Positions 1-64,000 of a DNA stretch of 64,000 bases are shown one piece after another. The translations under genes and the position numbers were made by a program. The notes beneath the pieces were generated by a model. The model saw nothing but the letters and a program-made list of their open reading frames with translations. It searched no databases and was not told the DNA's origin. The stretch comes from Euglena gracilis (lineage: Eukaryota): positions 37,929,703-37,993,702 of the forward strand of contig CP154954.1 of the NCBI GenBank assembly GCA_039621445.1, given 5' to 3'. Position 1 is the first letter of the stretch. Every line of letters begins with the position of its first letter.

Positions 1-81
1 GACATTCCCACCAACTCCATTTGAATCTTAACATCTGCTGTGAAATTTTCAGTTCCTTGGTTCAGATTGTTTCAGACGGGT

Positions 82-2366
82 GGCCCCGAGCGGATTTCCG
101 GTGGTGGTCGCTGTGGTGGTCGGCCCGACCTGGTCGGGCCGACCATGAGGTCGGGCCGACCACCATTTTTTTGCACTACCCCCCCCCCTTTCTGGAAATT
201 TAAGCCCCCCCCTGAAAATTTTTTTTTGCCCAAATCACCCCAAAACCAGTCAAAACCCACTTAAATGGCTCCAGAACCCACCAATCGGGGGTGAATATGC
301 AAAAACTTGGAGGGGAAATGCCCATTTTGGGCCACTTTTGGCAAAAGAACACCTCTCCCCAACGGATTTTCAATATAATTGCAAAAATTTTCACAAAAAG
401 GATTTAGCCCTCCAAGTATGTTGCCAACATAGAGGGGATTTTGTTATTTGAGGGGGGTGCGGGGGGGGGGCGGAGCCCCCCCCGCACATGAAAAAGTGAG
501 CCACAAAAACAACTTTTCCCCCGAGTATGTTGCCAACTCAAGGGATTTTCTTATTTGACGGTCGGATGGGGGTGGAGGGAGGAGTTTCGTGCCTCTCGTG
601 ATTGCATTTCTAAAGGATTTTCATGTAATCCCTGTTTCATCATTGTTTTTTTTCCCCTCCGGGCCCCCATCAAGGGTCCACCGACCCCCCACCGACCAAA
701 GATTTCCATCTGGGGGTGTTTATTTAAGCGTAAGACCCCCCCCCCCCCCACCAGTCAACCGCCATGCGCCCCGAAGGCCGCCTGGCCGAAGGCCGTGCAT
801 CGGCCGAAGGCCGATGCCCGCGCAGCGGCCGAAGGCCGCTGCAATTCAGAACTTGAAAAGTTGATGACGTTAATTAAAGGAGTAGGGTTAGGGTCAAGTT
901 TCCATCCCAAACTGTCCCATCCCATCCCCTCAACGTCGTTAAATTGGTGTCTGCAGGGGACCCAGCGAACCCAAAGAGGCGCCCAACTAGGGTTAAAAAC
1001 ATTGGGGGACCCGAGCGAGGCGCCGAAGGCGCCGAGCGAGGGTCCCCCAATGTGTAGTAAGCGTAGTTGGGCGCCTCTTTGGGGTAGCTTGTGCCGTGCA
1101 GGCACCACTTTTTCACGCATCAGTCACCGACCCTTCAGCTGGTCGATCGACCCTTCGACTGTTTGGTGGCAGGCTGGAAGGGTGGGCTGGCTAGTCGGCC
1201 GAAGCTGGCTAGAAGGCCGTGCATCGGCCGAAGGCCGATGCCCGCGCAGCGGCCGAAGGCCGCTGCAATTCAGAACTTGAAAAGTTGATGACGTTAATTA
1301 AAGGAGTAGGGTTAGGGTCAAGTTTCCATCCCAAACTGTCCCATCCCATCCCCTCAACGTCGTTAAATTGGTGTCTGCAGGGGACCCAGCGAACCCAAAG
1401 AGGCGCCCAACTAGGGTTAAAAACATTGGGGGACCCGAGCGAGGCGCCGAAGGCGCCGAGCGAGGGTCCCCCAATGTGTATTAACCCTAGTTGGGCGCCT
1501 CTTTGGGGTAGCTGGTCCCCTGCAGGCACCACTTTTTCACGCATCAGTCACCGACCCTTCAGCTGGTCGATCGACCCTTCGACTGTTTGGTGGCAGGCTG
1601 GAAGGGGGGGGCTAGTCGGCCGACTAGTCGGCTGACTAGCCAATTGGTTGGCCGACCGACAACGCCAACTGGTCGGTTGGCCTAGTCGGCAGCTGGTCGG
1701 TGAGACAGGGGGGGGAGCCAGTTGGCCGACTGGTCGGCGAACTACCCACTCTGTGCTACTGAGTCAACTGCCGACTTTTAAACTCCCCCTGGGTGGAGGG
1801 GGGAGTTTTCTGCCTCTCGTGAGAGTCATGGCCAGTTTCCCCCCTAGGACCCCCCAGGACCCACCGGGGGGCGGTACCCACTTTAGAATAACCTGAACTT
1901 GTGCTGCAAAATCTCTGCCAAAAAAATGCGGGACCCACCAAGGACCCCCCCCAGCACCCCCCCAGGACCCCCCCAGCACCCCCCGAAGGAGCCCCCCAGG
2001 ACCCCCCAAGGTCCCCCCAGGACCCCCCCAGGCCCCCCCCCAGGTCCCCCCAGGACCCCCCCAGGCCCCCCCCCCAGGTCCCCCCAGGACATGGTCCTGG
2101 GGGGGGGGGGGGGAGAACTGGCCATAAGTGCATTTCCAGGTGATTTGGGGCCTTCGCAGACCATTTTTATGCCTACCGACCAGCCACCGACCACCCACCG
2201 ACCAGGGGGGGAGGGGGGCTGTAAAATGCAAAAAAGGGGGGGGGGGTAGTGCAAAAAAATGGTGGTCGGCCCGACCTGGTCGGCCCGACCACCACAGGTC
2301 GGTCGACCACCACCACAGGTCGGCCCGACCTCCGCAAGGACGACCACCGGAAATCCGCACGGAGCC
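82..2366. mobile_element. Mutator-like non-autonomous TIR element containing nested insertions
   Basis: Imperfect TIRs GGCCCCGAGCGGATTTCCGGTGGT / ACCACCGGAAATCCGCACGGAGCC. Perfect 9-bp flanking duplication CAGACGGGT at 73-81 and 2367-2375. Confidence 0.75.
788..1625. repeat. Head-to-tail duplication of a 424-bp unit rich in hairpins
   Basis: GAAGGCCGTGCATCGGCCG starts at 788 and 1212 and the units are near-identical. Each contains AGGGTTAGGG and a ~150-nt foldback centred on GGCGCCGAAGGCGCC. Confidence 0.9.
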
Positions 2367-2415
2367 CAGACGGGTTTCCCTGCAAAATTGTCCATCAGGG
2401 CCTAAATTTCATGGG

Positions 2416-2668
2416 CAGGGGTTTTTTTAAGACCGGGGGGGTCCCCCCCACCCACCCACCCACCCCCTGGGGGGGGGGTCCCGGGGGACCCACAAAAATT
2501 GGCCGAAAAATCGCGAAAAGTGCTGAAAATAGAATTTTTTCGGCGCCTTCGGCGCCGAAAAGTATATCCCACCCCCCTCCGGGGGGTCCCCCCGAAGGGG
2601 GGGGGGGGCTCGGCCGGACCCACCCACCCTACCCCCCCCAGGGGGTCCATGACTAAAAAAAACCCCTG
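2416..2668. mobile_element. hAT-like MITE (CAGGGG...CCCCTG)
   Basis: TIR CAGGGGTTTTTTTA / TAAAAAAAACCCCTG. Perfect 8-bp TSD TTCATGGG. Relatives at 14469, 18383 and 20594. Confidence 0.85.
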
Positions 2669-3896
2669 TTCATGGGTCAGAAGGGCCAATTATTCATGTC
2701 CCCGCGGGCCCTAAAGATACGTCCTCCATTCTCCCATTTCCTGCCCGGCGGGGGGCCAACAAAAATGTCCGGCCGGGTCCAACAATTGTGTCTGTCGGCT
2801 GTAAGGCGGGACCCCACCATTGCCCTCCAGGGGGGGGGGGTCCAGCCAGCCAGCCAGCACTTTTTTTCCCAGTCAGCAGCTCCAAGTTGGGCTGCAACCC
2901 CCCCCCTTTCCGCGGGCACCGATTTTTAGGTCAAAGTTTTCCTTCGGCGCCGAAGGAATTCTCTTTGAGCAGGTGCCATGGTGGGTGGGGGGGTCATGGT
3001 GGGTTTTGTGATCACTGCGCATCATGCAAGCCAGAGGCAACCGCTAATATGACGAGACGCACTGCTTTTAAACATTTGGGGCTCTGTGGTCACCTTCAAT
3101 TTTTTTTTTAAAAAACCAAAAAACGGTTTTTCGGTTTTTTTGTGATCCTCTTTTTTCAAAAAAAAAACTCCAGCTGTGGAACCAGACAGGGGGTCCTGGA
3201 CATCCTCAACCCTATCCTATGGACCAAACCTGTCCACCTAAAAATTCACAAAAAATATCTTTTCCAGAATAAATTGTTGCTTTTCCAGGAACCTCACCAA
3301 CCTGTCACAAATGATTTTCCAACGTTCAGGAAAAAACGGCTCCGTGGTTCATCACCAGGTGATCTAGGACGCAAAATGGATATCATCTGGATTTGATGAA
3401 TCACAAATCGTTCTGGTTGACGAACGTGCAATATCATTCACTTAAAATGTTTGTTTCAGACCTTTGTTTTGTGAAACCCGACAAAAGAAAATCTCTGTTT
3501 TCCGGGTTTTGTTATTCTAAAAGAAGTGGCCCGGGTGGCATTTCCCCTCCCTCATTGGCCAAAGAAGGGGTGCAGCCCGCCAAGGGGCGGTGTTGATGCA
3601 ACCAATTTATCCTTGAAGTGTTTACACGTCTGCACCTCACAACCCAATAGCAAATAAGCAGTTCGTGGAGGTCTAGTCTGCTCCTTGCAGTCTTTTCCAT
3701 CCACCCAGAAAAACGTCATTGGTCTCACACAGAAGTGTCCACGGGGGCTCAACAAAAATGCCTTTGGGGGTCTAAATTTCTCGTCCACCGGGGATCAATA
3801 ATTGTGTCCGTTTCTCGGGAATGTGTCCGTGAGGGACAACAAAGCTTGGCCGGGAGGGATCTTCATTTTGTCCAAAATTCCCTTCTCGGGTGTCCG

Positions 3897-4095
3897 CTAG
3901 CTGTAAGAAAGTCCCTGGTTGTCATGCAGCCCCCCCCCCACCCCACCCCAGGAGGCTGTCCTAAAGGTTTTCAAATATTTTCCACACGCTGTATAAATGG
4001 GTTGCTGGTCAGAGTTGTAAGAACCCATGGGAGTGTGGGGGATAACAGCAACTACCACGTTGGGGCGCTTCTGAGGATCCTCTGTGTCAAAGCTT
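3897..4095 (-). CDS. RRM protein, probable exon 7 (VSFDTED...); 3' end uncertain
   Basis: Completes RNP1 as KGYGFV-SF when joined to exon 6. Intron ends pair (TAGCCCTC / GAGGGCTG). The downstream peptide is not a typical RRM helix 2, so further splicing is possible. Confidence 0.5.
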
Positions 4096-5317
4096 GTCTG
4101 CAGCCCTCGCATCAGCTGCCCTCATGAATTTTGTTGGTAGCCCCCTTAATCAAGAAAACCTTCATCAAAATAAACCACCCACCCATTACCCCATTACTCC
4201 AGCATGGGGCTCGCATAGGGGGGCAGGGTATTAATGAGAGAGGGGAGGGGGGAGGGGGGTTGTCCTGGACCCCCTCCCCACTGGGCTTAAAAAAAACTGG
4301 TGAAGCGTGGAAAAATTTTTGAGGGGCTTTAAAAAAAATGCCCAAAATTGTGTTTTCAGGTGATTTTTTCTCCAAAATGACAACGGCCCTGGGGGGAAGG
4401 GGGGTGGTCTGGACCTCCCCCGCACAAAACCAACGCTCACTTGATACCCTGCGGGGGGAGTGAGGGTTCGTTATAAAAGCAGGTGGGGATGGACAAAAAA
4501 AAACTTTGACCGCCAGAATTTTCCCAGAATATTTTCAGCACATGTTGTCGAAAATGCAAAAAAAAATTCTGCGCAAAGCGGCAGAAGGAACAAATTTGAG
4601 CTTTTAGGTGGGGGATGGTCCCGGGTACTCCCTCTCCTGGGTGGATCAGACAAGAAGGAGATTGAAAACCACATTATTCCAGCCAAATCAGAAATACACC
4701 TCAAACTTTGGACCACATGCTCCCCATCCCCAATACAGCAAAAAAACAGAGCGTTTGTGAAAAGAACACGCACACATGTCAAAATGCGAGTGTTTCGTGC
4801 ATTTTAATAGATACCTGAGTCAGACAGTACACAGTTTTAGCAATCTTTTAGTCTCTTGAACCATTTGATAAGAGAGGGTTGAGCCAGAGAACACTTGGCG
4901 CATAAAACAGAGTGTTTCCCGTCAACAGAAGTCCAAAAAGCCTAATTTTTACACCCGGCGCAAAGTGCCGAAGGTTTTTGGGGCCGCACACAAGGGTAAT
5001 TAATTAGATCCAATTAGATGGTGGGTGGGCAAGGGGTGGGGGGGGGTAATGGTGGCGGTGGTGCTGGTAGGATTATTGAATTGCATTGTACCTTCCCTGA
5101 CAAGTCTGAGGATTTGAACTCACAGACAGCCAGCATGGTCCGGGAACAGAATGATCCTCCCCCAATTTATTGTGTGTGTGTGTGTGTGCCCGACGGGGGG
5201 TCATACCCTGACCTGCAACCCCCGACCGGGGGGGGGGTCGCGCAACCAGGTGCCAAAAAAACCTGGTTATTTCAGGTCAACTACAACCCCCCGGGGGGGC
5301 TGCTGCTGCTGCTGTTA

Positions 5318-6035
5318 AACTCTCCCCCAAATAATACCCCCCCCTCAGGGTCTGACTTCGGCCGCCAAAATAATACCCCCCCAGGCTTTTGCTTAAGGAA
5401 CCCGGGGGGGGGGGGTACTCGGCTAGACACTGGAAAAAAATGGACTAGCTAGACCCTCCCCCCCGGGGGGGTCCGGGGGTCCCCCCAACTGGAAAAATTT
5501 TTCCTCCAGCGCTGCGCGCCGAGGTAAAAATGAGGTTTTTAACAGATTTTTGGCTGATTTTGTTCCAAAAAATTACCAAAAAATGGCCATTTTTGGGGGT
5601 CCCCCAAAAAAATTCCGGCGCTTCGCGCCGGTCACTGGAAAAAAAATTTCCACTACCAATTTTCCACTACCATGCCCCCCCATATAAGACCCCCGGGGGG
5701 TACTGCAATCCCTTAAGCAGAAGCCTGCCCCCCCCCCCCGGTGTCGGGACGAAGGCCCAGATTTTTGACCTGAAAATGTAGGTAAAAAATACAGTTTCTG
5801 ACAACAAATTACGAAAAAAAATTGATTTTTCTGGATGATCTGGCCTCAAAAAAAAAGCTAAATTTCATGAGAAAGTACAAAAAATGACCCCAAAGGGGAG
5901 TTTTGGCGCTATTTTTGCTCCTACGGAACTCCAAAAAATTTCAAATTTTTTTTCGAAATTATACCCCCCCCCGGGCCGGGACTTCGGGCGAAAAAATGAT
6001 ACCCCGGGGGGGGTGTTATTTGGGGGGGGGGGGTT
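5318..6035. mobile_element. TA-flanked MITE (AACYCYCCCCCAAATAATACCCC family)
   Basis: TIRs flanked by TA at both ends. Relatives at 10406-12105 and 40964-41351. Confidence 0.7.
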
Positions 6036-6242
6036 TACCACTGCCCTGCCATCAGCACTATTCCCACAAACATAATACTAAAGATATAAACATTGGTGGT
6101 GGTGTTGTTGTTATTGTTGTTGATTATTCTTATTATAATTCACTTTGCTTTTATTGTTTATTGATCATTTTGACATCAAATTGTTTCATTCACCATGAGA
6201 AATTGATGATGAACTGCATTAAAGATACTTAGAGGGCTAGGC

Positions 6243-6365
6243 ACAAATCCGTAACCCTTGGATAAACCACGACTGAAATCCATTTCGACACGAATGGAGG
6301 CAATTGCTCCAAATTGAGCAAAAAGACGATACATAGCAAGCTCATCCACATTGCTGGATAAAGAC
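6243..6365 (-). CDS. RRM protein exon 6 (second RRM: SLSSNVDELAMYRLFAQFGAIASIRVEMDFSRGLSKGYGFV)
   Basis: Clear RRM helix 1, beta 2 and RNP1 (KGYGFV) pattern; in frame with exon 5. Confidence 0.92.
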
Positions 6366-6704
6366 GGAACCAGGCTTCTTTTTAAGACCGTGTCCTGGTC
6401 TGTGAACCACAGCCCCTGCCCCCCCCTTCTTTCAGGTAACCCTTGATCTTCGACACCGCATTGCAGCATCGAAGAGTGGGCGGAGGTGAGGTGTGTCCGT
6501 TAAAAACAAAAAAAATGGTGACTCCATGCTACTTTTGACTCACGTTTTACTCAGAGTCCTTTTACTATAAGCCATAGGTACGGCAGAAATGTCCAAAAAT
6601 CAGACCCTCCTGAATGTGTGCCAAAATCGGGTCGTTTCAGGAAGCGATTTCCTGCTTCATTACTCTCCTGATTTCACTGTTCTGAGTTAAATAGAAGCCC
6701 GAAC
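6366..6704 (-). other. Non-conventional (euglenid-type) intron, 339 nt
   Basis: 5' GTT-CGGGCTTCTATTTAA pairs with 3' TTAAAAAGAAGCCTG-GTTCC (14 of 15 pairs, one G-U). No terminal AG. Removal gives NLFVR-SLSSN. Confidence 0.85.
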
Positions 6705-6933
6705 CGAACGAATAAATTTGAGCCCTCCTCAGGGGCTTCGGCGCTCACCACAGGGATGTGAACTTGCTTGTTGCGCAATTGCATTGGAATTGTTGCATAT
6801 GCAAAATCTTGATACGGATCCAAGGCTGGATAGGTGTAACTTCGCCCAAGTGGATGTTGTCCACCAAACACAGATGATGCCAGGGGATTATAGAACACCA
6901 TGGGGGAGCAGGCTGGCGGAAAACACTGGCAAT
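6705..6933 (-). CDS. RRM protein exon 5 (linker plus RNP2 EEGSNLFVR)
   Basis: Open frame ending in GSNLFV, typical of ELAV/CELF C-terminal RRMs. The 5' boundary is inferred; an in-frame stop lies at 6938-6940. Confidence 0.8.
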
Positions 6934-7759
6934 CCCTTCAACCCCACTCCATCCCCTCAGAAGCACGGACTTGAAAAAGAGGAAACTTAAAAGCAGAGCT
7001 GGTGTGAGGCAAAACAGTCTACCCGTCAGAGGTTCTCAAGGACCCAAGGGGGGGGGAGTCCCATGGGCCGGCTGAAAAAAAGGTGCTGTCTGGACCCCCC
7101 TTCCTTCGGAACCCCCTGAAGCAGGGCAGAACGGGAAAGCCTGGTGGGGGGGTCCGACCCTCCCCCACCCGGGAGGTGGGGGGAGGGTCGGACCCCCCCA
7201 CCCACCATAGCGTTTTCACCAATTTTGGGAAAACGGGGATTTTGGCCGGGGAAATTTTTTTGAAAAATGAACCCAAAATACATGACTTTTTTTTATGGAA
7301 AACCACATGTTTTTTTCACAAAAAAATCTCGAAAATTTCAGGTTTAAAAATTTTACAAGAGAAGTGTGGAAAAAAAAACGAAGGTCAAAAAAAAATTGGT
7401 CAAAATTTTTTTGGCACACTCGAATTTTACTGAAATTTTTTTCTTTGAAATTTTTGGATTTTCAATGGCATTTTTTTGCTTCAAAAACCTCTCAAAATCA
7501 AAATTTTGAGAAAATGTTGAAATTTTGGAAGGTGTGAAAAAATGGGGGTTTGGGGGTTTTGTAACCTGCGACTGAGGGGTGGTCGTAAATGAGGGGTGGT
7601 TGAAATACAAAGGGGGGGCAGGTGATGTGAGGGATCAGAGAGAAAGGACCAAAACAATTTCAGTACCCAAGGCGGTTTTGAACCATTGGTCAAAATTTAT
7701 CCCCAAAATGACAATTCTATCATAAATACTCAGTCGATGCCGGGGGGGGGGGGTTGCAG

Positions 7760-7844
7760 TCCTGCTGGAAACTGGAAGCTGCTGGCAAGGGGTAATCAAT
7801 AATTGGCGTTCATAAATGGGGGCCATTCTGGCTTCAGGAATCCC
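7760..7844 (-). CDS. RRM protein candidate exon 4 (GIPEARMAPIYERQLLITPCQQLPVSSR)
   Basis: Acceptor CCTTCCAG in phase 0, compatible with exon 3. Unique sequence between repeats. No homology support. Confidence 0.45.
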
Positions 7845-8114
7845 CTGGAAGGCATGTAGAATTGTGGGTTTGCGTCGCGAAAATTTCTCTTCTTTGAAAT
7901 AAACAGCATCCCCACGAATGCAAGCGTTGAAAAAATGAATGCAAAAAAAACAGATGTCCTTCCTGCGATCATTCAATTTGGCCAAACGACGCCCCCGTGA
8001 CGCCTGCAACTGAGGGGGAAAGGGGGAAAATGCCTGCAGCTGAGGGGGCCCCCAGGATTTTCTTGAGGCCCGGGGGGTCCTGTGGGAGGGCTGCTGGAAG
8101 AAAGGTGCTGGCTG

Positions 8115-9317
8115 GGCTCCGTGCGGATTCCTGGGGGTGTTCATCCTGGGGGTGATGCCGACCTGTGGTCGGCCCGACCCCTGTTGGTGGGATACCGACC
8201 TCTGGGGTCGGGCCGACCTGGTCGGTCCGACCCCCAGAAATCCGCATTACCCCCCCACCTTTTGGAAAATTAAGCTCCCCCCCCTTCGTTTGAATAGGTG
8301 AATTGTTATGTGAGGTAAAAATTTAATTAAAAAAATGAAAAAAACCCCTTTTATCTGCCAACCCCTTTCATTAACAAAATAAACCCCGTTTATCCGCCAA
8401 CCCCTTTTCGGGTGCAAGTCGACCTAACCCTATCCCTTTCGTTAACAAAATAAACCCCTTTTATCCGCCAACCCCTTCTCGGGTGCAAGTCGACCTAACC
8501 CTATCCCTTTCATTAACAAAATAAACCCCTTTTATCTGCCAACCCCTTTTCGGGTGCAAGTCGACCTAACCCTATCCCTTTCATTAACAAAATAAACCCC
8601 TTTCATCTGCCAACCCCTTTTCGGGTGCAAGTCGACCTAACCCTATCCCTTTCGTTAACAAAATAAACCCCTTTTATCCGCCAACCCCTTCTCGGGTGCA
8701 AGTCGACCTAACCCTATCCCTTTCATTAACAAAATAAACCCCTTTCATCTGCCAACCCCTTTTCGGGTGCATGTTGATCTCGTCTTTTGGAAACCCGGGG
8801 GGGGGAGCATAAATTCCCAAGTCGACCTAAACCATCCCTTTTATTAACAAAATAAACCCCTTTTATCTGCCAACCCCTTCTCGGGTGCAAGTCGACCTAA
8901 CCCTATCCCTTTCATTAACAAAATAAACCCCTTTCACCCCTTCTCGGGTGCAAGTCGACCTAACCCTATCCCTTTCATTAACAAAATAAACCCCGTTTAT
9001 CTGCCAACCCCTTCTAGGGTGCAAGTCGACCTAACCCTATCCCTTTCATTAACAAAATAAACCCCTTTTATCTGCCAACCCCTTTTCGGGTGCATGTTGA
9101 TCTCGTCTTTTGGAAACCCGGGGGGGGGGGGCTTAAATTTCCAAAGAGGGGGGGGGGTAATGCAGATTTCTGGGGGTGATACCGACCTGGTCGGCATCAC
9201 CCCCAGGGGTAGTTACCGACCTGGTCAGCCCGACCATGGTCGGGCCGACCAGGTGGTCGGGCCGACCAGGTCGGCATCACCCCCAGGATGGTCACCCCCA
9301 GGAATCCGCCCGGGGCC
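8115..9317. mobile_element. Mutator-like TIR element carrying a minisatellite
   Basis: TIR GGCTCCGTGCGGATTCCTGGGGG / CCCCCAGGAATCCGCCCGGGGCC. Perfect 9-bp TSD TGCTGGCTG at 8106-8114 and 9318-9326. Confidence 0.85.
8342..9092. repeat. 71-bp tandem repeat, about 10 units
   Basis: TTAACAAAATAAACCCC recurs at 8371, 8442, 8513, 8584, 8655, 8726 and beyond. The unit contains GTCGACCTAACCCTATCCC. Confidence 0.95.
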
Positions 9318-9929
9318 TGCTGGCTGGGCCGGCTGGCTGGGAGCTGGACTCAGCAGGTATCCAAAAAGTGCCCAAAAACACCCAAATCCAGCTGGGTTGG
9401 CATTACTCAGCCAAATTTTGAGGTGAAGGCCCAAAAAACCACCCAAAAATGAAATTCTGGGCCATTTTTGACCCGTTTCCAAAATTTTCGGCTGCTTGTG
9501 CCGAAATCATTTTCAATAAAGCCTGGTTTTGGAAGGAGGGGACCCTGCCTGCCCCAATGTGTTCGACCCACAATCTTGGAAGGCACATTTGAATGGGAGA
9601 AGACGGTGGATGGGCAGGGTATAAAATGAGATGGGGAGGAGGGGGTTCTGGAACCCTCCCCCAGAGGGGGTGAGTCAGCCCCCTCCCAGAGCAAAAAAAT
9701 TCAGCACAAAATGCCAGAAAATCTTTGGGCCTTGAAAAAAGCCCAAAGGTGAGTGGCTTGGGTGGACCAAAAAAAGGCAACAACCAAAACAGTATTTCAT
9801 TGCTGTTATAATCGTGGTGAACAGCAGCATTATGGAGTCAAAAAGAATGCTTTTAAATGAATTTTCCCAAATACTCAACGGCATTGTTTTTTGAAAAATG
9901 GTGATTGTTCAAAAGGAAAAAGTGCCAAC

Positions 9930-9999
9930 CTTCGTATTGGCTTCTGTTTCATGGCTGGTGGCCTTGGTCAGTGGATGTTTCTTTTTAAAAAAAATTGAA
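9930..9999 (-). CDS. RRM protein candidate exon 3 (SIFFKKKHPLTKATSHETEANTK)
   Basis: Pyrimidine-rich tract ending TGCCTGCAG, donor AAG|GTTGGC. Phases are compatible with both neighbours. Confidence 0.45.
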
Positions 10000-10168
10000 C
10001 TGCAGGCAATCAGAAGGGGCACAGGGCAACCAGCAAGGCAAGACAACGATGAATGGGCGGGGGGGGGGGGGAATGGAGAGCAGGAGGGAGATGAAAAAGC
10101 TGGGGCAGGATACAGAAGCATGTCCCCATTTTGAAAACCATCAAATGAAATCTGACAAAGAGAAACAC

Positions 10169-10331
10169 TCGCAAGATTGTGAGTTGTCGTGTGCCTGCTG
10201 CTTTCGCAGCTTGGATCGAGGATTGTCAGCTGGCTTCAATTCCAAAGGTTTATCATGCCCCTCAATGTATGTGCCATTCAATGCTTTGATGCAATTATCA
10301 GCATCCTCAGCCGCTGTGAATTCAATGAGTC
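10169..10331 (-). CDS. RRM protein exon 2 (LIEFTAAEDADNCIKALNGTYIEGHDKPLELKPAD...)
   Basis: Supplies the missing C-terminal half of the first RRM; absent from the ORF track. The 3' boundary (GA|GTGTTT) is tentative. Confidence 0.88.
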
Positions 10332-10405
10332 CATATCACACCATTGTCCCCAACATGGGTGGATGGAATGGAGGTAGACTCCAAAATGTCTTCCTATGCG
10401 AGCTA

Positions 10406-12105
10406 AACCCCCCCAGATAATACCCCCCCCGGGGGATTATTTTTTTCGCCCGAAGTCCCGGCCCGAGGGGGGGGGGGCTCCCGGATCTGGCATGGGGGGG
10501 GGGGGTTGTGGGGATCGACCATGGTCGGCCCACGGTTGCCTCGGTCGCCCTCAGCTGCCCTCGGTCGTGGGGGGGTCGACCGAGAAGGTTGTGGGGGTCG
10601 ACCGAGGGCGACCATGGTCGACCCCCACCCCACAGACGGACCCCCCCTTTTTTGCAAGGTTGGTCGCCCTCGGTCGACCCACACAACATGACCGTCCATG
10701 TTCGCAGGCCCCAAGACAAACAAAAATTTTTCAATCCATTTTGGGAGGCAAATCCCCTTTGTTGCCCAACTGTCTGCCCAAATCCCTTGTGTTACCCACC
10801 CGTTTTCCGGGGCAAATCCCTTTTTGTTGCTCAACTGTTTGAGGGCCCCAAAAAAACAAAATCCCTTATGTTAGCCACCTGACAGGTGGGAAACACAAGG
10901 ATTTGTTATTTTGGGGCCCTCGGACAGTTGAGCAACAAAGGGGATTTGCCCCCCAAAACTTGAGGGTAACACAAGGGGATTTGTTATTTCGGGGCCCTCA
11001 AACAGTTGAGCAATAAAGGGTATTTGCCCCCCAAAATGGGTGGGTAACACAAGGGATTTGCTCCTCAAAACGGGTGGGGAACACAGGGGCAAATTCCCCT
11101 TGTTGCTCAACTGTTCAAGGGCCCCAAAATAACAAAATCCCTTGTGTTACCCACCATACATCTCTTCAAGGACCCCGGGGGGGTGCTGGGCTAGGGCTAG
11201 AAATTTGGGCTGGCTAGAAATTTGGGCTGGCTAGCCCGCCCCCCCCCCCGTGGGGGGGGGGGGGGGCTGGGCCCCGGCTGGACCCGAACCGGGGCGAGCT
11301 GGACTGAAATCGGAAAAATGCCCAAAAATGACCTGCAGAACACAGTTTTGAAAAAATGATGCATCTGAAACCCCCCAAAATGCCCCAAACGCCCAAACCC
11401 CATTTTTGGCCACTTTTGAACACAATTTTTCAAAAAATTTCGGCGCTTTGCGCCGAAAAATTTTGGGCTGGACCCCAAAAAAAGGAGCAGGCTAGCTGGG
11501 CTAGCAGCACCCCCCCCCGGGGGGGTCCCAAATCGGGGCTGGCTGCAGCCGCCCCCCCCCCCCCGGGGGGGTTCGCAAAACCTTAGAGAGATGTATGTTA
11601 CCCACCCCCTTTGTGGGGGTCGACCGAGGGCGACCGACCTTGGAAAGGGGGGGGTCCGGCTGTGGGGTGGGAGTCGACCATGGTCGCCCTCGGTCGACCC
11701 CCACAACCGCAGCTCGGTCGCCCTCGGTCCCCCACACGACCGAGGCGACCGCGGGCCGACCATGGTCGACCCCCACAACCCCCCCCAGGCCAAATCTACC
11801 CCCCCCCCCGAGGGGGGGTATTATTTGGGAGGGGTATTATTTCCCAAAAATTTTCAAAATTTTTTCAAGTCCCCCAAAACCCAAAATAGCACCCAAAACC
11901 CCCTTTGGGGTCATTTTTTGTCCTTTCTCAAAAAATTTAGCATTTTTGGAGGGCAGATGATCGCAATTTGTTGTCAGAGATTGTGATTCTTACCCAAATT
12001 TTCAGTCAAATTCCGGGTCGTCGGCCCAAGATTTGGGGGGGGGTATTAATTCGGTGGCCGAAGTCGGACCCCGAGGGGGGGAGGGTATTATTCGGGGGGA
12101 GGGTT
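10406..12105. mobile_element. TA-flanked MITE containing a nested 9-bp-TSD element (10471-11806)
   Basis: Outer TIRs as in the 5318 element. Inner element is flanked by CCCGAGGGG and related to 35605-35922. Confidence 0.65.
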
Positions 12106-12538
12106 TAATCCACCTGGGATTCTGGGGTCTGATTTTTGGGAAGAGTGCACGTTTTGGATTTTTTTTGTTGAAAATTTTGGATTACAGCTTTGGCCTGATG
12201 CCAGCAATTTGGCCCACAGTGTGCCAGAATTCTGGCCACTTCCACCATGAATAAATGAAACCAACACATCCCCTCGCAATTGGAAAAAAGGGGGGGAAAT
12301 GCCGAAAATTTTGTTTAGTCTTGGCCTTTCCATCAAATTTTGGAGGTCTCATTATATTGTTTGGATCCGGGTTGTGGGGGGGGGGGTCACGGGGATGAAA
12401 AACCCCATCCTATTAACCATTTTTTTTGAAAAAAAATGCGATTGTTTTGTTGTTTTGATTTTTGTGAATTTTGTTTTTTGGTGCTTTTAAGATTCAGTTT
12501 TCGAGTTTTGGGAATTTTCAGCAGTTTGGGGCTCTAGG

Positions 12539-13619
12539 CGGTAGACTGGGGGGGGTCCTGGGTGGTCGGCCGACTAGGCCTGGTCGGCAGCTAGTCGGCG
12601 AGACAGGGGGGGGGGTCCTGGGTGGTCGGCCGACTAGTCGGCCGACCACCCACTCTAATGTAGTTACGGGCCAGTCTCGCCGACTTTTTATGAAGAAAAT
12701 TGTATGCAAACTAGTCGGTGGCTAGTCGGTGGTCATAAAAATGGTCTGTGGCAGGTCCAAACCACCCGGAAATGGTCCGGATGGGTCCAAATAAGTGCCT
12801 TACACCAACAGGAACACCCTCAGATGGAAATCTTTGGTCAATGGGGGGTCGGTGGGCCCTTGATGGGGTCTGGAGGGGTAAAAAACCAATGACGAAACAG
12901 GGATTACATGCAAATCCTTTAGAAATGCAAGCATTCTGCATCACGACAGGCTGAAAACTCCCCCCTCCACCCCCCACCCGAGCCCAGATAACAAAATCCC
13001 TTCTATGTTGGCAACATACTCGGGGGCTAAATCGTTTTTGTGGCTCAATTTGGCATAGGCGGGGGGGGGGGGCTCCGCCCCCCCCCCCCCCCCCCCCCCC
13101 TCAAATAACAAAATCCCTTCTATGTTGGCAACATACTCCGGGGTTAAGTCGTTTTTGTGGCTCATTTTGGCATAGGTGGGTGGGGCTCCGCCCCCCCGCA
13201 CCCCCCCCCTCAAATAACAAAATCCCTTCTATGTTGGCTAAATCCTTTTTGTGCAAATTTTGACTTATATATTGAAAATCCAACGGGGAGAAGTGTTCTT
13301 TTCCCAAAAGTGGCCCAAAATGGACATTTTGCCCCCAGTTTTTTTGCATATTCACCCCCGATTGGGGGTTCTGGAGCCATTTGGGTGGGTTTTGACTGGT
13401 TTTGGGTGATTTGGACAAAAGTTTTTTCTCAGGGGGGGGGGCTTAAAAGTCGGCGAGACTGGCCCGTAACTACATTAGAGTGGGTGACTAGTCGGCCGAC
13501 CACCCAGGACCCCCCCCCCTGTCTCGCCGACTAGCTGCCGACCAGGCCTAGTCGGCCGACCAATTGAGTGGTCGGCCGACTAGTCGGCCGACCACCCAGG
13601 ACCCCCCCCCAGTCTACCG
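12539..13619. mobile_element. Long-TIR non-autonomous element (CGGTAGACTG...CAGTCTACCG)
   Basis: ~150-bp TIRs built of GTCGGCCGAC motifs. Interior is homologous to 200-750 and 19170-19960. No TSD identified. Confidence 0.75.
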
Positions 13620-14468
13620 CAGTTTGGACAAACTTTTGGGCGAAAAACACAATTTTTTTTGCCAGGGGATGGTAACTGGCAGTCTTTTTTGGGGAGAAAA
13701 TGTTTGCAGTTGATTTTGTCGGACGGGGTGGGGTCCAGTCCGAACCCACCCCCCCACAGGGTCCGGCCAGCCTGCTGGACCCGGCGGGCGCCTCCACACA
13801 GAATAAGAGAGTCTTCGTATTTAGGCCGGCGGGGCGTCTTTGAAGAGGTATTATTTTCTATCGAAAGCTCCCAGACATTTGATGTTCTATAATCATGTTC
13901 CATTAAATGAAATATGTTCTATCATTTTCTTTCTGTTGAGCTCATCATGTCGGCCGTCCCTCTTCATGGAGTCCAACATATATCACAGCTGGTGGCAGAC
14001 AATATCTATACAAAAATCGACTGCCACTAATGGCGCCGGGCAGCCTGGCGCCTTTGGCACCTTGGGCCGCCCGGCGCCCCTGCTAAAATTGTTACTTAGT
14101 GCAGTCGATTGTTCTAAAACCTATTTCGCAGGGCCCGCATGCCTGTCTTCAGCAACCTTTAACAATTAGAAACCTATTTCAAAAATTCCCCAAAATTGGC
14201 CAAATGGAAATTGTTGCACAAAATACCCCAATATCTGGCCAAATGCCCCCAAAAACTGCTCAGATGTGATTGCCACGTGTCTACTAACCATTTTGAACGC
14301 TTTTGGGCATTTCTTATTTTCGATCCCCTAGACGCCATCTTCCCGCCCGAACCGGCGTTCTGGACGCCGGTTCGGCACAAAAATTTCTGCGCCGAACCGG
14401 CGTCCAGAACGCCGGTTCGGGCGTGAAGCCAGAGCCCCAATACGAACACCATGAAGCACAGCTGGAAT

Positions 14469-14771
14469 CAGGGGTTTTTTTAAGACCGGGGGGGGGGGGG
14501 GGGGAGGCGGCGCCCCCCCCCCCCCCCCCCCCCCCGGGGGGGGCCCCCCCGGGGGGGGGGGGGAGGGGGTCCCGGGGGACCCACAAAAAATGGCCGAAAA
14601 ATCGCGAAAAGTGCTAAAAATAGAATTTTTTCGGCGCCTGCGGCGCCGAAAAGTATATCCCACCCCCCTCCGGGGGGGACCCCCCCCCCGGGGGGGGGGG
14701 CGGGGGTCCGGCAGACCCACCCACCCTACCCCCCCTCCCCCCCCGGGGGTCCAAACTTAAAAAAATCCCTG
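14469..14771. mobile_element. hAT-like MITE
   Basis: CAGGGG...ATCCCTG with perfect TSD GCTGGAAT. The empty site is visible in paralogous repeats near 21905 and 34885. Confidence 0.9.
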
Positions 14772-16028
14772 GCTGGAATCTAAAGCCATCTGCTGAAAGC
14801 CCTTGAGAACTGCTTTCGATCTGCGGGCCGAGGAGGGGGAGGGGGTGGGGGGGGACACCCCCCCACCTAAACAATTGCGCGGTCTGGGTGATCGAAAATT
14901 TTTGACCCCCCAAAACGACCAAAGGTGCCATTTTTGGCACTTTTTGGGCAAAAATGTGCCAAAAATGCAAAAAATTTTCGGCGCAAAGCACCGGAGGAAA
15001 AAAATGACCCTTTTTTGGGGGGGTCCCGGATACCCCCCTCAGGGTCGGTCCGGACCCCCTTGGCAGGTGGGGGGGGGGTGGTCCGGACCCCCCCCCCTGC
15101 GGGCCAGGAGGGGGAGGAGGGGGGGGGGACACCCCCCCACCTAAACCATGTACGCTCTCCTTACCGGAGGGATGAAAATACCGCGCAGCATTAATTACCG
15201 ATTGGATTAATTCCGCTCCTGGGCGAGCTTCCGTAACTGGCGATCTGGGCATTTTTCTGGCACGGCGGCCGGAATTAGGATCAGGCAAAAATTAATCTGG
15301 ATCGCGGAGTGCGTTTTTTCTGTCTCACAGCGTAACGATCAGGCGTCTGGCAGGCTTTATTAAAGAGCGGTATTAATCCATTCGGTATTACTACCGAGCG
15401 GCATTTTAATCCCCCCGGTGTATCAAACCCTGGTTCTGAGGGTACCAAGCGAAAGGTCTTGGGGAGAGTTTTTTGATTGACATGCTGTATGGCACCTGAG
15501 GTGTGGGATTTCACAAATTAAGATGTCAAAATTTGGAATGCACGATCGCTGAAAATAAGCGCTGTGTGCATAATGGCTAAATCCTGTGGCCATCTGTCAA
15601 AAGCCCTTGAGAACAGCTTTCGATCGATGGGTAACATGGCATCACATTTGTGAAAACTTCAATCGGCCGATCGACATCGCCATGCGCCCAAAGGAGCCAA
15701 AAATGCTCAAAAATGTTCGAAAAATGGGTATTTAGGGCGAAATTGGCCGTGATTCCTTGAACGCCGGTTCGGGCGTGAAGCGAGAGCCCCTAATCTACGG
15801 TTTCTACACACAAATTGTGGCTGAGCCCAGATTTCAGCCTGAAAACGTGTTCAGCCAGGGGGCCCCCGAAGGGGGCCCCCTGAAGACGTTTTCAGGCTGA
15901 AATCTGGGCTCAGCCACAATTTGTTTGAAAACGTGCCTAACCACAGATGCCTTAATGGAAAACGTGTCATTGCCACAGATGCCCTCATTGAAAACGTGTC
16001 ACCCCCCCCTTTCCGCAGCCTTCCCACT

Positions 16029-16886
16029 ATGGCTAAACGCACGGCTAACTTTGTGAATGGCCTTTTGCCACCTCCCCCTAGGACGGAACTGTTCCTGGCT
16101 GCTCTCGCGGTATACCAGCAAGATGCCAAGAAGCCGAAGGTTGACCCCCTTCATGGCACCTTGCTGGCACAGGGCAACACAAAGAAAAGTCCGGCTCCGT
16201 GGGAGCAGAGCTTGCTGCTGTTGCCAACTGTTTGGAGTTTGCCAAACTGTGTCAACATCGGCAAGCCTCTTATCCTGAGCTGCATGCTTTCTTTGTTGCT
16301 TGGACGGGATGGGAGCATGCTTGTGCTTACCAACCGGGGGGGGAGGGGGGGGGTGCTATAGGGTGCCTGCCCCTGGCAGGCACACCCCCCCCCCGGGGGG
16401 GACAGGGGTCCGGGCCGGACCCAGAAAATTTTCATTGAAAATGGCCCTTTCCCGGCCCCCGGCGCCTTCGGCGCCGGGGTCGGAGGGGGGTGCCTGCTAG
16501 GGGCAGGCACCCCCCAAAACCCTACCCCCCCCCCCGGGCGGGGGGGGGGTCGGATCGGGTGCTATGGGGTGCCTGCCCCTAGCACCCCCCCCCCCGTGGG
16601 GTAGGCACCCGACTAAGCGCAAGCCTGGATGGGAGCTGGAACCCAGCCTGTTGTTCGATGAGGCGAGCGTCATTGAACAATGTGTGGCTCAACGTGAGCA
16701 GCAGTCGGGAACTTTGTTCGTTTCAGGGAATCGTTCGGCAACCTCTTTTCTTCTTTGCCATTCCCAAAAATCCAAATTGTGTGGAGCTGAAAAAAGTTGT
16801 GTGTGACCTGCGGTTTGGCATATCATTTTCATTGCCAAGATTTGCGGCGGCCACCAAAGTATGGCTCTTTTTTGTGTAAAGTGTGA
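16029..16886 (+). pseudogene. Deleted and frameshifted gene: MAKRTAN...DPLH N-terminus plus C-terminal PHD finger
   Basis: 22 of 53 ungapped identities to the 31772 ORF. 16794-16886 reads KLCVTCGLAYHFHCQDLRRPPKYGSFLCKV*. One-base frameshift near 16189. Confidence 0.8.
16316..16627. mobile_element. hAT-like MITE inserted in the remnant ORF
   Basis: CATGCTTGTGCTTA / TAAGCGCAAGCCTG with perfect 8-bp TSD GATGGGAG. Confidence 0.85.
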
Positions 16887-18382
16887 CGTGTTCCGTGATG
16901 TCCGCCACTCCGTGTCGTTGTGCTCCAAGGCAACCTAGCCTTCTGTTGTGTTGTAGAGTGCCCCCGACCCACCTCACTCGTTGAGGACCACCCGACCTCG
17001 CAAGTCGCAACCACCCGCTGATTTTTCATGACACCGTTTTTTGCTTTTTACTCAGGGTTGCCACAGATGCCCTAATGGAAAACGTGAGTGAACACAGATG
17101 CCTTAATCGAAAACGTGTCATTGTCACAGATGCCCTCATTGAAAACGTGCCTAACCACAGATGCCTTAATTGAAAACGTGTCATTGCCACAGATGCCCTC
17201 ATTGAAAACGTGTTCATGACCACGAATTTCAGGGCAGGCATTTGGCGGGCTGAAAACGTTTTTAACACTGTGTCCAGAACGCCGGTTCGGGCGTGAAGCT
17301 GCGTTTCAGAACGCTGGTTTGGGCTGCCGCCCGAACCGGCGTTCTGGACACAGTTTTCGTATCAGAAACCCATACAGTGGTTTTTTTGTTGTTTTCACGG
17401 CGCCCCTCTGAAAGCCATTTAAACCGGCGTTTGAGACGCCGGGTTCAGGACAGAACCGGCGTCCCCCCCCCACGGGTTTTCCGGACGCCGGACAGAACCG
17501 GCGTCCGCCACCCCTTTTGCAGTATATGCAAACGGGCGCCTGTCTTGAAAACCGTTCGACCTTTTGTGAAATCTCTTATTTGCCTCGTCATCCTTCTTTA
17601 AAGCTGTGAAGTGTGCAATGTTCGGTGGCACTGTGTGTGGATCTCCGACATCCACCCAGCTTTGGGTGGATGTGCGAGGGCTGTCGCGGCGCTATGTAGT
17701 TGTTCAGTTTCCGTTGTGATCCTGGTTGTGATTGTGCCCTGGTGATTTTTGTCTTTTGTCTGTCACGTTTCTGTCATTAACCCTATTTCAGCTCTTGTTG
17801 AGCTCTGGGGCACCAGGTCCCCACACATTCTTTTGTGCCTTCAATTGTGGGTTCACTAGGGTGGTGACATTCGTGAAAAGTGGTCGGAAAGAAAAGTAAA
17901 AGGTCGTGAAATTTCATGAAATTTCAGGGGCCGGAAATTTCAGTCACGACCCTGGGATTCACAGATCCTTTTGTGGCTTCAATCAGTTACCAGCTGCCTA
18001 CATCCCACGGGCGCCTGTCTTGAAAACCGTTTCATACAAACGGGCGCTTGGTCTTGCAAAGCCGCCCAGAACGCCGCCCGCCACTGCGGGCCGCCGGCCT
18101 GTACGGCCTGCCTCCTCAATATGCTCCCATCCCACGTGGAAAGTGGAATGTGCCAATAGTTAGAAGCCAGCACCTTTCTTCCAGCTGGGAGTCATGGTGG
18201 TGCAAACGCAAATTGGTGCCAAATGTTTTTTTGGTATTTATCATGTTTCCAGCTAGCCTGGCACTTCCCGTTTTTAAGACATGGATCGGAGAAAGCAGTT
18301 CTTTGCTTGATGGTGAAGCAAGAAAAAACATATTGGCAGGAAATCTGTTGTTTGGGCGACATCCTGTCATGGAAGCTCCACT

Positions 18383-18670
18383 CAGGGGTTTTTTTTTTAG
18401 TCTTGGCCCCCCCCCCCCAGGGGGGGTGGGGTGGGTGGGTCCCTTGGACCCCTCCCCCCGGGGGGGGGGGGGCGGGGGGGGGAAGGGCTGGTGGGTATAT
18501 ATTTTTCGGTGCTGAAGGCCCCGAAAAATATGAAAAGGTGCTATTTTCAGCATTTTTGGACATTTTCGGGCAAAAGTGGGTGGGTCCCCTAGGGGGGCGG
18601 GGGGACACCCCAGGGGGGGGGGGGTGGATGCCGACCCCCTCCCCCCACCCCCAGTCTTAAAAAATCCCTG
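18383..18670. mobile_element. hAT-like MITE with decayed TSD
   Basis: CAGGGGTTTTT...AAAATCCCTG; flanks GCTCCACT / GTTTCAGT. Confidence 0.65.
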
Positions 18671-18976
18671 GTTTCAGTGCCAAATTTTCTGTTTGTTGCA
18701 AATTTTCTGCCATTTTGCCACTTTCTGCCCACTTGAACGTTTTTGTGAAAATCAGGGGGGGGGTGATCATGATGATGATGATGGCGACGACAAATATTAT
18801 TATTATTATTATTGTTATTGTTATTGTTATTATCATTATTGTTATTCTCAAAAAATGAGGGAATTTTTTGTTGAACCCCGGAAAGGTTTGGAGCAGGCTT
18901 CTTTAAGTGAACGTCCTTTTTTGGCCCCCCAAAACCCCCCCCCCCCCCCCCGGACCTCCTCTTCCTTAGTGCCAAA

Positions 18977-20148
18977 CGGTAGACTGGGGGGGGGGGGTAG
19001 TGGGTAGTAGGCCGACTAGTCAGCCGACTACCCAATTGGTCCACCGACTAGTCGGCCGACTAATTGGTCGGTGGCTAGTCGGCGGGGGGGGGGGGTAGTG
19101 GGTAGTCGGCCGACCAGTCGGCCGACTACCCACTCTAATGTACTAACGGGTCAAAACCGCCGACTTTTAAGCCCCCCCCCCCTGGTAAAAAAAAATGTCT
19201 AAATCACCTCAACGCCGGTCAAAACCCACCCAAATGGCTCCAGAACCCCCCAATCGGGGGTGAATATGCAAAAAAATTGGGGGAAAATGTCCATTTTGGG
19301 CCACTTTTGACAAAAGTACACCTCTCCCCATTGAATTTTCAATATAAGTCAAAATTTGCGCAAAAAAAGGGTCTTATCCCTCCAAGTCTATAGCCAACAT
19401 AGAAGGGATTTTGTTATTTGGGGGGGGGGTGTGGGGGGGGCGGAGCCCCCCCCCCGCCTATGCCAAAGTGAGCCACAAAAACGACTTAGCCCCCGAGTAT
19501 GTTGCAAACACAGAAGGGATTTTGTAATTTGAGGGGGGTGTGCGGGGGGGCGGAGCCCCCCCCCCCGCCTATGCCAAAGTGAGCCACAAAAACGACTTAG
19601 CCCCCGAGTATGTTGCCAACACAGAAGGGATTTTGTTATTTGAGTCTCGGATTGGGGTGGAGGGGGGAGTTTTCTGCCTCTCGTGATGCAAAACGCAGAT
19701 TGCAGATTGCATTTCTAAAGGATTTTAATGTAATCCCTGTTTCATCATTGGTTTTTTACCCCTCCGGACCCCCATCAAGGGCCCACCGACCCCCCATTGA
19801 CCAAAGATTTCCATCTGGGGGTGTTTATTTAGGCGTAAGACACTTATTTGGACCCATCCGGACCATTTCCGGGTGATTTGGGCCCGCCACAGACCATTTT
19901 TATGACCGCCGACTAGCCACCGACTAGTTTGCATTGGATTTTGTTCATGGGGGGGGGCTTAAAAGTCGGCGGTTTTGACCCGTTAGTACATTAGAGTGGG
20001 TAGTCGGCCGACTAGTTGGCCGACTACCCACTACCCCCCCCCCCCTGTCTCGCCGACTAGCTACCGACTAGGACTAGTCGGTGGACCAATTGGGTAGGCG
20101 GCCGACTAGTCGGCCGACTACCCACTACCCCCCCCCCCCAGTCTACCG
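18977..20148. mobile_element. Long-TIR non-autonomous element, same family as 12539
   Basis: ~200-bp TIRs, CGGTAGACTG...CAGTCTACCG. Confidence 0.8.
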
Positions 20149-20280
20149 CCTTGCGCCCTCTTCCTTCCCTTTTTGGGGGTGGGTGCAGGGCACCCTCCCT
20201 CTTAAAAAAAGAACACTTCCCTTCTTTCCGGCTTTATCCCAAAGTGCCTTGCATTCACCTCCCCCCCCCCCGTCTCACAG

Positions 20281-20903
20281 TTCCGTGGCTGCTGGTGGTG
20301 GCTGGTCCCCCTCCTCACCGCCATCGGCGCCGCCAGCTGGACACGCAGGGCGGCGCTGTGAAAATGGTCAGTTCGGGGGTGGCCAGGCGATTTCCCTTCG
20401 GGAATGCACCCACAAAAACTGGGCGATGAGGATTTTCTCACAAAAGAAATCCCCCCCAACCCTGGTTGGTGAACATGTGGTAACCCCAAACGTATTTCTC
20501 AGTGCAAAGTGGCAAATCTTCTCTGCGGTGTTTGTCCTCCCTGATAGGTAGTTGCAGATCCCTAACAGACCCATTTTGGGTTTTGGCCAGAAGCAGGGGT
20601 TTCTTTTTAATCTTGGACCCCCCGGGGAGGGGGTAGGTGGCCCCCAGGGGAATATTTTTGAAAAGGTGCTATTTTCAGCATTTTTGCGATTTTTAGCCAT
20701 TTTTGGGGAAAAGTGAGTGGGTCCCCTGGGACCTCCCCGGTCTTTTAAAAAAACCCCTGGCCAGAAATGTCCACCGAGGAATGGCGCACCCCTGCCGCAG
20801 ATCTCGCCCATCGACAGCAGCCTGGCCAACACGTTGGCGTGGGCAGCGGTGGCCAGCACCTACGGCTGGCTGTGGGTGGACTACCTCCGCCCACGGCTGC
20901 TGG
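20281..20903 (+). pseudogene. Two-exon fragment of a hydrophobic protein nested antisense in the RRM intron
   Basis: Exons 20281-20342 and 20800-20903 with GC-ending codons. AG precedes the first and GT follows the second. They join in frame as FRGCWWWLVPLLTAIGAASWT-ISPIDSSLANTLAWAAVASTYGWLWVDYLRPRLL. Confidence 0.45.
20594..20759. mobile_element. hAT-like MITE
   Basis: CAGGGGTTT...AAACCCCTG; flanks GCCAGAAG / GCCAGAAA. Confidence 0.8.
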
Positions 20904-21069
20904 GTGCCGCGCCGCTGCCCATGCTCCGCGGTTGGGGGGCTTTTGCCCTGGGTGTATGGTCTTGAAAACCGTTTTTTTGGGAACGGTTTCTGCTAAAACC
21001 GGTTAATGTCAGTCGATTTTCAAGACAGGTGTCGGGTGAGATTTAAACACATATGGACTTTTCGTGAAC

Positions 21070-22010
21070 TCTGATACGAAAACTGTGTCCAGAACGCCGG
21101 TTCGGGCGTGAAGCCGTGTTCCAGAACGCCGGTTCGGGCGGCAGCCCGAACCGGCGTTCTGGACACAGTTGTTGAAACCGTGGATTAGGGGCTCTGGCTT
21201 CACGCCCGAACCGGCGTTCAAGGAATGCAGGCCAATTTCGGCCTAAATACCCCCCCCCCCTAATTGACCGTGGGACCTCTCCAGGGGACCCCCCTTTTGG
21301 TCAATTGGGGGGGGTTCAATTAGGGGGGGGGGGTTGGTCAATTAGAAGGGGGGTACCGTCAATTAGGGGGTGCTTCAGCACGGAATCCCCCCGGGTAGTC
21401 AATTAGGGGGGGGGTGAAAAAATTTTCCCCGGGGCGTTTGGTCAATTAGGGGGGGGGGGAGGTGGTACCCATTTTTCGAACATTTTGGAGCATTTTTGGC
21501 TCCTTTGGGCGCATGGCCATGTCGATTGGCCGATTGAAGTTTTCACTGGTCTGGTGCCATATCACCCATCGATCGAAAGCTCTTCTCAAGGGCTTTTGGT
21601 AGATGGCCACAGGATTCAGCCATTATGCACACAGCGCTTATTTTCAGCGATCGTTCATTCCAAAATTTGACATCTTAATTTGTGAAATCCCACACCTCAG
21701 GTGCCATACAGCATATCAATTGAAAGCTCTCGCCAAGACCTTTCATTTGGTACCCTCAGAACTCAGCTACACTGCAGAGCACTCTGAAAATCGGCGATCG
21801 CAATTTCCGACCCTGTTTGCAAAGTCGAAATTCCTATGTTTCACCAGCAATGTTGCCCATCGATCGAAAGCTCTTCTCAGGGGCTTTCAGCAGATGGCCT
21901 TAGATTCCAGCCGTGCTGCATGGTGTTCTACTTCAAAAATTCCCCAAATTTGGCCAAATGGAAATTGTTGCACAAAATACCCCAATACCCCCCAAAAACT
22001 GCTGGCCAAA
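21070..22010. repeat. Dispersed repeat family rich in GAACCGGCGT and CGATCGAAAGCTC motifs
   Basis: Collinear copy at about 34232-35190 and an inverted, interrupted copy at about 14173-17370. Confidence 0.8.
21250..21465. mobile_element. Tc1/mariner-type MITE with TA TSD
   Basis: TIR CCCCCCTAATTGACC. The uninterrupted site CCTAAATACCCATTTTTCG is present on the reverse strand near 15718-15737. Confidence 0.85.
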
Positions 22011-22047
22011 AAAGCCCTCAAAAAAGTTTGCCCAAAGGTCTCTAGTA

Positions 22048-24002
22048 CAAAAAAGAGGTGTCGGACGCCGGTTCTGTCCAAAGCCCGGCGTTCCAAACGC
22101 CGGTTCCGTCCTTCGGACGGAACCGGCGTTTGGAACGCCGGGCTTTGGACAGAACCGGCGTCCGACACCCCTTGTTTAAAGCGGCGTTTTAGAGACGCCG
22201 GGCTCAGGACAGAACCGGCGTCCCCACCCTTCGGGCAAAGGACACTCCCGGGACCAATCTCCGACCACTGATCTGCAATGTCACACCACTTTGCACTTCA
22301 CCAAATTCCGGCGATCGCGAGGGTATTTCTGGCTGTGTCAATCGTCCAGGTATAAAATCACCCCTCGATCGAAAGCTCTTTTCATCAGACGACTGGCGAT
22401 CACCACCAAATTCAGCGACGCCGCCTGGCTTATTTTCTGTCAGTGGGGAATCCTAATTTCACAACTCTGGTGCCCCCCCAAGGCCCTCAGGTCGTTGATT
22501 CGAAGAGGAAAAACGTTTCTGTAAGGTTTATTAAGCATCTTAAACCAAAAATCGCTGAAAATTGCGACAAATTTCGACTCAGATTCTGGCCGATCCGACG
22601 ATCGCGAGCGTATCTCGGGCTGCGTGCAACGTCAGGGTACCAAGTTACCCCTCGATCGAAAGCTCTTTTCAACAGACGACCAGCGCTGCTCATTAGATCT
22701 TTCCACGCTGCACGGTACTCTATTTCCAAATCTGGGCCAATTTTCACCAAATTTGGATATCCACCCCAGTGGTCCCCAGATGGCAAAATTCATTGTCCTT
22801 GATGGTTGAAACACTCATATCACCACCTTAGGGCCACTTTTGGGCACTTTTGGTGCTTTTAGGAATGAAAATCGGACGCCGGGCTTTGGACAAAGCCGGC
22901 GTTCCTAACGCCGGGCTTTGGACAGAACCGGCGTCTGGAAGCCCGTGGGGGGGGACGCCGGTTCTGTCCTGAGCCCGGCGTCTCAAACGCCGGCTTAAAT
23001 TTTTTTGCACTGCGCCCCAAAAATACTTGCACTTTGTTCCAAAAAAATTTGCACTTTGCCATTTAAACCGGCGTTTGAGGCGCCGGGTTCAGGACAGAAC
23101 CGGCGTCCCCCCCCACGGGTTTTCCGGACGCCGGTTCTGTACTAAAACCCGGCGTTAGGAACGCCCGTTTTGTCCAAAACCCGGCGTCCGGTTTTCATTC
23201 CTAAAAATGTCACCAAAAGTGCCCAAAGTGACCCCAAGGTGCTGGTATGAGTGTTTCAACCATCTAGGACAATGAATTTTGCCATCTGGGGACCACTGGG
23301 GTGGATATCCAAATTTGGTGGAAATTGGCCCAGATTTGGAAATAGAGGACCGTGCGGCGTGGAAAGATCTGATGAGCACCGCTGGTCGTCTGTTGAAAAG
23401 AGCTTTCGTTCGAGGGGTAACTTGGCACCCTAACGTTGCACACAGCCCGAGATACGCTCGCGACCGTCAGACCAGCCAGAATCTGAGTCGAAATTTGTGG
23501 TTATTTTCAGTGATTTTTGGTTTAAGATGCTGAATAAACCTTACAGAAACGTTTTTTCTCTTCGAATCGACCACCTGAGGGGTCCTGGGGGGTACCAGAG
23601 TTATGAAATTAGGATTTCCCAGTGACAGAAAATAAGAGCTCCAGGCGGCGTCGCTGAATTTGGTGGTGATCGCCAGTCGTCTGATGAAAAGAGCTTTCAA
23701 TTGAGGGGTGAGTTTGTACCAGGACGATTGACACAGCCAGAAATACCCTCGCGATCGCCGGAATTTGGTGAAATGCAAAGTGGCGTGACTTTGCAGATAA
23801 GTGGTCGGGGATTGGTCCCGGGAGTGTCCTTTGACCGAAGGGTGGGGACGCCGGTTCTGTCCTGAACCCGGCGTCTCTAAAACGCCGCTTTAAACAAGGG
23901 GTGGCGGACGCCGGTTCTGTCCAAAACCCGGCGTTCCGGACGCCGGTTCCGTCCGGAACGCCGGGTTTTGGACAGAACCGGCATCCGCCACCCCTTGTTT
24001 GA
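22048..24002. mobile_element. Foldback element, about 1.95 kb with ~0.95-kb inverted arms
   Basis: For example 22241-22350 is the reverse complement of about 23719-23828. Centre near 23000-23065; TA at both ends. Confidence 0.85.
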
Positions 24003-24556
24003 TACTTTTGTCCAAAAAAAAAGCCTTACACAATAGGTACACTCCGGTTGAAGTTTAAAAAGGCAATTGTGCAAAACACCCAATCCAAGGGCAAAAAAAT
24101 TCGGAACGAATGCTTTTGGAATGTGCAACCATTTTTGAGGAAAAGTGCGAACAAATTGGTGGTATGTGCAAACATTTTTGAGATTAAGTGCAAGAAAATT
24201 GACCGGAAGTGTAAAAGCATGCGGAGCGAAGTGCAAAAAAATTCGGTTGTTTGGTGTAAAAAATATTTTCTTAAAAAGGTATGTTTTTAAAAAAAACAAA
24301 AACAAACCGTCAACCTTGGCACTCGGCCGACTACCCACCACCCACTCCCCCTCCCAGTCGACTGTCTGGCACCCGTGCCGACCCCTCCCCCCTGTCCCTC
24401 CAATATGAAACACCCCCTCGGGAGCCAAAATCCTGAGGACGTTGCAGCTATGCCATGGTGTGGGGAATCGGTCTCAGCCAAAGCCCCCCCCCCCCCGCCG
24501 GCAAGGGGGTGCATGGGTGCATGTGGGGGGGGGTGGACAACTGCAATGGTCTGGTC

Positions 24557-24695
24557 CAAATCCTTTGCTTTGCCCCGTCACTGTATTCCGCCAAACAGTT
24601 AAAGACGATACCACACCGTAAATTTCAACAAGGTTTCGCAAATCTGCTTCATGATAAGACAATGGAAGGTTCCGAATGAAGACGTTCTTGTTCAT
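24557..24695 (-). CDS. RRM protein exon 1 (MNKNVFIRNLPLSYHEADLRNLVEIYGVVSSLTVWRNTVTGQSKGF); ELAV/CELF-like two-RRM protein
   Basis: RNP2 VFIRNL and start of RNP1 KGFG. ATG lies 7 nt after an acceptor-like TTTTCCTTTGCAG. Confidence 0.9.
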
Positions 24696-24702
24696 AACCG
24701 CT

Positions 24703-24720
24703 CTGCAAAGGAAAATGCAA
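24703..24720 (-). promoter_or_regulatory. Splice acceptor (cis or spliced-leader trans) upstream of the RRM start codon
   Basis: TTGCATTTTCCTTTGCAG|AGCGGTTATG. Cis and trans use cannot be distinguished from DNA. Confidence 0.5.
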
Positions 24721-27275
24721 GAATAGTTTTTTGTGTATTTTTGGGGGGTTTACACGTGCGATTTTGTTGATTGAACAAACAACGGTACTTGCCAGCGCAC
24801 GACGGACCCACCCTTTCGATTATCGCACAACGCCCTTTGAACGGCCAGAATCCTCTCCCTTGGGGTCCGTTTCGGCCATTTTGGGTGGTTTTTGTGGTTT
24901 CCATGACCCCCTCCCAAGGGGGGTCACTTAGTGGGGGGGGTCGGAAAACAAAAACTTGATATCACCCCCACCTTTTGGGGGGGAGGGAATTTTTGTGTGA
25001 AATTCGTGACCTACACCATTTCCCCATCAGGTCAAAAATTTCGGAAAATTCTTCAAAAAAAGAACTCTTTTATGACCATTTTAGCTTACGGAAAATATTA
25101 TGCATGTTCCAGCCGGACCCCGGAGGACCACTTAGGGGGGGGGGTTCGCAAAAAAGGCGAAGTGTTCGCAATTACAACTCCTGACCCTAACCCTGTTCCT
25201 CCCAACAACCCTATACAGTCAATGGAAGAGGAAAAGAAGACGTCGTGCGATAACCGAAAGGGGGGGTCCGTCGTGCGATAACAGACAAGTACCCAAACGA
25301 CATCTTTGGCCGACACCTTTGGCCCCAGCAGCAACACCCGGGCAGATCCCTTATGGGGACAAACTGTCAGTGGGCTTTATCTTTCTTCCTCCCTGCCTTG
25401 CCACCTTCCCAAAACCATCGCCAAAAGGGAATTTCTTAAGGACCCCCCGGGGGGGGGGGGATCCAGCCTCCGGCTGGCAAAAAGGCTGCTGGCAGCCAGC
25501 AGCTCAAATCCAGCCAAGCAGCCCAAATTCGGGCTGGGAGCCTCCCCCCCCCCCAGGGGTCGAGTGAAATAAAGTCGGGTCCAGCCCGGCCGGAGGCCGG
25601 GCCAGCCGGCCACAGGCTGGCCAGCCAACTGGGCTGCCCAGCTCACTTATCCCTGCATTTTTCCCCTCACCACAGCCCCTCCATCACAGCCCCCCAGCCT
25701 TGATCTAGCTCCACCCATCAAAATGTCGAAGATGGCAAAAATTTGTTAGAAAAATTTGTTTTTCCTCGACCAGCCCTCCAGCACCGGACCCCCTCCCCCC
25801 CACCCCCCCGGCGGGGGGGGGCAGCCATACCCTCCCCCCCCCAAAATAAGCCCCCCCCCCCCCCTGGGCCGATCAAGGAAAAATCCAAAAATAAGACCCC
25901 TCCTCATAAAAAAAGACCCCTTGATCCCCCTTGCCGTGGACGGTGAAAGTTTTCCCTGAAAATGACCAAAAACCCCAATTTCATGCACATGAAATTTCCA
26001 AAGTTTTCAGATTTTTGAAGTGGGGGGGTCGTTCTGCCCTGGGGGGGAGGAGGGGGAGGGAGGGTGGTCCCGGACCGTCCGTCGCAGGAGATTTTTTTCC
26101 CGGTCAGCAAGCGCCGGCAACCACCGTGCAGCCGCTGCAAGTGGTGGTCCTGTGCCAGTGCATCCACACCGGGGGGGGGGGAGCGGGCTCCCACGCCAGC
26201 GCCCGCGCGGGGGAGGCCATTCATTTTGATTGATTCATTCGTGTGGCTACAAATGTCTAGTTCATTTTGATGAAGAGAACTGGCAAGAAAACGCTTGGTG
26301 CCTCATCTTCATCTCCTTTTTCCACCCAAGCCGAAGCGTGCATACGCGCAGCAGCTCACCCCCCCCCCCCCGGCCGGCCGAAGGCCGGTCCTGACCGACC
26401 CTCCCCATATAACACCCCCCCCCATATAAGACCCCCCTGGGATTTTGGCTCCTGAGGGGGGGTCTTATATGGGGGGGGGGCATGGTAGGCTGACAACGAC
26501 ACCTGCCCTGGTGCGTTTTTATTCCACATTTGGACAGCAAGGACCTGTGGCAATTGACGTCACTATTTGGCACACCCAAGCAATCCTCTTGGCCGTGCCA
26601 ACCAACTTCAATCAGGGCAAGGGAAGGCTGACAAACACCGGAGAATTGATGCCGCTTGCACAAGACGCGGTTGGCGCCTCACTGCCTTTGTGCTTGATTG
26701 CTTCGGGGGGGCTGGGCACAGAGGGCATCCCATGGACTAATTGTCGAACGTTGTTCAAGACAGGCGTGCGGGCCCTGCAAAATAGGTGTTAGACAAATCG
26801 ATTGCACTAACAGTTTTTAGCAGGGGCGCGCCGGGCAGCCTGGCGTCTTCAGCACCTCGACACCGACCGGCACCTGCTAAAACCGTCAATGACAAGTCAA
26901 TTATTGTACCATGCCCCCCCCCCCCGAGCTATTCCCGTCGTCCCTGGGTCCCTTTACAGTCCAATGGAGGTAGGCACAGGTGGGGTACATGAACGGTGCA
27001 CGCCGGTTACCATCCCCCCCATTATGTACCCCCCCATCATGTACCCCCTGGGGGGGAGGTACATAATGGGGGGGGGATGGTAGCTCACTGTCATAACACC
27101 TTTTCTAAAGAATTTCCCAAAAAAATGCTCAAAAATCGGTGTTTTTGGGACGTTATCAAAAAGTGATATTAGGCAAATGGGCTGAAAATTGACCATTTAT
27201 TGCAACCATCCAAAAAGTTGCCAAAAATGACCCCTTTTGTGCTGTTCGGTCGGGTCTGGGAATGGGACCTGGGTA

Positions 27276-27457
27276 CCACCCCCCCCCCCCTTTATTGTCC
27301 CCCCCCCTTATTGTCCCTGGGCCCCGGCCGACGGGAGGTTTTTTGGGCCCGGCCAATGAAATTCCTTTGGTACCCCTTTATTGTCCCCCCCCCCCTTTAT
27401 TGTCCGGTCGGGCCTCCCGGGGGCAGGTCGGTGGGACAATAAAGGGGGGGGGGGTGG
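27276..27457. mobile_element. TA-flanked MITE; inverted copy at 29094-29273
   Basis: TIR CCACCCCC...TTTATTGTCC. Confidence 0.8.
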
Positions 27458-27459
27458 TA

Positions 27460-27938
27460 CAGTCCCTAGCCGTAAATTGTCCCCCCCCGAAAATTCCCCC
27501 CCCCTGAAATTTGGGAATTTTCCTGGTTTTGCAAAAGGCTCCGAAACGGGCGAAACCCCCCCCCCCCTTCAGCCCCAGAGGAACAGCTAAGTCAGGTGGG
27601 TTGGGACTTTTTTTTGTACATGCAAGGGCAGCACAGCTTCACCACTTGCATGGCCCCTGGGTCGAGGACTTGGCATCCTTTGGGTTTTTTTGTCCATTGA
27701 ACCATCCCCGGCATGTATCTATCAATAAGACCCACCGCCCTGAATAGAGGCGTTCGGGAATATACCATAACAACCCCACAACATACGGCAAATGAATTCC
27801 GAATCCCGGTCGGCTTCATGGCTTCAAAGAATAGAAGGGACGGGACAAAGTGCCCGAAACGGCCGAAAATTTCCCCCCCCTTGGTCAAGAGCCCAAAAAA
27901 CCCTCCCTAGGGGGGGGAAAATTTACGGCTAGGGACTG
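27460..27938. mobile_element. Tc1/mariner-pogo-type MITE
   Basis: TA-CAGTCCCTAGCCGTAAATT ... AATTTACGGCTAGGGACTG-TA. Shares a TA with the preceding MITE. Confidence 0.85.
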
Positions 27939-30900
27939 TACCCCCCCCATTGTGTACCTCCCCCCCATTATGTACCTCCCCCCCCCCCAATTTCGGCCTC
28001 CCGGGGGGAGGTGCGGGGGGGGGATGGTATATTTATCGCACTCTCACTCAAACTCACCCAAGCCCTGAAATCAGACCCGGAGCTTGAGACCATAACGGCT
28101 CCAAGATGTGGTGCGCGTGGACGCGGGGGGCAGCTTGACTCGTGGTTGCTGCTCTTTGCATGTTCACAAAAGCGGCACTGTATGGCTCCTCACCTGCACG
28201 AGCAACACCGTTCATCTCTTCGGCTGCCTTGATTCCATTGGCAGGTTGAACGTCCATCCCATTGCAGTGAGAAACACTGTCCGCCGCTTTGTGGGCAAGT
28301 TTGCCATCATGTGTGAGGCAGCGAGCAGCATAACTACACACGCAACAATGTGGAGTGTCGACAGAAGGAGATTGCGAGACCATAGCGCAGGGATTGCATT
28401 CCTTCGTGCAACATGCAGAAGGTGATGTCTGAGGGCCTACAAGTGGACCTACAAAACACCTTCAATGCAATTGATTGGCAAGCTGTGCTTCATGTGCAAA
28501 AAATGGACCAAAATCATCTTGTGAGGTAAAATTGTGGGTGTTTTTCTTGCATAATTGGAATTTGCAGGAGGGAAAACAAATGCACTTCTTGCAGTTTTTT
28601 TTTGTGTATTTCAATTTTGGAAAGTTTTGTGTTTGTGTTTTGTTTTTTTGCGCTTTTGCGCTTGCGCTTTGTAACGCCTTGCCGAAGTAACCGAAGTAGA
28701 CGTTGGAATGTATCATCGTTGTGCGGCATGTGTGCTTGGAGGCAAAAGTTTTGGGGGGTCGGCACACCCCTCCCCCCCCCCTCACCGACCCCCTCGCCAC
28801 GCCATTTTACCCCCCCCTCCCCCCCCTTTTCAGACCCCCTCGCCACGCCATGTCAGGGGGTCCCAATCGGATGATTGTCCCCAGTTGTCTGGTCGAAAAT
28901 TTAAATCATCTGTTGGTCAGATTTGGTAATTCAGCAGCCATGTTGCCAAAAACTTTTTCCAAGCCTTTTCAATAGATGACCACAGAATTCACCGCCCTGT
29001 ATAAATGCACATGAGATGTGTTGCACAAAAACACCAATTTCATGCAAATTGGCCATTGTGCAAAGAAACAAACTGTAATACAACGGAATGGTACCACCCC
29101 CCCCCTTTATTGTCCCACCGACCTGCCCCCGGGAGGCCCGACCGGACAATAAAGGGGGGGGGGACAATAAAGGGGTACCAAAGGAATTTCATTGGCCGGG
29201 CCCAAAAAACCTCCCGTCGGCCGGGGCCCAGGGACAATAAGGGGGGGGGGACAATAAAGGGGGGGGGGTATGGTAAACTGAACGGCATCCACACCCTTGG
29301 GCTCTATGCTGAAAATCACCAGGCCAATCAAAGCTGGCAAACCCCCCAAAAAAGCCCCCCAAAACACCTTCTTTGCGTTTTTTTTTAATTCAAAAAAGCA
29401 AAAAAAAAACGCCAAAGGGTTCAAAGGAAAATCTTTTTTGAATAACAATTTTGTCAGGATTATATCCAACCCACCATCACATCTTTGGGATGTCTTTTGG
29501 CCATTTTTGAAAAAATTCGTTTTTGGTGTGAAACTGTACCAGTTTTTTTTCCATGAATCTTTGGGTGTCTTTTCCATAGAAAAAGGTGCATGATAGAGAG
29601 CTATTCCCAGCTTGGGGGAGCTTGGGCTTGGAATCTTGGGGGAGAGCTCGGGGAGGGGATGCCACCCTCTAATTCTCTGACGCAGATCCTTGCAAAATGT
29701 CCACAAGCAAAGATATCCCCCAAACCGTCAAGACTCTGCTGGCAGAATTTTCAAAGCACCTCGAACAGCATCATCACAGTATGTTGGTGTTTCTATTTCC
29801 TCTCCATGCCCCCTCCCTGAGCTATTCCCTCCCGTGAGCTATTCCGGTGGTGGAACACTTTTTTGGAGGGAAATATGGAAAAATTGCCCCAAGCCGAGAC
29901 AATGGAGATTGGGCATTTTATGTCCGAAAATGGCCATCTTTGGTCATTTTTTTTGGGCCTCAAAAAAGTAGTGATTTTTTAGTGATTTTTTTTTCTTGGG
30001 AAGCTAGGCACAGTGGGGGGGGGAGGGGGTGGTCGAAGGGGGGCAAGCGGCCATGCGGGGGGTCCCGGACCCCCCCCTCCCGAGTGGCACGCCTAGCCCC
30101 CAATGACCACCCTCACCCCCAAAGCGTCCCCCCCCAAAGTGGCCAAAAGCTTTGGCAAATTTTGGTTTACGCCCTCAAAGTGGGCGTTTTCCTTCGGCAC
30201 TTTTGGCGCCGAAGGCCAAAATTTGATCTCGCCCTCCTCAGAGTGGCCATTTTGGGGTCCCATGGTGCCTGGAGGGCCATTTTAAGGGGGGGGGTGAGGG
30301 TATTGTGGAGAACTCTTCATTTCTCATGGAAAATATATTTGCAGCAAATGGCTAACCCCAGGGTTGACGTTTTTTTTGTTTTTTTTAAAAAAAACAAAAA
30401 AACATGTTTTTTTTAAAAAAAACGCAAAAAAAACATGTTTTTTTTGAAAAAGAAAAAATTGACCGTTTTCCTTGCGAAATGACCATTTTTTTGAAGAAAT
30501 TTTTTCGCGGGTGGTTCGGGTCACGAGGGGGGGGTCACGGGGGGGTCACAGGGGGGGGGGGTCACGAGGGGGGGTCACATTTTTGGTGGCCAGATTAGAA
30601 ATCACCGAAAACGAAATTTTTGGGGAAAAATCCTTTTTAAGCTGGGTGGACAGGCGCAATTGTTGCCGCGTCGGGTGTGCGTAAAACGCAGCAGTTACCG
30701 CCCGGGAGGCGCAAAATAGAAAATTGGTAACGGACGCACAAAAGAACGTCCTTTTTCGGACATTTTCGGCCGAAATCGGCTGCGCCGGCGCTGCAAAACG
30801 AGCGCTCTGCCCCGGCTAGAGGTCGGCGATCCTTTACATGATTGTTGCGAAGGGCGGCGGGTGAACAGGCGCAATTTTGCCCGAGTCGGGTGACCCAAAC

Positions 30901-31205
30901 CATACTTCAAATCCCACTATGTTCAAAAACTTCCAAAAAATGGCCAAAAAACATCCAAAGTGCAAAAAAAATGCAATTTTATAATTTTTATTATGTTTTT
31001 GTGGAAGGAAGTTTTTGGCAGAAAAAATGACTTCTCGTGGACGTTTTTTGTGCTTTTTAAAAAATGGTTAAAAATAAAAAACAACAACAAAAAGCAAAAA
31101 TCAAGTTGCCAACTATGATGCCAGGGAGACAAAACAATTTGAATGGGAAAATATTTTTCCCGCAAATTCTGGACAAAATTTTGTTCAGGATTTTCCCACC
31201 ATTTC

Positions 31206-32428
31206 TATATAAAAATCGTGGGCATAACCCGTATACAGGCCGTATAACGGGTCAAGGGCGCCGTAGGCGCCCTTGACCCGTTATACGGCCTGTATACGGG
31301 TTATAGCCCACAATTTTTCTGTAACCGTTAATTAAGAGGCCCGGCGCCTGCCCTGTATTTCGTTGATGTGCTTCACGCCATGGTTTCGGGCACTTTTGGG
31401 GCGTTTTTTTGCCCAAAATTTTTAAAAAATCCAATTCACGAAATACAGCCTGTATTTCGTGAATACCCAATTCACAAATACAGCCTGTATTCGTGAATTG
31501 AAAATAACGCCCTGTATTCCGTGAATAGAAACCAAAATGTGAAAACATTGTCCAGATGACCTGGAACACATTGATAACACACCCCTGGTCCTGGAAAACG
31601 AGATATGGATGTAAGGCCAAGTTATAGGGGGGCACTTTGAGGGTGGGGGGCGGCGCCGAAGGCGGCCGGTCCCCCCGCAAAGGCCCCCCACAATGCTTTT
31701 CGTTTTTAGAGCTTTTTAGTGCTATTTTCGCACCTTCACCCCGTGTTTCTCCTCACTCTGTTCTCCAAAAAATGGCGAAGAAAGCGGCAAACACCATGGA
31801 CAGAATGTTGACACAACCCCCAAAAGTTGCTGAATTTTTGGCCACAATTAAGCAGGGTTGGGAGAACAGAAAGAACCCTGCTATTGACCCCCTGCACGAT
31901 GACCTTCTGCTACAGGCTGCCAAAAAGAAAGCGTCCGGAATGGCAGGGACAGAGCAATCCGCATTTGCTCACCTCCTTGAAATCGAGTGCAGTGCGATGC
32001 TTGTTCCCTTTCATACCACTGGCGTTGTGTGCATTTATGCCATGAGCCCAAACATGGGTCATGGGTGTGTCATTCGTGCAAACCTCGTTAGCTTTCCCGG
32101 CGTAAATCCACGGCACTTTGCTATCTGACGTTGCACTAGTTGTGCACCGCCTTCATTTATCACCTAGGACATGCCATTCAATTTTCTTTTGCTTTGTGCA
32201 TTTGGTTTTATTCTGAATTACTTCAGACGATGTGATGCAAGAAGGTTTCTAGTTTCAGAAGCTGTTATAAAAACAAAAAAAATACAATTCACGAAATACA
32301 GCCTGTATTTCGTGAATACCCAATTCACAAATACAGCCTGTATTCGTGAATTGAAAATAACGCCCTGTATTTCGTGTTCACACCCACGAAATACAGGGCA
32401 GGCGCCGGGCCTCAATTCACGGTTACAG
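31206..32428 (+). mobile_element. Hairpin-terminated element with PHD-protein remnant, copy B
   Basis: Foldback at 31206-31323 with a perfect 39-bp core stem and GTA loop. ~87-bp direct repeats at 31432 and 32285. Subterminal inverted repeat 31319-31362 / 32387-32428. Ends are approximate. Confidence 0.7.
31772..32091 (+). pseudogene. Internally deleted gene: MAKKAAN...DPLH N-terminus joined out of frame to a PHD finger
   Basis: 31987-32091 reads VQCDACSLSYHWRCVHLCHEPKHGSWVCHSCKPR*. The N-terminus is homologous to the 16029 ORF. Confidence 0.82.
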
Positions 32429-32550
32429 GAGCTATTAGCGTTTTTCCTGGCAAATTTAAGAAAATCTAATTTCGTCCATTGAACGCCCAAAAGTTATCTG
32501 GTGCTTCGATTCTTGGAATGCATTTTTGTTCCAAAACAACTGTTAGACCG

Positions 32551-33010
32551 CAGAGGGGGGGGGGAAACGCGTTTCGCATTTTTTCGCATTTTTGCGCATT
32601 TTTTGCGCATTTTTTCAAATTTTCCAAAAATGCGCATTTTTGCGCATTTTTTCGCATTTTTTGCGCATTTTTTTGTTTTTTTTTCAGCACATTTTTTTGC
32701 TTTTTGGCACATTTTTTCGTGATTTTCCAAAATTTTCGCATTTTTTGACCATTTTTGCAATTTTTTGCAAAAATTTGAAATTTTTGACTTTTTTTGAAAC
32801 GTACATTTTCCTCATTATTCCATATAATTTTTTCAAATTTGGTGCCATTTTTGCATGTTTTTTGGGTGATTTTTGCATTTTCGTGATTTTTGCGCATTTT
32901 TCCTCGGATTTTGCACATTTTTGCGCATTTTTTCCAAAAATGCGCATTTTTTGCGCATTTTTGCGCATTTTTTCCGAGGCCGGGCGAGCGCATTTCCCCC
33001 CCCCCCCCTG
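32551..33010. mobile_element. CAG...CTG MITE filled with GCGCATTTTT repeats
   Basis: CAGAGGGGGG...CCCCCCCTG flanked by TAGACCG (7 bp visible). Confidence 0.7.
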
Positions 33011-33727
33011 TAGACCGCCGTTGGTCAATACAAAACAAAAAGCCCGTTTTTTCAGTTTTTGCAATTTGAAATTTGGGATATAATCAATTTTTGGCTGCTG
33101 GATTTGGGGAAACCTTAGGATTTTTAATGACGACCCCGAGGACCCCCGACCCCCCAGGACAAGGGGTGGTCGGCACACCCCTCCCCCCCCCCTCACCGAC
33201 CCCCTCGCCACGCCATTTTACCCCCCCCCCTTTTCAGACCCCCTCGCCACGCCATGTCAACCGCGCCAAAGAAAATTTTCTTGGAAAACCCCCACGCACC
33301 CCTCCCACCCCCCCATCCGGGACCCCCTCGCCACGCCACAACCCCCCCTCCCCCCCCCCCCAGCCGGACGGCTCGCCACGGCGTGCCGACTCCCCTTGGC
33401 CCCGAGGGAAAACTGACCATGAGTGAAAATTCTGTCTGGAAAAATATTGGACGAATCCTTAAAATGCCGGAAAAAATTCTGGACGCCCGCTGAGAACAGG
33501 CGGGGAAAAATTCTGGACGAAAAAAAATCTCTCGAACCATTTATCAGGGGAAGGCATTGGAATTCATATTAAAATGGGGGACAGGACTCAATGCGGAAAA
33601 AAAAAGCCAAAAGTCCCGCATGGGATGATGCCATTTTTAAGAACTCTGGGGGTGGTCCCAGGGGCCCCTGGTGGCGCGTGCAAAGGCGCCCGGAAATCAA
33701 CGGCAAATGAGTCCTGGGGGTCTTGGG

Positions 33728-33900
33728 CAGGGCTGAGGCATTGTTTTAAAACAAGTGTTTTTAAACAAGTTTTTTTCCTATTTGCAGTGTTTTATTTAAA
33801 AAAAACACTCTTTTTTGAAACAAAAAACCGTTTTTAAACCGTTTTTTATTCATGGAAGTTTTTTTGCTTTGTTTTAAAACAAAAAAAAACGTCAGCCCTG
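33728..33900. mobile_element. hAT-like MITE
   Basis: CAGGGCTGA / TCAGCCCTG with perfect TSD GTCTTGGG. Confidence 0.9.
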
Positions 33901-34028
33901 GTCTTGGGTCTTTGGGGGGGGGGGACTGGCCATGATTCAAAAATTTTCCGATAGTAATTGTTCCCAGTCAGAGTCCCCCCCCCCCCAGGTGGCTGGGGGA
34001 GGGGGCACAATATTTGATTGTATTGTAC

Positions 34029-35427
34029 TAGGGCTGCATAGAGGTAGAGGTAGAGGTCAAAGGCCTCTACCTCTTTGTCAACCACCTCTACCTCTACCTC
34101 TACCTCTATGTCACCTCTATGTCTGTAAAATGTACCAAAATGGCCTCAAAAAGGGTCATAAAACACCCCATCTGCTCGGAAAATGGCAATTTTGCATGAA
34201 AACACATGCAAAACGGCGAGGGGATGAGAAACTGATACGAAAACTGTGTCCAGAACGCCGGTTCGGACCACGGAACTGTGTTCCAGAACGCCGGTTCGGG
34301 CGGCAGCCCGAACCGGCGTTCTGGAACACAGTTCCGTGGTCCGAACCGGCGTTCTGGACACAGTTGTTGAAACCGTGGATTAGGGGCTCTGGCTTCACGC
34401 CCGAACCGGCGTTCAAGGAACCCAGGCCAATTTCGCCCTAAATGCCCATTTTTCTAACATTTTGGAGCATTTTTGGGCTCCTTTGGGCGCATGGCCATGT
34501 CGATTGGCCAATTGAAGTTTTCACAGATCTGGTGCCATGTTACCCATCGATCGAAAGCTCTTCTCAAGTGCTTTTGGCAGATGGCCACAGGATTCAGCAA
34601 TAATCCACACAGCGCTTATTTCCAGCGATCGTGCATTCCAAAATTTGACATCCTAATTTGTGAAATCCCACACCTTAGGTGCCTTACAGCATATCAATCG
34701 AAAGCTCTCGCCAAGGCCTTTCATTTGGTACCCACAGAACTCAGCTGTACTGCAGAGCACTCTGAAAATCGGCGATCGCATTTTCCGACCCTGTTTGCAA
34801 AGTCGAAATTCCGATGTTTCACCAGCCATGTTGCCCATCGATCGAAAGCTCTTCTCAAGGACTTTCAGCAGATGGCCTTAGATTCCAGCCGTCTGCATGG
34901 TATTCTATTTCAAAAATTCCCTAAATTTGGCCAAATGGAAATTGTTGCACAAAATTCCCCAATATATGGCCAATTACCCCCCAAAAACTGCTCAGATGTG
35001 ATTGCCACATGTCTACAAAGCATTTTGAACATTTTTTGGCACTTTTAATTTTCGGTCCCCTGGACGCCATCTTCCCGCCCGAACCGGCGTTCCAGAACGC
35101 CGGTTCGGCGCAAAATTTTCGGCGCCGAACCGGCGTTCTGGAACGCCGGTTCGGGCGTGAAGCCAGAGCCCCAATACACGGTTTCAATATGTGGGTTGGT
35201 GATTTTGAAAGTTGTTGGCGCAGTTATGTTACCACATTGAGCAATTCTGAAAACCTTTGTATGTATTTCTTCTTTGCTAGCAAAAAAAATTCCTTTGTTG
35301 AGTCATTTTCCTTTGGTTTTTGACATAGAGGTGACATAGAGGGATAGAGGAGGTTGGAAAACCTCTACCTCTACCTCTACCTCTACCTCTACCTCTACCT
35401 CTATCCCTCTACCTCTATGCAGCCTTG
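34029..35427. mobile_element. hAT-like element with (GAGGTA)n subtermini and a nested repeat
   Basis: TAGGGCTGCATAGAGG / CCTCTATGCAGCCTTG flanked by ATTGTAC. Confidence 0.7.
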
Positions 35428-35604
35428 ATTGTACGCCAAACGGACGATTTTTTTGCATTTCACACTGTCTATTTTTGCACTTCGGTCTTTTTTTTTGCAC
35501 TTTATCTCAAAAATGTTTGCAAATGTCACCACTTTGTTTGCATTTTACCTCAAAAATGTTTGCACCTTTTCGGTTCGGGTGTTTTGCACAGTTGCCCCTT
35601 TTTG

Positions 35605-35922
35605 GGGGGTAGATTTGGCCTGGGGGGGGGGGTTGTGGGCAGACCCTAGGGTCGCCAAAGGTCGCCATGGTCGCCAAAGGTCGTGGTGGGTCGATGTCAA
35701 AAAATGCGCTCCACGGCAAATTAGCGCAACATACACACAAAAGGTGTTGCACACACAAGGGATTTTTTTTTTTAAGGCCCTGGAACAGTTGCCTACGCCG
35801 CTACAATGCAAAAAAGACTGAGTAGGAAATACCCATAGCGACCTTTGGCGACCTTTGGCGACCGTGGGCAGACCCTAGGGTCTGCCCACAACCCCCCCCC
35901 CCCAGGCCAGATCCGGGAGCCC
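35605..35922. mobile_element. Mutator-like MITE
   Basis: Imperfect TIRs with 9-bp duplication CCCTTTTTG. Confidence 0.65.
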
Positions 35923-38900
35923 CCCTTTTTGAACTTCAATGGGCGTGGATCTTTTTCCATTGTGCAGTGTAAGGCTTTTTATTGGGTAAAAATAACACGG
36001 CGGAGTGCAAATTTTGGCGATTTGGCTAACTAACTGTTGACAGACGTAGTTATGATGGACGATCGGAAGGCTGCAGAAGTGAATTCATCCCTGAAATCCT
36101 GCAAATGCCTATTTTTTTTTGTGGCAGAACATGTTATAGAGTCACTTTGTAGAACCAGTTTGGAATATTGCTTGCAGATATTTTGAAAATTGACATTTTT
36201 TGGCCGAAATGGCAGGGTCAAGGGGGGGGCAGGGGGCGGGCCGATCCTACCCAGTTTAGACCCCTTCGCGCGTGAATAACTCCGGCCTGGCGGGGAGTTG
36301 GGGGTCAAACCCAGGTGATTCGGAAACTGAAATCCAGTCGCTCGCGACAGAAAAAAAAATTCCGGGAACCGGGCCGGGATCATGGTGATAATCCGCCGGT
36401 TCCCAAGGTGACCCCGACCCGGGGGGGCCGGGGGGGGGGGGTCGAGGGGGGGTTTCGCCAGGGGTAAGCTTCGTTCTTACCCATAAAGGGATGAGAGCTC
36501 AGCGACCAGGGTGTGACGTAGAGCTGAGCTCTTTGGGGGACCACTCCGGCCCGGCCCGCGAAAAACGCCCATTTTTGGCCTAAAAACATGTTTTCTGGGT
36601 CCGGGAGACCATAAAACATCGTTTCGGGCAAAATTTTTTTTCGCTTTTTTTCGACTTTTTTGACCCGGGTTTGACCCAAAATCAATGGGTTGGCGAACCA
36701 AAAAGGGGCCCTGACGGGTCGAAAAACGCTCATTTTCAGCTCAAAAACACTTTTTCCCGGTCCGGGAGGCCAAAAACATGGTTTTGGGCGGAAAAAAAAT
36801 TCGATTTTTTTTCGACTTTTTGGCCCGAAAACGGCTAAGTCGGACAGTGGGAAAAGTGTACAAAACGGCCATTTGGACCGAAAAACGGCCATATCTCGGC
36901 CCAGGCGGGGAGTTGGCCCAAACTGCGAACACCGGTTGATGGGGCTTCCCAAAGTTGTGGAATGAGGTACTCTTTACTTTTTCTCAACTCCCCAGCGTTT
37001 TCGAGATATTCTGAATTTTTCGATTTTTTAACCCCAAAAATGACCCCCTGTTGCCGGTCCAACAAAATTTCTTTGAAAAAAAAACGGTAGACAACTTTTT
37101 TGCTCGGGTCATATCTCCGGACTGGCGGGGAGTTGGGGGGAAAGTGAGAGCTCTGGACAAACTAGGGACCCTCTCCTAACCTATAGGCTATTAACTTTTC
37201 GGGTCCGGAAATCAGGTCACATCAATAATCCGCGGGTGCCATTTCCTACTCAGGGAGGGGGGCCCCGCAGTCCAGGCGTACCTCAGAGACCCGGTCCCCG
37301 AGTCTCCACTGCCCCCACGGGTAGAGGTCGCCGCCCCCGCGTGTCGAGCCGCAGGGACGCCCCAGCTCGGTATCCCCCCCTCCCACCAGGGGGCCCCATT
37401 CCCGTGCACCCCCATGACCCGGCCCTGCGGCGAGGGGGCACCACCACGGGAGGCGTGCCCCTGCATGGCCACGGTGCGGAAAGAAAGCTGATCCCAGCAG
37501 TTCTGAAGCTGCCCCCACCCCCCGGTGTAAAACCGTTTGGAGACGGACTCCAACGCTTTCACAGTATTTCCACCGTTTCCCCCCCCCCCATTCGCAAGCA
37601 CCCCGGGGCAAAATGATCATCAATCACCAACCTGAAGGGGGTATGATCCCCGTGTCCCCCCCCCGTGTCCCCCCCCGTGTCCCCCCCGTGTCCCGCACTT
37701 CAGGGGGGTCCCTAGAAGGCGGCCAAGGCAACACACATCACAAATTTTTAGCTGTTTGGCATCATTTTCCACGGTTTTTCATGGATTCTCAAGGCCATTT
37801 GATTTCCCCCCACCCACAATCCTTTTTTTTTCACCTAGGATGGCCTGGAGCTTGGCTCGGGGTCAATGTGAAATGAATTTTTGGTCCCTCAAAAAATCGC
37901 AAATTTCGTCCCGGAAGGCCCCGAAAAGAGGCATGTTTCCCCCGTGTCCCCCCCCGTGTCCCCCCCCCCCGTGTCCCCCCCGTGTCCCGCCCCACCCCCG
38001 AACAATGGGGTGGCCAAACAGACTGATCTTTTGCCTGGCGAGAAGGGATGGGGGGATGTCACCCCAAATCGACCCAACGCATCATTTGGGGCACATTTTG
38101 GGGCAAATTTTTCAGAAAATTGCCAAAAAAAAGTTTCGGTGCAGAGTGCCGGAAAAGAAAATTTTGACGCTTCGTGGGGCCCTCTGGGGTGGCAGGTGGG
38201 TGGGGTGATGGGTATCCTTCACCCCACTGCACGGGGTATCCCCCATGCAGTCGGCCCTGCAGTGGGCGTTTCGGCAAAACCGAAGCAGGGGGGGGTTTCC
38301 GGGGGGTGGTAAGCTTCGCCCTTACTCTAAAGAGATAAGAGCTCAGCGACCCCCCCCCCTACCACCTTACCACCCAGGGGGGGTCGGCCACCTACCTCAC
38401 TACCGAAGGGCTTCCCATCCAACCCTTGAGGGAAATGTGTTTTTTGGCTGGTTTTGTGCCAAAATGGGCACTTCAGGCAAATGGGTACAAAAAATTCGAC
38501 TGCCAGCACACCCCTCCGTCCTGAGTCCTGTGTTTAAAACGCAGGACTCAGGACGGAGTACACGTCTAAGTAGCAGCTTTTGCCACAGAAGATGTCCTCC
38601 AGTTTATCCTCGGTCAGACGGCGATAACACCCTCTTGGTCGATGGACTGCATGTGCAGCATTCAACCCGAACCCGGCACAGCTGGGGTTTTATGTTTTGA
38701 GAAAAACATATGCTTTTTTAAAAAAAACTTTTTGAAAACTTTTTTGGCTTTGTTTTGAACGAGCTGCCAGTTATGCTGGCGTTCGGATGGACAGGCATTC
38801 CAAAAAAACACACTGCAGGCAAAGGGTAACAAAAAATTGGCAAGTCCCAAAAATTTGCAAAAAAGTTCCAACAGTGCCAGACCACGGAGTCCCAAACCTC

Positions 38901-39122
38901 TTGACAAAATACTCTTTTATTTTAAAAAAGGTTCCAAAAACTTTGGCAAATTCCAAAAATTACGGCAAAAGGTGCACAAATATTTTGCAAAAGGAACACA
39001 AAATTTTTGGCAAAAGTGCCAAAAATTATGGCAAAGCATCCCGCAAACTGTGAGCGTTAGGTGTGATGCCGCTGAACTTGAAAAAATAAAAATGTCTCTA
39101 CACACAGTACTTTTTACATGTA

Positions 39123-40053
39123 CAGTGCAGCTAAAAATTACGGAAGACAGAAATTTTGGCAAAAATACCCAAATTTTGCCATAATTTTTTATCCCGTAAT
39201 TTTCTCACTCCGTCGGTTTCCGACGCCCTCTTGTGAAGCTGCAAGCACACTGCCGGGATGGCCCTGCTTTGACTCCTCAGAGTCGATGAGGACACAATGT
39301 GTCTTCGTGGTCAGCAAAACAACCGTCACACACAAACTCGTCACAGCTAACGCGTTTACGGGCTGTTTGTGTGCTTCATTCAGAAGGATGTGTGGGTTCA
39401 GCACAAAGGGATGCTTTGAGGCAGGGCGGTTGTTAAGCAAATAAAAAAAAAAAACTCCCCTTTCACAGCACACAGCACATTCAACAAAAAGTCCAAAGAG
39501 AGAAATGACCTCCTTCATCGCCCATCCACCCAAAAGGGCAAAAATTACGTTTTGCAACGTATGTGCCACTACAGCTCGAGCGATCGCAGCCACTGGGGGA
39601 CAGAAAAATACGTTGAGCACGCAACCAAGAGAAAAATGTCGCTCACCTGTGCTGGAAGTCAATCCTTCATGGGGACCAGACCTCATTTTCTGTGCAGCAT
39701 CGTGCACCTCAGCCATTTCGGAATCTGTCAGAATGCGCCTGCGGCCACGTTTTTCATGCTCGTATATGAACCATCGTCCTTCCAAAATTTCAACCAGCAA
39801 TGAACTGTACTCCTTGCCTTGGAAGATGCAACCTCACACAGCACAACACGTGGGACGGCATGTGAATTCATGGCTAAAGAGGAGAAAAAGGAAAACTAAA
39901 ATTCCTCCTTTTAATAAGGAAGAAAGAAAAATTTTTTGGAACAAACCAGATTTTGCCAAAATTTATTTTTCCAAAAGAAAAAATTTGCCAAAAATTTTTT
40001 CTCGTATTTTTTTTTGCCGTAAATTTTGTCTTCCGCAATCATTAGCCACACTG
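39123..40053 (-). mobile_element. Deleted Tc1/mariner-pogo-like transposon with transposase remnant
   Basis: TA-CAGTG...CACTG-TA with ~33-bp TIRs. Minus strand reads KARSTVHCWLKFWK, then after a frameshift KRGRRRILTDSEMAEVHDAAQKMRS..GLTSST|VAAIARAVV across a short GT-AG intron. Confidence 0.75.
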
Positions 40054-42967
40054 TAAATGTAAATTGAAATCAACACATCAACAACAGACTGTGCATAATC
40101 AATTTCCCTCCCATCGGGCAGCAAAAATCAACAAAAAATTGGGGCGAAGTGCACCACCTCCAATTGACCCCCCCACCTAATGGAGAAAATAGCCAAACGA
40201 AAATTTTTGACCTCCTAATTGAGAATGGCTGGCAGCTGGGGTGGGAGATTTTTTTTTGAACGGTCCAAAAATGGCAAATAAAAAATGGCCGGAAAGGGGC
40301 AATTTTGGACGACTGCGGCAATTTTGAAAAATCACCACCGATATTTTACACCATGGTCAAATGTGTCATTTGTGTATGGTTGGCCAACACCCTCTCCCAA
40401 ATTGATAGCTAAATTGATAGCTCCCTACAACATTGTGATTGAAAGTTGTCCCCAAGCTCCTTTTTCAAGGCCCCGGGGGGTCACCCGCCCACCTGCCCCC
40501 GCTCGGCGCCCCCACCCAGGGGAGGGGCAGGGACCTCCCCCAGTCGGGTCCATTGTGATTTGGTGGGGAATTTGATGGTTTTGGATTTTTGATTTTTGGA
40601 GGCTTTGGAAATGTACAATTCTTTGCAATTTTTGCTTTTGCAATTTTTTTGGATTCCAAGCGTTTGCTCATTATCCAAGTGTTATTTACCTTGTTTTTCT
40701 ATTACAGTGGCTCACTGTTCAATTGACTTTCTGAATAATCCAATTTCTGGCCAATTATCCCAATCCTGGCAACCTCAAAAAACAGCTGATTAATTCCCCT
40801 TCCCAGTACCCCCGAAGAGCCAGCGCACAAGAAGGCAACAGAGTTGAAAATGCAGGCCCCATTGCGCCAAATGAGCTCAACTCGATGAAAACAAATGGGC
40901 AAAGAAAGTTTGATCCAGCCTGTGGGGCCAATATCTTGGGTTTTTGGGGACAGGTTTTGGGTAAACCCTCCCCCCAAATAATACCCCCCCCCCCAAATAA
41001 TACCCCCCCAAATTCCACCCCCCCCCCTCGGGGTCCGACTTTGGTGACTGGGTTAATACCCCCCCCCCGCCCCCCGGATTTCGGGGCCGAAGGCCCGGAT
41101 TTTGACCTGAAAATGTAAGTAAAAATCACAATCTGACAACAAATTACAGAAAAAAATCGATTTTTCTGGGTCTAAATAAATTTCAGAAGAAAGTTCAAAA
41201 AATGAAGTTTCAAAAGGTTTTGGCGCTATTTTGGATCCTATGGGACTTCAAAAAATTTCGAAAATTTTGGGGTGCTATTACCCCCCCCCAAATAATACCC
41301 CCCCCCCTTGGGCCGGGATTTGGGGCAAAAAAATAATACCGGGGGGGGGCTTACAAAGGGCCAATATTTTGCTCATATTGCAAACATTGCAAGGCGGTGC
41401 AATATCTCACCAAATATGACCCCCCTTCCCAGACGCAAGATCAATGCCCCCACAAGCACCAACCTTGCCGCCACCTGCCTCTGAAGCAAATTACATCCTT
41501 GAGAAATTTAATTAGGAACCAGGTAGCAAAATAACCTGCCCCCCCAGATAGACCCAAGCAAAGGTCCCAGGGGGTTCTTAGGGGGGTCTTGTATTGGAGG
41601 GGCATGGCGGAGGGGGTGTTCCCCCCGTGACCCCCCCGTGACCCCCCCCCGTGACCCCCCGTGACCCGAACAAGGACCCTTTTCCGCGAAATTTTGTGGG
41701 GAAATTTTTTGGCCGGTGATGCCTAATTTGGTAAATTTGTCAGGCAGATTCCTAATTTTGAGGTGTAAAATTTTCAATTTTGGGCTTGGTGATTCCTAAT
41801 TTGGTGTCAAAACCCTAATTTCAGGTGTGGGTATTCCTAATTTGTGGAATTTTCCCCCAAAAATTCCGGCTCGGTGATTCCTGATTTTGCCACCAAAAAT
41901 GTGGTGTTCCCCCCGTGCGCCCCCCCCCCCGTGACCCCCCCCGTGATCCCCCCCCGTGACCCCCCCGTGACCCGAACCACCCCCGGAGGAGTGATCCATA
42001 TTGGGCGGAGAGGACATTTTTGGTGGGTTTTGGTTTTTCACCTCCAAAATTTGACTTCAAAAATGCAGCTGGATTTGAGCTTTTATGCCTGTTGTTGGGG
42101 GACCCACTGGGTCCATTTGCCAGCCCACCAGACCCCGAACAAGGAAATAAGATTCGCATAAAATTGTGAGAAAGAGATCACATGAACATTTTTTTTTCCG
42201 GCCCAGATGGCCGTTTTGTACACTTTTCCCACTGGCTGACTTAGCCGTTTTCGGGGGGTGGGGGGTCAAAAAATCAATGTTTTCAAAATTTCTCGAAAAT
42301 GATGCAAAATCAAAGGAAATTTCCGGAGACCTGATTTGAAGCCCTTGGAATACCCTATCTACTGGGATTTTGGTTTCCCTGCAACTCCCCGCCTAGCCCG
42401 AGATGCGTTTACGAGAGCGAGAACGAGAGTTTTTTTTTACGAGAGCGTTTTTCGGCCAATCTGGGACATTTTGTACATTTTTCCACTGTCCGACTTAGCC
42501 GTTTTCCGCCCAAAAAGTCGGAAAAAAGCGAAATAAATCGAAATTTTTTTTTGCCCGAAACGATGTTTTTTTGGCCTCCCGCACCCGGACAAACTGCTTT
42601 TGAGCCGAAAATGACCTTTTTTCGACCCGCCAGCGCCCCGTTTTGGGCCGCCAACCCATTGACTTTGGGTCAAAACCGGGTCAAAAAGTCGGAAAAAATT
42701 CGAAATTTTTTTTTGCCCGAAACGATGTTTTTTGGGCTCCCGGACCCAGAAAAGGTGTTTTTTTTGAGCCAAAAAAGAGCGTTTGTCCACCCCCCGGCGC
42801 CCCGTTTCGGGCACAAAACCCTTGCATTTCAGTCAAAAGAGCTCCTTGTAGTGGGCCGGTTTAAATGGGGGGTCAATGAAGGGGTGGGTGCGCGCTCATT
42901 AAGAGCTCAGCACTACTCAGAACCTGGTCCGACCCCTCCCCTAGATGTTGGGGAGGGGTCCGCACCC

Positions 42968-43756
42968 CAGGGTTCGATATAAGAAGGGCGTACATGGTTT
43001 AGGTGGGGGTCCCCCCCACCCCCCCCCTCCTGACCCGCAGGGGGGGGTCCGGACCCCCCCCCACCTGCAAGGGGCGTCCGGACCGACCCTGGGGGGGGTA
43101 CCCTCACCCCCCCCCTATTTGGCTAATGGCCGGGCTCCTTCAGACCCCCAATTAGCCAATTAGGGGGGGGGGGACAATTAGGGGGGGGCTCGAGGACCCC
43201 GACCCCATAATTTTTGACGTGTGCAAAATTGGTCGATTTTTTGTGCATTTTTGGATTGGTTATGACTTCTTCTTATCCGGCAATTTTTAAAATTTTCGAA
43301 ACGGACGTTTTTGGAGGTTTTCTGAGCCCTTGCCGAAATTGGCCAAAGTTGGCCAAGGGAACGTCCATTGGCCAATTGGGCTAACCCCCCCCCCTAATTG
43401 GCTAATGGACCTCCCTTAAGGACCCCCCAATTAGCCAATTAGGGGGGGGGGGCAATTAGGGGGGGTGAGGGTACCCGGGCCCGGGACCCCCCCCAAAAAG
43501 GGTCAATTTTTTCCTCCGGCGCTTTGCGCCGAAAATTTTTTGCATTTTTGGCCATTTTTTGCCCAAAAAATGTCCAAAATGGCACTTTTGGTCGATTTGG
43601 GGGTCAAGAATTTTCGGCCCGGCGTTTTGCGCTGGGCCGAAAATCGGTCACCCTGACCGCGCCACTGTTTAGCTGGGGGGGTGTCCCCACCCCCCCCCCC
43701 CTCCTCGCCCGCAGGGGGGTCCGGACCCCCCCCTCCTCTCCTTTTATCGAACCCTG
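42968..43756. mobile_element. hAT-like element containing a TA-flanked MITE (43101-43471)
   Basis: CAGGGTTCGATA / TATCGAACCCTG with perfect TSD CCGCACCC. The empty TA site is seen in the relative near 15030. Confidence 0.88.
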
Positions 43757-44998
43757 CCGCACCCCCTCACCCCCCCTCCTTGACAGGTGCCAAAGATAAC
43801 AGAAAATTTCTTCCGGGGCTGTGCGCCAGAAAATGAGCACAAACACCCCTTTTGCTGACTTTTGGCTATATTGCCCATTTTTTTTGATGTGTTGGTGTTT
43901 TCCCCCAAAAACATGTTCAAAAAATTTCAAATAATGAGCAATTTTGGATCGATTTTCGAAGAAAAATCAGGGATTTTTGACCGATTTCGACCCGATTTCC
44001 GGCCCTTTGCCCGTCCATGAAATCGAAAATTTTTCGGCCCCCCCTCAGTTTCGAGGCAGGAGGGGGGGTCCGACCCACCCGCCCCCCTCCGTGTCGGGAG
44101 GGGGGTTCCGACCCCTCAAGGCTTCCCATTCATCCCTGCTCACCCCCCAATTGGCTACTTGTCCAGGGAAATCCAGGGAAGCGGAGATTTTGCGGGTGTC
44201 AAATTTGCTTTCGGCGCCTTCGGCGTCGAAGGCAAATGGCCACTTTCCTTGAGGAGGCAAATTTGGCAAAACGCTTTGGTCACTTCGGGGGGACACTGAG
44301 AGGGGTGAAGCATTTCCACTGGGTATGATCTGATTTACATCAGCTGTGTTGCTCTGAAGAGCCGTGGGGTTGCAGTGGTATGTTCAGAGAGTGATTTGTT
44401 GGATTTAGAAAGCATTTGCAAAAAATCACAAATTTTTTTACTGCCAAGTACCAAAGTCTCTGCAACAGAATCCCAAAAATTTGACAGCAGTCTCAAAAAT
44501 TTTGGCGAAAGGTCCCAGGCGTTTTGGCAAAGGAGCCCAAAATTATGGCAAAGGTGGTCAACAATTTTAGCGGGACGGTCCAAAATTGTGAGTGTTAGGT
44601 GTAAATGAGCGTCGAGGCGAGGAAATGAAAGTCGTCAGAGCACATTTTTGCTTCATGTGGGGCTAACGTCTTGGGTAAGGAGTGCCAATATTCATGGCAC
44701 TTGGGGTCAATATTTTGTGTACCAGGGGCCTGGGATTTGGGACTTGGGGCCAAATTTCAAGGACGAGGTGCCGACATTTCCAGGAATGGCTGTAAATGAA
44801 GCTCTGGAACGTCCTGCCTTTTCCCCTGATTCCACAGCCATTTTGGGAACAGGAATAATTTGGGGGAGCACGGACCGATTCATCAGTTGAACGCGATGAA
44901 CTGCAGTCGGTTTGAACCAAAGTTCAAGAACAGGAAGAATGCCTCCGAATTGACACCATTTTGTACAGTCATTTTTACCAGTCTGGTGCTATTCACAG

Positions 44999-45105
44999 AT
45001 TTACAAACTGCATTCTTGGGAGTGGATACCAACCGGAACGGGTGGATCTGCCGGGATGAGTTTGGTGCTATTTTCAAAGCTCTCAATTTCCCCATTGCGC
45101 AAGAG
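44999..45105 (+). CDS. EF-hand protein exon (DLQTAFLGVDTNRNGWICRDEFGAIFKALNFPIAQE)
   Basis: Canonical EF-hand loop DTNRNGWICRDE; AG and GT boundaries. Upstream exons not resolved. Confidence 0.9.
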
Positions 45106-45279
45106 GTGGGCTGCATTTGCTTTTGTTTGTGTTCATGTCTGCCATTTTCGCCCCCTTCAAGTGCATTATTTATTATCATGCATTATTTTGGGTTTCAGGG
45201 GCAGACAATTTAGCAACCCCAATGGATTTTAGAATCCATTTTGTAATTTCTGTTCCTTTTTTCCATTTGAAACCATGTA

Positions 45280-45591
45280 ACCCCCCCCCAATAAGTGCGC
45301 AGTGCCCTAATAAGTGCGCAACTATCTCAGGTCGAAAAGCACACACAATTCTCAAAACTGTCTTTTTCAGACCCAATATTTCTATCGTCCAAGCCCAAAT
45401 TTGACACATTTGACACATAATCACTTGACACATAACTTGAAATCACAAAACAGGGAGAAAAATGAAAAAGAGTGGGGGTAACGTTTTTGGCTTTGCCCTA
45501 AAACGTGCGCAATGCCCTAATAAGTGCGCACCCCTTGGGGTCCGAAACTACGTCCTTAAAATGCGCGCACCCGTGCACTTATAGGGGGGTT
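45280..45591. mobile_element. TA-flanked MITE (TAATAAGTGCGCA family); relatives near 53200-53420 and 62405-62780
   Basis: Short TIRs and shared internal sequence among the three copies. Confidence 0.65.
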
Positions 45592-47597
45592 TATGCGCAA
45601 AAGAGGTTGCCCCCAAATCACCCCCCCCCTCCAAATAGTGAACCCCACTCAAAAATTATATAATTCCTCTGAGGCTGGAGGTTGTATATATATGGCACAA
45701 ACCCGGGTGAGGGTAGGGGTACATTCTCAATGAGAGAGAAGGGTTTGGGTGGAGTTGCTGCTACCTACCCAGGGCCTCCCCTTTCCCCGGCGTTTGGCTT
45801 AGCTCTAAACAGCTTACTCTAAAAAGATAAGAAAGATAAGAAAAGAAAGATAAGATAAGAGCTCAGCGACCGCCCCCCCCCCCCATATGACCGCCCCCCC
45901 CCCCTCAAAAAAGACAGAAGCTCTTTTGACCCAGCCCAAAAAAAAATCGCCAAAAGTGGCCTTTTTTCAAAAAAAAATGGCCATAATTTCCCGGTTTTTG
46001 TCCAATGGGGCTTAGCCTAGCACAAACAGCCATACCCATTCGAAAAATCTCCCACCCAGGCTTCTTTACCAACCCCAGAGGGTGCCTTATGCTATGGGGT
46101 GCCTGCCCATAGCAGGCACCCCCCACGAGGGGTTTCGCCCCCCGTTGCCTGCCAACTCAGCCATTTTCCCCTTGAAAATGGCTACTTTCGGGCCCCCAGC
46201 ACCTTAGAGTGGGGGGATGCGTTGAGTGGGGGGTGGTGTGAGTGGGGGAATGCGTTGTTGAGGGGTGGCAGGGGGGAACACAACATGGACCCTCAAAAGG
46301 CGACACAGAAAAATGCAAACAAATGCAAAAAAAGCACACAAAACAATCAAAAAAAACTCAAGTTTGCATGTAAAAATCCTTTAGGAGCTCCCCCAGGATG
46401 TGCATTTTCTGCTGGAGAGGATTTGGAAAGGTTTTTGGCTCCGCCGGCCTGGAAAAAATAATTTTGACATAAAAAATCAGTATTCTGTTGCAAAAAATGC
46501 AAAAAATAACAAAAAATGCACAGATTTTTGGTCTCGGGGGAAAATCTGGACCAAAAGAATTTCTCACAATAAAAAATTTTCCACCAAAAACCAAAAATCT
46601 CCAGAAAAAAAGCACAAACAAAGACAAAAAAATGCAAAGAAACGCAAATTTTGCCAAAATCAGAAACACAAAAAAACCCGCAAAAAATGCATTTGTGTTC
46701 CGCCCCTGTGTGTCGGGGTGGGGGGCTGGGGGGTTGGGGTACGTAGGGTCATGTGGGGTGCTGTGGGGGGCTCCACTTTACACCACCTCGTTTTGGGGCG
46801 TAATATCTCAGGCTGAGGCGGGGAGTTGCCGGGAAATCGAAACATCATTTGATTGGGCGTTTTAAGGGCTTCAATCCAGGTCTCCAAACATTTTCCTTGA
46901 TTTTGCTGCATTTTCGAGACATTTGGCATTTCGCGAAATTTTGGCCCCAAAAAACGGCCAAAATTGGCCGAGAACGTGGCCGTTTCTTTGGCCAGAAGGG
47001 GAGAAAAAAGTGAACCGACGGGCATATTAAGCTTTCCTTAAATTTTATTTTAGGTCGCCTGACATGTATGTCTTTATATTCCACAATTTCTGAGAAATTT
47101 GGGGAAATCGACTTTTTTACCCAAAAGCCAAAACGGCAGGGCCAGAAGCCTGCAGCGCTTTTTTGGTTTAGGCGGAAAGTTGAATCAAATTTGGCATGGC
47201 GAAACTTTTCATTTTTGCTGTTTTTTTTGGCTTTCGTGGTTTTTATTTAATGGAAAAAATGCGAGTTATTGTCCAAAATATACACCATGTTGATTGATGT
47301 GTAGTGTTCCAGAATGAAGAAAAAAAAACTCCCCAGAGGAGAAAGCCTAAAAATGTGCATCCTGGGGGAACTCCTGAAGCAATTTACATGCAAATTGTGT
47401 TTTTTGTGTTTTTGTGTTGTTTACATGTGTTTTTTTGAGAGTCCTGTTGCGTCTTTCCCCCCTGGGGGTGGGTCCAAACCTCCTCCCAAATCCATGGGGG
47501 GATGGTCTTGATCAGGGATCAAGACCAAGGCCGGGGTGGAGACCCGCCTCTGGTTTTTAGAACAGTGGAGGATTTACAAGGGAATGGAAAAGTTGAC

Positions 47598-47756
47598 TCT
47601 AACTCCAACCCTGACCCCAAACACTGACCCTGACCCTGACCCTAACATTCACCCCAGCCCTGATTTTGACCTTAGCCCTAACTCTTACCCTAACATTGAT
47701 CCTAACCATTACCCTACCCCTGATCCTGACCTGACCCTAAATTTGACCCTAAGTGC
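47598..47756. repeat. Degenerate telomere-like hexamer tract (CCCTAA/CCCTGA)
   Basis: 6-bp periodicity with many variant units; interstitial. Confidence 0.7.
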
Positions 47757-50700
47757 TAATTTTTGGCGACTGAATTCCTCCTGGCAGGGGAGGGGCCCCG
47801 CCCCCCTGCACCCCCCGCCAAAGAACAAAATCCCTTTGTGTGTGCAAGGCCCCTCATCCACGGGGTAAACACTGTGAATAAACTTGTAAAGCTAACTTAG
47901 CCAGCTGACAGCTTCCTAGCAGGGGGAGGCTGCCCCCCCCTTCCCAATAACAAAATGCCTTTATGTGTGCACAGCTGTGCTGGGCCCAAACAATTTGGGC
48001 GAAAGTTCACCGTTGTGAGGCAGTTTGCAGGCTCATCTGTGGAACCTGTTGCGACCTCTCCTCGGAAACCTTCATTCTTGCTCACGGTCTGCAGCGCCCC
48101 GTCCATTAGAGGTGAGCCGTCTGCGGCATGCCCCTGTGTGCGCCCGCAGTTGAACCCATGAGCAGCGGCGACACACTGCAGGGGTTGGATCACGCGAACG
48201 TGTGCAGGACTGGTGTCTGACCCACTCCTTTGTGTGGGGACCCCCAGTCATCAGTACTTGTTAAGGCCAGCCGGATGGAAGAAAGCGCAACCCCGGGAGA
48301 AAAGGGAACCCACTCCATTTGTGAAGAGCCATAGTGTGAGCCTCTGAGCCTACCGCCATGACTGAGTCACCACCACCTGAACCAGAGCCTGAGCATCAGT
48401 CCACACTGCAGGACATCGAGGAGATCCGTCATAGGAAGTGTGCACATATATGCATATTTGCGCTATCGTGCGCCTGAGGGGGATGTCCCCCGTGCGCAGG
48501 TAGGCATTATTGTGCCATGCGATGTGCACACGTTGTTCCGGGCTGGTGGTGTTTTCAAACACCACAAGGTCACGGACTGCGGACGGTCTGGGGGTTCCTT
48601 TGGCAAAAGTCTGAAGTGCCGCACAGGCCGTCTAAGACGTTTGCCACTTCCCACAGGCCCTGGGAAACGAAAGAGTTATTTAAAGTCAGGCCAGGTTTTT
48701 CGGGGGGTGGTGACCAGGGTCATGTGCACCGCCCCTCCCAACAACCCTTGATGCCTTTACCTTAAAGCAACTTTTGGCTGCGAGCAACATGAACGGCTTT
48801 TTTTGACTGATTCTCCAATTTTTCTTTCGTTATTTTGACTCCAAAATGACAAAAAAAGAAAGGTGGGGTTGCAAAGACTGGCAAATCCACTCTGCGGGGA
48901 GGGGAAGTGTAACAAGACGCCTCAAAGCATGCAATGCAAAAAATACAAAAAAATGCAAAATTGTTTGAAGAGCTCTCCTGGGTTGTACGTTTTTTTGGAG
49001 AGATTTTTTGGAGAGATAAAATTTTTCACCCTCTGGACTCTGGAGAAACATTCCATTCACTGTGTATTATTTTTTTTCCGCATTTCCCCCCAAAAACAAA
49101 ATGAAACTGCCTTGCAATTCATGTTTAAAAAGTTCTAAGCAGTCAAAGCAAACCAGCAAGATACCCCATCTTCGCATGGGCAAGCCAATGCCTCACGCAG
49201 GAATAAAAAAAATCGAAAAATCATTGTGTCATTACAATTTCTGGCAAATCATTTTGACATGAAAAGGTTATCCTCCCTTTCAGCATGGTGTAGGTGGGCT
49301 TGAATCAAGACCCTCAGGGGCAGGCTTCTGCTTAAGGGTTCGCAATATCCCCCCGGGGGTAGTGCACGAGAAAAACGGACGAGAAGCATATTTGGATTGG
49401 GGGCAGAAATGTGTCCACAGGGCAGACTTCTACGGAATCAAGGTAAACGACAACAAAATCCTGCGGCAGTGCAGTGCATTGTTTTGTATCGCAGCGAAGT
49501 GGCAGTGGCGTTACAATGCTTTGGGTTTGAGAACAAAGAGGAACGTCGGTGCAGTGGTGGTGTGCATTTTGAGGCTCTCAGGTACTGATGTGCCTCAACT
49601 CCTACGTGTGGACCCCCCAGGGGTCCTTTAATGCAATCAACAGGGATTTTGCCCAACCTAGTTTTAAGATGAGGCCTGGGATTATTACTGAGGGACCCCG
49701 CACAGCAATCAAGTTTGATGGTAAGCAAGGACAGGGTTGGAGTCTCTGAGCTTCTCTTTGCGGTAAGAGCGAAGCTCACCCAGGAGGAAAGGTGTCTGAT
49801 CCCCATCCCCCCTTGGTTGGAAATGAAAACTGCATTATCACCATGACCCCAGCCCCGTTCCGAGGATTTCTTTCCTGTCGCAAGCGACTCCATCCCAACT
49901 TTCTGAATCACCTCTGTTTGACCCCCAACTCCCCGCCAGGCCCAATTTATTCAGCCAACAAGGGGTCCAAACTGGGTAGGATTAGCCACCCCCCCCAGTT
50001 TCGACCCCTGGCCCCCCCCAGGAGGTGGTTGGATGGGTGGGTGGGTGCGGACACCCCTCCCCTAAAAATATCTCTGATTTTATGATGTCCTCTGATAAAA
50101 TATGGAAACAAAAGGTATGATTGTGACATGAAGGTTTGATTGCATTGTGTTTTGGGAACCTGTGGTATTTTGCTTTCATGTTTAACGTTGGAGAAATATG
50201 ACAGTGTTTTTGGCATTGTCTAAAGAAAATTCAAGGTGCATTCCACAGATTGTCACAGGTGTCTTCACCCTCGGCTGGTCCTTGAACCAAATTTTCCAAG
50301 TCTTCATGATTCTCGAGGTAGGTGGGGGTTTGACATCCACCCCCCTCCCCGTGTCGGGAGGGGGCAGCCCTCCCCTCAGGGCCTCCCATGTATTCCTGCC
50401 CAACCCCAGCCAGCAGCCCTCATCCAGCCTCTGAGCTGGCTCCCTCATCCCAGGGTTTGTTTGAGAAGGGCAAGCTTTCTTCTCGACAGAAGTACATTTA
50501 TCTTCTTATTAGGAATTAATGTGGGGATGGGGGACATGCCGGTTTTGGCTAAACCTGTTCCTAAAAAATCCCATCCGAAACCATTGAAACCATTGAAATT
50601 GAGAACCCCCAAACCACGCTGGATTACTCTGGATGTCTTTCTGGTCCTTTACCCATGTCCTGTCAGTGGGACCCCCTAGGGGTGTATCTGCAGCACAAAT

Positions 50701-50875
50701 AAAAAAGCATAAAATATGTAGGGGGACCTCCTTAAATCATGTAGGTAGAACACCCTGTATATCATTTCTGCACACCCTCGCCATGGTTTTCCAATACTGG
50801 CATATCTGGGCTCAAACCACAAACCACGTTTTTTTTAAAGCATTTTCTATTGGCAATTCCACCCTTATTTTGCAG

Positions 50876-50995
50876 GAGGTGGATTTGCTCGTCGACGCTT
50901 TTGATTACAATAAAGATGGAAAAGTTTCTTATTTGGAGTTCTGCAATGCCATCACCAATGGTCCTTGGACACCTCTGAATGTGCAGGAGCGCAAA
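50876..50995 (+). CDS. EF-hand protein exon (EVDLLVDAFDYNKDGKVSYLEFCNAIT...)
   Basis: EF-hand loop DYNKDGKVSYLE. Acceptor TTTTGCAG in phase with the previous exon. Exon end is 50995 or 51009. Confidence 0.9.
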
Positions 50996-51064
50996 GTTGA
51001 AAGCCTGAGGTCATTGTGCTCCCTCCCTTGCAGGTTAATGGGCAGGTTTGGGCACAATGAGGAT

Positions 51065-51324
51065 CAGGCTTCTTTGGGGCTGGGTGGGTCCAGGGCCGGG
51101 CTCCCATGGAGGGCGGGTTGGGCCGGAGGCTCGGGTATGGGTCGAAATTTTTTTCGCTTCACATCATACGTACATTCATAAGTTCATGCCTGAGCTTATT
51201 TGGAAAAATCGCTTAGACAACCGGATTTTCAGGGGGGTACCCCGGGGGGGGGGGGTCATGCGCCGGCTGCAGTGAGTGGAGGGACCCCTCACTCCACTCC
51301 CCTGGGGCCTTAGAAAGAATCCTG
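51065..51324. mobile_element. hAT-like MITE
   Basis: CAGGCTTCTTT / AAAGAATCCTG; flanks ATGAGGAT / ACGAGGAT. Confidence 0.75.
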
Positions 51325-51688
51325 ACGAGGATGGGTAAATGCCAAAGTGGATGGGTCAGGACAATCACAATCCCACATGTTCCTGTGGGCACAAGGCCTG
51401 CATTTTACCATGGTTTGGATTTGGTGTTGCGGTTGGCGCTGACTGAACTTCTTCAGGGCAATTGTCTTCACCAGGGCGCGCTAAGCCAAAAGGGAACCCA
51501 CCCCTGGGGGAGGGGGAGCCAGACCCAGTTCCACCCCTTGTCCAGCCAGGTGGGGATTCGCCCCAATGTGTTTATTTGCACGCCCAATCCACCAGGGCAA
51601 ATTTTGGAAAGGACAACATGAAAAGACTACAGCAAATTTTTTCGGCTGCAGCAAATTCCGTGTGAGGTCAGTGGGGGGGCATTGCTTA

Positions 51689-52072
51689 ACCCCCCCCCCC
51701 CCACTTATAAACCCCCCGGGGTTAGTAGGATCCGGTTTGGTTGGTCGGCCGAAGGGGAGGGGGTCAGTAAGTGGGGGGGTTTATAAGTCCCGGAATTGTT
51801 GGTGAAAATCCGAACCTCAAAAATGACCCCGAAACCGGCAATTTTTGGCAAAATTTGGTCAAAAATGGCATTTTTGATCATGGTCGATCTCAAAAAAGGG
51901 CCAAAAATCAGTTTTTGGGTGGTTTGAGGCAAAAAAATCGTCCCCGGCGGCTTTCATTTTCCTTCCCCGAAGGGGGGGGTTTATAAGTCCCGGTTTGGTT
52001 GGTCTGCCTGAGGGGGGGGGTTAGTAAGTGGGGGGGGTTAGTAAGTGGGGGGGGTTAGTAAGTGGGGGGGGT
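51689..52072. mobile_element. TA-flanked MITE with a reiterated right end
   Basis: ACCCCCCCCCCCACTTA left end; TAAGTGGGGGGGGTTAG occurs three times at the right end. Confidence 0.65.
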
Positions 52073-53532
52073 TAGTGTGTCCCAGCCGAGGGTCATTTGC
52101 AATTTTTGAACAATCGCCCATGTCGTTTTCCATTTCCAAAAAACCAGGCAGAAATTTTTTTGAAAACCAGTCAGTCATTTTTTGCCCTCTCTTCTTTTGA
52201 CTCCTGCCCCACCCCATCCTGCTCATGACCAGGCTTCAATTTGTCGTAAATCAGTCCACCGGCCCAGCCAGACCCCCCCTCCTCCCCCTCCTCCTCTTGG
52301 TCCCTTTTCGTTCCGGCAGGAGCGATTTTCGGCCTAAGTCTCCTCCAGCACAAATTTCCGTACCCAAAGAAATGGTTTTGGCTGGGGTCCCAGATTTTGG
52401 ATCATTTTGGGACCCCCCAAAAAATGCAAAGAAAAAAGAGCAAAGCCCAATTGTGGCGCCAGGTGGCGGGCTGGGGAGCCGGGGGCGATTCCCCCTCCCC
52501 CCAAATAGGCCCACAACCCCCAAGTCCATTTTGTCATTACTTCTGGCTGCCTTTCAAGAAAAATTCAGCACAAAGCGCCAGAATTTTTTTCAGCTGGACC
52601 GACAAACCCAGACCCAGACCCAGACGGGGGGGTCGGACCCCCCGCCCCCCCGGGTATGCTCAGTCTGGACCATACCATTGATTTAGGCGTGTCTGACCCC
52701 ACTCTCTGGGGGTGACCGATTCTTTCGAGTGACTGACTGGTTTTTTGGCTCCAGACCCTCCTGGGGGTGGGGTAGGCCAGAATTGGCCAGGATTGGCCAA
52801 AAGTGGTCACTCATCGCCGAAGGCGCCGGAAAATTTTTTGGGGTTTTGTTCAAAATACATTGATTTTGAGCCATTTTGGCCGAGTGGCCAAAGTGACCCT
52901 TGGGAGGGGGGGTGGGAAGTGGGTGACTGGTTTTTGAAAGTGACTGGCTTGATTTTTTGACGGTGGAATTCTTCATTGTTTACTGAAGGCTTTAATTTAA
53001 GGCCCCAATTCAACCCAAAGTACCCCCAGTGACATGATTTTTAAAGTTTCAAAATCATGCCACTGGGGGTACTTTGGGTTTATTTGGGGTTTCACCAGCA
53101 ACTCCCGATTATATAGGGGCCTGAAAACATTTTGGGGTTTATAAACCAAAATTATTTGGTTTATAAACACACAACAAAAAGTTGCGAGCACACCCCCAAA
53201 TAAATCGGTGCGCACTTATTAGGCAAATCACTCTTGGGCTTGGACAATGGAAATATTTCTGTTCAGTTCTGAGAATTGTGTGTGCTTTCCGACCTGAGAT
53301 GTGACAGTGATTTCTTCTTTGGGAGTGCGCACTTTTTAAGGAGGTAGTTTCGGACCCTTGGGGTGCTGTTGTCTGTTGTTAGAGCTTGTTAGGGCACTGC
53401 GCACTTGTCAGGGGGGGGTTGAAAGCCCACCGATGGTTCATCCAGGAAAAATAAGAATTTTTTGGGTGGGTATGACAAGTTTTGAACAGAAATCTCCACT
53501 TTGGAAAAAGTGAACATTTGGGGGGGGGGGTA

Positions 53533-53722
53533 GGAGGTGCACAACGAAGAATTTGGTATAAAATCAGTGTTTCACCACAGTTGAACAGTTGAAGACCAAC
53601 GACGTTTGTAAACACCAACCAGAAAATTTTTTTTCTGGTGGTGTTTACAAACGTCGTTGGTCTTCAACTGTTCAACTGTGGTGAAACACCAATTTTATAC
53701 CAATTCTTCGTTGTGCACCTCC
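53533..53722. mobile_element. Fully palindromic TA-flanked MITE, about 190 bp
   Basis: GGAGGTGCACAACGAAGAATT ... AATTCTTCGTTGTGCACCTCC; the arms pair almost to the centre. Confidence 0.85.
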
Positions 53723-55506
53723 TATTCATTCACGGCCCCATCCCTGGGGGCGTTGAAAGTTGCTTGGACTTTGTTTGAGTTGAAATTGGAATTTTCTACA
53801 AAACTTTCATCGTTTTGACACGTCCATCAAGGGCAGGTTTTATCATATGAAGTTGCCCAATCAAAAAAACTCTTCAAAAAAATCTAATCTAAAAAAATTC
53901 AAACACAAAGCACAAAAAATGTGACACTGTTTTGGAGGCAACACATCTCCCCTTGGCAGGGAAGGTCAGGACGCTTCCCTGATCCCAGTCCTGGCTCCAG
54001 ACCGTACCATTGCTTACCAACCCCAGGGGGGGGGGAGGGGGGTCACTGAAAGAGGCATACAGCTCAAGAACCAAACATTTGGGCCAAATTTGGGATGATA
54101 GATGATCCCTGGGGCTTTGTTTTGTCCCTGATCATTTCTTTTGGCTCTTTTTTTTTCAGACCCTTCAAAGCTAGGGAGGAAAAGGGAAGGGGGAAAGTGA
54201 AATATCTTTTGGAAGGATGTTCCCACAGGCTTATTTTTTTTAGGTTGCTGCACATTTCCATTTTATTTATTTATTTATTTTCCAGATATTTAACAAGATT
54301 TCTTGACACCAAAAATGCCCGCTATGGTCCCCAAAATCGTCCAAACTGAGTTTTACAGTGGCCATCCCTCGGGCCACGCTTGTGTTTAGTGCAACCGGAA
54401 AATGGCTGTTGGCTGAACCGTGACAAAATTTTCGTGCCGAGTGTGGCGTGGCAATTTCGAAAGCACGCCGCAACCATGGCGCTGTCACATTTTTTAACAT
54501 TCAGCATTCGACAAGAAAAACTCTGGTAAGAACTTCTGTGCCACGTCCACCGTGACTGAAAAGAGTTGCTGTACCCCGACCTCTGTGAAATATCTTTTTG
54601 CGCCGTGGCAAGCGCTGCGGTGCACTCACTGCAAGTATGCTGCGACATTTGCAGGGGGATTTTTCTTCTGTTGCAAGGATTTCAATTTAAGTTTGTCATT
54701 GGCGAATTTTCTTTTTATTTTAAAGGAGCCCAGTGATCTCATCCCATTCCCTTCCTCAACCTGAAAACAAGTGATTTACACCTTACCCTTTCCCTTTGCA
54801 AATAAATTTAACCTGAACCTCACCTTCACCCATTAGGCTGATATGGGTGGGGAAGTTAATTTCTGAGGGGGTTCAAAGGGGGGGGGGCATTATCAGGTTG
54901 GGATTGTTCATTAAACTTTTACGAACAACGTCAATCACCTCAAAATAGGGTATCAGTCCATCGTGCGAGCGGCTCAAGGAGCTTGTCACTGACTGTTGTT
55001 GTGGTTCAAAATCAAGACCAGAGGCAATTGCAGAAATCTTGGTGGCAGAGATACGGGGGGTTTTGCTATTGAGAGGATGACATCGCTGTTTGAACCCCCC
55101 CCCCCCGCCCAGAAGCAACGTCCATTGCTTGATCTTCTTGAAAAGTGTGTAAACAGTACCAAGACTATCGAACGCACACCACCGAAATTTTTGGCAACCA
55201 ATTTTCCTTTCAAATTTCCCCCAATCGCCCCCCGGGGTTGGGTTGTCCAAACATATCACCGGGGGATATCAGTTGGGGGTTGCCCTTTCCAACTTCTGGC
55301 CTGGACATGTGGGCGATGGTTCTCAAGGATGTTCGAGATTAAAGTGGGAACGAGGCCAAAGTTGACAGGACAAATATATTTTGGTGAAATATGGTTTTGG
55401 GGAATTCAGTTACAAATGTGATCATCCGAGGCCAGCGTTGGGTGAGATCTGTTCAGAGTGTACCGGGACTTCACATTTTGCCGCGATTCATTTTGTTTCT
55501 TTTCAG

Positions 55507-55567
55507 GCCGAAGGAGCAACGCACCCCAAGGAAAGCCTCTTGGCTGCCAAACTGGCTGTTGATGATG
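55507..55567 (+). CDS. EF-hand protein candidate linker exon (AEGATHPKESLLAAKLAVDD); frame ambiguous
   Basis: Strong acceptor TTTTGTTTCTTTTCAG. Donor is GC at 55568 or GT at 55572. Confidence 0.55.
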
Positions 55568-56968
55568 GCGCGTGCAAATGTTCCTCAGTTGTTTTTCCCC
55601 AGCATTTTTCATTGATGATGAATTGAGCAACTCTCCCTCCACAGTGTGTTCGGCAGGTGCTCAATTAGTTGACTGATTTTTCTAACCAGGAAGGTGGTCA
55701 TTATGCATCCTGTATGGGCGGTTTTGTGCGAACATGGTTGCAAAAATTTGATTGGCCCTTTGAAAAAGCTTGAGACTTTTTTCAGATCATTACCACGCAC
55801 CTCCGTTGCATTGCCGCCCGTATTTCTTTTCCTTGGAGGGATGCTCTTTTTGCATTGGATGTTGTCATGACAGAAGAGAAAACGTCTTTTTTCGCAACAC
55901 ATTTTTTTTATGCCGAAACCCTACCTCTGGTGGTCAGGGCTCTGCGGGAATCCCCGCAACCCTATTGTGGTGGGTGGCCATCCTGGTGGGTGGGGGGGGA
56001 CCCCCCACCATGCCTTCCCGTATTTCTGGCGCCAATTTTTAGGTCAAATTTTCCTTTCGGTGCCAACGGTGCCGAAGGAATTTTTTTTTTGCGCCGGTGC
56101 TGTGGTGGGGGGGGTCAACCCCCCTCACCTCCCGGGTGGAGGTGGAGGGGGTCGACCACCCCCTCACACCAGGCCTTCCCGTACAGCCCTGCAGGTGAGC
56201 ATGGCGGAGGATGCAGATTTGCCTGCATTTTTGAGGTTTTTGCTGTGTATTGCTTGTTTTTTATTTTTATTTTTGGGGATTTATTATTATTATTATTAAC
56301 GACCACCCTGTTTCTCGGCAGGCTTCCCAACTGATAAAACTCCTCCAAAGAAGTTGCTCTGTAATTGATATTCGGGGAAAAATTAATTCAACAAAATTTT
56401 GATCGTCCCCAATACAACATGTTTTCCCATCCATTTTTGAGTTATCCGACTAATGACTTTGCAATTGGGGAGTTCCGAGACATCTGCACATTTTACGTGT
56501 AGGGATGTAGGATATTCTTCAGCTTTCTGTTGAATTGCCGTTTGTTAGAGCGACCCTCACCTGGCTAGTTTTTCAAAAGCCACAAACGAGGAAGAAAGAC
56601 CTCTCCACAACAGCTTCCCAGTCGATGTCCAAGGTCATTGGGAGGGAGGGGTTTAAAAAACCCAAATAAATAGAATTTTACACACCATGCCACCCCACCC
56701 CAAAGGGTTCCCAATAATGCAAGTCCAAGGCCAAACAGACCGGTGCCAATAACTAAAACTGCAAAGTGCAGTCAATTTTAAGTCCCAAAAGGGTTGCCTT
56801 AAAATGCACTTTTGGTTGCGCTCTTTCGTACAGAAGAGTTCCAAGCACTTTCTTGCCAGACTTTACACATTGCATTTGGGATTCCCCCAGCCATCCTCCT
56901 TCTGAAGTGGCACACCAATGCTCGCTGGCCAGTTTAACTGCCAATGAATGTGATTGACCCTGTGACAG

Positions 56969-57025
56969 CTTCAGTGAGGAGAATCCTCTTGCAGCTGAAG
57001 AAGCACCTTGAACAGAACAATGAAA
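56969..57025 (+). CDS. EF-hand protein exon (SVRRILLQLKKHLEQNNE)
   Basis: AG acceptor and GTATGC donor. Phase 1 joins the next exon as NLKGAF. Amphipathic helix preceding the EF-hand. Confidence 0.75.
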
Positions 57026-57982
57026 GTATGCATTTGAGCGAGATCGTTGCCATATTTTTTTCTGGATGCAAATTGCCCAGTACTTTCTGATGTGCATTTG
57101 TTGGTTTGACATCTTATAGCTAACACTCACTATATTTTGCCCGGTCTCTCCTTTTTTCTGCCTCCCGTCCCAAAATATTTTGCACACTCGTTTCAAAATT
57201 TTTGCCCCCCGTCCAAAAAACGCTGCCCCCTGTCCATTCTCTTTTGCCCAAAAAACCTCGAATTTTTGCCTCTGTCCTCCAAATTTTGGCCACCTCCAAA
57301 AGCATTCTCCCGCCATTTTCAGTTGAAATGCCTGCACAGAATGTTCCACAAAGACGTCCCAGAAGAGGAAGATACACATTAGAACGATATCTATCTGTAA
57401 ATACAAATGCGTCAAAAGGCAGTTTTGAAACATGATTACGGCTGGAAGGCAGTGGGATTGGTTCTTTTGTGACCTGTTCCTCTCCTCACAAAGACTCGGA
57501 TATTTTTATTGTGCCTCTTTGAACATATTTTTGTCCCCGCATGGTATGGTGGAAGGGAGGCTAGCGCGCCGCTCGGGGGGGGGGGGGCCGGGACCCCCCC
57601 CTGCACGGCCCCCGCGCGGCCGCTCGCCCCCCCCCCTCCCCCCACTGTGCCTAGCATAGCCAACAAAAAAATTTTGTGAAAAAATCGCGACTTTTTGAGG
57701 CCCAAAAATGGCAAAAAATGACCACTTTTTGGACCTGAAAATCACCGATTTTAGGATGCGCGCCGCCCACGCGGCAGCCCTTGGCCCCCCCCCCCCCCCC
57801 CCCCCCCCCCGCGCGCGGCCGCCCGTGCGGCCACTCACCTCCCCCTCAGCCCCCCTCCCCCGCTGTGCCTAGCCTCCGAGGTTGAATGACCCTCGTGCAT
57901 GGACCAAGAGTGCCTTTACCCCTCATTGCCAAACACGCTGTGCGTTGTGTTCACCGTTTCCCTGAACCTGTACCCCAAACTA

Positions 57983-58385
57983 CCCCCCCCCCTAGTCGTA
58001 CGACCACCCCTCATCTATGACCACCCCCCGGTCACAGGTTGCAGGTCATGGGGGTGTTATGACCACCCCCCCCGGTCACAGGTTGCAGGTTGCGAAAAAA
58101 ATTTAACCCCCAAAATAAGTCCCCCCACTGGCCGGTCCGTGCAAAAATCCATGAAATGGACCCCCCAAATAAGGTTCCCCCTGCCGGCGCGAAGCGCCGG
58201 ATTTTTGAAAAATGGGACATTTTGGGGGGGTAAAAAATGCCATTTTGGGACACTTTTCACACGCTTCTACGACCACCCCCTCATCTATGACCACCCCCCG
58301 GTTGCAGGTTATGGGGGTGTTATGACCACCCCCCCCCCCCCGGTCACAGGTTGCAGGAACCCGGTCATACGACTAGGGGGGGGGG
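57983..58385. mobile_element. TA-flanked MITE
   Basis: CCCCCCCCCTAGTCGTA / TACGACTAGGGGGGGG with internal TATGACCACCCC repeats. Confidence 0.8.
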
Positions 58386-58872
58386 TATCTCGTGTGAATC
58401 ACAACCATTACATTGCTGTTGATTTTTATTGTTCAGGCATTCATCCGCACCTCTCATTCTTTCCCCAAACACAGTTAAAGGTTTTTTTTTGTAGGGTATC
58501 CAACAAATTTCCTTCTGGAGAGCTGTCTGCAACATCCTGTGAAATTTCAATTGTTATTATTTGGATTGATGATCACGTTTATTTGGCGTATTTCTGTTAA
58601 TTTATGCTGATTCTGTTGGATGTTTCCTTTTCACATTAACGGGAAAAAAAAATTTTACAGCTGGCAAAAGTTTCGGGTCTCAAGGGCAAAAGTGATGGGA
58701 TTTGTGGCAAAAATTTTTACCCGGGTGGCAAATATTTCTTGGAACCCTGGCAAAAGTGAGGGGTCCAGGAGGCACCGTATTTTGGGACGGGGGGCAGAAT
58801 TTGGAGGGGTTAGCTATAAAGTTCTGACCTGCCATCCAAGACTGTGACCTGCCTCTCAACGACCTCTTTCAG

Positions 58873-58979
58873 ATCTCAAGGGCGCTTTCCTGGCTTTGGA
58901 TTCGAATCGTAGAGGCTGGTTGTCCAAGGCAGAGTTTGCGGCAGCTTTCAAAGACTTCCACTTCTCTATCACGCAGCAG
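58873..58979 (+). CDS. EF-hand protein exon (LKGAFLALDSNRRGWLSKAEFAAAFKDFHFSITQQ)
   Basis: AG and GT boundaries. Same length (107 nt) and phases as exon 44999-45105, indicating an internal duplication. The gene probably continues beyond the window. Confidence 0.9.
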
Positions 58980-61900
58980 GTAGCGTAATTTGCATCTGCT
59001 GTTAGGGTGATTATATAGGCGGAGGGCATTTTCATTAGGATTGAGGAAGGTTTGGTTTATCAGCTCAAAGCCCTGTATTCACTCATCTCTGGTGTGACCC
59101 CCACATGGGGGTTTTTGAGAGTGGGTGAGCGCGCAGTTGAAGGCCGGGTGGGAAGGGTTTCAAGGGTATTTGACCAACTTTGGAGGTATTTGGGTGGTGC
59201 TCAACGAGGGGGTTGGGCTTTTCTTTTCAACTTGGAAGACCCCCCCCCCCCCGAGGTCGAGGTCTGGGTATGGGAGGAGCCGAAATTTATGGTGTGAAGC
59301 AGTTTTCTATGCAGAAAAATGTCAAAAATATATCTCTGAAGTGCAAACGTTATACTCCACTCAACTTCAGGAAAGACCTCAGAAAATTTTTTTTGATGTG
59401 AAATACAGCAGTAAATTTGTCGAAATTTGTTGAATAGCTGTCCATTTTGGGGAGCCAGCACCTCCTGCGACAAATCCTGAGTTGATACCCCCCCCCAATT
59501 TCTGGCTCGGATTTTGAAGCGGAAGAATAGTACCCAGGGGGTATTATTTGGGGGGGGTTAGTGAAAACAGCTCTCTATCAGGGTTTCGAGGCATGCATGT
59601 GTCTGTGCATGTGCGTGTGCATATGTTTGGGTGTGATATTATCCCCGATCCTGCACTGGGTGCTAGGTTTAGGGTTAGGATTGTGTGGCCAGAGAAGGGG
59701 CCTAACTCCCGTGACCCATTCTCTTCTTAGCCTGGTCGGCAGGGGAAAAGAAAGATAAAGGCTTCCCAACAGTCGCCCGCACAAGGTCACCAGCCCCCAA
59801 CTACGTCCAGCCCGAGTTGCCCGTTTTATTGGGCTCATGTAACAGGATCTCTCTGCCAGAAGGGCCCCAGCAAATGTGGAATCCTGAATTTTGGTTGCCC
59901 AAGCCTCTAAGAGGTTCTGTGGAGGCTGGTTTCCTGGGAGCCTCCGCGGCACACATCTCTTTAAGGTTTGCAGCAGAACTGGGGCTGCTGTAGCAGCCCT
60001 GATTTTGGCCCAGCCTAGCCGCAGCGCCACCCCCCCCCCCCGGGTGCTGCTAGCTAGCTAGTTTGCAGCTAGCCAGTCCCCCGGGAACTGGATCGTCTGG
60101 ATCATTTTGACCTGGCGACCATTTCAAGGGGTGACCCAACTGGATTGGCCAAGACAAAATTTTTGCGAGTGGATTGGTTTTGAGCATACCCTCAAAATAT
60201 GTTATTGGTAATTTTATGGCATTTTTTTTGGACAATTGGATTGCACAATACAAATTTCCATGCACCCCCCATGTAAGGCCAGGTTTTGTGCGGTGATGAG
60301 CTTTACCTGCCTGATGGTGCAATGAGCTGGCATTAACCCTGCAGACCGGCAGCACGGCCCGTCCAGGCCTGAATGCCACAGTGGCCTGGCCTGGCCCAGC
60401 CCGGCCCGACGGCGCAGCGTCCTGGCCCGGTGGCCCGGCCCGGCAAATCAAAATAACTTTAGATAGGGTATCAATATTTTCTCCCCAGCAAGCATCTGGT
60501 CTGCAAGGGACGGGATTTTTTTTCCCCATTGAGGACCGCCCTCAATGGCCACCCTTGGACTTAAGGGCCGGCCGGCCAAGGTCCGAACTGGGGCTTGAGC
60601 ACGGTCGAAAATTGAAAAGTCGAAAAAAACACATTTTTTTTGTCGTTTTGGGTATGTCAATGGTCCAAGGCTCCCGATGTCGACCCACTTTCGCCAAAAT
60701 AGGCCATTATTTGGCCGTTTTTTCTTGTGTATTTTGCGTTGAATGTAGCAGAGTTTTTTTCTCTATTTCCTAAGGACCGCCCGAGCAAATGTAGCTAAAT
60801 TGCCTAAAATGGCCTAAAATGGTCCAAATGGCCTAAAATGCTTTAAAAATCCAAAATGGGCAAATTTTCGGCCTTGACCACATGTGCTTGGTCCCTGTGA
60901 TTTCCTTTAACCCATTTCCATTTTGGGGTATTTTGATTTTTTTTGACCCCAAAGGACCAAACACGGCAATCTCAAAGCAGGCCAGTTCAGCATTCAGAGC
61001 AGAACAGCCATCATAATCCAGGGAAGCCGCTGGGAAAATGAAAATACCACAAGGTAGGGCGTTCCAAGGATTTCATTTGTGGTTGGTGGGTGGGGGGTCG
61101 CCCACCCACAATGCAGGCCTCCTGTGTTTCTAGAGGCGCCCATTTTTAGGTCAGCATTTACTTCGGAGCCGAAGAGCCAATTTTTTTCTTGCACAGTGCT
61201 GTGGTGGGTGTGGGGGGGTCGAACCCCCCACCTCCCGGGTCGGGGGGGGGTCGATCCTCCCACCAGGACTTTTCGTGCAGCCCTGCATGGGGCTCCAGAC
61301 CGACCTCGGGGAGGACACCCATGCCCCGCCAAAATATCAAAGATTTCCTTCCGGTGCCGCAAAATTTTGGCATTTTTGACAAATTTTGTCATCAATGCCC
61401 AAAATGCCATTGTTACTGATCATGGGAGTTGAATTTTTTTTTGGACCATCCTTTCGCACCTGGCTGAAAATCGATCACCCGAACCGCAGCGTTGTTTTAG
61501 AAGGATTGGGTGTCTGGCGATGCCGGCATCAAGAGCGTGGTTGATCAGAGAGGGTTGGTGGGACGACCTCCCCTGCCTGGTGAGGGGTGCGGTACGGCCT
61601 CACGCCACCTGGTATTTAGTAAAGATTTTTTTTGGTGTTCGGGTATCGGAGGAGTTTTTCTTTGTGCAGTTCCATCTTGGGTTGGGGGTCGACCCCTCCT
61701 GCGTTTCATTAAGCGATTGCCCTGGTCCAGCCACCCCTTGTTGGCCCTCAAGTGTGCGTCCCATACTGGATGGTGATCTTGATCTTTTTGGGTTTTTTTT
61801 AAAATTTGTCTGCAACATTTTTTTTTTTTAAAATTTGCTCTGTACCTCCAAATTTCCCAAAAATATATCAGTGCTTATTTTGGATTTTTTTTTATCACTA

Positions 61901-64000
61901 TTACCCATGATTGACAAGAAACTGCTTGCTTGTATGTTTAATTTCTCATGGTGCCAAGATGATGCGTACAATGATAGGTGCAGGGCCCCAAGGGGCTGGG
62001 AGCTGGACCTGGCCCCCAGCCCCAAAAGCCAAACCCCAGATTAAGCATTCTTCAGCCAAGGTGAAAAACCAAAAACCACCGGAAAAATGCCATTTTTTGG
62101 CCATGTTTTGACCCCCTTTTCAAACGTTTTGGCGTTTTGTGCCGAATTTTTTTTCGGCCCAGCCCGGCTTCGCTGGGGTGGCTTGAACTTTATTTCAGCA
62201 GACCCTCCCCCCCCCCCCCCAAGAGGGCTGCACTTTGCAGCCTGGCTGGGAGGAGCTGGCTGGAAAAAAGGTATTGGCTGGCTGGACCACCCTGCAGGAG
62301 CTGGGTCCCCTCCGGCTCAAGAAAACCCTGATTGGGTGCCACCACCCCAGGTGAAAATGCAGGCATTCACTGATTTTTTTTTTTTGGAATTCAGCCCTGT
62401 TGAACCTCCCCTTAATAAGTGAGCAGCACCATAATTATGTGCAGTGCCCTAACACGTTCGCACCCCCACAAGGGCCCGAAACTACCTCCCTAAAAAGTGC
62501 ACCCCCAAGGAGAAATCAAGTCACATCTCAGGTCGGAAAGCACACACAATTCTCAGAAATGTCCTTCTCAGGCAATTATTTCTATCATCCGAGCCCAAAT
62601 TTGGCACATAATCACTTGACTTATTGATTGACTTCACAAGAAGGGGAAAAACTGAAAAAGATTGGTGGAAAATTAGCTGTTTTGTGCTTTGCCCAAGTTT
62701 GTGCACAGTGCCCGAATAAGTGTGCACCCCTTGGGGTCCGAAAACTTCATCCTCAAAATGTGCGCACTACTTTTTAGGGGGGTGTACCCCAGGGGGTGAC
62801 ATGTGGCCGTATAAATATTCTCTTTCCCGAACTGCACCTGTTTTCGGCCAAATATTCCGAGTTTTCCCTCCCTTTTTGGTCGATCTTCAGTCGGAGCCAC
62901 TGAACAGGGGGGGGGGTTTGATGTTTGGCACGAAACCAAAGAGGGGGCTTGTATTTGGCGGGTGTTATTTTTGGGTGGTTCTGATTGGGGGGGGGTTCAT
63001 CAAACCCTAGTTTAGGCCATTTGAGCAAGGCCAGAAATTCAGCCAAAATAGCATGGTTCCCCCGATCATACGTTGATGGATTGACACGATGGTAGAATGT
63101 GGGATAATATTATTTTGGGAGAGCAGGGAGGGTATTTAGGGAGTTATTTTTTTTGTAAGGTCTACCGTACCAAGGTGAATAGGACACAAAGACTCTTCAA
63201 GCATTCGTTAGTGTGCAAAGTGCACACCCCCTCAACAAAGGCCAGCCTCTTGAAAACCTTGAACCACATTTTACACATGCATGTTGTGCGAGCAACACAG
63301 AAAATTGCAGATTGTTTGGCCTGTCCATGCCAAGAATTAGGTCTGTCCTCCTCCACCGTCAGTGATCCACCCAACTGGGCAGGGCTGTACGGGAATCTGC
63401 ACAACCCTACAGGTGGTGGGGAGGGGTCGACCAACCCCCCCCCTCTAGAAGGTGAATGACAATGAAAAAGGTACCATGCTTAATTTGAGTCTTTCCCCAC
63501 CTCCACAAGGCCGACATTTTTTTAAGGAGTTTCACCCGTCGTCCCCCCGGGTGGGTGTTATGGGCAGGCAGGGAAGGGCATTTTTGACCCCAGGTCGAGT
63601 TTTAGGGTGGGCAGTGCTATGGCACATTCCCTGGTGCCAAAGACGCCGGGGCCCCAAAAATGGGGAAAGTTAGGCACCCCTTGTTTTGCGGTTTTTGTCT
63701 TTTTGTGTTTTTTTCTGCGTTGCATTCTGCGAGGGCCCCCGTCTTGTCTCCTCTGCTGTCCGATGCAGTGATGGGCTTTGAATTGCTTGTGCCGAAGGGG
63801 GGGCCAAAGTGCTTTTCCCAAGCTGTTTAGGAACCCAAGTGCTCAATTATTTTGCATGTTTCAACTTCAACCTCTTTGTTTTTCCTTGTGGTTTTTTGAA
63901 ATTTCCTCTTTTTCCTGGTGTGCCTCGCACTTTGCAGGCCTTTGGTTAGACTTGCAAACATCTTTTGAATCCCCCTCCCCATCGTGCAAAGCGCTGCAGT

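Follow-up and report, generated by a model that had tools for sequence, protein, structure and literature searches.

Eight-base-pair target duplications of MITE-like elements and the 3 + 5 spacers of non-conventional introns at a Euglena gracilis locus

For the non-conventional introns of euglenids, a code 5'-N3CDG-/-CH'GN5-6|R combined with a stem has been defined experimentally (Nomura et al., PNAS 2025, PMC12501133). The spacers of 3 nt and 5(-6) nt and a purine at the exon start were found there to be functionally required, synthetic introns of 50 bp that followed this code were spliced out of an exon, and the CGG-CTG pair was among those tested and spliced (PMC12501133). The strict code covers 61.2% of the non-conventional introns of E. 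agilis, which make up 71.8% of all introns of this species (PMC12501133). Slidable introns make up 84.4% of the E. agilis total, in which conventional introns are counted too, and a Y|R rule has been reported at both junctions of non-conventional introns; two junctions derived from a single 8-mer would be expected to agree in this way. In gapC of E. agilis, an intron that is specific to one strain and was gained recently shows eight-nucleotide direct repeats, which were read as a sign of double-strand-break repair (Milanowski et al., 2016, PMC4770533), and a MITE origin of euglenid non-conventional introns has been proposed since 2013, with neither the elements nor a TSD length being named. 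A sequence-only reading of the DNA studied here, which preceded this analysis, was right that a MITE origin had been suggested in general terms; published work covers this origin, "TSD-like" repeats and the 8-nt repeat of a newly acquired intron. Supplements apart, the literature as far as these texts go does not equate an 8-bp TSD with the 3 + 5 nt of the spacers (the E. agilis sliding distances in Fig. 1B and the SI of PMC12501133, like PMC4770533 Table S3, might bear on this), and no description, supplementary data again apart, of free-standing matching MITEs in Euglena.

Other introns are also attributed to transposons. Introners of Micromonas, Aureococcus and dinoflagellates are made by insertion of MITE-like DNA transposons, their TSD helps to define the cuts, and the element is removed together with one TSD (PMC11282704). 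Their removal is spliceosomal, with GT/AG supplied by the element or the TSD, and for Micromonas a TSD of 3 nt is given (PMC11282704), whereas at the present locus the TSD has 8 bp and the TIR stem, at constant offsets of 3 and 5 nt, would direct removal by the non-conventional pathway. Introners are furthermore recognized by full-length sequence that introns of unrelated genes share with one another or with a TE family, whereas in the one gene studied here only the 3' 20 nt of intron I4 match a MITE end. In Fritillaria borealis and Amoebophrya, non-GT-AG introns that are specific to the species and bear TIRs and TSDs are taken as transposon-derived; the TSDs there measure 3-5 nt and removal is presumed to involve a modified spliceosome, whereas in euglenids the spliceosome is apparently uninvolved and the introns are excised as full-length circles (PMC11282704).

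The window, by which we mean the whole stretch of 64,000 nt analyzed, is euglenid nuclear DNA in which MITEs, non-autonomous transposons of the cut-and-paste type, are present as several families. Nine elements of 166-931 bp with TIRs and an 8-bp TSD are listed in Table 1 together with the exons and introns of a gene with two RRM domains. The sequence-only reading had cited at least seven CAG...CTG elements with perfect or 7/8 TSDs, and all seven are real TIR elements, five with perfect duplications and two at 7/8; the CAG...CTG ends hold for six of them, but the element at 16316 starts with CAT. When the window was scanned for CAG...CTG ends with a TIR of at least 10/12 and 8-nt flanks with at most one mismatch, six of the seven sites were retrieved (2416, 14469, 20594, 33728, 42968 and 51065), along with the additional element at 39123. 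Two other scan rows, at 2029/2062-4411, were discarded as low complexity because of their poly-C/G flanks. Family 1 is represented by four copies in 64 kb that are 66-86% identical; the copies at 2416 and 14469 share 86% over 213 nt, and the copy at 18383 shares 66-70% with the others. Searching metagenome contigs for the exact 19-nt family-1 terminus gave 0 matches. Within the window, the elements at 42968 and 33728 have one partial relative each (14821-15163, and an end fragment at 30359-30451, respectively), and those at 51065, 39123 and 16316 are single.

Table 1. Coordinates of the MITE-like elements and of the exons and introns of the two-RRM gene in the window.
Feature	Position	Strand	Size	Details
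MITE, family 1	2416..2668		253 bp	CAGGGG...CCCCTG ends, TIR 12/12; TSD TTCATGGG 8/8 at 2408-2415 and 2669-2676
MITE, family 1	14469..14771		303 bp	TSD GCTGGAAT 8/8; within intron I1
MITE	16316..16627		312 bp	CAT...CTG ends, TIR 12/14; TSD GATGGGAG 8/8; within intron I1
MITE, family 1, older copy	18383..18670		288 bp	TSD 5/8; within intron I1; additional to the seven cited
MITE, family 1, short copy	20594..20759		166 bp	TSD 7/8; within intron I1
MITE	33728..33900		173 bp	CAGGGCTGA... ends; TSD GTCTTGGG 8/8
TIR element	39123..40053		931 bp	CAGTG... ends, TIRs of about 43 nt; TSD 7/8; additional to the seven cited
MITE	42968..43756		789 bp	CAGGGTTCGATA TIR 12/12; TSD CCGCACCC 8/8
MITE	51065..51324		260 bp	CAGGCTTCTTT... 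ends; TSD 7/8
RRM gene exon 1	24554..24703	-		RNA contigs with 0 mismatches; RRM_1 E=1.1e-8
Intron I1	10329..24553	-	14225 nt	Slidable by 5; stem element 10337-24553, ends CAGACCATTG/CAATGGTGTG
RRM gene exon 2	10174..10328	-		RNA joints; domain search
Intron I2	7874..10173	-	2300 nt	Not slidable; ends GAG.../...TTC, 10/13 stem
Microexon	7851..7873	-	23 nt	RNA joints
Intron I3	6876..7850	-	975 nt	N3-CAGGGGATT...AATCCCCTG-N5
RRM gene exon 4	6703..6875	-		RNA joints
Intron I4	6364..6702	-	339 nt	Slidable by 2; N3-CGGGCTTCT...AGAAGCCTG-N5
RRM gene exon 5, second RRM	6243..6363	-		RRM_1 E=1.1e-6
Intron I5	4133..6242	-	2110 nt	Not slidable; N3-TAGCCCTCT...AGGGGGCTA-N5

The duplications clearly exceed chance. 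Among 168 CAG..CTG pairs with a TIR of at least 10/12, 8-nt flanks with at most one mismatch were found in seven, while 100 dinucleotide shuffles yielded a mean of 0.03 and a maximum of 1, and the same scan with flanks shifted outward by 8, 16 or 24 nt yielded 0. Perfect flank repeats numbered four for an assumed length of 8, one for 7 and none for 9-12. Across the nine elements, 66/72 positions are identical within the 8-nt box, against 30/144 outside it; the flank likeness is a box of exactly eight positions. Where 8-nt flank repeats accompanied other terminal triplets, most turned out to be palindromes lying within long inverted repeats and were rejected as TSDs, and no TSD of at least 7 nt was found at the outer ends of the eight large inverted repeats checked.

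Like the elements of the window, hAT MITEs (Ac/Ds-like) have an 8-bp TSD and short TIRs, which in hAT elements start with CAG or TAG. The hAT terminal motif YARNG fits seven of nine left ends (six with CAGGG and one with CAGTG), whereas CATGC and CAGGC do not fit. The hAT target consensus is nTnnnnAn, which is not evident among the nine TSDs; these lean to nnYnnRnn. No transposase, of hAT or another kind, was found by Pfam among the ten longest-looking ORFs of the window, where one sub-threshold match was irrelevant, and the 931-bp element has two long ORFs, neither with a Pfam domain, the other elements being too short. TSDs of 8 bp are also made by superfamilies other than hAT. With no transposase found among these ORFs, the name hAT would refer to TSD length and end motif only, and these MITEs are candidate members of that superfamily.

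RNA was mapped over 4801-24800, using contigs of two runs presumed to be RNA and raw reads of two RNA runs picked by species label. The two-RRM gene begins with a spliced-leader junction at about 24703 and an ATG at 24695-24693, and its spliced frame runs open through two RRM_1 domains. The four joints of I1-I4 are crossed at 0 mismatches by contigs from two runs, and raw reads of two further runs agree; the size of the microexon follows from the frame, which is open with 23 nt only. The I5 joint is deduced from a 30-nt loose end before 6243, present in two contigs and 20 reads of run X24, which equals 4103-4132; a search by eye of the minus-strand frames beyond 4132 gave no further exon. Non-conventional introns are excised as circular RNAs later than the conventional ones; back-joints (circles) at the intron ends were absent among the RNA joints listed.

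No intron of this gene can be read as GT-AG in any sliding register, and GT/GC-AG borders are absent from every compatible register (0/5). In all five, the stem starts at +4 and ends at -6, leaving spacers of 3 nt and 5 nt, and pairing begins with the first stem base; the terminal duplexes have a dG of -12 to -22 kcal/mol, and the exon starts with a purine. The strict code CDG...CH'G fits I3 (CAG/CTG) and I4 (CGG/CTG), whereas I1 (CAG/GTG), I2 (GAG/TTC) and I5 (TAG/CTA) fail it. These introns share with the euglenid non-conventional introns the missing GT-AG, the end-joining stem and the 3/5 spacers, as well as, in I3 and I4, the strict-code triplets at +4..+6 and -8..-6 and, in I1 and I4, slidable direct repeats, and nothing in them differs. 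What this locus adds is that MITEs with such ends and an exact 8-bp TSD also occur there as free-standing elements, and that one intron end matches the terminus of a MITE. As the sequence-only reading had calculated, each of the five RNA-defined introns equals a stem-to-stem element plus 8 nt.

This arithmetic would fit a simple history. An element would insert and duplicate 8 bp of its target; the cuts made later would fall outside the stem, by 3 nt on the 5' side and by 5 nt on the 3' side, so that the removed piece would be the stem-to-stem element plus 8 nt and the mRNA that existed before the insertion would be restored, whichever the orientation. We favor, with a probability of about 0.6, the view that the non-GT-AG introns of the RRM gene are at the RNA level the same kind of object as the MITEs of the window. 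Since TSD lengths come in few values, the match of 8 with 3 + 5 could be coincidence; we infer, from the one gene sampled, that MITE insertions were the source of its introns and that the match is more than that.

The 8-mers outside the intron stems bear directly on this question. Those described beforehand as near-duplicates sit on the minus strand at 24554/10329 (I1, ATTTGGAC/ATATGGAC) and 6702/6363 (I4, GTTCGGTT/GTTCCGTC); their identities of 7/8 and 6/8 were given correctly, and the RNA joints at these sites, seen in contigs and raw reads, span exactly 14225 and 339 nt. The near-duplication, however, does not extend to I2, I3 and I5, which went unmentioned in that description and stand at chance level (0/8, 3/8 and 0/8). 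With an assumed match rate of 0.25 per position, the probability that at least two of five introns have flanks of at least 6/8 is 1.8e-4; over all five, 16/40 flank positions are identical inside the eight positions and 15/80 outside. I4 and I1, at least, are most likely decayed insertions of the CAG...CTG, 8-bp-TSD kind. I2, I3 and I5 are either older insertions, whose spacers drifted freely until their halves of the duplication disappeared, or introns of other origin; decay must be assumed for I3, which lacks any relic of a TSD although its 9-nt stem is perfect.

The three introns without 8-mer likeness are also what would be expected if MITEs and introns were unrelated, the flank repeats having arisen from break repair or microhomology at intron gain, or from a Y|R preference at both cuts, and the shared CAG/CTG ends from convergence on a stable stem. 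The authors who reported the 8-nt repeat interpreted it as break repair (PMC4770533), selection alone would yield some likeness between both junctions because the exon-start purine is required (PMC12501133), and the high share of slidable introns in E. agilis extends to conventional ones. We nevertheless regard a separate origin as improbable. Free-standing elements with the same ends have exact 8-bp duplications, four of them inside I1, where selection for splicing is not expected, and of the six flank positions that agree in I4, four lie beyond the slidable core, in sequence that the code leaves as N.

A further argument comes from the intron ends. At its 3' end, I4 agrees in 17/20 positions with the MITEs at 2416 and 14469 (left terminus) and in 16/20 with the MITE at 51065 (right terminus); this end ranks second among 610 20-mers starting with CAGG, the first being a MITE end fragment, and the match covers 12 contiguous subterminal bases, past the motif required for splicing, which is difficult to attribute to convergence. 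The likeness of the other intron ends in this gene to MITEs is weak: I3 starts and finishes with the family-1 hexamer CAGGGG, yet its ends reach 14/20, a value equaled by 27 of the 610 controls. blastn of the MITEs against I2-I5 gave no match, and local-alignment matches inside I3, which had high z-scores, were set aside as G/C-rich low complexity. On the MITE side, CDG/CH'G is found on both strands in eight of nine elements, with 7-12 of 12 inner pairs, and the would-be exon start is a purine in 15 of 18 element-orientations. Taken over the gene, the arithmetic, the spacers and one end match lend partial support to the interpretation that the sequence-only reading had offered, and the TSD-like 8-mer is found in only two of five introns.

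The relation could also run in the reverse direction, the MITE-like elements being reverse-transcribed and integrated copies of excised circular introns rather than the intron source. Non-conventional introns do leave as full-length circles (PMC11282704), and the junction of such a circle would hold the 8-mer once in full. We consider this very unlikely, since the internal sequence of the MITEs is unrelated to the introns (no matches in I2-I5) and the element ends have no poly-A tails or other signs of reverse transcription. A duplication of fixed length with sharp TIR termini, as seen at these elements, is moreover the signature of a staggered cut by a DDE transposase.

If the origin from MITEs is extended beyond this gene, the fixed 3/5 splicing offsets may correspond to the staggered cut, 8 bp long, made by a single group of transposons, and most non-conventional introns of Euglena (about 70%) may be living or fossil MITE copies; we hold this wider proposal at somewhat below even odds. 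If the proposal is true, each new CAG...CTG MITE insertion would be erased exactly from the mRNA in either orientation, and the target preference nnYnnRnn of the elements would also provide the exon-start purine for the machinery. The introns would then be a non-spliceosomal counterpart of introners, and the machinery would best be seen as a transposon-tolerance system. The rule offered, that the element plus 8 nt is removed because 3 + 5 is the TSD length, would explain harmless insertion into coding sequence, Y|R at both junctions and the 8-nt repeat at the youngest known intron. For the origin of these introns, the window gives concrete MITE candidates with exact 8-bp TSDs.

Four of the nine MITEs lie within I1 and none could be placed in an exon by the RNA mapped over 4801-24800, the other five lying outside this span; this RNA likewise gave no splicing of a window MITE from the locus itself. 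One RNA joint, 16306->16627, skips 320 nt, that is, the 312-bp element at 16316 plus 8, and is supported by one contig (X5), three reads of X21 and 14 reads of X24, while one contig of X1 runs on past the right TSD of the element. All reads over 16201-16300 carry five letters unlike the window, whereas the RRM exons have 0 mismatches, which places the source of the joined RNA at another copy in the genome. That an expressed paralogue carries a young MITE with a perfect TSD, removed by non-conventional splicing, is a tentative explanation of this joint: the length skipped and the well-pairing element ends speak for it, but the other copy may merely be an empty site lacking the insertion, and the window copy reads CAT on the transcribed (+) strand, failing CDG. 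As a side observation that is not used as evidence, a frame with no known domain is open for 238 codons across the empty-site join of this element.

Nine MITE-like, non-autonomous elements, with terminal inverted repeats (TIRs) and an 8-bp target-site duplication (TSD), are found in the window (Table), where G+C is about 50% over 64 kb, poly-G/C tracts are many and inverted repeats are dense. A scan for CAG...CTG ends 60-3000 nt apart, having a TIR of at least 10/12 and 8-nt flanks with at most one mismatch, gave nine rows, and seven have been kept; the rows at 2029/2062-4411 were dropped because their flanks are poly-C/G. Six of the seven sites listed in the sequence-only reading were recovered by the scan, and the seventh, 16316-16627, has a perfect TSD and a CAT start. 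Examples of the TIR families are CAGGGGTTTTTTTAAG and CAGGCTTCTTT. The elements may be labelled putative hAT elements, from the 8-bp size of the TSD and from a terminal motif. No transposase domain was found in ten long ORFs of the window, two of which lie inside the 931-bp element.

Table. Positions, duplications and ends of the features in the window
Feature	Position	Strand	TSD or ends	Remarks
TIR element (family 1)	2416-2668		8/8	scan
TIR element (family 1)	14469-14771		8/8	scan
TIR element	33728-33900		8/8	scan
TIR element	42968-43756		8/8	scan
TIR element (family 1)	20594-20759		7/8	scan
TIR element	39123-40053		7/8	scan
TIR element	51065-51324		7/8	scan
TIR element	16316-16627		GATGGGAG, perfect	TIR 12/14; 5' start CAT, not CAG
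Family-1 copy	18383-18670		5/8	identity to relatives just 66-70%
TSD examples examined	2408-2415, 14461-14468, 16308-16315
Partial relative of 42968 element	14821-15163			77-83% identity
Partial relative of 33728 element	30359-30451			73% identity
RRM gene exon	24554-24703	minus		RNA contigs
RRM gene exon	10174-10328	minus		RNA contigs
RRM gene microexon	7851-7873	minus		RNA contigs; 23 nt
RRM gene exon	6703-6875	minus		RNA contigs
RRM gene exon	6243-6363	minus		RNA contigs
Intron I1			CAGACCATTG / CAATGGTGTG	14225 nt
Intron I2			GAG... / ...TTC	2300 nt
Intron I3			CAGGGGATT / AATCCCCTG	975 nt
Intron I4			CGGGCTTCT / AGAAGCCTG	339 nt
Intron I5	4133-6242	minus	TAGCCCTCT / AGGGGGCTA	2110 nt
Nested long inverted repeats	22049-24000			inside I1; arms 415 and 315 nt, 91-95% complementary
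Repeat with inverted arms	8136-9469			within I2; arms 81 nt
Transcript family	16040-16880	plus		within I1, antisense to RRM gene

The 8-nt flank repeat was present in 7 of 168 CAG...CTG TIR pairs, while 100 dinucleotide shuffles gave a mean of 0.03 matches and a maximum of 1, and flanks displaced by 8, 16 or 24 nt gave none. Perfect flank repeats numbered four at length 8, one at 7 and none at 9-12, and flank identity across the nine elements was 66/72 within eight positions and 30/144 beyond. Flank repeats beside other terminal triplets were set aside, being mostly palindromic 8-mers in long inverted repeats. The TSD has a pyrimidine at position 3 in 7/9 elements and a purine at position 6 in 8/9, a post hoc tendency towards nnYnnRnn (n=9; binomial p=0.004). 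Such a palindromic preference would supply the purine needed at an exon start in either orientation.

Reads and contigs of four sequencing runs were mapped onto 4801-24800. The minus-strand gene with two RRM domains is covered by one contig per run in two runs, with 0 mismatches over five exons. Joints of its introns I1 to I4 are carried by 5, 14, 11 and 1 raw reads in run X21 and by 6, 9, 8 and 7 in run X24, respectively; for I5, 20 X24 reads have a loose end, and the contig's next 30 letters beyond 6243 are those of 4103-4132. In the spliced RNA an open frame leads from the ATG at 24695 across two RRM_1 domains, solely when the microexon, which lies between two non-conventional introns, is included. 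Upstream of exon 1, RNA contigs carry a run ending in TTTTTTTTC and then G, with a loose end at 24703, after genomic CAG. We read TTTTTTTTC as the Euglena spliced leader's 3' end, and the extension looks like spliced-leader trans-splicing. Since this end and this intron type are found together, the window is euglenid nuclear DNA.

GT-AG borders are absent from all five introns in every compatible register. When the first stem base is set at +4, the ends pair from this very base in 5/5 introns, and the spacers are 3 nt ahead of the stem and 5 nt behind it in all five, so that each intron equals a stem-to-stem element plus 8 nt. According to Nomura et al. (PNAS 2025, PMC12501133), the non-conventional splicing code is 5'-N3CDG-/-CH'GN5-6|R, with spacers that must measure 3 nt on the 5' side and 5 (or 6) nt on the 3' side; wholly artificial sequences of 50 bp that combine this code with a stem of 12 bp were spliced out of an exon, and CGG-CTG, the pair of I4, was tested and works. 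I5 has TAG...CTA at +4..+6/-8..-6 with a stem of 8/9, and is spliced although this pair falls outside the published CDG/CH'G code. The 3+5=8 arithmetic of the sequence-only reading, by which the two cuts take away an element plus one TSD, is sound under this code.

CDG/CH'G ends are present on both strands in 8/9 MITEs, with 7-12 of 12 inner pairs, and a purine stands at the would-be exon start in 15/18 element-orientations because the TSDs lean to nnYnnRnn. Placed in an exon, an element of this kind should, under the published code, be lost along with 8 nt. Four of the nine elements lie inside I1, and no element was found in an exon within the mapped 4801-24800. An RNA joint, 16306->16627, omits precisely the 16316 element and 8 further nt; five letters differ from the window in every read over 16201-16300, while the RRM exons match perfectly. 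This RNA thus derives from another copy, and the joint may reflect either an empty site or splicing. The abundant plus-strand transcripts of this region derive from at least one other copy in the genome, have mixed letters at 16115 and 16674, and lack the 16316 MITE and one TSD. Hundreds of raw RNA reads at 16336-16353, 18459-18482 and 18934-18951 have long poly-G/poly-C loose ends, with 'goes back' or 'opposite strands' joints at G/C tracts in MITEs, and these are probably homopolymer mapping or library artefacts.

The 8-mers outside the intron stems had been described as near-duplicates for two introns, and both pairs are correct: ATTTGGAC/ATATGGAC at I1 (7/8) and GTTCGGTT/GTTCCGTC at I4 (6/8), the likeness being confined to eight positions. 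Identities are 0, 3 and 0 of 8 for I2, I3 and I5, and the five introns pooled give 16/40 inside the eight positions versus 15/80 outside. The probability of at least two of five introns with 6/8 or more is about 2e-4, assuming a per-position match of 0.25. The signal is real, but is borne by two introns.

Read inward, I4 at its 3' end agrees with the left end of the 2416 and 14469 elements in 17/20 positions, 12 contiguous subterminal bases included, and with the right end of the 51065 element in 16/20. Set against the window's 610 20-mers that start with CAGG and are not MITE termini, the I4 end takes second place, behind a stray MITE end at 30359. The I3 end shares with MITEs a CAGGGG hexamer and T-richness only (14/20), a level reached by 27/610 controls, and has not been counted as evidence, nor have internal MITE matches of I3, which are low-complexity G/C motifs.

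A MITE origin of euglenid non-conventional introns was proposed in 2013 (PMC3935182) and has been restated in PMC6221363, PMC11282704, PMC12621601 and PMC12501133. In the 2024 review (PMC11282704), CAG/CTG is placed at +4..6/-8..-6 and junction repeats are termed 'TSD-like'. Milanowski et al. (2016; PMC4770533) described a one-strain-only E. agilis intron with eight-nucleotide direct repeats, ascribed these to double-strand-break repair, and gave one and the same Y|R rule for the two junctions. In the literature searched, where supplementary tables may bear on the point, we found neither the equation of 3+5 with an 8-bp TSD, nor named Euglena MITE families, nor a match between an intron end and a MITE terminus. 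The observation made in the sequence-only reading is confirmed, and its interpretation of the MITEs as possible introners, based on one gene, is partly supported: the free-standing elements with 8-bp TSDs, one end homology, and agreement both with the 3/5 code and with the 8-nt repeat in the literature speak for it. It is a sharper, testable version of the published hypothesis with new concrete support.

No TSD of at least 7 nt was found at the outer ends of the nested inverted repeats in I1. The repeat with 81-nt arms in I2 has a very high RNA contig depth, about 27,000 and 22,000 in two bins of run X1, and is highly expressed or very high-copy.

What the first reader, a model, noticed from the sequence alone, without database searches (positions are those of the whole stretch)
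15809..32428. Unclassified element family: terminal hairpin, direct-repeat arrays and a PHD-finger protein (copies at 15809-17266 and ~31206-32428)
Seen: two loci with little obvious DNA similarity share one layout. Each has a ~115-nt foldback with a GNA loop at the left end, a repeat array, an ORF remnant, the same array again in direct orientation, and CAGGGCAGGC near the right end. The N-termini align without gaps (22/53 identical, including DPLHxxLLxQ). Similarity continues past a frameshift (GAELAAVANCLEF vs GTEQSAFAHLLEI). Both end in a PHD finger missed by the ORF track (CVTCGLAYHFHC..PKYGSFLCKV* vs CDACSLSYHWRC..PKHGSWVCHSC). Known: PHD fingers are C4HC3 domains that often read histone marks. 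Inference: these are independent internal-deletion derivatives of an autonomous element that does not fit a simple TIR/TSD class. EFAKLCQHR..GWELEPSLLFDEASV faintly recalls a tyrosine-recombinase core-binding domain, but a Helitron2/Helentron-like class is also possible.
Basis: partly seen in the sequence, partly recalled or inferred. Interest (0 to 1): 0.88.

Follow-up and report, generated by a model that had tools for sequence, protein, structure and literature searches.

The report
Broken tyrosine-recombinase transposons with palindromic ends
The two loci are crippled copies of a very abundant mobile-element family, probably in Euglena, whose full-length relatives encode a Cre-like tyrosine recombinase and whose ends carry a long DNA palindrome, an end structure not described for such elements in the papers I could search.

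Summary
Both loci have a 107-121 nt near-perfect foldback with a C-GNA-G loop, then a terminal inverted repeat. Next come a 75-100 nt block that recurs in direct orientation at 98-99% identity on the far side of an ORF remnant, and a shared right-end core containing CAGGGCAGGC.

The ORF remnants are homologous. They match the first ~140 aa (copy 1) or ~72 aa (copy 2) of proteins of 357-476 aa. One of these comes from a Euglena gracilis transcriptome; the others come from metagenomes. An AlphaFold model of one relative matches Cre, XerH, XerA and Tn1549 integrase (Foldseek E 2e-5, probability 1.0).

Both window copies have lost the catalytic domain and keep a C-terminal PHD-like half finger.

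Contigs from public runs point to very high copy number. They also show that copy 1's first frameshift and its 320-nt GC-rich block are private defects.

Copy 1 sits inside a related non-coding element ('H'), exactly between H's inverted-repeat tip and H's own palindrome, with no target duplication. That pattern fits site-specific recombination.

No full-length element with its ends was recovered. I rate it a new variant of Crypton/DIRS-type elements.

The parts
15807..15927 (+). Copy 1 foldback (palindrome) with a C-GAA-G loop
   Evidence: z = -16.9
15925..15999 (+). Copy 1 left array (2.4 units of ~32 nt). It starts with the inverted-repeat tip TTGAAAACGTG and is 99% identical to 17139-17213.
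16029..16190 (+). Copy 1 ORF piece 1: recombinase N-terminus, 54 aa. It ends at a private 1-nt deletion in an A run.
   Evidence: (an A is 'put in behind 16184' in 36 contigs of run X1)
16193..16306 (+). Copy 1 ORF piece 2, 38 aa (...FAKLCQHR...FFVAWT)
   Evidence: 54% identity to P0012 residues 55-91, E 1e-10
16307..16626 (.). Nested GC-rich palindromic insertion of 310 nt plus one copy of a 10-nt duplication (GGATGGGAGC). It is absent from other copies.
   Evidence: joint 16306>16627, 'both' = 10; 3 contigs in each DNA run; 3 and 15 RNA reads
16627..16803 (+). Copy 1 ORF piece 3, 59 aa (GWELEPSLLFDE...SATSF, then the deletion junction). It is in frame with piece 2 once the nested insertion is removed.
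   Evidence: 46% identity to P0016, E 1e-10
16791..16883 (+). Copy 1 PHD-like half finger (C-x2-C-x4-H-x2-C-x13-C), reached through a second frameshift
17058..17213 (+). Copy 1 right array (4.9 units), in direct orientation
17209..17263 (+). Copy 1 right end: the conserved core CGTGTTCA..CCACGAA..CAGGGCAGGC and the right inverted-repeat tip (...GAAAACGTTTTT)
15600..15806 (-). Body and left inverted repeat of a non-coding related element 'H' in reverse orientation. Its repeat tip abuts copy 1's foldback.
   Evidence: alignment with the H copies at 34 kb and 21 kb
17268..17365 (-). The same H element's own foldback and 12-nt leader (TTTTCGTATCAG). They abut copy 1's right tip, so copy 1 is an insertion between H's repeat tip and H's foldback.
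   Evidence: (I4)
31211..31317 (+). Copy 2 foldback with a C-GTA-G loop
   Evidence: z = -16.2. A 166-nt contig of another copy (91% identical) spans 31303-31468 (record 7).
31319..31370 (+). Copy 2 left terminal inverted repeat, directly after the foldback
   Evidence: I2: 35 nt at 94%; I12: 18 nt at 89%
31424..31523 (+). Copy 2 left direct-repeat block (100 nt)
   Evidence: D2, 98%
31772..31987 (+). Copy 2 ORF piece: recombinase N-terminus, 72 aa, up to the deletion junction
   Evidence: 96% identical to a Euglena gracilis transcript product, including the out-of-frame tail
31981..32088 (+). Copy 2 PHD-like half finger (C-x2-C-x4-H-x2-C-x13-C-x2-C) in another frame
32277..32376 (+). Copy 2 right direct-repeat block
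   Evidence: D2
32379..32428 (+). Copy 2 right terminal inverted repeat. Its inner part pairs with the last array unit (15-bp stem at 32362-32376 / 32385-32399).
   Evidence: I2, I12, I14; z = -6.4
34232..35189 (+). Reference copy of the non-coding family H with the same layout: 12-nt leader, foldback 34244-34363, left inverted repeat from 34364, internal arrays, and a right inverted repeat ending ~35189

Best explanation
Both loci are non-autonomous internal-deletion derivatives of one family of tyrosine-recombinase (YR) mobile elements. The host genome is very repeat-rich and is probably Euglena gracilis or a close relative.

The parent ORF begins with a Cre-like N-terminal helical (core-binding type) domain, followed by a YR catalytic domain. 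A PHD-like zinc finger lies at the 3' end of the coding region. Both window copies keep only the first 72-140 codons and the PHD-like tail, so they cannot recombine DNA themselves and must be moved in trans.

The cis-acting ends, read left to right, are:
- a 107-121 nt palindrome;
- a terminal inverted repeat whose tip, T(T/C)TG(A/T)AA(A/C)CGT, is shared with at least one non-coding family (H);
- family-specific repeat arrays on both sides of the ORF, in direct orientation;
- the right inverted repeat.

Proposed mechanism (inferred). The recombinase excises or copies the element into a circle. In that circle the right repeat, the palindrome and the left repeat form one long inverted repeat. 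The circle then integrates by conservative site-specific recombination at the junction between a repeat tip and a palindrome. This makes no target duplication and favours look-alike junctions in related elements. The arrays and the motif copies inside the palindrome arms would be recombinase-binding sites that co-vary with the protein's N-terminal domain.

What is shown: the anatomy, the homology, the recombinase fold of the relatives, the deletions, multi-copy status and transcription, and one nested insertion of exactly the predicted geometry.

What is inferred: trans-mobilisation, the circle, the crossover point, and the role of the PHD.
For: 1. Shared anatomy of the two copies is far beyond chance.

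2. A profile of the two N-termini found 25 proteins at E <= 1e-3 among 1.84 billion. Two of them (P0003, P0018) are long repetitive proteins that I set aside as spurious. The other 23 include P0012 (395 aa) and P0025 (313 aa). A follow-up profile search added P0038, P0041 and P0026, of 357-476 aa.

3. The window pieces map collinearly onto residues 1-140 of these proteins. Pairwise E values are 1e-10, 1e-10 and 2e-8. tblastn of P0012 against the window gives E 9e-14.

4. The AlphaFold model of P0038 (mean pLDDT 76.2) gave 27 PDB matches at E <= 1e-3. All those listed are tyrosine recombinases: Cre 2.3e-5 (probability 1.0, TM-score on target length 0.61, ~400 aligned columns), XerH, Tn1549 integrase and XerA. 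QRICH1, Flp and lambda Int follow at weaker E values.

5. Pfam Phage_integrase matches 5 of 24 family members below threshold (best E 5.9e-4), always at the Arg-box end of the profile.

6. The nearest ESM Atlas cluster is 'ALOG/Phage integrase', score 0.98 with 197 of 256 shared features.

7. The motifs G(F/L/I)RxE, GxMK(N/Q)L, TFKDV(A/G)RRAAMTR and NT(V/I)xVYH are conserved in all sequences that reach them.

8. No catalytic-domain remnant lies anywhere in the window.

9. Other copies exist. Summed contig word depth is 0.68-1.3 million over copy 1 and ~90,000-130,000 over copy 2, against ~740-1,240 in the least repeated bins. Contigs are 89-91% identical to the window. Other copies carry the extra A that restores the reading frame after 16184, and lack the 320-nt block.

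10. A Euglena gracilis transcript product is 106/110 identical to copy 2's ORF through the same deletion junction.

11. Copy 1 lies in family H exactly between H's repeat tip and H's palindrome. Nothing is lost or duplicated beyond about 1 nt, and ACA stands at both joints.

12. Cryptons are thought to integrate by recombination between a short terminal sequence and a near-identical target, without duplication (passages read in PMC3212892, and PMC9977147).
Against: - No full-length element was recovered together with its ends. The link between the catalytic domain and these termini rests on homology of the N-terminal domain alone.
- The three relatives that run past the putative catalytic Tyr (P0038, P0041, P0026) end without a PHD finger. 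The PHD may therefore belong to a second ORF, and the parent may carry more genes, possibly a reverse transcriptase.
- The canonical His of the HxxR motif is not present (K-D-V-A/G-R-R instead). Model confidence is below 50 for residues 363-403, around the Tyr.
- Pfam hits are all below the curated cut-off. Two sequence-profile searches of the PDB gave 0 hits at E <= 10.
- The nested-insertion argument rests on one case. Copy 2 shows neither a shared crossover sequence nor a related element at its flanks.
- The 98-99% identity of the left and right arrays within each copy, against ~10% divergence between copies, is not predicted by simple conservative recombination.
- On the minus strand the ends fit the published Helitron2 end scheme.
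- The depth figures are summed contig depths. The tool itself says they are not a copy number.
Confidence: 0.7

Rival explanations
1. The parent is a DIRS-like retrotransposon carrying the recombinase plus reverse transcriptase/RNase H, not a DNA-only Crypton-like element. The window copies would be deletion derivatives that lost the recombinase catalytic part together with the RT genes. The PHD-like finger would be the tail of the last ORF. Integration would still be recombinase-mediated from a circle.
For: - Euglena gracilis is reported to hold DIRS-like elements with phage-like tyrosine recombinases (passages read in bioRxiv 10.64898/2026.05.21.726589).
- The left and right arrays within each copy are 98-99% identical while copies differ by ~10%. 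This is the pattern that replication through reverse transcription gives to terminal repeats (passages in PMC6681497).
- Full-length recombinase relatives end without a PHD, so a further ORF is plausible.
- The nearest Atlas cluster carries an ALOG domain. From memory, ALOG domains are linked to DIRS1-type recombinases.
Against: - No RT or RNase H remnant lies in either copy or anywhere else in the window that I examined (ORF lists; tblastn used recombinase relatives only, so RT was not searched for specifically).
- The recombinase start codon lies first, ~250 nt from the left array. In the DIRS/Ngaro/VIPER layouts I recall, the recombinase is not the first ORF.
- The end layout (one palindrome, ~50-nt inverted repeats, direct arrays) is neither the DIRS1 scheme of inverted terminal repeats plus an internal complementary region, nor the split-direct-repeat scheme.
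Confidence: 0.2
2. The elements are Helitron2/Helentron-type rolling-circle elements read on the minus strand. A Rep/helicase encoded elsewhere mobilises them, and the recombinase/PHD ORF is captured cargo.
For: On the minus strand, copy 2 and family H show all three published Helitron2 end features. There is an inverted repeat at the 5' terminus that also forms a 5' hairpin with downstream bases (32362-32399; I14). There is a subterminal 3' inverted repeat immediately upstream of a 3' hairpin. No target duplication is seen (PMC3627910 passages). Helentron derivatives carry tandem repeats, and some encode their protein on the opposite strand (PMC4067079 passages).
Against: - The only ORF, conserved between two subfamilies whose DNA is otherwise unalignable, is a recombinase N-domain, not a Rep or a helicase.
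- No RepHel fragment was seen in the window.
- The inverted repeats are ~50 nt, against the 8-15 nt reported. The hairpin is 107-121 nt, against a few tens.
- The same cargo surviving in two diverged subfamilies and in metagenome relatives argues that it is the element's own gene.
Confidence: 0.07
3. They are ordinary cut-and-paste inverted-repeat transposons or MITE-like elements moved by a DDE transposase. The foldback would be a neighbouring, unrelated repeat, and the ORF a passenger or host gene fragment.
For: Copy 2 and H have clear ~50-nt terminal inverted repeats with subterminal repeats. That is typical of several DDE superfamilies.
Against: - No target-site duplication flanks copy 2 (best local flank match scores 20, against a shuffle mean of 15.5 and maximum of 24) or copy 1.
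- The foldback sits directly beside the left inverted repeat in copy 1, copy 2 and the three H left ends in the window.
- The foldback arms carry the family-specific array motif (D3).
- The foldback moved together with copy 1 into H.
- The subterminal arrays are direct, not inverted.
- No DDE-like ORF was found.
Confidence: 0.03

Closest known systems
Crypton DNA transposons (tyrosine-recombinase elements; Goodwin 2003, Kojima & Jurka 2011)
   Same: - A eukaryotic element whose own gene is a two-domain tyrosine recombinase.
- No target-site duplication.
- Integration looks like recombination between an element terminus and a look-alike target. I saw one nested case, with ACA at both joints.
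- QRICH1, which from memory is a domesticated Crypton, is among the fold matches.
   Different: [quoted passage not shown] - Here there are ~50-nt inverted repeats, a 107-121 nt palindrome, 75-100 nt direct arrays and a PHD-like finger.
- The His of the HxxR motif is replaced.
DIRS / Ngaro / VIPER tyrosine-recombinase retrotransposons
   Same: - A recombinase of the same broad eukaryotic type.
- Terminal repeats that are near-identical within a copy.
- A circular intermediate whose junction would be a long palindrome.
- Reported in Euglenozoa and in Euglena gracilis.
   Different: - No RT/RNase H trace in the copies.
- A different repeat scheme.
- The recombinase ORF is first in the element.
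Helitron2 / Helentron and their non-autonomous derivatives (HINE, DINE-1)
   Same: On the minus strand there are asymmetric inverted repeats, a 5' hairpin involving the 5' repeat, a 3' hairpin just after the 3' repeat, internal tandem repeats and no duplication.
   Different: The encoded protein is a tyrosine recombinase, not an HUH Rep/helicase. The repeats and the hairpin are several times longer than reported.
Integron attC sites and CTX-phage attP (tyrosine recombinases acting on folded hairpin DNA). This is a functional analogy drawn from memory, not a membership claim.
   Same: A tyrosine recombinase is paired with a ~60-140 nt imperfect palindrome at one end of each mobile unit. The crossover lies at the foot of the stem. 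Units can insert next to another unit's palindrome.
   Different: Those are bacterial systems. No evidence here shows a single-stranded substrate, conserved extrahelical bases or an attI-like platform.

Membership tests
Tyrosine recombinase superfamily (judged on the parent protein, via relatives) | Two-domain fold: an N-terminal helical core-binding domain plus a C-terminal catalytic domain | tested here: met
   The AlphaFold model of P0038 (pLDDT 76.2) matches Cre over ~400 columns at E 2.3e-5 and probability 1.0. XerH, XerA, Tn1549 integrase, Flp and lambda Int also match.
Tyrosine recombinase superfamily (judged on the parent protein, via relatives) | Catalytic residues R...K...HxxR...H/W...Y | tested here: inconclusive
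   Candidate Arg (GxRxE), Lys (GxMKNL), Arg-Arg (KDVxRR) and Tyr (VYH) are conserved in all sequences that reach them: 9, 9, 4 and 4 sequences respectively. The HxxR His is K/D, the second His is not conserved, and the model is of low confidence around the Tyr. Pfam PF00589 stays below threshold.
Tyrosine recombinase superfamily (judged on the two window copies themselves) | Presence of the catalytic domain | tested here: not met
   Copy 1 keeps residues ~1-140 and copy 2 ~1-72 of the N-domain. tblastn with 11 relatives finds no catalytic-domain match anywhere in the window.
Crypton | No terminal inverted repeats and no long direct repeats; 4-6 bp terminal direct repeats | tested here: not met
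   ~50-nt inverted repeats, a 107-121 nt palindrome and 75-100 nt direct arrays are present. The definition was read in PMC3212892.
Crypton | The recombinase is the only enzyme; no reverse transcriptase | not testable with these tools
   No full-length genomic copy was obtained. No genome is held, and the metagenome and viral contig scans found nothing.
DIRS-like retrotransposons | RT/RNase H genes beside the recombinase; inverted terminal repeats plus an internal complementary region, or split direct repeats | tested here: inconclusive
   There is no RT remnant in the copies, but they are deleted internally. The repeat scheme differs from both known schemes.
Helitron2 / Helentron | Rep (HUH) plus helicase protein | tested here: not met
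   The element's ORF is homologous to tyrosine recombinases. No RepHel fragment was found in the element.
Helitron2 / Helentron | Asymmetric terminal inverted repeats, a 5' hairpin involving the 5' repeat, and a 3' hairpin just downstream of the 3' repeat | tested here: met
   This holds on the minus strand of copy 2 and of H. The sizes are 3-5 times those reported.
PHD finger (C4HC3) | Full Cys4-His-Cys3 signature reaching the Pfam threshold | tested here: not met
   Only C-x2-C-x4-H-x2-C-x13-C-x2-C is seen; in copy 1 the last Cys is lost. PF00628 scores 16.7 and 19.1 bits against a cut-off of 24 and covers the C-terminal two-thirds of the profile. The upstream Cys pair probably lies in the deleted part.

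The most novel reading that the evidence does not exclude
A previously unrecognised superfamily of eukaryotic tyrosine-recombinase transposons uses a ~110-nt palindrome, extruded or folded as a hairpin with a hyper-stable C-GNA-G loop, as its recombination site. This would be a eukaryotic counterpart of integron attC or CTX attP recombination. Together with its non-coding derivatives (family H and others sharing the same repeat tip), it would have colonised a large part of the giant Euglena genome. The PHD-like finger would steer integration to particular chromatin.
Probability: 0.25. Interest if true: 0.85.

Novelty: new variant of a known kind. Interest (0 to 1): 0.64.

Why it matters
Tyrosine-recombinase DNA transposons are the least understood class of eukaryotic mobile elements. 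Their ends are normally cryptic, which is why they are so hard to annotate.

This family has large, easily recognised cis elements: a palindrome, inverted repeats and binding-site arrays that co-vary with the protein. It would give a tractable system for studying how a eukaryotic recombinase chooses and cuts its sites.

It could also explain part of the unclassified repeat load of the Euglena genome. The end signature, a repeat tip next to a long palindrome, is a simple handle for annotating thousands of non-coding derivatives.

If the palindrome is used as folded DNA, this would be the first eukaryotic parallel to integron-type hairpin recombination.

Tried and rejected
Searches that found nothing:
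- A word-based search of 5.8 billion proteins with the N-terminal alignment, longer lengths only.
- Two scans of metagenome contigs (profile A6 and protein P0021) and one of viral contigs. Pattern matches did occur, but none was confirmed by tblastn.
- Two sequence-profile searches of the PDB, with 0 hits at E <= 10. The first profile did not even include the catalytic columns.
- Four earlier-findings look-ups.

Other dead ends:
- No whole genome is held for the window.
- The first structure model, of P0026, was too poor to use (pLDDT 54.9).

Ideas tested and dropped:
- The 23-nt direct repeat flanking copy 1 is not a target duplication. It is family H's inverted-repeat motif recurring in H's hairpin arm, with 9 matches in the window.
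- The flanks of copy 2 share no significant repeat.
- The two H right ends diverge 11 nt before the tip, so they did not help to fix H's right terminus.
- A small right-end hairpin like copy 2's is not significant in copy 1 (z = -1.2).
- Weak tblastn hits near 53.5-53.8 kb and 17.6 kb were treated as chance (E >= 0.02).
- My own hairpin scan missed copy 1's foldback because of a rule about mismatches close to the loop.

Limits of the read laying: the output was flooded by high-copy repeats. Loose-end rows at the element boundaries were among the 12,979 rows not shown, so it could not fix the termini.

Literature searches found no described element combining a tyrosine recombinase, a PHD finger, inverted repeats and a palindrome, and none for Euglena. 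These cover open-access full text only.

Full report
**1. What is in the sequence**

The window is a repeat-rich eukaryotic sequence of about 50% G+C. No genome is held for it.

Copy 1 starts with a foldback at 15807-15927. Its arms are 48 nt and 96% complementary, around a 25-nt centre that is itself a palindrome closed by C-GAA-G. Copy 2 starts with a foldback at 31211-31317, with 52-nt arms, 88% complementarity and a C-GTA-G loop. Folded as single-stranded DNA they reach -72.3 and -62.8 kcal/mol, with z-scores of -16.9 and -16.2. None of 200 shuffles folds as well.

Each foldback is followed by repeats that recur in direct orientation on the far side of an ORF remnant.
- In copy 1, 7 units of 29 nt are present, and 15925-15999 is 99% identical to 17139-17213.
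- In copy 2, a 100-nt block at 31424-31523 recurs at 32277-32376 at 98% identity.

The right ends share a 31-nt core containing CAGGGCAGGC, and that core matches nowhere else in the window.

I add that copy 2 has clear ~50-nt terminal inverted repeats directly after the foldback and at the right end (I2, 35 nt at 94%; I12, 18 nt at 89%). Copy 1 has a shorter version of the same repeat tip.

**2. The ORF remnants**

The two N-termini align without gaps, with 22 invariant residues in 54 columns. Within the window the match has E 9e-10. The PHD-like tails match at E 3e-5.

Pfam recognises the tails only below threshold and only over the C-terminal two-thirds of the PHD profile.

Copy 1 reads N-terminus (16029-16190), frameshift, 16193-16306, a 320-nt G+C-rich block, 16627-16803, frameshift, then the PHD-like piece 16791-16883. 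Copy 2 reads N-terminus (31772-31987) and then switches frame into the PHD-like piece 31981-32088.

**3. Other copies in public data**

Fourteen DNA runs of one coded organism hold 0.60-0.68 of the sampled words of window 26000-35000. I laid the contigs of two DNA runs and the raw reads of two RNA runs on 15500-32700.
- Summed contig word depth is 0.68-1.3 million over copy 1 and about 90,000-130,000 over copy 2. The least repeated bins reach only about 740-1,240. The tool warns that this is not a copy number, so I read it only as 'very many copies'.
- Contig pieces are 89-91% identical to the window (records 1, 7, 8). Record 7 runs from inside copy 2's foldback arm through the inverted repeat into the array, so that contiguity exists in another copy.
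- An extra A after 16184 is present in 36 contigs of X1 (300,135 of 582,449 depth), in 22 contigs of X7, and in 19 of 25 reads of X24. That A carries the first frame into the second. The first frameshift is therefore private to this copy.
- A joint 16306>16627 skips 320 nt, with 10 letters fitting both sides. It appears in 3 contigs of each DNA run and in 3 and 15 RNA reads. The G+C-rich block is thus a nested insertion flanked by a 10-nt duplication, and its removal joins pieces 2 and 3 in frame.
- A CG insertion after 16806 occurs in a minority of DNA depth and in about half the RNA reads. It does not by itself link piece 3 to the PHD frame. The second frameshift is unresolved.

**4. Relatives and fold**

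A word-based search with the N-terminal alignment found nothing.

An exhaustive HMMER search of 1.84 billion representatives found 25 proteins at E <= 1e-3. Two of them (P0003, P0018) are long repetitive proteins that I disregard.

P0001 and P0004 are products of Euglena gracilis transcripts. The others come from ENA and JGI metagenome contigs of 1-2 kb. Three further relatives are 'hypothetical proteins' filed under the plant Genlisea aurea. I suspect those derive from a protist in that sample, which is my inference.

P0001 is 106/110 identical to copy 2's ORF, including the out-of-frame tail. So the same deletion derivative is transcribed, and the window most likely comes from E. gracilis or a very close relative.

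The longer relatives (P0038 439 aa, P0012 395 aa, P0026 476 aa, P0041 357 aa) extend the N-domain into a second domain. That domain carries the conserved motifs G(F/L/I)RxE, GxMK(N/Q)L, WLFRT, TFKDV(A/G)RRAAMTR and NT(V/I)xVYH.

Evidence on what these proteins are:
- Pfam Phage_integrase matches 5 of 24 members below threshold, best E 5.9e-4.
- Sequence-profile searches of the PDB gave nothing.
- The AlphaFold model of P0038 (pLDDT 76.2) matches tyrosine recombinases over both domains: Cre at E 2.3e-5, probability 1.0, with about 400 aligned columns, then XerH, Tn1549 integrase and XerA. In all, 27 matches reach E <= 1e-3. QRICH1, Flp and lambda Int follow at weaker E values.
- The nearest ESM Atlas cluster is an ALOG/Phage-integrase family, score 0.98.

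The window pieces map collinearly onto residues 1-~140 (copy 1) and 1-~72 (copy 2) of these proteins (pairwise checks). tblastn with 11 relatives finds no catalytic-domain remnant anywhere in the window.

P0016 and P0021 are further deletion derivatives with other breakpoints, and both end in the same PHD-like tail. The three relatives that run past the putative Tyr end without a PHD finger. So the PHD may be the tail of a longer isoform or of a second ORF.

**5. A third, non-coding family and a nested insertion**

Reading the neighbourhood showed a non-coding family, H, which carries the motif GAACGCCGGTTCGGGC. It has the same layout as copy 2:
- a 12-nt leader, found exactly 3 times in the window, each time beside an H foldback;
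- a foldback (34244-34363);
- a ~50-nt left inverted repeat;
- internal arrays;
- a right inverted repeat ending at about 35189.

The repeat tips of H, copy 1 and copy 2 align, with 8 invariant columns among 7 ends and the consensus T(T/C)TG(A/T)AA(A/C)CGT. I read the three families as one superfamily.

Copy 1 lies inside an H element in reverse orientation. H's body and repeat tip run up to about 15806. H's foldback and leader resume at 17268-17365.

Intact H reads ...ACGGTTTC-AACAA-CTGTGTCC... at this point. The left joint reads ...ACGGTTTC-TACAC-ACAAATTG... and the right joint reads ...ACGTTTTT-AACA-CTGTGTCC.... The unit that moved is therefore the foldback through to the right repeat tip. 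It entered exactly at H's 'repeat tip | foldback' junction with no duplication, and ACA stands at both joints.

If copy 1 were circularised, its right tip would abut its own foldback and give the same 'tip | foldback' configuration. The two joints are what a conservative exchange between two such sites would produce.

This is one case only. Copy 2's flanks show neither a duplication nor an identifiable related element, although its left flank ends in a tip-like CCACCATTTC.

**6. How it most likely works**

Shown:
- the common anatomy;
- homology of the ORF to the N-domain of Cre-fold recombinases;
- loss of the catalytic domain in both copies;
- many diverged copies and transcripts;
- a nested insertion at a structurally equivalent site, without duplication.

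Inferred:
- An intact family member supplies the recombinase in trans.
- The site is the tip-palindrome-tip region. In a circular form it would be one long inverted repeat, the usual shape of a tyrosine-recombinase core site but much extended.
- The arrays, and the copies of the array motif inside the foldback arms (D3), are accessory binding sites. They differ completely between subfamilies, as does much of the N-domain.

From memory, C-GNA-G triloops are among the most stable DNA mini-hairpins. That would fit selection for extrusion or folding of the palindrome. Integron integrases and XerCD/CTX show that tyrosine recombinases can use folded hairpins. Neither point was tested here.

The near-identity of the two arrays within each copy, against ~10% divergence between copies, remains unexplained. 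It is the main hint of a replicative, possibly RNA-mediated, step.

**7. Comparison with known groups**

Cryptons are defined as lacking inverted repeats and long direct repeats, with 4-6 bp terminal direct repeats (PMC3212892, passages). Their insertion by recombination between a terminal motif and a look-alike target has been observed in Chlamydomonas (PMC9977147, passages). The mechanism proposed here is the same in kind, but the ends fail the Crypton definition.

DIRS-like elements with recombinases are reported in E. gracilis (bioRxiv 10.64898/2026.05.21.726589, passages) and in kinetoplastids (PMC6681497, passages). The parent could be of that kind, but neither copy holds an RT remnant and the repeat scheme differs.

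The Helitron2 end scheme (PMC3627910, passages; Helentron derivatives in PMC4067079, passages) is reproduced on the minus strand at several times the reported size. The element's own gene, however, is not a Rep/helicase.

**8. Novelty and verdict**

Five full-text searches found no element described with a tyrosine recombinase plus a PHD finger, inverted repeats and a long palindrome, and none for Euglena. Repbase and paper supplements could not be consulted, so prior description there cannot be excluded.

I rate it a new variant of a known kind: tyrosine-recombinase mobile elements. The open points are:
- the full gene content of the parent;
- the exact termini;
- whether the palindrome acts as duplex or as folded DNA.

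Noticed in passing
window 16307-16626: A 320-nt G+C-rich palindromic insertion sits inside copy 1. It has imperfect terminal inverted repeats (GCTTGTGCTTA / TAAGCGCAAGC) and a 10-nt duplication (GGATGGGAGC), so it is MITE-like. The bin holding it has the highest summed depth over copy 1. Poly-G/poly-C loose ends in RNA reads abound at similar blocks (16353, 18459-18482, 18934).
   Followed up: partly
window 34232-35189; 21071-~21220; 14306-14450; 15600-15806 with 17268-17365: Non-coding family H (motif GAACGCCGGTTCGGGC) has the layout leader + foldback + ~50-nt inverted repeats + internal ~130-nt arrays. Its 23-nt motif occurs 9 times in the window, against 0 expected. It is probably a non-autonomous member of the same superfamily.
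   Followed up: partly
window 22040-24005: A large inverted structure has two long foldbacks: 22040-22186 with 72-nt arms and a TTC loop (GAA on the other strand), and 23887-24005 with 56-nt arms. It belongs to another family (motif GGACGCCGGTTCTGTCC). Each foldback is flanked by CCCCTTGTTTAAAGCGG-like sequence that resembles the superfamily's repeat tip.
   Followed up: no
window 29276-29849: This is one of the few low-copy stretches. It has RNA depth of ~9.5 in run X21. Loose ends at 29778 appear in 140 (X21) and 41 (X24) reads with a 0.99-1.0 consistent continuation, which looks like an exon boundary of an expressed host gene.
   Followed up: no
window 30424-30997: This repeat has by far the highest summed contig depth of the stretch laid (9.7 and 14.6 million). 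Many joints 'go back' ~205-209 nt, which suggests a tandem or satellite-like high-copy unit.
   Followed up: no
window 47607-47752: A degenerate CCCTAA-like tandem array (24- and 60-nt periods) lies here. It may be an interstitial telomere-like repeat.
   Followed up: no
window 32565-32700 and 32875-32973: (GCGCATTTTT)n-like 10-11-nt tandem arrays lie just right of copy 2.
   Followed up: no
proteins P0026, P0039, P0040: Three relatives of the recombinase are filed as hypothetical proteins of the carnivorous plant Genlisea aurea, on contigs of 1-1.9 kb. They are probably protist DNA in that assembly rather than plant genes, which is my inference.
   Followed up: no
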